The notes below the pieces were generated by a model. The model was not told where the DNA came from and searched no databases. It worked only from the letters and a program-made list of their open reading frames with translations. The translations under genes were made by a program, and so were the position numbers. From the NCBI GenBank assembly GCA_002256025.1, contig NKIB01014869.1, forward strand, positions 1 through 39,995: DNA of 39,995 nt. The letters run 5' to 3'. This document shows, piece by piece, positions 1-39,995 of this stretch; position 1 is the stretch's first letter; each line of letters begins with the position of its first letter. Origin of the DNA: Asterionella formosa (lineage: Eukaryota).

Positions 1-1251
1 GTTGTTTCAGCTCATGCTGTTGTGAACCCTTCACATGTCATGCACGATTTAGGCGAAGACATCCATAACGTTGGTGCCAAAGTTAAGGTCACAATGGGCA
101 AAACGTATGAACATTTAAGAGAAGAAATGATGGAAAAATCTGCCCTGGCTGGAAATATTCTTCCCATCCTCAAACGATTTGTGATTACTCCAGAGAAACT
201 CAAGGCCATGGGAAGAGACATTTATACTCTCATCGATTGGCAAGACCTGTTTTTCATATGCTTTTTGGGCTGGGCTACTGTTCCCTTGGTTTCCATTCTG
301 CATCGACGGGACATTTCTGCAACCAAAGCTACTGCCTATTATCCGATTGCAGATCACTTATCACAAATTTCAAAGATCGCACTCCTGATCTATGCCGTTG
401 ATGTTCTCAAGATTGTTCTCTTTAATCTAGGGTTCCACTACGACAAGTTGAATGACATGCCACAGACCTTCGCCAAAGTGGCGTACACTATCTGGGTGGC
501 CAATCGCATGTCAAGGTTGAAGAAGCACATTCTTTACCGAGCTTGGGATACCAAAACTTCGCAACAGTTGGGTAGAGAGAAAATTGTGGATCGATTTGCC
601 GATGCGGCCATTCTAATGATTGCTGGCTTTTGCGTAATGGACATTCTAAGTGTTGAACTAGGTCTAGCTGGGAAATCATTTGTGGCATTCGGATCACTTA
701 GTACACTTGTCGTTTCCTTGGCATCTCAAGGACTGCTCACTCAGATCCTGAATGGACTGCTACTCTCAGCGTCGGATAGAATATATGAAGGTGATCAGGT
801 GAAGTTTGGAAATGACATGTCGGGAACTGTGGTGAAAATGGGATGGACGGAAACGATCCTTCGTGGTCCTGATGAGCTCATGTTGACTGTACCCAATGCC
901 GACCTCACATCGGAAAGAGTCTCCAATTTAAGTCGCATTGGAATGTGCCAAGTGAAACAAGTCCTGCGCTTGAACTACAAGGATGTAGGAAAGGTGGAAC
1001 AACTGTGTAAGGACATCAAGTCAGAAATTCAAGCATCATGCGGAAAGTATCTCATCAGCGATGGAACAAGACCGTTTCGTGCACATTGGAGTGCCTTTGA
1101 AGTGGATCATTTAGAAGTTACTGTTGATGCAAGATTTAACATACCGCCAGTGGGAGATTTGTATTGGGAAAACCGACAAAAAGTTTTGCAAGCTATAAAT
1201 AGAGCAGTTGAAAAGAACAAGTGCACGTTCGCCATGAGTGAGAAGGATTGA
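1..1251 (+). CDS. MscS-family small-conductance mechanosensitive channel, 5' partial
   Basis: Frame is open from base 1 (VVSAHAVVNPSH...), so the start lies upstream of the window. Several TM helices are followed by MscS-like core segments (SLASQGLLTQILNGLLL, IYEGDQVKFG, GTVVKMGWTETILRG, VPNADLTSERVSNLSR). Confidence 0.85.
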   Translation, partial: VVSAHAVVNPSHVMHDLGEDIHNVGAKVKVTMGKTYEHLREEMMEKSALAGNILPILKRFVITPEKLKAMGRDIYTLIDWQDLFFICFLGWATVPLVSILHRRDISATKATAYYPIADHLSQISKIALLIYAVDVLKIVLFNLGFHYDKLNDMPQTFAKVAYTIWVANRMSRLKKHILYRAWDTKTSQQLGREKIVDRFADAAILMIAGFCVMDILSVELGLAGKSFVAFGSLSTLVVSLASQGLLTQILNGLLLSASDRIYEGDQVKFGNDMSGTVVKMGWTETILRGPDELMLTVPNADLTSERVSNLSRIGMCQVKQVLRLNYKDVGKVEQLCKDIKSEIQASCGKYLISDGTRPFRAHWSAFEVDHLEVTVDARFNIPPVGDLYWENRQKVLQAINRAVEKNKCTFAMSEKD

Positions 1252-1696
1252 TGTACTGCGTTCTTTGCAGCGTTACATAGGAGGTGCGCTAAGAAAAGGA
1301 TGAATCTCATGGGATATGTGCTCTGATGATTTGAAGGTAGTTGTTCTTCTGTCAAACTTGGTAAACAAGAATTAACAACGTGAGAAATGCACATATCAGC
1401 TCAGAAACCTATTGCAGGTAAGAATTCATAGAGCGAAATGCGTTGTTGGTGTGATGGAATCAACAGTAATTAACACGCTCATGCTAGGCTCAGTCTTATC
1501 ATTTTAGACTGTAGTTCAAATTACGTTTTTTTTCTTCGACTTCACAACGAGGTCCATTAGATTGACTATTCTTACTCTATTCTACCTTGCCATGAGTATT
1601 TATCTGTTGAGAGTCATGATGTACAATAGTGAAGAGTGACTATTGTAGCTAAGTGTCCTTTTGTTTCCCTGTCGCTTTCAGGGGGAGGGTGAATTA

Positions 1697-2182
1697 TCAT
1701 GAAGCATGGTTTCTATATTCCTCTACCCTTCTCTCAGCAAGATAATCTTTGCGACCTTCATGCAAATGTCTAAACTTTTCCGCAAACTTTCCAGCGGTCA
1801 GATCTCCCATCGCCGCGATACTTTCTTTCTTATGGCGAGCAATTAGATGATCCCTATCGTCTCGCATTCTTTGTAGTTTTTCGCCCTTGAAAGGAGGCTT
1901 ATGAAAGACCTTTTCGAGTTTTTCATCCAAAACATCTTCCTGCCGGCGTCTACGAAGAACACCCTTTAGCTTCGCAGGAGCATCCTCCAGAAATGAATCT
2001 TTTCGCGTAAGGAAGGAATGGTCTCTGTAGAGATTCGTTGACTTGTTGGCCCGTGTGAATTGTCTGTATCCAACAATCAGGGCACCCAGCCCAAACATGG
2101 CAACCAACAGTATTCCCCCTGTTCGTTGAATCTGACGACTGCGCTTGCCGTGCTTGTCTTCGTCCCTGATAGGTATTGCCAT
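1697..2182 (-). CDS. Hypothetical type II single-pass membrane protein (~161 aa)
   Basis: ATG at 2182 (MAIPIRDEDK), basic N-terminus, one hydrophobic helix (GGILLVAMFGLGALIVGY), charged C-terminal region containing RRRR. No family recognised. Confidence 0.6.
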   Translation of the reverse strand: MAIPIRDEDKHGKRSRQIQRTGGILLVAMFGLGALIVGYRQFTRANKSTNLYRDHSFLTRKDSFLEDAPAKLKGVLRRRRQEDVLDEKLEKVFHKPPFKGEKLQRMRDDRDHLIARHKKESIAAMGDLTAGKFAEKFRHLHEGRKDYLAERRVEEYRNHAS

Positions 2183-2999
2183 GGTCAAGCGTTTCAAAAT
2201 TATCGAAGTCCTGCTTCAGTACGTAATATATTAGTTGGGCAGCGACATCATGCTACATACAACATAATATATATGGCATGTACCTGCACTTGTTAAATTG
2301 TCTAGTTGAAATATCACAGATCTTACTTTTAAGATCTCTAAAGCTGAAAACGTATTTTCACTTAGAATGATGGTATGTTGGCTACGTAATCCTTCATATG
2401 CGAACAGTAAAGACACCTGTGGTGCCGGCGATTCGACGCCATTATTTTCAACCAGATACTCCCTAATTCTACATGGAATGCTGTATGGTTGGTATGTGTA
2501 CACCTATAGGGTTAGGTTTACGCAGATTATTTCATTCCTCAATGATCAGGAGAGAACTTGACTGGCACCTATTGAATGAGAGAGTACTTTGGTTTCAACC
2601 TAGGAGAATGAGTTGTACTCAAGGATTAACTAATAAGCTTGCTCATATATTCAATGAATACTATGGCTATAACTTATTGGTGACACAAATACACAGCTTT
2701 TTGGTGGTTAGTTGTGTCATCTTGTGTGCTGCTGCGCCTAGCAATCATGTGTACCATGTCGGCCATCTTAATGCCAAATAGTTGTATTGTATTTCTAATA
2801 CAAATACATAAGCATTGCGAGAATGGAAACCAAAAAAATTCCCCCTTTTCGAAGACAAATATGCATTTAATGTGTATACTTTTCACCAGCAGCCTCCTTC
2901 TTGTCAATGAATACTCATCTTCATTGACAAGCAAGGACAACATCGCCTGTTCAAGCCTGTTCAAATCTCATTGTCTCGTCGCTTGTATGAACAACAAAA

Positions 3000-4020
3000 C
3001 TGATTTGAATTGTAAACAGTATGGGGCTGAGCAATTCAAGCTGTGCAACAGGCGCAATAGTTGCATCAGGCACAACAGGCAGCGCAAGTGCCAAAACCCG
3101 CAATTTCCGAATTGCTTTCCTTTCGGCTTTTGTTGTTGTTCCAGCACAGTTGGATGACAAGTCCTCCATGTCTTCTTCTATATCAGACCAGTCTCCATTG
3201 ACGCTGACTGTCCTAGCTGAGACTACTGAAAATGATTTCATTGATAAGTACGATTTGGATGAAAATGATAAGCAGTGACTATTCATTGTCGGAAAAATTG
3301 TTCACTTCCTTGGTGGATACATCGCCCCTGAAAATTGGCTGGCCTGAAAAGCTGTTTTGATCTTTGATGCTGGCTCGAAAACCAACAAGCTTACATCTAT
3401 GAACAAAACAGGAAAAGAGATGGCTTTTCTATTGGCATATAAGCAGGCGACTGTAGCATAAGACTACGCATTTTTCGGTTGAATCCCCAAAATATTTTGC
3501 TTGCTCCTTCAAGAAAAAGGATGAACCAATAACCTCTGAAGCTCTTTACCGATATTATTTGGATTCAAGGAGCAAGATGAGGTGTGCTGTTATCCCTTGG
3601 TTACCAGTCAATTTTGTATCTATGAAGAGTGGCAAGGGCTTCCATGACACATGTAATGAAATGCAGATAAAGTAGTTCAGAAAGGAATTGGCCTTGAACA
3701 GCAAGTTGAGCCTCACCCCTCAGTGAATAGAAAATGAGCTTCCTCCCTCTCATTCTGGGAATACAAGAAGAGCCTATGGTATTTTAGATTGACACTTAAA
3801 AAATTTCTGATACCCAATTTTGTAGAGGTGCTTGGCAAATCAAGCAACATTCCACTGTCTTGAGCTGATTGAAAGCGCGAAGATTAGAAAAATTTCCAGC
3901 AGAAGTATGACAATGATTGTGTGGATCACAAATCTAGGAAAATCAAGCATGAAAATACCTGGAGTAAACAAAGCATGTGGGCAAACTACATGCAACAAAA
4001 GAATTGGAGGAGACTGCTAA
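3000..4020 (+). pseudogene. Decayed ORF of unknown, possibly repeat-derived, origin
   Basis: Protein-like reading continues through stops and frameshifts (DKYDLDENDKQ*LFIVGKIVHFLGGYIAPENW; EALYRYYLDSRSKMRCAVIPWLP). No diagnostic motif. Confidence 0.3.
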
Positions 4021-4458
4021 TGTGTTTCATTGACAGGGCAAGCTGGATGACTTAGAGAAAACCGTGAAACTGCTGGATAGGAACATCTGCAGATGCAACA
4101 ACAATTTTTGTTTTAAAATATCAGTAATGCATGTGTAGCAACTATACTACATACATATTTATACTATCACGCAGGAGGAACACAACATTTCCACCAGACA
4201 TGTTAGTCTATACCTCAAGTCAAATTTTCTATTTGATTTGTGTGTGGCCACACCAAAGACATTGGAGGACATGCAGAAACAGGTTTCTGTGTGTCCTCTT
4301 ATGTTTTTGGTGTCGTTGCCGCACAAGAAATTTGGCCGGTTGTGCTGTGTATTGCATTGTATAAGATGACGCACACAATGAAATGTGATGCACAGGCACA
4401 CAAAAAGCACCTACATATTTGTCTGTATTTGTGTCATGCTAAGAAATAGCCTAACTAC

Positions 4459-5060
4459 CTACCGGTAATTAGATACTTCGCCCGGTAAGTACCAGGTACC
4501 TTACAACAGAGGACATACTGTGCCGGTACCACGAAATGTGTTGAGCTATACATTCGTATTTTCTATGTAACATCTGTCCAGGACCGTCCGTCTCACATTC
4601 TAAGATACAGATATGTAGGGAACAAGTTTAAATAGAACAGGCAGATGTCCGTCAGCATTGCTGCTATTCGTAAATGTGTATTTGAGTACGTCCCAACGCG
4701 ATACTCCATCTTACCTGTACAAGTAGGCAAGAATCCAAAATCCAAACCATACCAGCAAGAGTGGTACGTACCTGGTACCACCACCTATTACCAGTTACCG
4801 CTATGTCGGGAAATCTCCAAGCTAGCAACGACATCTCTCCGATTTCTGCTTCTTGTTTGTGGATATACCAGGTACCAGGTACTCCTACCTTGTAGTAGGT
4901 ATCATACCGGTATATCATATGTACCGGTAGTACATGCATCATGTTTGGTGCTATTTAATATACCGGTATAATGTAAGCTTGAAATATATCCAGTTATAAA
5001 TTAAATTTGTTTTTCTATACTGCAACAATACATTCGCCTGTTGGTAGTACTGGTAAGTAC
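4459..5060. repeat. Cluster 1 of TACC(W)GGTA / GGTACC palindromes
   Basis: Many TACCGGTA, TACCAGGTA, TACCTGGTA and TACTGGTA copies, upstream of the FAS1 gene. Confidence 0.85.
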
Positions 5061-5158
5061 ATTCATCTTGTTTGGTGCTTTTAAAAAATGTAAGTTTAAA
5101 TATATTCAGTTATGAGTTAAAATAGTTTTTCTATACTGCAACAAGCATTCGCGTGTTG
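4930..5158. repeat. Diverged tandem duplication (~4930-5044 vs ~5057-5158)
   Basis: Both copies share tgtttggtgct...aatgtaag...cagttat...gtttttctatactgcaacaa...cattcgc. Copy 1 has an extra TACCGGTA at 4961-4968. Confidence 0.85.
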
Positions 5159-5523
5159 TTTGCACCTAGATGATAATGACTCGTGTCTAGTAACATGCAG
5201 ACTGTTCAGTATGGCTGCTGGTCATGAGAGACACGGTATCTACGGTCGTTTTCGCGACACACGTACTGGTAGACCACCTCGTCTCTTGCATGCAAAAAAT
5301 ACCGACAGCCCAGCATGGAAAACAGAAGAAGCAAACTTGTAAACATAATGACCATCAGAAGTTCTTCAGCCTTCATACATAACAGTAATACATGTTTTAT
5401 TGTCCACAGTTCCACTACCAGGGTGGGTACCTTACCCGGGGAGCATTGAGGTCCGCTATTGACTACATACAGTACTAGCATTTCACTATACGTAGTATAA
5501 AACGAGCATCATCATTCACCGTT

Positions 5524-7125
5524 ATGAATCCTAGCGACGAAGAATGCAATGCACAGGGCTGTCGGCGGTTTTCAAAAGCCTTGAATGGGCTTGTTCCAGG
5601 AGGACCAATGCCTGGAGCATATAGTGTTAGAAGTTCATTATCTGGTAGAGTGGTCGCACCATCTTGGGACCAGTTGGATGACGATGAGAATAGCTCCGAC
5701 ATGTTGAGTTTTCACGTGGACCTCGTGGAGGAACAAGCCACACAAGCTGACTCAAGAAGTCCACACCAATCGTCTGTCAATCAAGGAGAAATGGATTCAA
5801 ACAACGAGATAGTGGTGACTAGTCACGATTTCTTTGTGGCAGAAGCATCAGCGCAAATTCCAGATGCACCACTGTTGATCGAAGGAGTGAAAACGGCAAA
5901 TCCAATGCACCAACGAATCTGCATAATCTTTGGATCGTTGGTCTTTTTTTCAGTGGTGGCGATGTCTGTGGGTATAATAACCCATGTGATTACCTCGTCC
6001 AGCCATAGTAGTCATGTTCATAGTTCCAATACATCGATGGCGTCAAATTCACCATCTGGAGTATACGAAAGCTATCAAGCCAGCACTTCTGGCCCCTCCA
6101 CGTCTCCATACGGAGGAAATATAAATTGGACAATTTCGGAAGGCTTCTATTCACAACCAAATCTTGCATCATCCATTTTACTTTCGAAAGGTGGAAATGT
6201 ATTCTTGGATACGCTTAACCGAACGGACACGAACTTCACTGTCTTTGGATTCAGCAAATGGGCATCTCTCCCGGAAAGTGTTCCGTTGACGCTTGTTACC
6301 AAGATGATTGGAAGTTTGTGGAGCGGTCATGTGGTAAGTTTGTAAAATATTTACTCTATGCTTCCGTCCATCATCATAAACTCCCAACCTAAATACTTTC
6401 ACCACACCTGCCAGCTTGATGCATTCGAAGGACTAATTATTGATGGTCAGGTTTTGGAAATGGAAGACATGCAAGATGGGATGGTTCTGACATCGGTATC
6501 CGGCTATCCACTTTTGATTCAGCTCGACCCTTTTCGCGTGAACAATAATACCATATCTATGGGGCAACATAATTTACGGTATTCAAATGGAGTGGAACAT
6601 GTATGTGATAACTTTCCCACGCCTCCGGCACCTTGGGTCGGAAATTCGATATTCGATGGGCTACTCAAAACTAACACTCGACGCAAAGGTGACCTTTCGG
6701 TGTTCATCGCACTGCTCAACGCTGTGCCAGAATTAAAACAGCAGCTTGAACTACAAGAAGGAAACAACAATGCAACAACTCTGTTCATTCCTACCAACAA
6801 TGCCTTATTAAACTATGATTCGAGTTTGTCTGTGTTTGCAACAGATACAAGTCAACATGTCAATTCCACTTTAAAACTGCTCCTACTTAATCATTTTGTA
6901 GTGGGCAACTTTGTCCGTCGGTGCTGGTGGGTGATTCCTACCGGTACACAACTGAGTGACTCGGAATTGACACTATACTCTCAAGCAGGCAATGCCTTAA
7001 ATGTTTCTATTGAAGACTTGCTAGTTACTGTCAATGGAGATTCAAACATCGTGGAAGGAGATATATTTTCCGAAAATGGCATTTTTCACATTATTGACAA
7101 ACCTTTGTTACCTCCCAGTCGCTAA
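5524..7125 (+). CDS. Membrane-anchored fasciclin (FAS1) domain protein; exons 5524-6333 and 6415-7125
   Basis: An 81 bp GTAAGT...CCAG intron (6334-6414, phase 0) joins the two ORFs. N-terminal PGAYSV motif, one TM helix, Ser-rich linker, FAS1 H1/H2 motifs TLFIPTNNA and NGIFHIIDKPLLP, plus a degenerate first repeat (NFTVFG...NGVEHVCD). Confidence 0.85.
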
Positions 7126-7331
7126 TCTGGAGAATTCAGCCATTTCGATAAGTTCTCCATGGTGGCTGCACCATGATGCAGAAACTAGCAAGTATGGAGT
7201 TACCGGAGGTGTATAGCTTTCCTTTCCTTATTAATTGGAGTCACGCATTCATTGTCTGGAACCATTGCAGCAATCGCTTAAATAACTTAGGACTGGTTAA
7301 CTTCATGATCACTGCTCTAGTCTGACTACCA

Positions 7332-7916
7332 NNNNNNNNNNNNNNNNNNNNNNNNNNNNNNNNNNNNNNNNNNNNNNNNNNNNNNNNNNNNNNNNNNNNN
7401 NNNNNNNNNNNNNNNNNNNNNNNNNNNNNNNNNNNNNNNNNNNNNNNNNNNNNNNNNNNNNNNNNNNNNNNNNNNNNNNNNNNNNNNNNNNNNNNNNNNN
7501 NNNNNNNNNNNNNNNNNNNNNNNNNNNNNNNNNNNNNNNNNNNNNNNNNNNNNNNNNNNNNNNNNNNNNNNNNNNNNNNNNNNNNNNNNNNNNNNNNNNN
7601 NNNNNNNNNNNNNNNNNNNNNNNNNNNNNNNNNNNNNNNNNNNNNNNNNNNNNNNNNNNNNNNNNNNNNNNNNNNNNNNNNNNNNNNNNNNNNNNNNNNN
7701 NNNNNNNNNNNNNNNNNNNNNNNNNNNNNNNNNNNNNNNNNNNNNNNNNNNNNNNNNNNNNNNNNNNNNNNNNNNNNNNNNNNNNNNNNNNNNNNNNNNN
7801 NNNNNNNNNNNNNNNNNNNNNNNNNNNNNNNNNNNNNNNNNNNNNNNNNNNNNNNNNNNNNNNNNNNNNNNNNNNNNNNNNNNNNNNNNNNNNNNNNNNN
7901 NNNNNNNNNNNNNNNN
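7332..7916. other. Assembly gap (N run)
   Basis: 585 consecutive N. Confidence 1.
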
Positions 7917-7973
7917 AACAAATAGTTTGCCGGACTTCGTATTGGAATCATCACAGACGCAATCTTTGCCATT

Positions 7974-8397
7974 ATGCGCTCAATCATCATCTGTCTCTTT
8001 GCCTCCTTTCTCGCTGTTCACGCGATCGAAATGAGAGTATCTCGCATGTTCAACAATTTCTTTCTCGAAGACCCATACATCAACCCGTGGCTTGGCGAAA
8101 TGATGTTTGAAGCCGCTGACAAGATCAGCGAAGTGGGTTCTACCAGTACTAGCCGTCGCGGATCGGATGAAAAGAAGGTCAAGACTGTTTCGTTGAAGAA
8201 TGTCAAGGCCCCAGAGAAGGACAAGAAGATTGGTATGTACTCCGAACCAATGAAATCACTTTTCCATGCTATTGGGCTGACTTTTTGCTTCTTTCATTCT
8301 TGCATCTATTGTAGATATCACCGATAAGAGAAGAGTCGGCTGGTTTTTGGGTGGATTGAATGTTAAAGATATTGATGACATTCCAGACTTTGAATAG
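7974..8397 (+). CDS. Small secreted protein, 113 aa; exons 7974-8232 and 8315-8397
   Basis: Signal peptide MRSIIICLFASFLAVHA. An 82 bp GTATGT...GCTGAC...TAG intron (8233-8314, phase 1) gives the C-terminus ...KIDITDKRRVGWFLGGLNVKDIDDIPDFE*. Confidence 0.65.
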
Positions 8398-8656
8398 ATG
8401 AAAAAGATACATGACATGCATAATGTTCATCACATGAGGACATCAGACAGGGAACCAAAATATGATCGTATAATAGGTATCAGTCCAGATAAACATCCCT
8501 CATATGTCGTTTTGACTTCATCACCAACAAAGCGCAGTCTGACATTTACGTAATTCACTTTTTATAAAATATATAAACAAGTAAACAACGACGTACGGCT
8601 CCACATGTGGCTTCAGTAGAATTCTCCGGCCATGTCAATAGTGTTACTTTGATTTT

Positions 8657-10021
8657 CTATACAAAGCTATACTTACTTGGCGGTAGTTCTGATGCCAACA
8701 GAGCTTCCTTCATGAATGCCTGAACGAACAAGCTTTTGGGATGATCGTAGAGAAGTACTCGCTGAGCAAACCGCAGCTCTCTTAATCTGGCCTCGGTTTC
8801 CACTTGACTTTGTGCCAAGGCACCCATCAAGGCCCCTGCTGGGTCTTTCATAAAGGCTCCTTCACCAATGAAAATACTATATCGGCTCATATCGATTGTT
8901 GATGAGAATGTTGGTGCATACAGTGGATAATAATCACTCACAATCAAAGGGATACATCCCACCTTGACGGCACGGATTAATGCATGTGTATGAGGTGTAT
9001 CTCCTCGAATCGCCAAACAGTATTTGGAATTCACAAATTGCTGCAACCATTCTGTCTTGTTCAAATCAAATCCAATACATGATTGGTTAAAAGGAATCGA
9101 TGTTTTACTGACCGACAGTGGAGCATGTCGATAGGGTGTCGAGTTGTAAAACGAAGTATGGACACGGGTGCGATAAAAGATCCAATTGGATGCATGTTCG
9201 AATTTATCTGTATAGGACGCTTCAAGGTAGGGTAACGATGGTTCCGCCAAAAGTCCCAATGAAAATCCGTATCTAGACATGGTGTATTTGGATTCCGCAA
9301 ATAGTCCCTTGTAGTCATGTCGAATGGCTGCGTTGTGAGTAAGTTGGGCACAGCGAAAGTCATCCCAAGACTTGACGACCGTTACATTGGCAAAAAAATC
9401 ATAAATTTCCTTGTTGAATCCATGTCTAGCTACATCAGACCGATGCTCATAGGTAAATGTAGCTGTATTCAAGGCTACAATCACATGTCCGTGTCCATAA
9501 TTCCAATGTTCGTGCTCGGAAAGTGCGGCAATTACTTTTGGCATATGCAAGCCACGATGTATGACGCTGGCCCCGACACGAAGCGGGATGATAAATAATT
9601 GAGCCTCTTGTGCGATGCGTGTCCGAAGAGGATGCTTCTCAAGTGCCTCCAATACGGCATGCTCTAAAAGTGCTTCGGGACGGAATCGTTCCTTGAGACG
9701 ACCACGACCTCGATTCAGAATCAAATTTTCAGTAATGTTTGGTTGAGAAATCCGTGGATCTGAGTGGACGTAGTATCGAATGGAAAGCTGTTCAAGCTGG
9801 CGTTGCATAATTTCAAGAGATGGTATTCTGCTGCTGGTGATACTGATTCCATTATGGAAGCTTGAGTCGATGAGGGGTGTCTGATCGTTGAGAATAATAA
9901 TCTGGGAGTGATGATGGACGAAGGAAATTATAGCAAATGCGATAGTTGAAAGTAATAACCATACTTCGACTCTTGAATTTCGCTTCTCTTTCGACGAATA
10001 TCTCATTCTTATAATTGTCAT
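8657..10021 (-). CDS. Exostosin-like glycosyltransferase (GT47), type II membrane
   Basis: N-terminal TM anchor and GT47 signatures HPLRTRIAQEAQLFIIP and SKYCLAIRGDTPHTHALIRAVKVGCIPLIVSD. First ATG at 10021. Confidence 0.85.
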   Translation of the reverse strand: MTIIRMRYSSKEKRNSRVEVWLLLSTIAFAIISFVHHHSQIIILNDQTPLIDSSFHNGISITSSRIPSLEIMQRQLEQLSIRYYVHSDPRISQPNITENLILNRGRGRLKERFRPEALLEHAVLEALEKHPLRTRIAQEAQLFIIPLRVGASVIHRGLHMPKVIAALSEHEHWNYGHGHVIVALNTATFTYEHRSDVARHGFNKEIYDFFANVTVVKSWDDFRCAQLTHNAAIRHDYKGLFAESKYTMSRYGFSLGLLAEPSLPYLEASYTDKFEHASNWIFYRTRVHTSFYNSTPYRHAPLSVSKTSIPFNQSCIGFDLNKTEWLQQFVNSKYCLAIRGDTPHTHALIRAVKVGCIPLIVSDYYPLYAPTFSSTIDMSRYSIFIGEGAFMKDPAGALMGALAQSQVETEARLRELRFAQRVLLYDHPKSLFVQAFMKEALLASELPPSKYSFV

Positions 10022-10327
10022 GGACTTGACTTTTTCTTCAAAGCAAAGGGAGCTCAATCGCTGTTGCTATGTTGATACATGTGTGATGATGAGCTGCTTT
10101 TGGGCTCATCCTTCTTTGCCGTGCTTGAGGCGTATCGAAACACCCCAGCAAATAAATAACAGCCTACGTACGTATAGTGCAGAGTCAAGAGGTCAACTTT
10201 TTTTCTTTCTGTTGTAATGCCAGTCAATGCCATGCAATCATGGAATGCATGTCGACCAATGAGGTTTATTTTGTTTGTGAAATGTTTTGGGTCGCTCATT
10301 CTAGGATAGCACTGGGTTGAAATTGCA

Positions 10328-10780
10328 TACCTGGTACATACCGTTATCTATTATCACCCGAGCTCCCGAGTATAAAATACCTAAGATATACCGGTACCTG
10401 GTAGTCTACCTACTATCATTACTATTTTTATACCCGGTTACCCGGTAATAGAGACTACTTACCTGGTACCTGGTACCTGGTACCTGGTACCTGGTACCAG
10501 GTTGGTACTGGTACCTGGTACCGTTACATAAGGAGAAACAACAGCCATTCTACATGAGCAGATACATGATACGAGATAAAAATAAATGCATGTACCTGCA
10601 CCAGACTACAGGAATTACCGGTATGCTTACGTAGCTATGATACCAAAACACCACTTACACTCAAGCATGATCTTCATTTTCAATCCAGCATACCGGTACT
10701 GGGTATTCTATCACAGATACAGGATAGAGGTAGCAGGTGCTGTATATGAATATATGAGTGTAAGCATAGATGGTGTACCG
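10328..10780. repeat. Cluster 2 of TACC(W)GGTA palindromes, including (TACCTGG)5-TACCAGG at 10460-10501
   Basis: Read directly from the sequence. Lies in the divergent intergenic region between the GT47 and ssSPT genes. Confidence 0.9.
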
Positions 10781-10937
10781 GCATGTAAGCAATGTCATAC
10801 ATGATAGCGCATCGCAGCATTGCCTTTCATCATTGTATTCCTTCAGCCACTCAGTTCGATGAGCAACAGCAGCCATTTCAATTGATTGATCCTGAACAAA
10901 TCCTTTCCCTCACGTCGAAATAATATCAACTACCATC

Positions 10938-11201
10938 ATGACAACAACTAACACCGCCACCGCATCATCAAGTGTCAAAATCTCCAACACCAACACGGAT
11001 GTTCTATGCTACAATGGAGGATTTTTTCAAAAGTTCATATATCGTTACAACATTTGGACTGGCTTGTACATGTTGGACCGAGATGAACGTTTGTGGTTTC
11101 ACATATTCGGATGGATCTTTCTATCTTCCTTCTTTACATACGTGGGAGTATTTGCCAAGGGTTTTTTTGATGGTGTCATGACGGCGGTGGGAAAGGTATA
11201 A
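10938..11201 (+). CDS. Serine palmitoyltransferase small subunit-like (ssSPT) protein
   Basis: 87 aa. YRYNIWTGLYMLDRDERLWF matches the ssSPT Y...T.LYML..WER..F pattern and is followed by a hydrophobic helix. Confidence 0.8.
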   Translation: MTTTNTATASSSVKISNTNTDVLCYNGGFFQKFIYRYNIWTGLYMLDRDERLWFHIFGWIFLSSFFTYVGVFAKGFFDGVMTAVGKV

Positions 11202-11487
11202 TGAGAGATAGTTACACAATATTATTATTATTATTGTTGTTGCATCAATTCCGACATGATGGACAGTGTTACTGGATGCATCCTACAACTATAGACGACC
11301 ACTAGTCGCGACTTTTGTGCATCTCTGCTGACAAATGCACACACATGCTGATTCTACTTGGACTACACTAACGAAAGAATAGTTGACGATGATGACAATG
11401 GTCCACTGAAAGTAGCTTCTGAACACATGTCCATGTATAGCAATATCTATATGGTACAATGGGCCTACATGTATATATCATAGATAT

Positions 11488-13098
11488 TTAAATGGAACCA
11501 TGTTGATTCACTTTCCGTCGTGCTGCCGCATAATAGAACCGCTTGTTGGCTATTGGTAGAGCAGTCGATCGTCGATATGGTTCCTCCACCACAGCTTCGG
11601 CAGATACAGTCTCTCCTGGTCGAATGGATGTAAAATCAATATTGACAGATGCTGCTTCTTTTTCTAGTAACCTAGGTGGCTCATCGTCATCTTCTTCTGC
11701 CAATGCAAATGTACCCCAATGAATGGCAACACTCTTTTTAGACCGGACTTGTTCATGTATTTTCACAGCCTCACTTGGGTGGATGTGGCTGTCTGCCATG
11801 AAAAATCGTGGGGCGTATGCACCAATAGGAATGGCGGCCAAATCAAAGGGGCCCAGGGCATCCCCAATTTGCCAAAACAAGGGAAAATCTGTTGGATAGC
11901 CCGTGTCTCCACCAAAATAAAAATTGCGACTAGGGGATGATACGGCCCATGAGCACCATAGTCGATGATTGCGATCCCACATGGTACGCGAGCCCCAATG
12001 TTGAGCAGGCGCGCAAGTAAGGGTTAAGGGAGGACGGTCTTGGGGTACCGGTAGTTGCAGCGACAATGTGTGATGTTGCCACCATTCCAAGTCAATGATT
12101 TTAGTTGGATCAATGTCGCACTTTTCGACTAACCACTCTTTCATATTCAGTGGGACAGCCCACAATTGTACACGATCCTTGAGAGCGCGACAAGAGGTCT
12201 TGTCCAGGTGATCGTAATGATCGTGAGACAAAAGAACAACATCAATGATGGGTGGCAAATTTTCCACTTGACAAGCAGCTTGGACATGGCGTGGAACGCC
12301 CAGAGGAAGCCACTGTACTGGTGATGCTCGATGAGAAAACATGGGATCCGTGAGTATGTTATATCCTGACAGTCTCACTAGACATGTGGAATGGCCAATC
12401 CACGTCAGAGACAGATGGTCCTGGTGATTGCTGTTCTGGAGTTCCCAAGGCACAGGTGCTACCGGCACCGTCTCTCTCTTGTTCCAGACTCGCAATCGTT
12501 CGAGCCTCCACGTCACAAACTCCCAAATCGGATGACTCCCATTGGTACTTTGCGACGACCACGGGTTCACAAACCTCCCAGATTCATCACGTGCCGTAAG
12601 GGGATATCCATTCGCATCGAACCAATGAGCCTTGCTATATTCCGTCAGCTGCACCGGGTGTTGTCTGAACAGTCTTGATTTAAACATTTTGTTCATCCAT
12701 ACACCCCGCCGTTGTCTCCACCAATGCCTCCCTGCTCTATACCGCGACGGTCGTTGTTGGTTATAGGATCGATTGTGAAAAAAGGTGGAAACATTGGATC
12801 GATAGTTTTCCTTGATCCGCTTCACCCAAATTGTCCGTTCCTTGGCTCGTTTCCCTAGCCACGTTTGGATGGTGGATCGAAATTCATTCCAAGAGGCTGG
12901 AAGGAAAATGTAGGACCGTGAGGGTTGCCATTGTCCCTTATTAACGGTAATAGTTGTACTCGATAGTGGGTTGTGAGAGCCGCCGAGGATAGAGATAGAG
13001 GTAGCAGCGTAGCTGAATGATGGGCAACATGAAGTACAAGAACTAGCAGCCAGAGTCCTCCCGAGGGCGAAACGCGAACAAACTACAACTCGCAGCAT
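11488..13098 (-). CDS. NAPEPLD: N-acyl-phosphatidylethanolamine phospholipase D (NAPE-PLD/Fmp30-like, metallo-beta-lactamase fold), probably mitochondrial
   Basis: Motifs GRFVNPW, TWIGHST, ILTDPMFS, SHDHYDHLD, AQHWG, YFGGDTGY, IPIGAYAPR, IHWGTF. The N-terminus is R/S-rich and acid-poor, resembling a mitochondrial presequence. Confidence 0.9.
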   Translation of the reverse strand: MLRVVVCSRFALGRTLAASSCTSCCPSFSYAATSISILGGSHNPLSSTTITVNKGQWQPSRSYIFLPASWNEFRSTIQTWLGKRAKERTIWVKRIKENYRSNVSTFFHNRSYNQQRPSRYRAGRHWWRQRRGVWMNKMFKSRLFRQHPVQLTEYSKAHWFDANGYPLTARDESGRFVNPWSSQSTNGSHPIWEFVTWRLERLRVWNKRETVPVAPVPWELQNSNHQDHLSLTWIGHSTCLVRLSGYNILTDPMFSHRASPVQWLPLGVPRHVQAACQVENLPPIIDVVLLSHDHYDHLDKTSCRALKDRVQLWAVPLNMKEWLVEKCDIDPTKIIDLEWWQHHTLSLQLPVPQDRPPLTLTCAPAQHWGSRTMWDRNHRLWCSWAVSSPSRNFYFGGDTGYPTDFPLFWQIGDALGPFDLAAIPIGAYAPRFFMADSHIHPSEAVKIHEQVRSKKSVAIHWGTFALAEEDDDEPPRLLEKEAASVNIDFTSIRPGETVSAEAVVEEPYRRSTALPIANKRFYYAAARRKVNQHGSI

Positions 13099-13446
13099 AT
13101 TAGCTAATAATAATAATAATAGTAACTCTTTGTCAACAGATCCTGATCGTACATACGTGGGAGTGTAAATGCACCGACCATGATGATACTAGTATGTAGG
13201 GGAAACATAAAAGTGATGGGAGTGCCTGTAGATACTGTTCTGCACATCATAACAAAATATTGTGTGTTCTTGTTTGGTTTATATTTTTTTAACTTCACCA
13301 GTGACATCGTTGAGGTTGCTTGTACAAATGTCGTATGTATGTGAGTCAGGTACAAGATACCACGTCCCAGAAAGTAGGTCCGTTAGAACACGTTTTAAAC
13401 TTAAACAAAGATTTGCTAAAAATCTCGATTACAGGCCTTCCACAAG

Positions 13447-13532
13447 TACCGGTACAAACGTATTTTGATACGGTAGGGACCTGGTACCAGGTAGCAGGTA
13501 TCTTTCATTCATGGTTGTGGGAAAATGGTACC
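13447..13532. repeat. Cluster 3 of TACC(W)GGTA / GGTACC palindromes
   Basis: gtaccggtac, acctggtaccaggt and tggtacca, between the NAPE-PLD start and the TE island. Confidence 0.75.
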
Positions 13533-14099
13533 AAGAAATCAAGGTCCTTATTCAAGGATGGTTGAGTGAGCGAATAACGGAATTCATTCATAGTGAATTC
13601 AATCTATTGGGTTGCTGCTTGGAATGCCCTGATGAGTTATAAAATAGGTGAACAAACTTATAAGTTGGACGCATTATTTAGAACATCAATTTTTTTGTGA
13701 ATTGACACATAATATGATTGTAGTTCCAGTATCCATCGTGATTTTCTCCATTATCAAAATAGAATAAGAATGAAGAATTGTTTGAAAAGGGGCTGCTTTT
13801 TCTCGGCTCCATGTATATCCATTGCGGCTTCCTCATCAGCAAAAGTGAGCCTAGTTTCCGGTTGTGACTGTCTTAAGAATATCATCATCAGTGTGTCAGA
13901 TCAAACCATGTTGCCAAGTAGTAATGAATGAACTGATCAATAAAGCAGCACCCTCCTCGGTCATCCTTTGGTAGTAGGGACTCTTGCCATGGTTGGGACC
14001 TGTCCGCATTTTGGTATTCAACAAAATTGGTTGTTTGAAAATTGCTTCATCCTGTCCAACAATCATAATTGTTATTTTGCACATTTCACATGCATCCTA

Positions 14100-17040
14100 T
14101 TGGAAGATCTGGTGAGCTATCGAAGTTGTCAGGATGATAGTGGAAGAAAATTGCTTAGGAAACTACAAATCCACCATCCAAGACGACGATATTTTCATGG
14201 TTTATGCCACAATGATGTCAATTCCATTCGAATTCGGGTTCACCTAAGACCGATGGCTAAATGCTTTACAAGTACTAATGAGGCTTTTAGAGAAAACTAA
14301 AGACAATCCTAGGCTTGATAAACTGCAAGTAATCCAACTCATGGAGGCAGATTAAAATATAATGCTAGTAGGAATTGTCTTCGGACGAAGATTGATTTAC
14401 CGGGCGGGCAGAAGACAAGCAACTTATCTCGCCTCAACAATGAGGGTCACAACCAGCCAAATCGCTCCTCAATGGACGCCATTCCGATGAAACGTCTCAC
14501 TTATGACTGCATCCTCACTAATAACGGCATCCACATATGCCAAAAGATCGCTATCATTTTTAATAGCGATGAGGGCTTCACAAGCTATATGGTTAGTAGC
14601 AATTATATGTATCCTAACAGGGGCCATCGTCTCTAAAAATCATGGGGAATTTCTTTCCGCAAGCAACCCAAGACTAACAAACACACTAAGGAGCGTAGCT
14701 GAAACCTATGTTGATTATACTGAATCGATGCTGGCATTAGAAAACGGTATTATCCACGACCTTGCAGAGGAAATACAATCCATTGCACAATACTGGGAAC
14801 AATTGCTGTACACCACCAGTGGTGCACTGGCACTGGAAAAATGTTTTTACGTAGCTATGGATGATTGGGAGCACAGCAATAATGACGAATACAAGCTAAA
14901 TTCCATGGAAAATCTAGCATTGTCGATTCAGCTAACATCACGCGAAGACACACAGACAACAACGACCATTCCCTCCAAAAGGATAGCAAAGAAGGTCCCT
15001 GCAACTTGGGCTCGTCCAGATTGCTTAGCACCTGGAGTAAATAACCATGATGAACTGGTATACATACTAAATCACAAGGTGAGAACGATAAGCCCAAAAA
15101 CATCCGCTTCGAAACTACATAAGAATGGAGTAATGATTGAATAGACCGCATACAGAGTCATGTTAGCTACTAAGACCAGCAATGGAATATCCTTTTTGTG
15201 GATCGTCCACTTTCTCCACAGCTGAAGGCGACAAAATTGACATGTCCTATTTTTCAATTGAAGAAAAAAGCGTATCTTCTGTTCTTTGGACCACCATCAT
15301 CATCACTCGGGTGCTTCGGATTCACAAACACATACACGGATCTGGCATCTCCCAGATTAATATGATGATTGGCAGTCATTTGCGCAACAGCGGTGAAATA
15401 GCAGGACAACTCACTCCCAAAATTCTCACCGAAAATCTGCAGTTGATCATTAGCCTCCAGAAAATTCCATTTACATATCCATCCTCATCTTAGAGGACAA
15501 TTGGAAGTTTACACTCCAACAGTAACTCGATTGCTGCTATCAAATGGATGTGTTGACACAACCCGCTCTTCGTCTCCCTCCCAAAATACTGAGATGTCTC
15601 AATGAATGTAGGATATTTTTACGAGGTTTAACAGCAGTGGCGGATATCACAGATGCTACCACAGCCCAGCAGGCAAATATGTTACCGATAAAATATTGAA
15701 AGGCCGCCGTCACATAGGCAGAACTAGCACATATACATGGCCACAACAGGAGAACAATCCATCCCCAACCACAGCGTGGATGCAACGGCGGAAAGTCATT
15801 AGCCAAAACTTTTTTACAGGCTGCAATGGCCATTGTCACAAAATATGATATAACTCTCACCACACACAATGTAAAATCTCACCAAGACAATGATGTAGCT
15901 TATGAGAATTTACAATGGGAGGCCAAATTTAACTGCGCCGCGATATCGACAAATTGGCAGCAGGCATCGTCCACTCATGTACAAACAAATGCAAACAATC
16001 ATCACACACTTCATACATTCTACAACCAGGCCATGGGCGGAGCAACAGTACAATCATTGGTTGACACTCCAGCCAATCACAGGACATGTGGTGCCCATGT
16101 CAACAATACGAGAGGCGAGCTACTTAGTAGACGAGGAGGAGTTTCAAAAATATATGCTGACACGCACTGGATGGGAAACAAAGGAAATATACGATATGGT
16201 TGATTGGCAAGCTCGGAAAAGGGCGTAAAAAAAGGGATGACTAAAAACAACACTTGGCTCTTCAAGCTGGAATTCTTCGACCTACTGGCCACGATGAAAC
16301 GAAGGAAACAATATGAACACACCATTGATGGTAGATGCCCTCGCTACGGGAGGTTCAGTGACAACTTCAATCATGTAATCCAATGATGCCCTCATTAAGA
16401 ACAGGAACGAAAGAAAGCCTGGGAGGCGTCCTTCAAGGGAGCCATACTTGCTGGACGAAAGAGCACTTGAACATATGTTCTCAACACGTTTTGTAAAGGT
16501 ATGGAACAGTGGTTTGTGGGATCCATTCCAAAATGGCGAGATATCTCCCTCCCAGCGGCAGACAACATTGTCGTACAACATACATAGACTATGAGGCCTT
16601 GTTCCTCAATCATCAGGATATTGGTTAGGACCAGCAAGCTCTCTGAGGCAGGATTAGTCGGTACTGGGGCAGGGCTAATACAGCAGCTTACTGTCGCTTC
16701 AGATATATTCACTCTGACAATGCTTTAGATCAACAATGGATGACCAAGTGTTGTCTTTGAACTTTTAGTCTAGGCCAGTGGCATTCAAGGAATAAATTTT
16801 TGTACGGAGACTACTTAGAACAACAAAAAGAAAAAATTGGAATCAGAGGTAGATTCGTCCATCACAGGCTCGTACAATTCTCCAGAGCGGCGCATTTCTC
16901 CCACCAATCGATCTTTATCTATTTTACCATGCCACATTTGCATACATTGGCACACGCACTCTTATTCAAAAACTCTTATGAATAAAAACAGTCAACACTT
17001 CCATACTATGTGCATGGGATCCGCACAACTACTAGTATAG
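14100..17040 (+). mobile_element. Decayed, 5'-truncated non-LTR retrotransposon with RT, RNase H and C-terminal Zn-finger region (Ambal-like)
   Basis: Colinear motifs across stops and frameshifts: PRLDKLQVIQLMEAD*N (~14300), GRRLIYR..ED..ISPQQ*GSQP, ASQAIWL, YVDY (degenerate YxDD, ~14710), QYWEQLLYTTSGALALEKCFY, FGP..GF..QI.M.IG.HLRN, RNase H-like VKSHQD..LQWEAKFN (~15870), VDWQAR, RCPR..NHVIQ*CP (~16340-16390), WHSRN (~16780). Confidence 0.85.
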
Positions 17041-19270
17041 AAGTAGTACCTTGCCAAAAGATGGAGCTGCTCATGGAACATCAATATCCTGCCTCATCAT
17101 CCTGATAAAGTGCCAAATAGTAATTGTCATTATCCTTGGCCACCACAGCAGCCATTTATTCTAATCAATCTTGCTGATTTATTGACAGAACATCCGATCG
17201 AGTTGTCACTGGCATGCTTTCTTCATTTATATTTTCACGTTCATCATCTTCAACATCATTTATAATTTCTTGTTCAGCTTTAACTTACTACTAAAGGATT
17301 TAATTGAAAATATTTTCATATCTAATTTCTTGTTCTTCTTCATCATTGATTATTATATTTAATTGTTCATCGTCATCATCATGTGCCATTCTCTCCCCAT
17401 CTGCAATGTCCATTGCCGGTTCGAAAATTACCTGTGGCTTTGGTGCCTTGATAGGAGAGAAATGCAAGTGGCGCAACCAATCACGTCATGAGTTTCATGC
17501 ACTCCACCTGTGATCAAGTCCCACAACTTAGTATACTAGGTGTCAACTGGATGATCAAGTGAATATCCTAACATCATGCAAGGTGTACCACGATTCATAA
17601 GCTTAGATAGGCGTCATTTTTTGCGAATTGACTGCGCTTGTTTCGCCCCAAGTCCGCAGATTGGTTGCAAAATCTGGGTTGCTTTCGCACCGTCACACCG
17701 AGAAGCAGCCAGATTCGCCATTACTATCAATAACTGTCAATCCATCAACAAGGAGGGTTGCCGTTTTAAAAAAAGCCTCTCGCCACAATTGGTAACAAAC
17801 TTCTATCAGCACATTGACCTGAGGATCCATCATCATTGATCATCCATAATGGGATATCATTGCAAACCCCAATTCTGCCAAATGATTCTGATGCGGTGTT
17901 TCTCTTCCTGTGAAGTCAAAAGTGATATTTAGATGCTTCAGCATCCTCCAGCAAACATATAAAAAAAGTTGGTTCAATCATTCCATTCTTTGCAGTGTAA
18001 AGATCAAAGACTAATGAGTACAAGATAGGTCCCGGTGTACCGCCCGTTTGGACAAATAAGACTGGTGGTACTAATTGTGTTCATTTATTTGGGCATGAGG
18101 GTGCAATTATTGGAACTATAAGATTTAAATTAATTGTTTTAAAGTTACTCCAGCACTTCCACTGTTCTTAGCTACCAGAGGATTGCGTTGCTTCATCATC
18201 AGTGGTGGCCACATCTTTTTCCTGGAAATTTATTCGCCTTGGTGTGTCCTTTCTCATGGCAACGAAGCCAAATACCTCCAAATGATCCTGCAGCCAATGA
18301 TAGTTCAGTATTAGCTACTGTCTTTGTCATGGGGAATGGCTTAGTCGTTAGTTCGATTCCTGCATTCTCCACCTGTCTTTTTCATGTAGTCCCTAGCTAC
18401 TAGGATTCTGGTGTGTGTGTCTGACGAAAAGACAGGTCCCGTTGTACCATATGGACGAATAAAACCGGTACTAATTGTGTCCATTTAATTATTTATTTGG
18501 CTGGTCACGAGTGCGATTATTGGATAGCTTTAACGTACTATAAGATTTGATTGATAATATTAGCTACTGTCTTAATCACTGTTTAGACCTCGACTTCTGT
18601 TGCTTTGGCATTGTATCTAATATTGATTCATTGCTGCTTCCAAGTCATCCAGAATGAATCTTTCACCTCGAAGTCGCTGTTCTGATGTGAGGACGGCTTG
18701 ATACTCGGCCGCTTGTTGCAGCATCGAAGACACCAGCAATCAAATCCTGTGCATCCATTATTCAACCGGGCATTTTATTATTGATTTACAATGCTAGTAC
18801 TCAATTGCTTAAACAGGGTGACAGTATCCTCATTCTTCGTTATTGACACCTTGTTGAGTTTCTGACGCAATTTCACACAAGCAATTGTATTGTGTGGTCT
18901 ATATTTTCTCACCAGCAGTCCAGCAACGACGACCGAATTTGCCGATCCTCCAGGTCAATGATCTTCGGTCATGGATTTATAAAATAACTGCATAATTCCT
19001 TCAGTGACACAAGCTTAACATAGCCATTGCATTTCTCTTCAATGCGGCCATGGCTTCTTTCTTTCCTTCAGTTGCTGTTTCATCAATTCAATGTGATCTG
19101 ACAAAGGCAAATCACTATCACCATATGCTCTCAACCTATCACTGGTTTTTTGATGTTGTTTATTATCATTATTATATTCGTTTCTTTGCAGCTCCTGTGA
19201 AAGTGTCAAATCTGGCTGTTTGTACCATCGTCGTTTTATATTGTGCATTACAAACTTTTTCGAGCAAGCC
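17040..19270 (-). mobile_element. Decayed Ty1/Copia (CoDi-like) LTR retrotransposon remnant: gag, Zn knuckle and integrase C-terminal half
   Basis: Minus strand: gag ALKRNAMAM..PGG..RKYRP..KLRQKLNKV..EYQAVLTSEQRLRG..DLEAAMNQ (19060-18625); degenerate knuckle RCHEKGH (~18250); integrase LNITFDFTGRETPHQNHLAELGFA (17935-17861), LWREAF, LRTWGE, RGTPCMMLGYSLDH, ETHDV. No protease, RT or LTR recognised. Confidence 0.85.
18022..18558. repeat. Pair of diverged ~110-130 bp direct repeats (18022-18135 and 18429-18558)
   Basis: Both copies read aagayaggtcccgktgtacc...tggacraataa...ggtactaattgtgtycattta...gtgcrattattgga...actataagattt. Confidence 0.8.
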
Positions 19271-20662
19271 AATCCTCAGTTAGAAAAGTGCAATGTTTTC
19301 TACGTAATCCGTCCTAAAAACACGCTGCTTGGCACTTGAGTCGCTGCAAGTCAACGCAACTATTTTAACCAGAGGCAGTACCTATTACTATGTAATCCAA
19401 CGGTCTGCGAAATCTTGGAATCAGAAACACTATGTACCAAAACGTCCTCATTGGAATATGAGTCTTTTGAAGGATTTTTTAATCAAAAAATCTCCTGTAT
19501 TTACCGGTATATGCCTATGCGCCAATTTCAAAATTTTCAAATAACCACATGCAACCTTCCCCAAAGTCAATTGTTTGTAAAAGCTGTTTTAGCCTGTTTT
19601 CCTATTCTTGTTGATAAATCTTCGAGTTTCACCGAAAGTCCTTTCAACAAATGCCTATTGTACTTTATGTTACTCCTTGCTCATTTTGGAAAAAATTGGC
19701 TTTTGAGATACCCCTAGAGCAGCCACTACATCACCATGATTATAAGTTATGCAGCTGGTGTTCCATCAACTGTGCCATGGGGTCACTTTGAATGGTTGGC
19801 TCAATATGCATAGTCATCTACATTTGGACTTTACAAGGTTGTGGTATTTACATCAGGGGGCACATTCAATACATGCAGCACATGCATTTTAGGACTCACC
19901 AATGACTTCGGGTTAACTCTCTTGATCCTCAATACATTTGCTTATGTTGTTGTACTCACCAAGACATCTGATGGAAGGCAATTTGGACCATCGATACTTG
20001 CTTGCTCCTTTTTCTAAAGTTACTGTGATGGGTGATGCCAGCTTTGTGGATGGTGTCAGAAGATAATTTGCCAAGTTTGTTGACCAGTATCATGGCATTA
20101 GCCAGTAATGTTGGTCTTGTTAAAAGGTTTTAGCCATCATGTGCATAACAGTAGATATTGTCAAATAGTAACGCTATTACCGGTATTCTAGACCTATATT
20201 ATTTCTTATTTGGGTGTTGGGATGGTTCTCATTCGGGTCTTCCTGAGGAAAAAAATATACACGACCAAAATTTGATCCAGCTAATGATTTAATAAGTTAG
20301 ACCTCGTACAATCAATAAAAAGAATCCAATGAATAGCGAGCTACAAGTGACAATATAAAAGACTTGAAGAGACATGATAATTAAAAAAATAGACACAATT
20401 CGAATCTGATTGTTTGCTCATCATAGAACAGACCTGCCTTCATGAATCATTGTTCTAGTTAACACGTTCATTCCAGCCCTTGCTTTTGATGCTACAATCA
20501 CCTATTATAACACGGAAACAAAGCAACAGACACAAAGTGACCGCTTTATCAACATCATCAAGCAGACATTTATTTGAACTCTCTACTACGTATGCTTTTG
20601 ACACACAACACCCACCCATCCATCTATACCTACCTTGACAACTAAATTAATTGACAGCAAAT

Positions 20663-22324
20663 ATGCAAGAGACGAACGATGAATCTAAATACCAGAAACG
20701 GAGCAAACGAACGCTACATCAAAGGAAGCAGATACTCGGTATTGCCTTTTGTGTTGTCATTGTCGTGGGAGGTATTGGGTTTGCATTTCGGTCCATCACC
20801 TTGTCCTTTCAGAAACAAAGGGAATTGAAGGAGCAACAACAAAGCAAACGAGCCAAAATCATTCAACAGCTAAGGAATAGCAGTCTTCCTTCACAAAAAC
20901 AAATGGATATCAGAAAGGGAGGAAGAAAAATTGCTATCAGCTTGAAAGCCAGGAACGAAGGAGATCGTGATGCAGATATCCAAAAGTTGTTGGATCAAGA
21001 AATTGACCAGCTAGATGCAGATATTAGAAGCAATCACCATGGTGGCATTCGATGGATTCGAACCAGTGTATTAAAGGAATTGCCGGGAAAACCAAAGAAT
21101 CCAGCGTTGACTCTGTTCAGAAAGAAATTTAAGAAATTCTATATGCCCAAGGCGTTCGCTGTAAAGCGAAGAAGGGAAGGACCCATGGCATGGGAAAATG
21201 ACTGGAAGAAGGTAACAAAGCAAGAAGCAAAAGGACCAAAGGTGGACTACAGAAAGATTGATTATACTTATCCCGACCTATTGTGGGATGTACCTGACCA
21301 AGGTGGGTATCCTCAATTGGACACGCTGGGTGATATCATGAAACGATACCCACAAGATGACTTGGACAATCCGCCACAACCCTTCGTTGAAAAGCTTCTT
21401 CATTTCAACTATTCAAATCCAAAAGAGCGAGCCGCTGCCGTACTTTTTCGTGATGCTGAATTACCCTTTAAAGTATATGACGTTCCCGACCTTCCCACAC
21501 AGAAGTGGACCGACAAGTACGTTTCAGAACAATTTGATGGGTTTCTTAGATTTTCCTCAGCAAGTGGATTGGCTCAAGAATCGCCAAATAATTTCTTCGC
21601 CTTTTTTACTCAAAGTGAGTGGCACTTGGAAGATATGGGACCGCCACCAACCCGAAACAATGATTGGACTTACAAGAAATGGTCTGACCATGCCAGATAT
21701 GCCGATCATGTTGGACTTGATTTTGACCAGCCTCATTTTTATTGGCAAGCAGGTGCTCCAAAAATGGAAAGATATGAACCGAAAGCAAAGTGGTCCTTTA
21801 TTTCGAAAGATCTACCGTTGTTGTCGTCACCGACTGCAACATTTTTTGTCTTCGAACCCGACGAACAGAAGGGAATCCAATGTCGTTTCGGAGAACGCGG
21901 TGTCACGGCGGCAACGCATTACGATAGCGGCCGCAACATGGTGGCCATGATTCTCGGAGCCAAGAGGTACATTTTGGCCCCGCCACGTGAGTGCAGTAAG
22001 TTGGGCATTGTGTCGGAGAGAGGGAACGCCATATTTCGCCATTCCCTTCTTAACTTTGGGCATATCAATCATCTAAACACAAAATCAGGAATTTCGGACG
22101 AAGAACGTAGCTGGTTGGAATTGGCTAGTCGGAGTAAAGCGATTGATACAATTTTAAAGGAAGGCGAGGTCCTATATATTCCATCGCATTGGTTTCATTA
22201 CATTACCAGTGTTCAAAAGAGTGCACAATGTAACGTCAGATCTGGAATAGAAACCGAGGGGACTAAAGAATTCGGCGGGTTTGAAGACGTGAAGGAGTGT
22301 ACGGAGAGAGATGGAGAACAATAA
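20663..22324 (+). CDS. JmjC/cupin-8 2-oxoglutarate Fe(II) oxygenase with N-terminal membrane anchor
   Basis: HxD...H triad in ATHYDSGRN and GEVLYIPSHWFHYI, plus GAKRYIL. TM helix ILGIAFCVVIVVGGIGFAF follows a basic N-terminus. First ATG at 20663. Confidence 0.85.
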   Translation: MQETNDESKYQKRSKRTLHQRKQILGIAFCVVIVVGGIGFAFRSITLSFQKQRELKEQQQSKRAKIIQQLRNSSLPSQKQMDIRKGGRKIAISLKARNEGDRDADIQKLLDQEIDQLDADIRSNHHGGIRWIRTSVLKELPGKPKNPALTLFRKKFKKFYMPKAFAVKRRREGPMAWENDWKKVTKQEAKGPKVDYRKIDYTYPDLLWDVPDQGGYPQLDTLGDIMKRYPQDDLDNPPQPFVEKLLHFNYSNPKERAAAVLFRDAELPFKVYDVPDLPTQKWTDKYVSEQFDGFLRFSSASGLAQESPNNFFAFFTQSEWHLEDMGPPPTRNNDWTYKKWSDHARYADHVGLDFDQPHFYWQAGAPKMERYEPKAKWSFISKDLPLLSSPTATFFVFEPDEQKGIQCRFGERGVTAATHYDSGRNMVAMILGAKRYILAPPRECSKLGIVSERGNAIFRHSLLNFGHINHLNTKSGISDEERSWLELASRSKAIDTILKEGEVLYIPSHWFHYITSVQKSAQCNVRSGIETEGTKEFGGFEDVKECTERDGEQ

Positions 22325-22670
22325 GTGGCAATTTTCATGCACCCATTGATTTGACGATCAATCCAAACAACCTGTCATCAGGATTGCGAAAGCGTTGATA
22401 GTTGCGGATTTGTTTTATGACGTTCAAGATGTAGTTTTTGCTTTTCTGTCCATTTTATACGACTACGAAGTTTAGCGATGTACTTGTTAACAACAACCTC
22501 CTTTCAAGATACGACATTGTGGCACTTTTACTAGAGTATATTTGTACTTGAGAAAATTAGAGGAATATGTTCTCGACAGCTTGGTTTCTAATTTAATGGC
22601 CTTGTCGAAAGGAACTATCTAAAAAGTGTAAATGTATTAGCTGTCTATATTATGTCTACCTAGCTGACGA

Positions 22671-25480
22671 TTACAAAAAATAGCTAAGACTCTTCTTCAT
22701 GGTTCCGTCGTCATTCTTGACACTTTCCTTACGACTGATTCGTTGGCGGATGAAATGCCGCGGCGGTTTTTGGCTATCACGTGTCCATTCTGGATCTCGA
22801 CGGCGGGGACTTGCGCAAGGAATATCTTCATCCGACGAAGAAGTGATAGAGACATCACTTTCGTTGTCAAATGGGATCTTGCCAACGAATGATTTTCTTG
22901 TGACCAACTTGGTTGTATTCGATCCCGGCAGACTTACAATCAAAAGGAGCAAAAGGTACAAGTGCACCATCCAAACGAACATTTGTTGGCCCAAGCTACC
23001 AGTGGCCTGAATCACAGGAAGTTCATCTGGGATCGCGTTGTCCTCTCGAAACCATTGAGATGATCGAATAACAAAGCGTCGAGGACCACTATCACTTAGG
23101 AAAGGGCTGATAACAGTACTTTGGTCCTTCTTACCACGCAGCCAGTTCGTCATCGATGCTGCCAAGGCGTCCGCATAATGCGGTATTTTATCAGACAGGA
23201 AGTCTTTGCCTTGTGCTGGCATTAATACCATTTGGCCCCACATGTGGCCTCTGGTCCGTTCCATCTCCTGTGCCACTCCACGTGCTGAATCTCCTACAGA
23301 CTTGGCAACATTTATCACATTAGACGCCGCAGCATTTGCATTCGTATGGACCCATCCCACAAACTCTCCCGCATGAGCCGTCATGCGTCCTAAATGCCCC
23401 ACCCCAGTCTTTCCCTTCACTGGCACTGTCGTTGACGTTGTTGGCAAATCGCGCACTTGAGCCAGTGGAGCAAGCAAAAATGGGAATCCATCCACAGCGT
23501 GCTCCTTGAAGTCTAATGAAATGGGGGCGTCGTATCGAAGGTATTCATAAAAGATACCATGTGCAACATCAGGGCGAGGGAAAATGTCCATAACGCGACC
23601 ATCCAAACGAACCTAGCAGCAAGAAAAAGAGGGGAAGATGAAAAGGGTTGGTTTACCATAACAAAAAGTGAATTTGTTTCCTACGCCCCACGCATAACAC
23701 GCACCTCCAGATTTCCATTCTTTCTCCATGTAAATACAAGTTCTGTTCCTCTAGCACAACACGATGGGTCCGCATTGTACTCTTCCGGAGCCACTTGTCC
23801 GCAAGAGCATCGCCCTGAATTTCCCGGTTTCAAAATCGTTTGGAGCATTCGTTCTTGCGCAGGTCGAGGTTGCATAGAAGAATTGATGAGTAATTCTTTT
23901 CGTTCCTCCGTAAGTAACTTCCAATCCGCCTGTAGACTGGATCGCATGGTTTCTGTCGATAGCTGCATGTTGAGTTTCAACAATAAGGTACGATCGACCA
24001 AACCCGCCATGGTCCGCAAGTGGGAGTAAAAATCTGATCTTTGTTTGAGTTCGTCTGACGATAACGATGCGTAGGAACGAAAAATAGGATCCTTGAGAGC
24101 ATCACGTTTGGAAACGTAAAGAGCAACGCCGTATACCTGTTATTATTGTGTGAAAGTGTGTGTGTGAGAGCGATGAGGCATTGAAAATATATGGTAAACC
24201 ACTAAAGAAATCCAACCAACTTCTGTTCGTCACAACTTACTTTGATGTGAAAGACTGTTTTGGTATACTGGCCAACCCCCATCAACGTATGTCGACCAGA
24301 TTGTTGTTTGGTCTCTCCTAAATATCCACACAGGTCTGTTGGGTATTCCAGGCCTGTTTGTGGATCTGTATAAATTCCATTCTTTGCTACAGCAATGTAA
24401 GGGTTAGGCGGCTGCATCGTAGTTTTGCGCACCTTGGTGAGAATGGGAGTATGCATCACGTCTTCGTCTGTGTCCAAAAAGACATTGGATGCGGTACGAA
24501 TGTTTTTGTATTTGTTGTCAATTCGCTTCTTGTTGCTGTTCTTGTTATTTTGGGACTTGATGGATGTTGCCTTAAGAAGTTTCGTTTCTGTGGTCCGTTT
24601 TTGATGAATCGAACGACGAGAGGATGGCAAGGACGCTTGGCTGTGTGCCAAATCCTTTGTATTTGCAATATGAGTGTTGTTGTTGAAAGAAGGAGTCATG
24701 GGTGTTTCTTGTTGCAGGATCGTGTGATTGAGTATTGGAGGTATCGACAAAAGTCGTGGTGTTGTTCGCACAAGCGAAAACTGAATCCTTCGTTGTCGTT
24801 GTTGATCTTGATCCTCACTGATGCTGTTACAACGGTCCAATCGGAGTGTTGCATTATGTTTGTACAAGCAAATGGCATGTCGTTGCAATTTACCTGTTTC
24901 ATATACCAATGCTCCTTGATTGTTGAATCTCCATGACCATGCTGTATCTACATGGCATGGTCCCAAGTCCAAGTGCTTGGTCAAACACTTGTCTTGATCC
25001 AATACTTCAAGAGCATATCCATTACGGAGTGAATCACAAAAGAGGACACACTTGGCCCGTCGCTTCCTTTGCGGCCGTTGTCGAATGAACCATATTGTTG
25101 CATCTCCACATTCCGAAAACTTTTTATTCGGTCCTAGACAAGTCATGTCATGAGAGTCCTGAATAGATGCAGAGTGTTTGTATAGGCATTGAACGTGTGA
25201 GTGCGAGTGAGAATAGGGAGTACCATGTACATGTCCAGATACCAATAAAAACCTGTACTACATACTAATCTCCCATAACTTTTTACTCTCTTACCTGCAA
25301 CCAATACGGTTCCATCAAGATTTTGTCATCTTGTCGGACGAGGCTGTCTAAACCAGCCACTTCGAATGTTTCCAGGATAATTGTTACTGGTTGAACTCCC
25401 AACATGCCTCGAGGCAGATGATTAGATACTCCAATGACGTGGACAAGGACAATAAAGAGTCGAGAGGAACGTGATCTCAT
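22671..25480 (-). CDS. Multi-domain membrane protein (~825 aa): signal peptide, ricin-type lectin-like repeats, chalcone-isomerase-like domain, C-terminal TM; exons 25480-25295, 25158-24241, 24136-23705, 23612-22671
   Basis: Three GT-AG phase-0 introns (25294-25159, 24240-24137, 23704-23613) join four ORFs in frame (YWLQ|DSHDMTCLGP, FHIK|VYGVALYV, GNLE|VRLDG). CHI-like pattern DPQTG..LMGVG...IKVYGVALYV...GTELVFTW...IFYEYL...PIS. Cys-paired CL....C....W repeats lie near the N-terminus. Confidence 0.75.
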
Positions 25481-25797
25481 ATTGGTATGCGACAAACCAG
25501 AAAGTATAGATGAATGGTAAAATGGAAATCGCCGATTGCTCCGCTGATGTTATTGGTATTGTTGGTGCTGTTGTTGCTGCTGCTGCTTTCTCGTTTCGTA
25601 TATAGCTGAATCCTTACGATCACTCTCGCTCTAACGTCTCGCTCGCTCTCTCTAATTATGTAATAGGGCAAGAAGAAATGTTGATTCCATGGAGAAGAGA
25701 TTGATTGCAAATCACTCACGGCAATTTTCGCTGTCAGAAATAACTGAAGTCGATTGATTGTGTTTGCAAAACTGTATTTTGCTTCAATATACATACG

Positions 25798-26220
25798 ATA
25801 CCGATACATACCGGTATACCGGTAGTCCAGCGAAAACAAAAAAGTGCCATATGAATATATATACCGGTAGTACAGTATGTGTGCGTATCGTACGATGCTA
25901 ATAATGCATGGATGACATCGCATGCCAACCATGTACCTTTTGTGCTTGAGTTCATACATATCATGGAGTATGACCGGATACTAAAGCAAATCCGGGGCGA
26001 AGAAACAAAAGGGTACCAGGTACTGGTACCTGGTATGATCATGTATGATGTGTGCGTGTATGAAAGCCGAGACGCATCTCGATCCTCCAGCACCAAGCAA
26101 GCAAGTTGAAAGAGCATCTTATTTAAACCAAGTCGTACCTGGTATATACCAGCTCACCGGTATATCCCATGGCTGTAACTGTTTACGATAGTACTGGTAC
26201 CCTGATACCAGGGTACTACT
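25798..26220. repeat. Cluster 4 of TACC(W)GGTA palindromes
   Basis: taccggtataccggta, ggtaccaggtactggtacctggta and others, in the divergent intergenic region. Confidence 0.85.
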
Positions 26221-26895
26221 GTACATCCTGGCTGAGCCACTGAGATACGTTGTTGCATCCTGTAAGACTATGGATTCTATGTAGATTTCCACATACGTGC
26301 TTGCCAGTCACGATTCTAGATTTCTCCTCATGACTCACTTTCATTACCAGCACAGAGCACTCACGCTATCTCTGCTTTTACTAGGCAAAATGACAACTTT
26401 TGGTTGGTAGTAAATAACATAATCTCCCCCTGTTTTGCAGAGAGCCTTCGGATGAGAACACTGGGGCAGTTGAAGTGGATCTGATGTCATTCTGAGATTC
26501 TCACTCCTGAGCGAATACTTTTGCTCCTTGCTGCTTCTGTCTGCTGTGCTACCGACAAAGAACGAGCACGTACTACGATTACGGTATTCTACAGAGCGAT
26601 ATGATAATGACTAAACGTACACATATATGAATCATACGAATACTGTGCGTAGAATGCTTGTACAACATATAACATTCACTGCAAAGGATATCAAACGAAA
26701 AAACGTACTTTTGCCATCAACAAAATGAAATCTTGGCTGATGTCACTCTTCTCTGCTGGTTCGCTCTCACATTCTTTGTCAAATCAGCATATATATATAT
26801 ATAATGAATACTTTTATCTTTTTACAAATAAACAACCAAGAAGAAAAGAGTCCATTAATCAACGTCACAGATCTGTCACAGCAACAACAAATACA

Positions 26896-28662
26896 ATGAC
26901 CATTGTTCCCAACTACCGGTATTGGCCTTTGTTGATACTGACACTCTTGACAGGCGCAACAACAACAACAACATCATTTGTTATCTCTACTACGACTAGT
27001 ACAAAAACTGCAACACACCTCTTCGCCACGACAGCAGAAGAGACCACATATGACTTGGCCATTATCGGCGCCGGTCCTGTGGGATTCCAAGCTGCCATGG
27101 CCGCAGCGTCCATGTTCAATAAACGCGTTTGTCTTATTGATGCACCAAGAGCATCGGGCGCTTTGATGAATGGTGACGAAGATTTAAGTCTAGGAGGACC
27201 CACCGGACTATTTAGTAAGGCACTTCGAGATACATCCAAACGCATCAAGGTTAATTCCTTGCGGGGGATGGGACTACGAGAAGATTCGGTTTGGAATGAA
27301 ATTATCAATTCTTGTTTGGACCTGGCAGGACAAAATGCACAAGATGCTGTGCGGCAATTGGCGTTTGCGGGTGTTACGTATGTGCAGGGATTTGCCAGTT
27401 TTCCAGATGGAGGTGGGACCAACTCTCTCTACGTTACCACAGACAAGGCTGTGCAAACCATTCGGGCTGCCAATGTCCTGGTCGCAACTGGATCCACGCC
27501 CTTTAGACCTGGTGGAATTCCATTTGATGGAACGCGCATCTTTGATAGTGACAGTATCAATACATTATCCTATTTACCCAAATCTATTGCTATTACAGGA
27601 TCAGGTATCATTGCCATGGAATTTGCAAAGATTTTTAGAAACTTGGGAGCTGACGTGACTCTAATTATTCGAGATCAGATTCCTCGTAATGCGCTCATGA
27701 AGATTGGCCTTGACAAGGATGTCGCGGCGACGCTGGTGGCAGATTTGGTCCGAAGTGGCATTCATATGGAACGAGGATGCCAAGTGAAGGAATTCCAATG
27801 TCCACCAGGTAGAGCACCTATCAAACTGGTACTAGAAGCCACCGGCGGTGGGCCTTTGCCATCTGGTCGGCAAGCAGAAATCAAGTGTGATGCATATTTG
27901 GCAGCAGTAGGACGAAAGCCCAATACGAGCAATCTCAATTTGCAAAGTGCTGGAATTCAAGTAGATGAGTATGGTGGAATCATGGTGGATTCTAGATTGA
28001 GAACGACTGCCAAGAAACAAAATGTGTATGCAGCTGGAGATGTCTTGGGACGCCCGTTTTTGGCGTCAACCGGAGTGGCGCAAGGTATTGCGGCTGTGGG
28101 TGCCATGTTTGGTGGTCCTGACAAAGACCCTGTCGTACTGTCGTCGTGCAACCCGGAAGATAGCTTGTGTGTCGATGGGGATATTAGTAAAGTTGGCGAG
28201 TCCTTCAACCCTGGGTCACTGGCTTCCAACCCTTTTGCCTTTCCCACGGGAGTCTGGACATCACCAGAAGCTGCGTATTATGGCCTATCTATGCAACAAG
28301 CACAAGAGATGGGCATCAACGCCGGTGAAGCCATTTCTCTCTATTGCGAATGTCTCCGGGGCCGCGTCTTTTCACCAAATGGACTATTGAAGTTGGTGTA
28401 CGAGAAACCAGCCGGACGTGTGTTGGGCGTACACATTTGCGGTGACGATGCATGTGAACTTATTCACTATGGGATGGAATTGGTCAAGGCGAAGCGAACT
28501 ATTGAAGATTTGAACAAAAGTCTCTATTCTGCTGTAACGTATCATGAAATGTATCGCATTGCAGCGCAGTCGGCATTGGACGAAAAGGGAGCTCGTAAAC
28601 GCAGAGCCGCAGCAGGAGCTGCTCTGCAAACACGAAATCGTTTAAAGCGAGGTGGTGAATAG
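26896..28662 (+). CDS. Soluble pyridine nucleotide transhydrogenase (SthA/UdhA)-like flavoprotein, predicted plastid-targeted
   Basis: FAD motif YDLAIIGAGPVG, then SKALRD, ATGSTPFRP, RIFDSDSI, GSGIIAMEFA, VYAAGDV, FPTGVWTSPE and LKLVY...VLGVH...ELIH. No CxxxxC and no HPT catalytic motif. ATG 26896 begins a signal peptide ending TTS-F, followed by a Thr-rich transit-like segment. Confidence 0.8.
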   Translation: MTIVPNYRYWPLLILTLLTGATTTTTSFVISTTTSTKTATHLFATTAEETTYDLAIIGAGPVGFQAAMAAASMFNKRVCLIDAPRASGALMNGDEDLSLGGPTGLFSKALRDTSKRIKVNSLRGMGLREDSVWNEIINSCLDLAGQNAQDAVRQLAFAGVTYVQGFASFPDGGGTNSLYVTTDKAVQTIRAANVLVATGSTPFRPGGIPFDGTRIFDSDSINTLSYLPKSIAITGSGIIAMEFAKIFRNLGADVTLIIRDQIPRNALMKIGLDKDVAATLVADLVRSGIHMERGCQVKEFQCPPGRAPIKLVLEATGGGPLPSGRQAEIKCDAYLAAVGRKPNTSNLNLQSAGIQVDEYGGIMVDSRLRTTAKKQNVYAAGDVLGRPFLASTGVAQGIAAVGAMFGGPDKDPVVLSSCNPEDSLCVDGDISKVGESFNPGSLASNPFAFPTGVWTSPEAAYYGLSMQQAQEMGINAGEAISLYCECLRGRVFSPNGLLKLVYEKPAGRVLGVHICGDDACELIHYGMELVKAKRTIEDLNKSLYSAVTYHEMYRIAAQSALDEKGARKRRAAAGAALQTRNRLKRGGE

Positions 28663-29916
28663 GTGTGAGTGTGTGAAGGCCCGCAAACATTAACTTGGCA
28701 GGTGGCAATAGAAAAGTCAAAACTATTCATAGCAAATTAACTTTATTTAATAGAAATTGAGAATAGCTGCATGCCTTTTTACAAATTGATATCTATACTA
28801 CCATTGTGGCTGATCTCCGTCTAACTTTATAAAATGTAATCACCATAGCAACACTCATGAAAGTAAATCAAAAGCAAATGATTATTCATTTCCTAGCTAA
28901 TTTGTCATAGTTGATCTGCATACAAAGCAATATCCGTTTTCACACTTTATCTAGCAATACAACTTCAGGTATGATAAAATGCTGGCATACCTCCTCTACA
29001 TGACCTATAGCTTGTACCTGGTACTCCCTCTGGCCAATTATAGTTGTTGCATCGATGCATAATTCAAATTTCTCCGGGTCCATTTTGACTCCTACAATTT
29101 TCTCCGGCTAAATTGCCCCATTGTGCGGCTTGTACAGATCCATCATGATTGTAGATTATTCGCTTGATTTTAAACAAATTAAAAGGCAATCAGTTACACA
29201 TAATTATTTGTTTGACTAAAAACATGTATATTTGTTTACCCTTGTTGAGGTATTAATGTGCTCAAAGTAAAGATAAAATGGGAGCAAATGAACATTATTA
29301 ATACTAGTCATAGTGAAGAATATTTCTGAACGGAAATGTAGAGAAAAGTAGCATATTATAGAGATTATAACTGAATAAATTTTTCTTTGCATCGCCAAAA
29401 ATATTGTCAGTTGGCCCCAAAAATCATGTGGGTTTCTAAATAGTAATGAAAGTTGTCGAAACTATTTTAGTTCACTCCTATCATATAAAGGATAGTATGT
29501 TTTATAGCCCATTTGTAGCTACTCCATCAGCATCATCCACTGTCCTGGGAGCTGTGACCACAATGGCCATCACCTTGTTGTCTTTACCTCTGATTTTCTT
29601 GAGCTCCCACCTTGTTGTCTGCAGAACTATGATTCTTTCAAGTTAATGACCCGTGTCAAAATATTCATTTTCACAACATCCCACACAGACATTTTTGAGA
29701 TTATTTCAGCAGGCAGACTTTTCAAATGTCTGAAATTGACCTAGCTACAGTTGTTTAGATTTAGATTGACTTTTCAGAGATGAAATATCCATTGAATTGA
29801 GCAATGGTAGGGGCAAGGGATTGGAAACCAAGACTGAATCCAATCTAATAGACTCAATTCAGCCTACCCGGAAAGAATCCGATAAAATTTACACGGAGAT
29901 AATTTAAAATTGGGGA

Positions 29917-30140
29917 CTACCGGTACTGTTCTCCGAGTACCAGGTACCAACATGGCTGTAGTTTCAAAAAACCGTTTTTGGGCTTTTTTTGATGTCAGTC
30001 AGCACAAATATTCCGGTATACAGTACACTGGTACCAGGTACCAAATCGCAAAGTATCCTTCCCGAGTTGTTACCGGCATGTATGACAGTTTGTCGTAAAA
30101 GATATACTGGTACTGGTATGCCTGTACTGTATACCGGTAT
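29917..30140. repeat. Cluster 5 of TACC(W)GGTA palindromes
   Basis: taccggta, taccaggtacca, ctggtaccaggtacca, tactggtactggta and tataccggtata, upstream of RRP4. Confidence 0.85.
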
Positions 30141-30377
30141 ACATACAGTACATCTTGTGTTTATAGAATATATATATAATCCAGTGCCATCCACCACTTG
30201 CTTTCGCTCGATTATCATTTGTGCATCATACTCTGGCACTTATTCATTTCTCAAAAACCAAAAACCAAAAGGTAACAAACACCTTCCGATTTGCAAAGCA
30301 AGTCCCCTGACTACCATACACCCCCAGCATACGTTATATATATTAACATATATATACTAGAGAGTACTAAGAACCAC

Positions 30378-31244
30378 ATGGCACATTTGGTAGTCCCCGG
30401 ACAAGTTATTGCCTCCTCCTCCAACGGCGACGGCTTTTTACGAGGTCACGGCACGTTTGTTGAAAAACGTATCAACGAGGAAGAGCGTCTTGTTGCATCC
30501 GTCGCTGGGATTGTCGAACGAGTGAATAAGCTAATATCGGTACATCCCGTGGCATCGTCTGTGTACGTGGGTCATGTGGGAGATCTAGTGATTGGGAGGA
30601 TTTCCAGTGTCCAGCAGACGAGATGGAAAGTTACTATTGGAGGGACAACAGTAAGACAAGCGCAATTGCCGCTGACTGGAGTGCACTTGGCGGGAGGTGC
30701 TCAGCGGATCCGAACAGCGGAGGACTCGAGGGATATGCGACAACTGTTTCAGGAGGGGGATCTGGTCAGTGCTGAAGTGCACAATCTACAGCAGGATGGC
30801 ACGATTGCCTTGCATACCAGGTCCTTGCGATACGGCAAACTTGAAAATGGATGCCTCATAGTTGTTCCGCCATCGTTGATCGCCAGACGAAGGAATCATT
30901 TCGTGGATCTATTTGGCATGACACTCCTTCTGGGAACGAATGGATACATTTGGATCCAACGCGCACTCCCAGAGAAGAGCGACGATGCTCAGTTGGCGGA
31001 ATACCAGGAGAAGATTAAAGTACAGCACGCAGAAACACCAGTCCTGCCAGACGAACGACAAGCCATTGCTCGGATGAGGAACAGTATTGAGTGCCTGCGC
31101 ATGACTCATATGATGGCGACACCTGAGAACATTGGGAAGGTATATCAAACTAGTATAGATGAACGCACTGGGCTATCGGCTATGCTGCATCCTGACAATG
31201 TCATTTTACTGACGGCAACGCTTAGGAACCCAACAGCATGTTAA
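30378..31244 (+). CDS. RRP4: Exosome complex component RRP4 (EXOSC2)
   Basis: VVPGQVI, FLRGHGT, ASVAGIVERVNKLISV, GHVGDLVIGRI, EGDLVSAEV, LHTRSLRYGKL, LGTNGYIWI. ATG at 30378. Confidence 0.95.
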   Translation: MAHLVVPGQVIASSSNGDGFLRGHGTFVEKRINEEERLVASVAGIVERVNKLISVHPVASSVYVGHVGDLVIGRISSVQQTRWKVTIGGTTVRQAQLPLTGVHLAGGAQRIRTAEDSRDMRQLFQEGDLVSAEVHNLQQDGTIALHTRSLRYGKLENGCLIVVPPSLIARRRNHFVDLFGMTLLLGTNGYIWIQRALPEKSDDAQLAEYQEKIKVQHAETPVLPDERQAIARMRNSIECLRMTHMMATPENIGKVYQTSIDERTGLSAMLHPDNVILLTATLRNPTAC

Positions 31245-31467
31245 ATACACCACCATCCTAATGACTCCGTAGCTAATGATATACCAGTAGTTCTATATTG
31301 TATTACTTAATATTGTGCACAAGTTGTATTCTTTCCACAAAGAAAATACACCATGCTAAGTACATTATATTTGGTGCATACGGTGAAAAATCGCTCTTGG
31401 GTGAATAATGTGCGCTGTGCGAAAAATATCTCTCTCTCTCACACACACCAACACATGCTGTCTCGAT

Positions 31468-32877
31468 TTAAACAACCTGTACTTGATGTCTAGGAGTCGA
31501 CGCCTTCTCCTTCTCCTCCACTACCACCTCACCCTCCTCGTTGTTATCATTTTGGATGAATGCTACTTCTTCATCGTCTCCATCGTCATTGTCTATCTCG
31601 GCACCTCCATATAGTTTAGGATTACGAACCTCATGAATCAATTCCACAATGGTAGTTTGCGTTGTAACTGTAACCTTTCTTGCCCACAGTGCCAACGGCA
31701 CATAAATACATCCACACAGTAGCATATTTGCTGTCTTGAGCCACAAGGGACCTGTAGCACCAGCTCCAGGAAGGATAATGGGAATGTGTTGAACATTATT
31801 ACACATAAAGACATGAAATTGCAAAACATATGTTTCCAGGGTAATTTTTCCTAAAAACTCCAACGCTGTTGAATGGAGGCAGCACAAATACTTGGACGAG
31901 TTCCGGATCATGAGCCACCCGGCCACGGGCAGCCAAAAGATGTAGGGGTGAACTGGATTGTACATGTACTTGTCAGTCATGAAACCAAAGCCATAGTACC
32001 AGATGAACAGGAGGAATAGTCCACCAGCGCGCTGCAGCCACATGGCGAGAAGCTGCGGTTCGGATGCGTACGCCCACTGCATGTATCCTTGGAACTTGTC
32101 CCAAAACAGCGCACTGAGGATTCCTACCCATGCCGAGTACTTGTCAGCTTGAAAGCGGAAAAAGTATTCGTCCGAAAAGAACTTGAGCGAGTTGACCAGG
32201 GGCGTTTCGTAGAAGAGAACGTGAGCCGCAAGTGAAATGGCGATCGCCAGTCCATTGGCAGACCAGTAGCCCATGTCCCTTGCTTTGAAGAGAGAGGCAA
32301 TGTAGCAGGTGGCCATGGTGACGAAGAAGCCAACGGTGTGGAGGGGCACGACGTAGTATAGCTCCAGAGGCACAGCCAGGGCCAGGCTCAACACGAGGGG
32401 GAAGTAGTTGATGCGGATCCACATGCCCACCATGCGGTCGAAGCTGAAGTCTCCCTTCTTGTCGAAGTACAGGAAGTTTCCAAAGCCCGTCATCCAGACG
32501 TAGGCGGACACAAAGAGCCGGATCTCGTTGTACACTGAGTACACGCGGTAGTAGTGGTACATGATGAAGGCCCACTGCATCCACCCCTTGAACTCCTCCG
32601 TCTGCGGACGACTCAGCAGCTGCACCCCCCGCGACGCCGCGTTGGGGTCGTGCTTGAGCGTGGCCAGGGCGACCACGGCGAGGGCGCCGTTCATGATCCA
32701 GAACATGCGAGGGTCGTGATTTTCGTTTCTGGGGTACGTGCTCGACCAGGTGTTGCCGAGGTACGCAATGGCCAGGATGACGCACACTTGCGCTTGCGCG
32801 AGAGCGAACTCCTTGCGAGACTTCCAAAACATGGTGGTGTTGCCTTTGCTCTCAATGAGGCAAGGGTTCCAGGTCAT
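31468..32877 (-). CDS. Cas1p/RWA-type multi-TM polysaccharide O-acetyltransferase (Cas1_AcylT)
   Basis: Motifs LSRPQTEEFKGWMQWAFIMYHY, IRLFVSAYVWMTGFGNF, YYVVPLHT and LGKITLETYVLQFH. Start could be 32877 or 32832. Confidence 0.9.
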   Translation of the reverse strand: MTWNPCLIESKGNTTMFWKSRKEFALAQAQVCVILAIAYLGNTWSSTYPRNENHDPRMFWIMNGALAVVALATLKHDPNAASRGVQLLSRPQTEEFKGWMQWAFIMYHYYRVYSVYNEIRLFVSAYVWMTGFGNFLYFDKKGDFSFDRMVGMWIRINYFPLVLSLALAVPLELYYVVPLHTVGFFVTMATCYIASLFKARDMGYWSANGLAIAISLAAHVLFYETPLVNSLKFFSDEYFFRFQADKYSAWVGILSALFWDKFQGYMQWAYASEPQLLAMWLQRAGGLFLLFIWYYGFGFMTDKYMYNPVHPYIFWLPVAGWLMIRNSSKYLCCLHSTALEFLGKITLETYVLQFHVFMCNNVQHIPIILPGAGATGPLWLKTANMLLCGCIYVPLALWARKVTVTTQTTIVELIHEVRNPKLYGGAEIDNDDGDDEEVAFIQNDNNEEGEVVVEEKEKASTPRHQVQVV

Positions 32878-32936
32878 TGCCGGCTGTAATTCGTTGACGC
32901 GGTTTTTAAAAAGTGCAACTTTCTTTTTGCACTAGT

Positions 32937-33350
32937 AGTACCGGTATGTATGATGTAGCAGTGTGCTAGTTTTTCCATACATACCACTGAGCACATCGGA
33001 TAGTAGCCTACCTGGTACCTGGTACCAGGTACCAGGTACCATAGGTTTTTTCCCGATATGCTCAGCTATGTACCGGGTAGGTCTAACGGAGTCATTTGTC
33101 AAACAACTACCGGTACATATCTTAGGTACCTGTAGACCATATGCACATGTGAAGTAGGATGTTCTATTTTATGTAGAATCTGTACGGTGATTTTATAATG
33201 GTCCAACATCCCACGAGCTATGGGGGCTATTTCATTTGTGTACCTGGTACCTCTCCGATATACATTCATGCATTTTGGCAATCATCCTTCGTCGTAGCGG
33301 AGATACCTGGTACCGTACCCCACCTGGTATCAGGCTGGTACTGGTACCAT
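32937..33350. repeat. Cluster 6 of TACC(W)GGTA palindromes, including a perfect 30 bp palindrome at 33009-33038
   Basis: tacctggtacctggtaccaggtaccaggta equals its own reverse complement. Several further copies follow. Confidence 0.9.
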
Positions 33351-34139
33351 ACCATACCTCGTGAGGGCACGCATTCTCTATTAATTTTGAGCTACTATTT
33401 TAAAATTATTTGCGCAGAAAGTTCCTACTGGCTGAAATGGAGAAGTGGTCAGCGTGAGCTCCTGTACCTGACAATGGAAGGAGAAGACATGCCTGAGTTT
33501 TCCATCTGGAAAGAATACTTTTTGTTTCTGGGTGGATACATGTGTTGCAAAGTGATTGTGTGGCAGGAGGGGTGACAATGCAGTCATTATTTATGACATT
33601 TCAACAATGTTGATGAGGACCCATGATAATCCCACCTCCAATAAAAGAAAATTCAGTTTCATTGACAAAGCAAGGAATATTTATGTTATAGCAAATGAGT
33701 CTTGTTGATTGGTGGACCTCTGGCGATGCCTGGCTTCTTTTTGCATAACTTGAAAAATACAGCAATAGTTGCAATGTGAAGAACATTGTCATAAACAGAA
33801 TTGAACTAATTAAGTCAGTGAACCGGAATTCAAGCAATTGGAGACTTGTTGTAGAGGAGGGGGATAAGGAAAATACATCCAGCTAAAATGATATATTTGT
33901 CATTCAACAAACAAGGTGTATGTATATGGTGATTGCACTACACAAATTTGTAAATAAAGCACACAATGGAATGAGATGGACATGGCAGAAGTGCATCATG
34001 CACTCTATTAGTGAAATGAACGATGTTGGTATCAAAGTCTACACGAACTGGCAATCTTTACAGCGTTCTTGGCATCGTCGAATCATTGTTACTAGTTGTG
34101 ATTATACTCTCTTGAAGGCACCATCATTCAAGTAATCAA

Positions 34140-35230
34140 TTCCTTCATTTTTCCGGAAGCACCCAGATGCTATCATGGATGCATTTAAACGATATGGATT
34201 GTGTTAATTGATGCATTGTTATGTGCATGAGAGCTTGATACCAGCTACAATGAAGAGTCTTGGACAGGCATTTGAAGATGACAGAACAAACAACAACAAT
34301 TTCGGGAAAAATTTCATGACAGCAGCAATGAAGAACAATTATTTAAAGAGAAATGGATTAAAGTGTATATCTATGTCTACAATAGTACGCTAGATGCATG
34401 TTGTTGGATTCAGGTACAAAAACAGAGCAACACACTTTTTGTAGATGTTAATGAGAAGGCTACAACTTTGAATTATAGACGGTATCTCGATTTGGAGGTA
34501 GCTACAGGCACACAGATGGATTCTGTTTTTTCGAGTCTAAGTTGCGAAAAATTCAATTGAAACTAAACAAGTAATCGAAGAAAGAAGGTTGGTTGGGTAA
34601 GTCAAAGGGTTTGTTGCAGGTGCTATGGGAGCAAGGCTTCATTGATGAAAAAATATTGAAAAATACAAACTTACTGGAAAGAAGAACGATTTTGGAATGA
34701 TTGATAAATCAACAAGCTGAGGAGACATTATGACAATGTGCTCTGACTTCCTTCGTGAGCAAGGAACAATGATGGAATGCATTGGGCGGAAAATTGGAGT
34801 GGAAGTTATCTTAACTCAAAATGCCATCAGAACTTGCAGGTGAAGGAGTGGAATTCATGTGGACCTGGTGCTCCAAGAACCACTATCGAAATCTAGCTAT
34901 CATAAAAAGTAAAGAAAGGGAAAGGCAAGTTTACAGAAGCAGTTAGAATGGGTTTGTTGGCAGATATGAATACATTGATGTGAATAAGAAGATTCGCAAA
35001 ACGAGCAAGGCAATGTTTGATTGCTTTCTATGCAATTGATAGTGGTCAAGTCAATACAATAAATTCACTAAAAATGCGACTTCCAGGTCAAGTCAATACA
35101 ATAAATTCACTAAAAATGCGACTTACATGGACCTGTTGCCATTCAAAAGTTGATAGGCAAGTTCAGGACTCATTGCTGCACAATAGACTTTGATTTTAAG
35201 TTTTTTTATCAGCATTGACAATGATGATAC
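34140..35230 (+). mobile_element. Decayed DDE DNA transposase, IS630/Tc1-mariner-like
   Basis: Frameshifted motifs CWIQ, GWLGKSKGLLQVLWEQGFID (~34590-34650), CSDFLRE..TMMECIGRKIGVEVILT.KCH.ELAGEGVEFMW..SKNHYR (~34740-34890) and THCCTIDFDF (~35170). No TIRs identified. Confidence 0.7.
35044..35124. repeat. Tandem duplication, period 42 bp (39 bp identical)
   Basis: ggtcaagtcaatacaataaattcactaaaaatgcgactt at 35044 and 35086. Confidence 0.95.
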
Positions 35231-35377
35231 TAGATAATGAAAATGGAATGAAAAAAATTGAACATGATGACTCTACTTTTATGTGTGCAAAACTAATGTT
35301 TGGCATTGCAAAATCAATAACATACTGCAAGGTATGAGCGGCTACCTGCCGATGTACTATGGGGATGCACCCAGCCA

Positions 35378-35690
35378 TACATAGACTCTATTCTTACCAA
35401 AAACGTACCATATCAGAGATTCTCCCAATTCTACAGTATGACCGTATGGTACTATAGCTAGCTAGTACCAAATACTCGAAAGGTACAAAACACCTGCATC
35501 ATTCTTTTGTTCTATTGTTTCTAGTAGCACAACTAATGCCCAAGTTTCATCAATTGTTGTCTGGAATGTCCACTTTGTTCTGATTCATCAATAAAGCAGA
35601 CTTCATATACAGACTCCAGACAGGTGACAATCAATGTGAAAATCATGACATACATACCACATCTTCCCAATATGTATGCTTGACAAACCC
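35378..35690 (-). pseudogene. Decayed duplicate of the 3' end and 3' flank of the BT1 transporter gene
   Basis: Aligns with ~36066-36340 (tacatagactctattcttacca...ctaatgcccaagtttcatcaat...ggtgacaatcaatgt.aaaatcatgac), with indels and substitutions. Confidence 0.9.
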
Positions 35691-36192
35691 TATCCTCCAG
35701 GAATTTTCATAGTGCCTCTCTTTTTTCGTCTCTTTTTTCATTTTTCTCTTCTGTTCTTGCTGAGGACTTGAACTGTTGACCTCTGGTTTTCACATACATC
35801 CATGTACCACTTGTACTAACAAGCATGCTACCATGTTAAAATTTATGGCACTTCTTCCTAGCACACTACAGACTGCCCTGGAATGACCAGTCAAGATCTT
35901 TCTTGCACCACTCATTTGTATATTACACTGCTATATAAATACTGTCTATTTCCATTTAGATAGTCCTTAGACTAGTACATCTAGTCTTCAAACACCTGTC
36001 AACATCAACAGCCTAAAAGACACATTCTGAGAGGAACTAGCAGTAGACTGAATCACATTACCAGTACATAGACTCTATTCTTACCATTATACCATATCAG
36101 AGATACTCCCAATACTCCAGTGTGGTACTATAGCTAGTACCAGGTACTCGAAAGATACGAAACACCTTTATTGTTCATTCGTTCTATTGTTT

Positions 36193-38382
36193 CTAATGCC
36201 CAAGTTTCATCAATCGTCTGGAATGTTCACTTCGTTCTGATTCATCATTAAAGCAGACTTCATACACAGATTCCACAAAGGTGACAATCAATGTTAAAAT
36301 CATGACTGAAATAAATATCACACCTTTCCAATAATGTTTTTGCGTATCCGCTTGCAGTATTCGTTGATCCTCCTTATCCTTGGGAATAAGGTGGAGTAGC
36401 AAGAGAGGGATTGGTCCAACAACTCCACAGAGCAGTGTTAGCTTCCAAATACCCTCATAGCCGCCATTTGCAATAGTCTCAGAGGATACATCCCAAATGA
36501 CAGTCAGTGCTGTTGAGATGTCAAAGGCCAAAGACCCTGCCAAGTTACTCCAAGTTGTCAGCATAGCATAGGTTGTTCCTTCACTTCCCTTGGGACACAG
36601 TCCCAAATACATTATGCACATGGGGAGAAACTGAACTGCAATGACAAATTCAACCAAGACATCATCTCCCATACTGAACCAAATGTCCGGAATGCCAATT
36701 AGTCTATTGATACCAAAGACCAAAATAATTTGACCCAATGCTATACACGATGCCAAGGTGGTACACCAAAAATACACCATTCTCCAATTGGCTCCAAAGA
36801 AGAACTTTTCATAAGTCATGATCCCAAACCATGCCATGACAGACCCAACAACACCCACAAGGCCAATCTGCCATGCCGAAAAGTCGAGTCCTTCCACCAA
36901 AAAGTTCATCCAGGCGGCATTGGTCAATTGCAATGCATTGTAAATGTACACAAACGTCATGGGTTGCCAAACTGCTCGAAGTTGAGCCGTGGCGAACAAA
37001 TCGTAACACTGAATAAAGAAGTTCTTGGGCTCGCAGTTGGTCTCCAATTCCAAAAGGTATGGTACAAACGGCAATAGGAAAAGGAGAGGAAAGGCACCAT
37101 TGATCAAGAAAACAACGTTAATGGGCAGGTACCAACTCCAATCATCCTTATTGTATACAACAGCTCCAATGGATGCCCCAATGACAGATCCAAAAAATCG
37201 AATAATGTATCCCTTGGACTGCATGGTTCCACGCTTCGCTTCCGTCTCATAGCGACTACGTTCAACGATGAGAGCATCTGTCATAACGTCGGCTAACATG
37301 TACCCTGCCGTTTGTGTAAATACCAAGAGAATAACCATTCCAATGGACGGCTGTGGTGTAACAACGAGAATAAAGTTGGATAGAATATACAGTACCCATC
37401 CAGACATGAAATATGGTTTTCGACGCATGCCAGAAATGGGAACACAATCTGACAAAAATCCATAAATGACTTTGAAACACCATGGGACGGCCACTGTAGT
37501 GTGTGAAACAAGAGTAGGTGGTGGTGGTGGAGGTTAGAAACTTGTCGCTTGCAGAAAATGATACTACCGGTATTTGCAGTGTCAAAAGCAACAACTTACT
37601 AACAGTAAATAGCACATTCACTTCGGCAGCAGTAGCATTCAAATCCTCAATCAAGTAGACAATCAAGGGTGTTCTTAGCAGTTGCAGCGCAATTCCGATG
37701 CAAAAATAACTCAACGGAATGGCTACATTGGGCAAAGAGAAAAACTCGTACATCCAACCTGGAGGCGTGCCGGTCGCTTTCATCTCTTCTTGTTCGGCCT
37801 GAGTTAGGGGGGTGTATACCATGTACCCGAACCAATCGTGCAAGTAAACACTGGACCACGCAATGTAGCCATCCTCCAGGCGACCATCTATCCGTGAAAC
37901 AAACTGTGAGGTCAAAATAATACAATCGTTGTGTGACGATTACAGAATAGAGCTCACTATCGAAAGCAACAAACAAACTTACACCACCGCTTCTTGATCA
38001 TCTTCCCGGATGGTTCAAACTTGATGTAATAGGGTCCCTCATAATACGGGGCCTTCTGTCCATGACTGTCAAAGACAAACGGACCAGTCGACGAATCATC
38101 GCTCCTCATACTCTTCATTGTGATCATACTAATCGGAGACATGGGTGGCGGTGAGTACGGGTCCTGCGGTGCTGCCGCAAATTCCAGATTTGGGCTGGAA
38201 GTTCCCTGTGTTTGCGATGCAGGACTCGCACTGATAGTAGAAACAACAGTAGCAAAACCTAGCTGAATGGCCAATCGTCTCGCTTCCGCATTGGCTCCAG
38301 CAACGTCCAAGTCTTCTTCCTGTTTCCTGCGGGGTCCAGCTTCACCTCCACCCAGCAAGGCATCGGATGAAACAAACGTCAT
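36193..38382 (-). CDS. Folate-biopterin transporter (BT1 family, MFS), ~662 aa; exons 38382-37983, 37887-37600, 37493-36193
   Basis: Two phase-1 GT-AG introns (37982-37888, 37599-37494) give KKRW-Y-GRLED and LFTV-M-AVPW. BT1 motifs: PWCFKVIYGFLSDCVPISGMRRKPY, ADVMTDALIVERS, LCPKGSEGTTYAMLTT. Confidence 0.9.
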
Positions 38383-38817
38383 CACAACTTTAGCAGTTGT
38401 GGCAATGTTTGTATGACACTAATGCACACAAACAACTGAACGTTAATATATACAGTAAGCTACAATGACGGTATTTGCGGGAATGCGTTTCGTAGCAGCA
38501 GAAGAAGCAAGAGCGGAAGCTTAGAAGATTGATTTTGTTTCGATGATTCTTGGCTTGTGGTTCGCTCCATTCTTATTCCTCACAGCACTCGCAATTTATG
38601 TATGTATATGTTTGCTATATTCAGAGATGTGGATAATGTTTTCATGCAAAAGGCACCAGCATCGCCATAAATAGTCTTATTTTATCCATGTACAGCTGTA
38701 TAATTAGAAAAATAAATATATTCGTGTACTAAGATATGTTCCGCCTTGCTCCTTCACTTATTGAGCATTGGTTTGAATTGGGTCGCCGACTGTAACGGCC
38801 ACATAAAAGGATCTCAT

Positions 38818-39275
38818 TTACCGGTACTTCTACTCAACTGGGTATTGGGACCTGGTACCTACTGACAACTTATTTAAACGACATCATCATGTCAACTGTT
38901 CTACCGGTACCCTGGTACTGGTACCAGGTACCAGATCCTTGAGTACTTGGCATCAGGGTATGTACCAGGTACCACGTGCTCCCCTCATCAGGCGGCACGG
39001 AGATCAGCAGCCAAGTGGCTGCTGTAATTGTGATGATGCGAAATATTTAGCTTTTAAATCCCATGTTGATTGTTGATTTAATATAGTAAAAGCAAAATGC
39101 TTTGCAGGTTTAACCAACTCCCACCGCAACCAAGCACTACCGGTACCTGGTACCTATTACCGGTAGTCTACCCTGGTCCCTGGTCCCTACCTGGTACCAG
39201 GGGTACCTGGTGAACTGGTACCACACCTATTGGTACTACCTTTAGTCTACGTAGATAGCAGCACCTACGTACCTA
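38818..39275. repeat. Cluster 7 of TACC(W)GGTA palindromes
   Basis: Dense taccggta, tacctggta, taccaggta and ggtacc copies between the BT1 start and the terminal ORF. Confidence 0.9.
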
Positions 39276-39995
39276 CTGTCGCCAGGTCGTGCGGTGCCTT
39301 GCATCAAGTTCAGCCAGAGTTGGTGGCTGACCTAGACGCAAAACATCACTGCGATGTTTGTTGCACATGTAGACATTAATGACACGGAAGTATGTGTTGA
39401 TGCAGGTCACAGCATCTGGAGGGGTTGACTTTGCCTGTGCCTCATTCTTTTTCGCCTTTTTTACAGGAGGGTTCACTTCCTGCCTCTTGTTCAAACTGAG
39501 GATCGACCAAAGACTCATGTGGCTGCACTGCTGTTGCCTCTTGAACTTTGTCGTTCCTTTCATCATTATCATCTTCGCAATCTTCATCAACTTTGAATTC
39601 CTCATCATTAATTGATGAATCTTTGTGATTATCATTATCACTTTCCAATTCAATGTCTGATTCATTGACATTGAAAGATCTAGGGTATATCCTCTGTGAC
39701 AAGCTGTCTCTCTTCAAAAGTCGAGCAATCAAAGCAACAGTGAAAGTCTTCTTCGCATTTTTGTATCCAGAAACTTTGTATCTGACGCAAATTTTTCGGA
39801 GAACCTTGACCGAGATTGTCTGCTTCATTGCAACACCTTTGATGAAAATCACCTTTGTCCTTTCACTATCAAGCACAAAGTCATCAGGAAGTATGAGGGA
39901 GTCAACAAATCGATCGACTTCAGTATCTGTAGCAAGAGACTGCATTGTATTGTTGAAGGTGGTGGGTCGATCTTGATATACAGTGGTCTCCACAT
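39273..39995 (-). pseudogene. Frameshifted ORF of unknown function, 5' partial, possibly TE-associated
   Basis: The 183 aa ORF (basic helical segment, then acidic tract) appears to continue in another frame near 39480 as PPVKKAKKNE...YFRVINVYM...GQPPTLAELD. It ends where palindrome cluster 7 begins. Confidence 0.4.

What the first reader, a model, noticed from the sequence alone, without database searches (positions are those of the whole stretch)
4459..39275. Highly iterated TA-CC(W)GG-TA palindrome family concentrated 5' of genes and at gene/repeat borders
Seen: seven dense clusters (4459-5060, 10328-10780, 13447-13532, 25798-26220, 29917-30140, 32937-33350, 38818-39275) of TACCGGTA, TACCAGGTA/TACCTGGTA and TACTGGTA/TACCAGTA, often chained through GGTACC. 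The near edge of each cluster is about 60-460 bp upstream of a start codon. The convergent 3' spacers (1251-1697, 8397-8657, 11201-11488, 22324-22671, 31244-31468) essentially lack the motif. Five clusters separate a gene from non-genic or decayed-repeat DNA. Inference: a genome-wide system reminiscent of cyanobacterial HIP1, acting either as a promoter or boundary element or as the scar of an enzyme working on open chromatin. I know of no description in diatoms but cannot check the literature.
Basis: partly seen in the sequence, partly recalled or inferred. Interest (0 to 1): 0.85.

Follow-up and report, generated by a model that had tools for sequence, protein, structure and literature searches.

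The report
Palindrome clusters upstream of diatom genes
In this stretch of a freshwater diatom genome, short palindromes (TACCGGTA and TACC-A/T-GGTA) pile up just upstream of almost every gene, most likely as docking sites for a DNA-binding protein that marks gene starts; the 8-letter form is already reported as a promoter motif in water moulds, distant relatives of diatoms.

Summary
TACCGGTA (P8) occurs 25 times and TACCWGGTA (P9) 30 times, against 0.17 expected for each in shuffles. They are the most enriched 8- and 9-mers in the window. 55 of 67 family words lie in the seven clusters named, which cover 2660 bp.

The 5' bias survives a control for spacer length. In four tandem spacers, 31 hits lie in the 5'-proximal half and 2 in the 3'-proximal half. 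Convergent spacers hold 0 in 1960 bp. RNA contigs stop short of the clusters.

The clusters are in independent assemblies of other samples. The 7-bp array recurs at dozens of other loci with unrelated flanks, so it is neither an artefact nor part of a longer repeat.

P8 is the published Phytophthora promoter motif M94. Other stramenopile contigs carry their own TA-CNNG-TA palindromes.

My best reading (0.45) is a promoter-proximal site family for a dimeric factor, with arrays grown by slippage. The rivals are transposon excision scars (0.2), an enzyme-driven, HIP1-like process (0.15) and a neutral minisatellite (0.1). None is excluded. I found no description in diatoms.

The parts
4459..5060 (.). 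Cluster 1: 9 family words, 7-bp array at 4866-4882, upstream of the fasciclin-domain gene (+ strand, ORFs 5479-7125)
10328..10780 (.). Cluster 2: 12 family words including the longest array (10460-10522, period 7, 9.6 copies), 262-700 bp upstream of the GT47/exostosin gene (- strand, ORF 8657-10066)
13447..13532 (.). Cluster 3: 2 family words plus a degenerate array at 13475-13500, about 260-340 bp upstream of the metallo-beta-lactamase-fold (NAPE-PLD-like) gene (- strand, ORF 11488-13188)
19502..20185 (.). Two solitary TACCGGTA words (19502, 20178) upstream of the JmjC/cupin gene (+ strand, ORF from 20651)
25798..26220 (.). Cluster 4: 8 family words between divergent genes. The spliced - strand gene has an RNA contig ending at 25756; the pyridine-nucleotide disulphide oxidoreductase gene (+) has its ATG at 26896.
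29917..30140 (.). Cluster 5: 6 family words upstream of the RRP4 exosome gene (+ strand). The RNA contig begins at 30347. An imperfect inverted repeat spans 30009-30141.
32937..33350 (.). Cluster 6: 9 family words upstream of the Cas1p-type acyltransferase gene (- strand). The array at 33009-33041 (4.7 copies) includes a perfect 30-nt palindrome at 33009-33038. Many contigs from other loci end at this place.
38818..39275 (.). Cluster 7: 9 family words between the 5' end of the BT1 transporter gene (- strand, RNA contig ends at 38540) and a truncated copy of a high-copy repeat (from 39298)
6939..6946 (.). TACCGGTA inside coding sequence. It encodes the conserved residues P-T-G-T of the fasciclin domain, so it is not an insertion.
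12046..12053 (.). TACCGGTA inside coding sequence. It encodes L-P-V in a loop of variable length in the MBL-fold protein; these residues are absent from the nearest homologues P0127 and P0129.
26914..26921 (.). TACCGGTA 18 nt after the putative ATG of the oxidoreductase gene (residues Y-R-Y of the N-terminal presequence)
37565..37572 (.). TACCGGTA in the stretch 37494-37982 that the RNA contig skips (a likely intron of the BT1 gene)

Best explanation
The words form a lineage-specific family of promoter-proximal cis-elements. The unit is a full palindrome made of two half-sites, TACC and GGTA, set head to head with 0 nt (TACCGGTA) or 1 nt, almost always A/T (TACCWGGTA), between them. I infer that one dimeric DNA-binding protein reads both spacings and marks or opens the region 40-700 bp upstream of most genes, as a general regulatory or boundary factor would. 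The 9-mer lies inside GGTACC-W-GGTACC, which is already nearly two 7-bp units. Replication slippage then grows it into arrays of (TACCWGG)n that change quickly between populations.

Shown here: the enrichment, the strict spacing, the position upstream of genes and of RNA contig ends, the occurrence at many loci, and the identity of the 8-mer with a published oomycete promoter motif.

Inferred, not shown: protein binding, any effect on transcription or chromatin, and slippage as the mechanism of growth.
For: 1. Strict dyad grammar. TACC-to-GGTA spacing is 0 nt 25 times, 1 nt 32 times (30 W, 2 S) and 2 nt only twice. The half-site alone is not enriched: 31 CCGGTA, of which 25 lie inside the palindrome, against 4.7 expected.
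2. Position. Of 9 well-supported genes whose 5' end lies in the window, 8 have a cluster upstream and the ninth (JmjC) has two solitary words. The 5'-proximal to 3'-proximal split in tandem spacers is 31:2, and convergent spacers hold 0 in 1960 bp. About 6 kb of non-genic DNA (13533-19501) and 33347-36058 hold no family word. So the words follow gene starts, not non-coding DNA in general.
3. PolyA-RNA contigs end at 25756, 30347, 32822 and 38540, outside the clusters.
4. No orientation bias of W relative to the gene, as expected for a palindromic site.
5. Precedent. TACCGGTA is P. infestans motif M94, described beside M93 (TACATGTA) among that paper's 'high-confidence' promoter motifs (passages of PMC3597505). 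ATACCGGTAT/GTACCGGTA lies upstream of 206 Plasmopara genes (passage of PMC10031896).
6. Two related contigs of another stramenopile (L015, L016) carry TACCGGTA 4 and 3 times against 0.11 and 0.12 expected. One copy is kept at the same place, 57-67 bp upstream of orthologous ORFs.
7. The clusters share no sequence beyond the arrays, and the flanks of the array at other loci are unrelated (loose-end agreement 0.33-0.42). The words therefore arose or are kept locus by locus.
Against: - No binding protein, reporter, accessibility or TSS data exist for this organism.
- Adjacent units in arrays overlap by 2 bp, so neighbouring units could hardly be bound at the same time.
- The family is nearly absent from other diatom contigs at the same locus (L006 0 in 11 kb, L011 0 in 21 kb, L010 2 in 8.8 kb). 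It is not a conserved diatom element.
- TACCGGTA is surrounded by one-transition derivatives (21 observed against 4.2 expected; transversions 8 against 6.2). That looks like free mutational decay or formation rather than tight constraint.
- TACCGGTA is also enriched inside coding DNA (3 against 0.067 expected, Poisson P = 5e-5), which selection on promoters does not predict.
- Array ends are asymmetric on the + strand whatever the direction of the gene: CC follows 13 of 21 right ends and GG precedes 3 of 17 left ends (Fisher p = 0.009). This is unexplained.
- In the passages I read, M94 is not among the motifs stated to have been tested functionally.
Confidence: 0.45

Rival explanations
1. Excision scars of a cut-and-paste transposon that inserts at TA (Tc1/mariner/pogo type) and has ends 5'-CC(A)...(T)GG-3'. 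Each insertion duplicates TA. Each excision leaves 2-3 end letters per side. This gives TA-CC+GG-TA, or TA-CC(W)GG-TA when the overhangs overlap by one mismatched base. Re-insertion into a scar's own TA adds further units, giving chains that share exactly TA. Promoters collect scars because insertions land in open chromatin and are tolerated there.
For: - Every family word is TA-C..G-TA, and 15 of 28 close neighbour pairs share exactly TA.
- Chains mix unit types and orientations, such as CCAGG-CTGG-CCTGG and CCGG-CCTGG, which pure slippage does not give directly.
- The centre of the 9-mer is W in 30 of 32 cases. This is what a repaired A.A mismatch would give, by analogy with the Sleeping Beauty footprint TAC(A/T)GTA (recalled, not checked here).
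- Other lineages have different top palindromes of the same form: TACTAGTA in L011 (8 against 0.21), and TACATGTA with TACCGGTA in L015/L016 and in P. infestans. These are the scars expected for elements with CT, CA and CC ends; TACATGTA is the classic form of the Tc1 footprint (recalled).
- P8 would add 6 bp (in frame) and P9 7 bp. In coding DNA there are 3 P8 and 0 P9 (Fisher p = 0.09). One coding P8 lies in an indel-variable loop, and another P8 lies in a likely intron.
- X6 contig pieces spanning clusters differ from the window by 27 and 21 gap letters, against 0-9 in the six other listed pieces.
- The transition-rich halo fits neutral decay.
Against: - No element with TA-flanked inverted ends starting CC, CT or CA was found in the window or in the 80 related loci. 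No transposase domain was found in the window's unassigned ORFs.
- Partial-end scars are not enriched: TA-CCA-TA and its reverse complement 14 against 8.9 expected, TACCATGGTA 0.
- TACTGGTA/TACCAGTA can be explained as a CpG transition of P8 or a 1-nt deletion of P9.
- The fasciclin P8 sits on conserved residues and is not an insertion.
- P9 at 36138 differs from its paralogous copy at 35466 by two substitutions and no indel (D5).
- Long non-genic stretches that should tolerate scars have none.
- Tc1/mariner elements are not known for strong promoter targeting (recalled).
Confidence: 0.2
2. A HIP1-like product of an enzyme system rather than of selection on binding sites. A sequence-specific methyltransferase, nuclease or mismatch-repair activity recognises ACCGGT/ACCWGGT and acts mainly on open promoter DNA. 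It either drives near-matches towards the palindrome or leaves it as a repair product. One protein could read both CCGG and CCWGG by flipping out the central A:T pair, as described for the CCGG-family restriction enzymes Ecl18kI, PspGI and EcoRII (recalled).
For: - P8 is enriched even in coding DNA (3 against 0.067). This includes a site built from codon choice on the conserved residues PTGT, as HIP1 is in cyanobacterial genes (recalled).
- Both spacings occur, with a strict W centre.
- One-transition neighbours of P8 are 5-fold enriched and could be precursors or deamination products. The commonest is the CpG transition (12 against 1.8).
- The palindromes are lineage-specific.
Against: - No candidate enzyme and no methylation data.
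- Density differs 20- to 40-fold between 5' spacers and coding DNA, unlike HIP1.
- n = 3 for the coding sites, one of which lies 18 nt after an ATG, that is, within a promoter region.
- No such drive is known in eukaryotic nuclei (recalled).
Confidence: 0.15
3. A functionless 7-bp minisatellite plus chance palindromes. The sequence GGTACCWGGTACC is slippage-prone. Such arrays arise, spread by ectopic conversion and persist in promoters only because indels are tolerated there.
For: - Seven period-7 arrays.
- Contig pieces from another population differ in length over the clusters.
- A 27-nt irregular arrangement is shared by two clusters (10489-10515 and 33322-33348, 93% identity), suggesting copying between loci.
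- P9 has few decayed relatives, so its copies look young.
Against: - 25 solitary or non-tandem TACCGGTA words, and many solitary 9-mers, cannot come from slippage.
- 3' spacers and non-genic DNA tolerate indels as well but lack the words.
- The same 8-mer is promoter-enriched in oomycetes and in L015/L016.
Confidence: 0.1

Closest known systems
Oomycete promoter motif TACCGGTA: P. infestans M94 (Roy, Kagda & Judelson 2013, PMC3597505); motif-9 GTACCGGTA of Seidl et al. 2012 (seen only as cited in PMC10031896); Plasmopara halstedii streme-5 ATACCGGTAT (PMC10031896)
   Same: Identical 8-bp palindrome. It is over-represented within 500-1000 nt upstream of start codons in another stramenopile group. 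It is accompanied by a sister palindrome that differs only in the two central bases (TACATGTA), a pair also seen here in contigs L015/L016.
   Different: In oomycetes it is one of about 100 stage-associated motifs found in subsets of genes. Here it sits at almost every gene start, at up to 12 words per 450 bp. It is joined by a 9-bp A/T-centred form and by 7-bp arrays that the oomycete passages I read do not mention. No stage or expression data exist here. I read passages only; the supplementary tables could not be opened.
HIP1 (highly iterated palindrome GCGATCGC) of cyanobacteria
   Same: An 8-bp palindrome that is the most over-represented word of its genome. It is lineage-specific and of unknown origin. 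There is a hint here of enrichment inside genes too (3 against 0.067).
   Different: Different sequence and domain of life. HIP1 is spread through coding and non-coding DNA (recalled). Here 52 of 55 P8/P9 words are non-coding and concentrated 5' of genes.
Microsatellite-like binding-site arrays of general regulatory or pioneer factors, such as (GA)n for GAGA factor and Reb1/Abf1 sites in yeast promoters (recalled)
   Same: Short sites repeated in tandem or clustered just upstream of many unrelated genes, at the edge of the transcribed region. A role in keeping promoters open or insulated is proposed.
   Different: No factor is known here and binding is untested.
Tc1/mariner excision footprints, such as TACATGTA-type Tc1 scars and TAC(A/T)GTA Sleeping Beauty scars (recalled)
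   Same: The form TA + end letters + end letters + TA, a W centre in the odd-length form, and chains that share TA.
   Different: No matching element was found. The density is far above any footprint record I know. Partial-end variants are not enriched.

Membership tests
Oomycete promoter motif M94 / motif-9 (TACCGGTA) | Exact palindrome TACCGGTA over-represented against background | tested here: met
   25 observed against 0.17 in shuffles and 0.41 under the Markov model
Oomycete promoter motif M94 / motif-9 (TACCGGTA) | Located in the 500-1000 nt upstream of start codons | tested here: met
   40 of 55 P8/P9 words lie within 600 bp of a 5' gene end; 31:2 in favour of the 5'-proximal half of tandem spacers
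Oomycete promoter motif M94 / motif-9 (TACCGGTA) | Association with a developmental stage or co-expressed gene set | not testable with these tools
   No expression series for this organism. The words occur at 8 of 9 gene starts here, which argues against a narrow regulon.
Oomycete promoter motif M94 / motif-9 (TACCGGTA) | Conservation in orthologous promoters of related species | tested here: inconclusive
   The nearest related contig (72% RRP4 identity, L001) holds only 135 bp upstream. More distant diatom contigs lack the words. L015 and L016 keep one copy at the same place but are closely related to each other.
HIP1-type highly iterated palindrome | Spread throughout the genome, coding regions included, at roughly uniform density | tested here: not met
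   0.19 per kb in coding DNA against 3.8-7.8 per kb in 5' spacers and 0 in convergent spacers
HIP1-type highly iterated palindrome | Over-representation also within coding sequence, accommodated by codon choice | tested here: inconclusive
   3 against 0.067 expected. One is on the conserved residues PTGT. n is too small.
Tc1/mariner excision footprints | TA on both sides, enclosing a few letters of each element end | tested here: met
   All family words are TA-C..G-TA; chains share TA
Tc1/mariner excision footprints | A resident element flanked by TA whose inverted ends start with the enclosed letters | tested here: not met
   None in the 40-kb window or in 80 related loci (497,554 bp). The whole genome was not available.
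Tc1/mariner excision footprints | A spectrum of variant scars carrying partial ends | tested here: not met
   TA-CCA-TA/TA-TGG-TA 14 against 8.9; TACCATGGTA 0; only CTGG/CCAG is enriched (12 against 1.8), and it has other explanations
Tc1/mariner excision footprints | Presence/absence alleles that are exact indels at a TA | not testable with these tools
   The single read-laying run listed only part of the indels. X6 pieces over clusters differ by 27 and 21 gap letters, without positions.
Dispersed repeat / MITE | Copies share sequence beyond the short motif and have defined ends | tested here: not met
   No similarity between clusters beyond arrays of 33 nt or less. Flanks of the array at other loci are unrelated (agreement 0.33-0.42).
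Mini/microsatellite | Head-to-tail tandem units with length variation between individuals | tested here: inconclusive
   Seven period-7 arrays and length differences in contigs of another sample. But most P8 words and many P9 words are solitary.

The most novel reading that the evidence does not exclude
The TA-CNNG-TA palindromes that dominate promoter DNA in several stramenopile lineages are not transcription-factor sites. They are TACCGGTA/TACCWGGTA here, TACTAGTA in another diatom contig, and TACATGTA plus TACCGGTA in a third lineage and in Phytophthora, where they are published as binding sites M93/M94. On this reading they are accumulated excision scars of TA-targeting cut-and-paste transposons, or the product of a domesticated transposase or nuclease acting on open promoters. 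Promoters would then carry a readable record of past DNA breakage, and part of the published oomycete 'regulatory code' would need re-reading.
Probability: 0.2. Interest if true: 0.85.

Novelty: new variant of a known kind. Interest (0 to 1): 0.6.

Why it matters
Promoter architecture in diatoms is poorly described. An element present upstream of nearly every gene would be a direct handle on how these algae define gene starts. It could help in designing synthetic promoters and give a simple sequence signature for annotating gene 5' ends.

The 8-mer is shared with oomycetes, which suggests either an old stramenopile factor or a common mutational process. The fact that different lineages carry different TA-CNNG-TA palindromes gives a clean comparative test between the two. 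If the scar reading is right, it changes how over-represented palindromes in promoters should be interpreted in general.

Tried and rejected
1. Whole genome: none is held for this window, so genome-wide k-mer and TSS profiles could not be run.

2. Assembly or basecalling artefact: rejected. Contigs of other runs carry the clusters.

3. Dispersed longer repeat or MITE: rejected. The inverted repeat at 30009-30141 (29-nt arms, 83% complementary) lies in a bin of baseline depth.

4. Search for TA-flanked inverted ends. One search covered CC ends in the window. One search covered any ends in the window plus 80 loci. Only array self-matches and a few unrelated pairs came back.

5. Scans for the array TACCWGGTACCWGGTACC. 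Viral contigs gave 3 loci and prokaryote genome contigs gave 103 or more. The genome contigs record titles are bacterial and the viral loci were not examined; neither set was used further.

6. Pfam on 20 and then 18 ORFs: no transposase or other mobile-element domain. The unassigned ORFs in 13.2-20.6 kb and 33-36 kb stay unexplained.

7. Test of 'P8 in coding DNA is a 2-codon insertion'. The fasciclin site is not an insertion. The MBL site lies in a variable loop and is ambiguous. The oxidoreductase presequence site was not tested.

8. Diagnostic for ends CCA/TGG against CCT/AGG. CTGG/CCAG gave 12 and CAGG/CCTG gave 2. It is not decisive, because CCGG>CTGG is a CpG transition.

9. Rfam: no match in the window.

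10. Earlier notes of this scan: nothing relevant.

11. Supplementary tables of PMC3597505, which hold M94's position and conservation scores, could not be opened.

12. One search timed out and was re-run.

13. RNA contig ends are only rough stand-ins for transcription starts. Parts without RNA cover (33340-35340) are not evidence of silence.

Full report
**What the window is.** It is 39,995 bp of a gene-dense eukaryotic genome with 42% G+C and one N run at 7332-7916. Pfam assigns nine long ORFs:
- MscS channel, 1-1251 (+)
- fasciclin, 5479-7125 (+)
- GT47 glycosyltransferase, 8657-10066 (-)
- metallo-beta-lactamase fold, 11488-13188 (-)
- JmjC/cupin, 20651-22324 (+)
- pyridine-nucleotide disulphide oxidoreductase, 26653-28662 (+)
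- RRP4, 30276-31244 (+)
- Cas1p-type acyltransferase, 31468-32931 (-)
- BT1 transporter, 36193-37533 (-)

The best named relatives of RRP4 are diatoms: Nitzschia, Fistulifera and Bacillariaceae at 54-57% identity. The runs that hold the stretch are labelled freshwater, lake-water or algae metagenomes. No whole genome is held.

TACCGGTA (P8) occurs 25 times and TACCWGGTA (P9) 30 times. Dinucleotide shuffles give a mean of 0.17 for each, and none of 100 shuffles comes near the observed counts. These words and their sub-words head every list of enriched 6- to 9-mers.

TACCAGGTA and TACCTGGTA are reverse complements of each other, as are TACTGGTA and TACCAGTA. The family therefore has three members: P8, P9 and an 8-mer I call M8 (12 observed against 1.8 expected).

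TRF finds seven arrays of period 7, the longest with 9.6 copies at 10460-10522. 15 of the 28 neighbour pairs lying 30 nt or less apart share exactly the dinucleotide TA.

**Grammar.**
- The unit is a full dyad. TACC is followed by GGTA with 0 nt between them 25 times, with 1 nt 32 times (30 A/T, 2 C/G) and with 2 nt only twice.
- The half-site alone is not enriched. Of 31 CCGGTA, 25 lie inside P8, and 4.7 are expected.
- P9 usually sits in GG-TACCWGGTA-CC, while P8 has A/T-rich flanks.
- The array at 33009-33038 is a perfect 30-nt palindrome.

**Position.** P8+P9 density is as follows:

| Region | Words | Length (bp) |
|---|---|---|
| Coding | 3 | 15,516 |
| Four convergent spacers | 0 | 1,960 |
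| Four tandem spacers | 33 | 8,718 |
| Two divergent spacers | 10 | 9,100 |
| Upstream of BT1 | 8 | 1,023 |

Within the tandem spacers, 31 words lie in the half nearer the downstream gene's 5' end and 2 in the other half. Hits in a cluster are not independent, but 4 of 4 tandem spacers show the same pattern.

About 6 kb of non-genic DNA (13533-19501), and the stretch 33347-36058, hold no family word. The words therefore follow gene starts rather than non-coding DNA as such.

Contigs of a polyA RNA run end at 25756, 30347, 32822 and 38540, each short of a cluster. Contig ends are only rough stand-ins for transcription starts.

Of nine well-supported genes whose 5' end is in the window, eight have a cluster. 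The ninth (JmjC) has two solitary P8 words.

**Reality and reach.** DNA contigs from three other runs cover the clusters. The X1 piece 23456-26332 has no differences and the X2 piece 20000-29088 has 53. At the array 33009-33041, dozens of contigs per run (15-40 in X1, 30-59 in X2, 22-28 in X6 per listed position) run on into sequences that do not agree with each other (agreement 0.33-0.42). The array therefore occurs at many other loci with unrelated flanks.

Within the window the clusters share nothing beyond the arrays themselves. This rules out both an artefact and a longer dispersed repeat or MITE.

X6 pieces that span clusters differ from the window by 27 and 21 gap letters, against 0-9 in the six other listed pieces. 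The clusters are thus length-variable between populations. The positions of these indels were not listed.

**Elsewhere.** Among 80 metagenome loci encoding RRP4 relatives (497,554 bp, nearest 72% identity), the family is almost absent from other diatom-like contigs: L006 0 in 11 kb, L011 0 in 21 kb, L010 2 in 8.8 kb.

Some lineages have their own top palindromes of the same shape. L011 has TACTAGTA (8 against 0.21) and CTAGCTAG (8 against 0.18), all intergenic but one and mostly 5' of ORFs. L015 and L016 have TACCGGTA (4 against 0.11, 3 against 0.12) together with TACATGTA (3 against 0.34, 4 against 0.5). The 9-mer form appears only in the window.

**Literature.** Passages of PMC3597505 describe P. 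infestans promoter motifs M93 (TACATGTA, 4150 occurrences in promoters) and M94 (TACCGGTA) as palindromes differing only in the two central bases. They are placed among that paper's 'high-confidence' motifs. The passages I read do not say that either was among the six motifs tested with reporters. The supplementary tables could not be opened.

A passage of PMC10031896 reports ATACCGGTAT upstream of 206 Plasmopara genes and equates it with motif-9 GTACCGGTA of Seidl et al., a paper I did not see. I found no paper linking these words to diatoms and none containing the array string.

**Best explanation (0.45).** A dimeric DNA-binding protein reads TACC/GGTA half-sites at spacing 0 or +1. Its sites mark the upstream edge of most promoters, in the manner of a general regulatory or boundary factor. 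The 9-mer context GGTACC-W-GGTACC is nearly a tandem repeat already and grows by slippage. The strict dyad, the position, the lack of orientation bias, the locus-by-locus origin and the oomycete precedent all fit. Binding and function are inferred, not shown.

One untested lead from recall: TAC-NN-GTA has the same layout as the tail-to-tail heat-shock element TTC-NN-GAA, and heat-shock-factor genes are greatly expanded in diatoms and oomycetes.

**What does not fit the best explanation.**
- Array units overlap by 2 bp.
- P8 has a halo of one-transition derivatives (21 against 4.2 expected; transversions 8 against 6.2). The CpG transition is the commonest (12). P9 has almost no halo.
- P8 is enriched in coding DNA too (3 against 0.067, P = 5e-5).
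- Array ends are asymmetric on the + strand regardless of gene direction. CC follows 13 of 21 right ends and GG precedes 3 of 17 left ends (p = 0.009).

**Rival 1, transposon excision scars (0.2).** The form TA + C. + .G + TA, the A/T centre, the chains sharing TA, the mixed units within chains and the different central letters in different lineages are what TA-targeting elements with CC, CA or CT ends would leave (footprint forms recalled).

Against it:
- No such element was found in the window or the 80 loci.
- No transposase domain was found.
- Partial-end scars are not enriched.
- The fasciclin P8 encodes the conserved residues PTGT, so it is not an insertion.
- P9 at 36138 differs from its paralogue by substitutions only.
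- Non-genic DNA is free of the words.

The MBL P8 lies in a loop of variable length and its residues are missing from the nearest homologues. That is compatible with the scar reading but not decisive.

**Rival 2, an enzyme-driven, HIP1-like process (0.15).** This reading would explain the coding enrichment, the strict A/T centre and the transition halo. It has no candidate enzyme and does not explain a 20- to 40-fold promoter bias without an added assumption.

**Rival 3, a neutral minisatellite (0.1).** This fails on the many solitary words and on their absence from other indel-tolerant DNA.

**Verdict.** This is a real, strong and promoter-specific palindrome family. Its 8-mer is a known oomycete promoter motif. 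Its 9-mer form, its 7-bp arrays, its density and its presence at nearly every gene are new, and I found no description in diatoms. The mechanism remains open between a binding-site family and a mutational scar, and strain comparisons plus a transposon-end search in the full genome would decide between them.

Noticed in passing
window 39298-39995 (- strand ORF 39442-39993): A very high-copy repeat, with summed contig depth up to about 800 times the baseline in run X1. It encodes the N-terminal part of a 502-aa protein family with no Pfam domain (P0122, 93% identical, in a cluster of 160 members). The window's copy has a premature stop. It is cut off at 39298, right next to motif cluster 7, whereas other copies continue with a conserved sequence (loose-end agreement 0.99).
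   Followed up: partly
window 28671-30004 and 35341-36674: Two further stretches with contig depth 70-150 times the baseline and sharp repeat borders (29440, 29487, 35872). They lie beside clusters 5 and 6. The stretch 35341-36674 also has very high depth in the polyA RNA run. Their nature is unknown.
   Followed up: no
window 35406-35660 vs 36090-36313: The 3' end of the BT1 gene and the DNA just downstream of it are duplicated about 670 bp away, at 85-96% identity. TACCAGGTA at 36138 corresponds to TACCAAATA in the copy: two substitutions and no indel.
   Followed up: partly
L011 1-20921 (also L012): Another diatom-like contig has its own over-represented palindromes: TACTAGTA (8 against 0.21 expected) and CTAGCTAG (8 against 0.18). 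They are mostly in 5' intergenic DNA. There is a (TAGC)n run at 16628-16650.
   Followed up: partly
L015 2500-2560 and 7786; L016 6190-6215: A third lineage carries TACCGGTA together with TACATGTA, the same pair as Phytophthora M94/M93. In L015 there is a GTAC-rich block holding two TACATGTA in a divergent promoter. L016 has a 13-bp tandem duplication that doubles the TACCGGTA-containing site.
   Followed up: partly
window, all P9 run ends: Strand asymmetry: on the + strand, CC follows 13 of 21 right ends of runs, but GG precedes only 3 of 17 left ends (Fisher p = 0.009). This is independent of gene direction and of whether the centre is A or T. I have no explanation; it may be linked to replication direction.
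   Followed up: partly
window 30009-30141: Imperfect inverted repeat with 29-nt arms (83% complementary) and 75 nt between them. It is built of family words plus TATACAGTAC. A near-palindrome is centred on TACCGGTA at 30132. It lies in a bin of baseline contig depth.
   Followed up: partly
window 10489-10515 and 33322-33348: Two clusters share a 27-nt irregular arrangement of units (93% identity). This hints at copying between loci, for example by ectopic conversion.
   Followed up: no
window 13533-20650: About 7 kb without a Pfam-assignable ORF and with strong A/T and G/C skews. It was not covered by the read-laying run.
   Followed up: no
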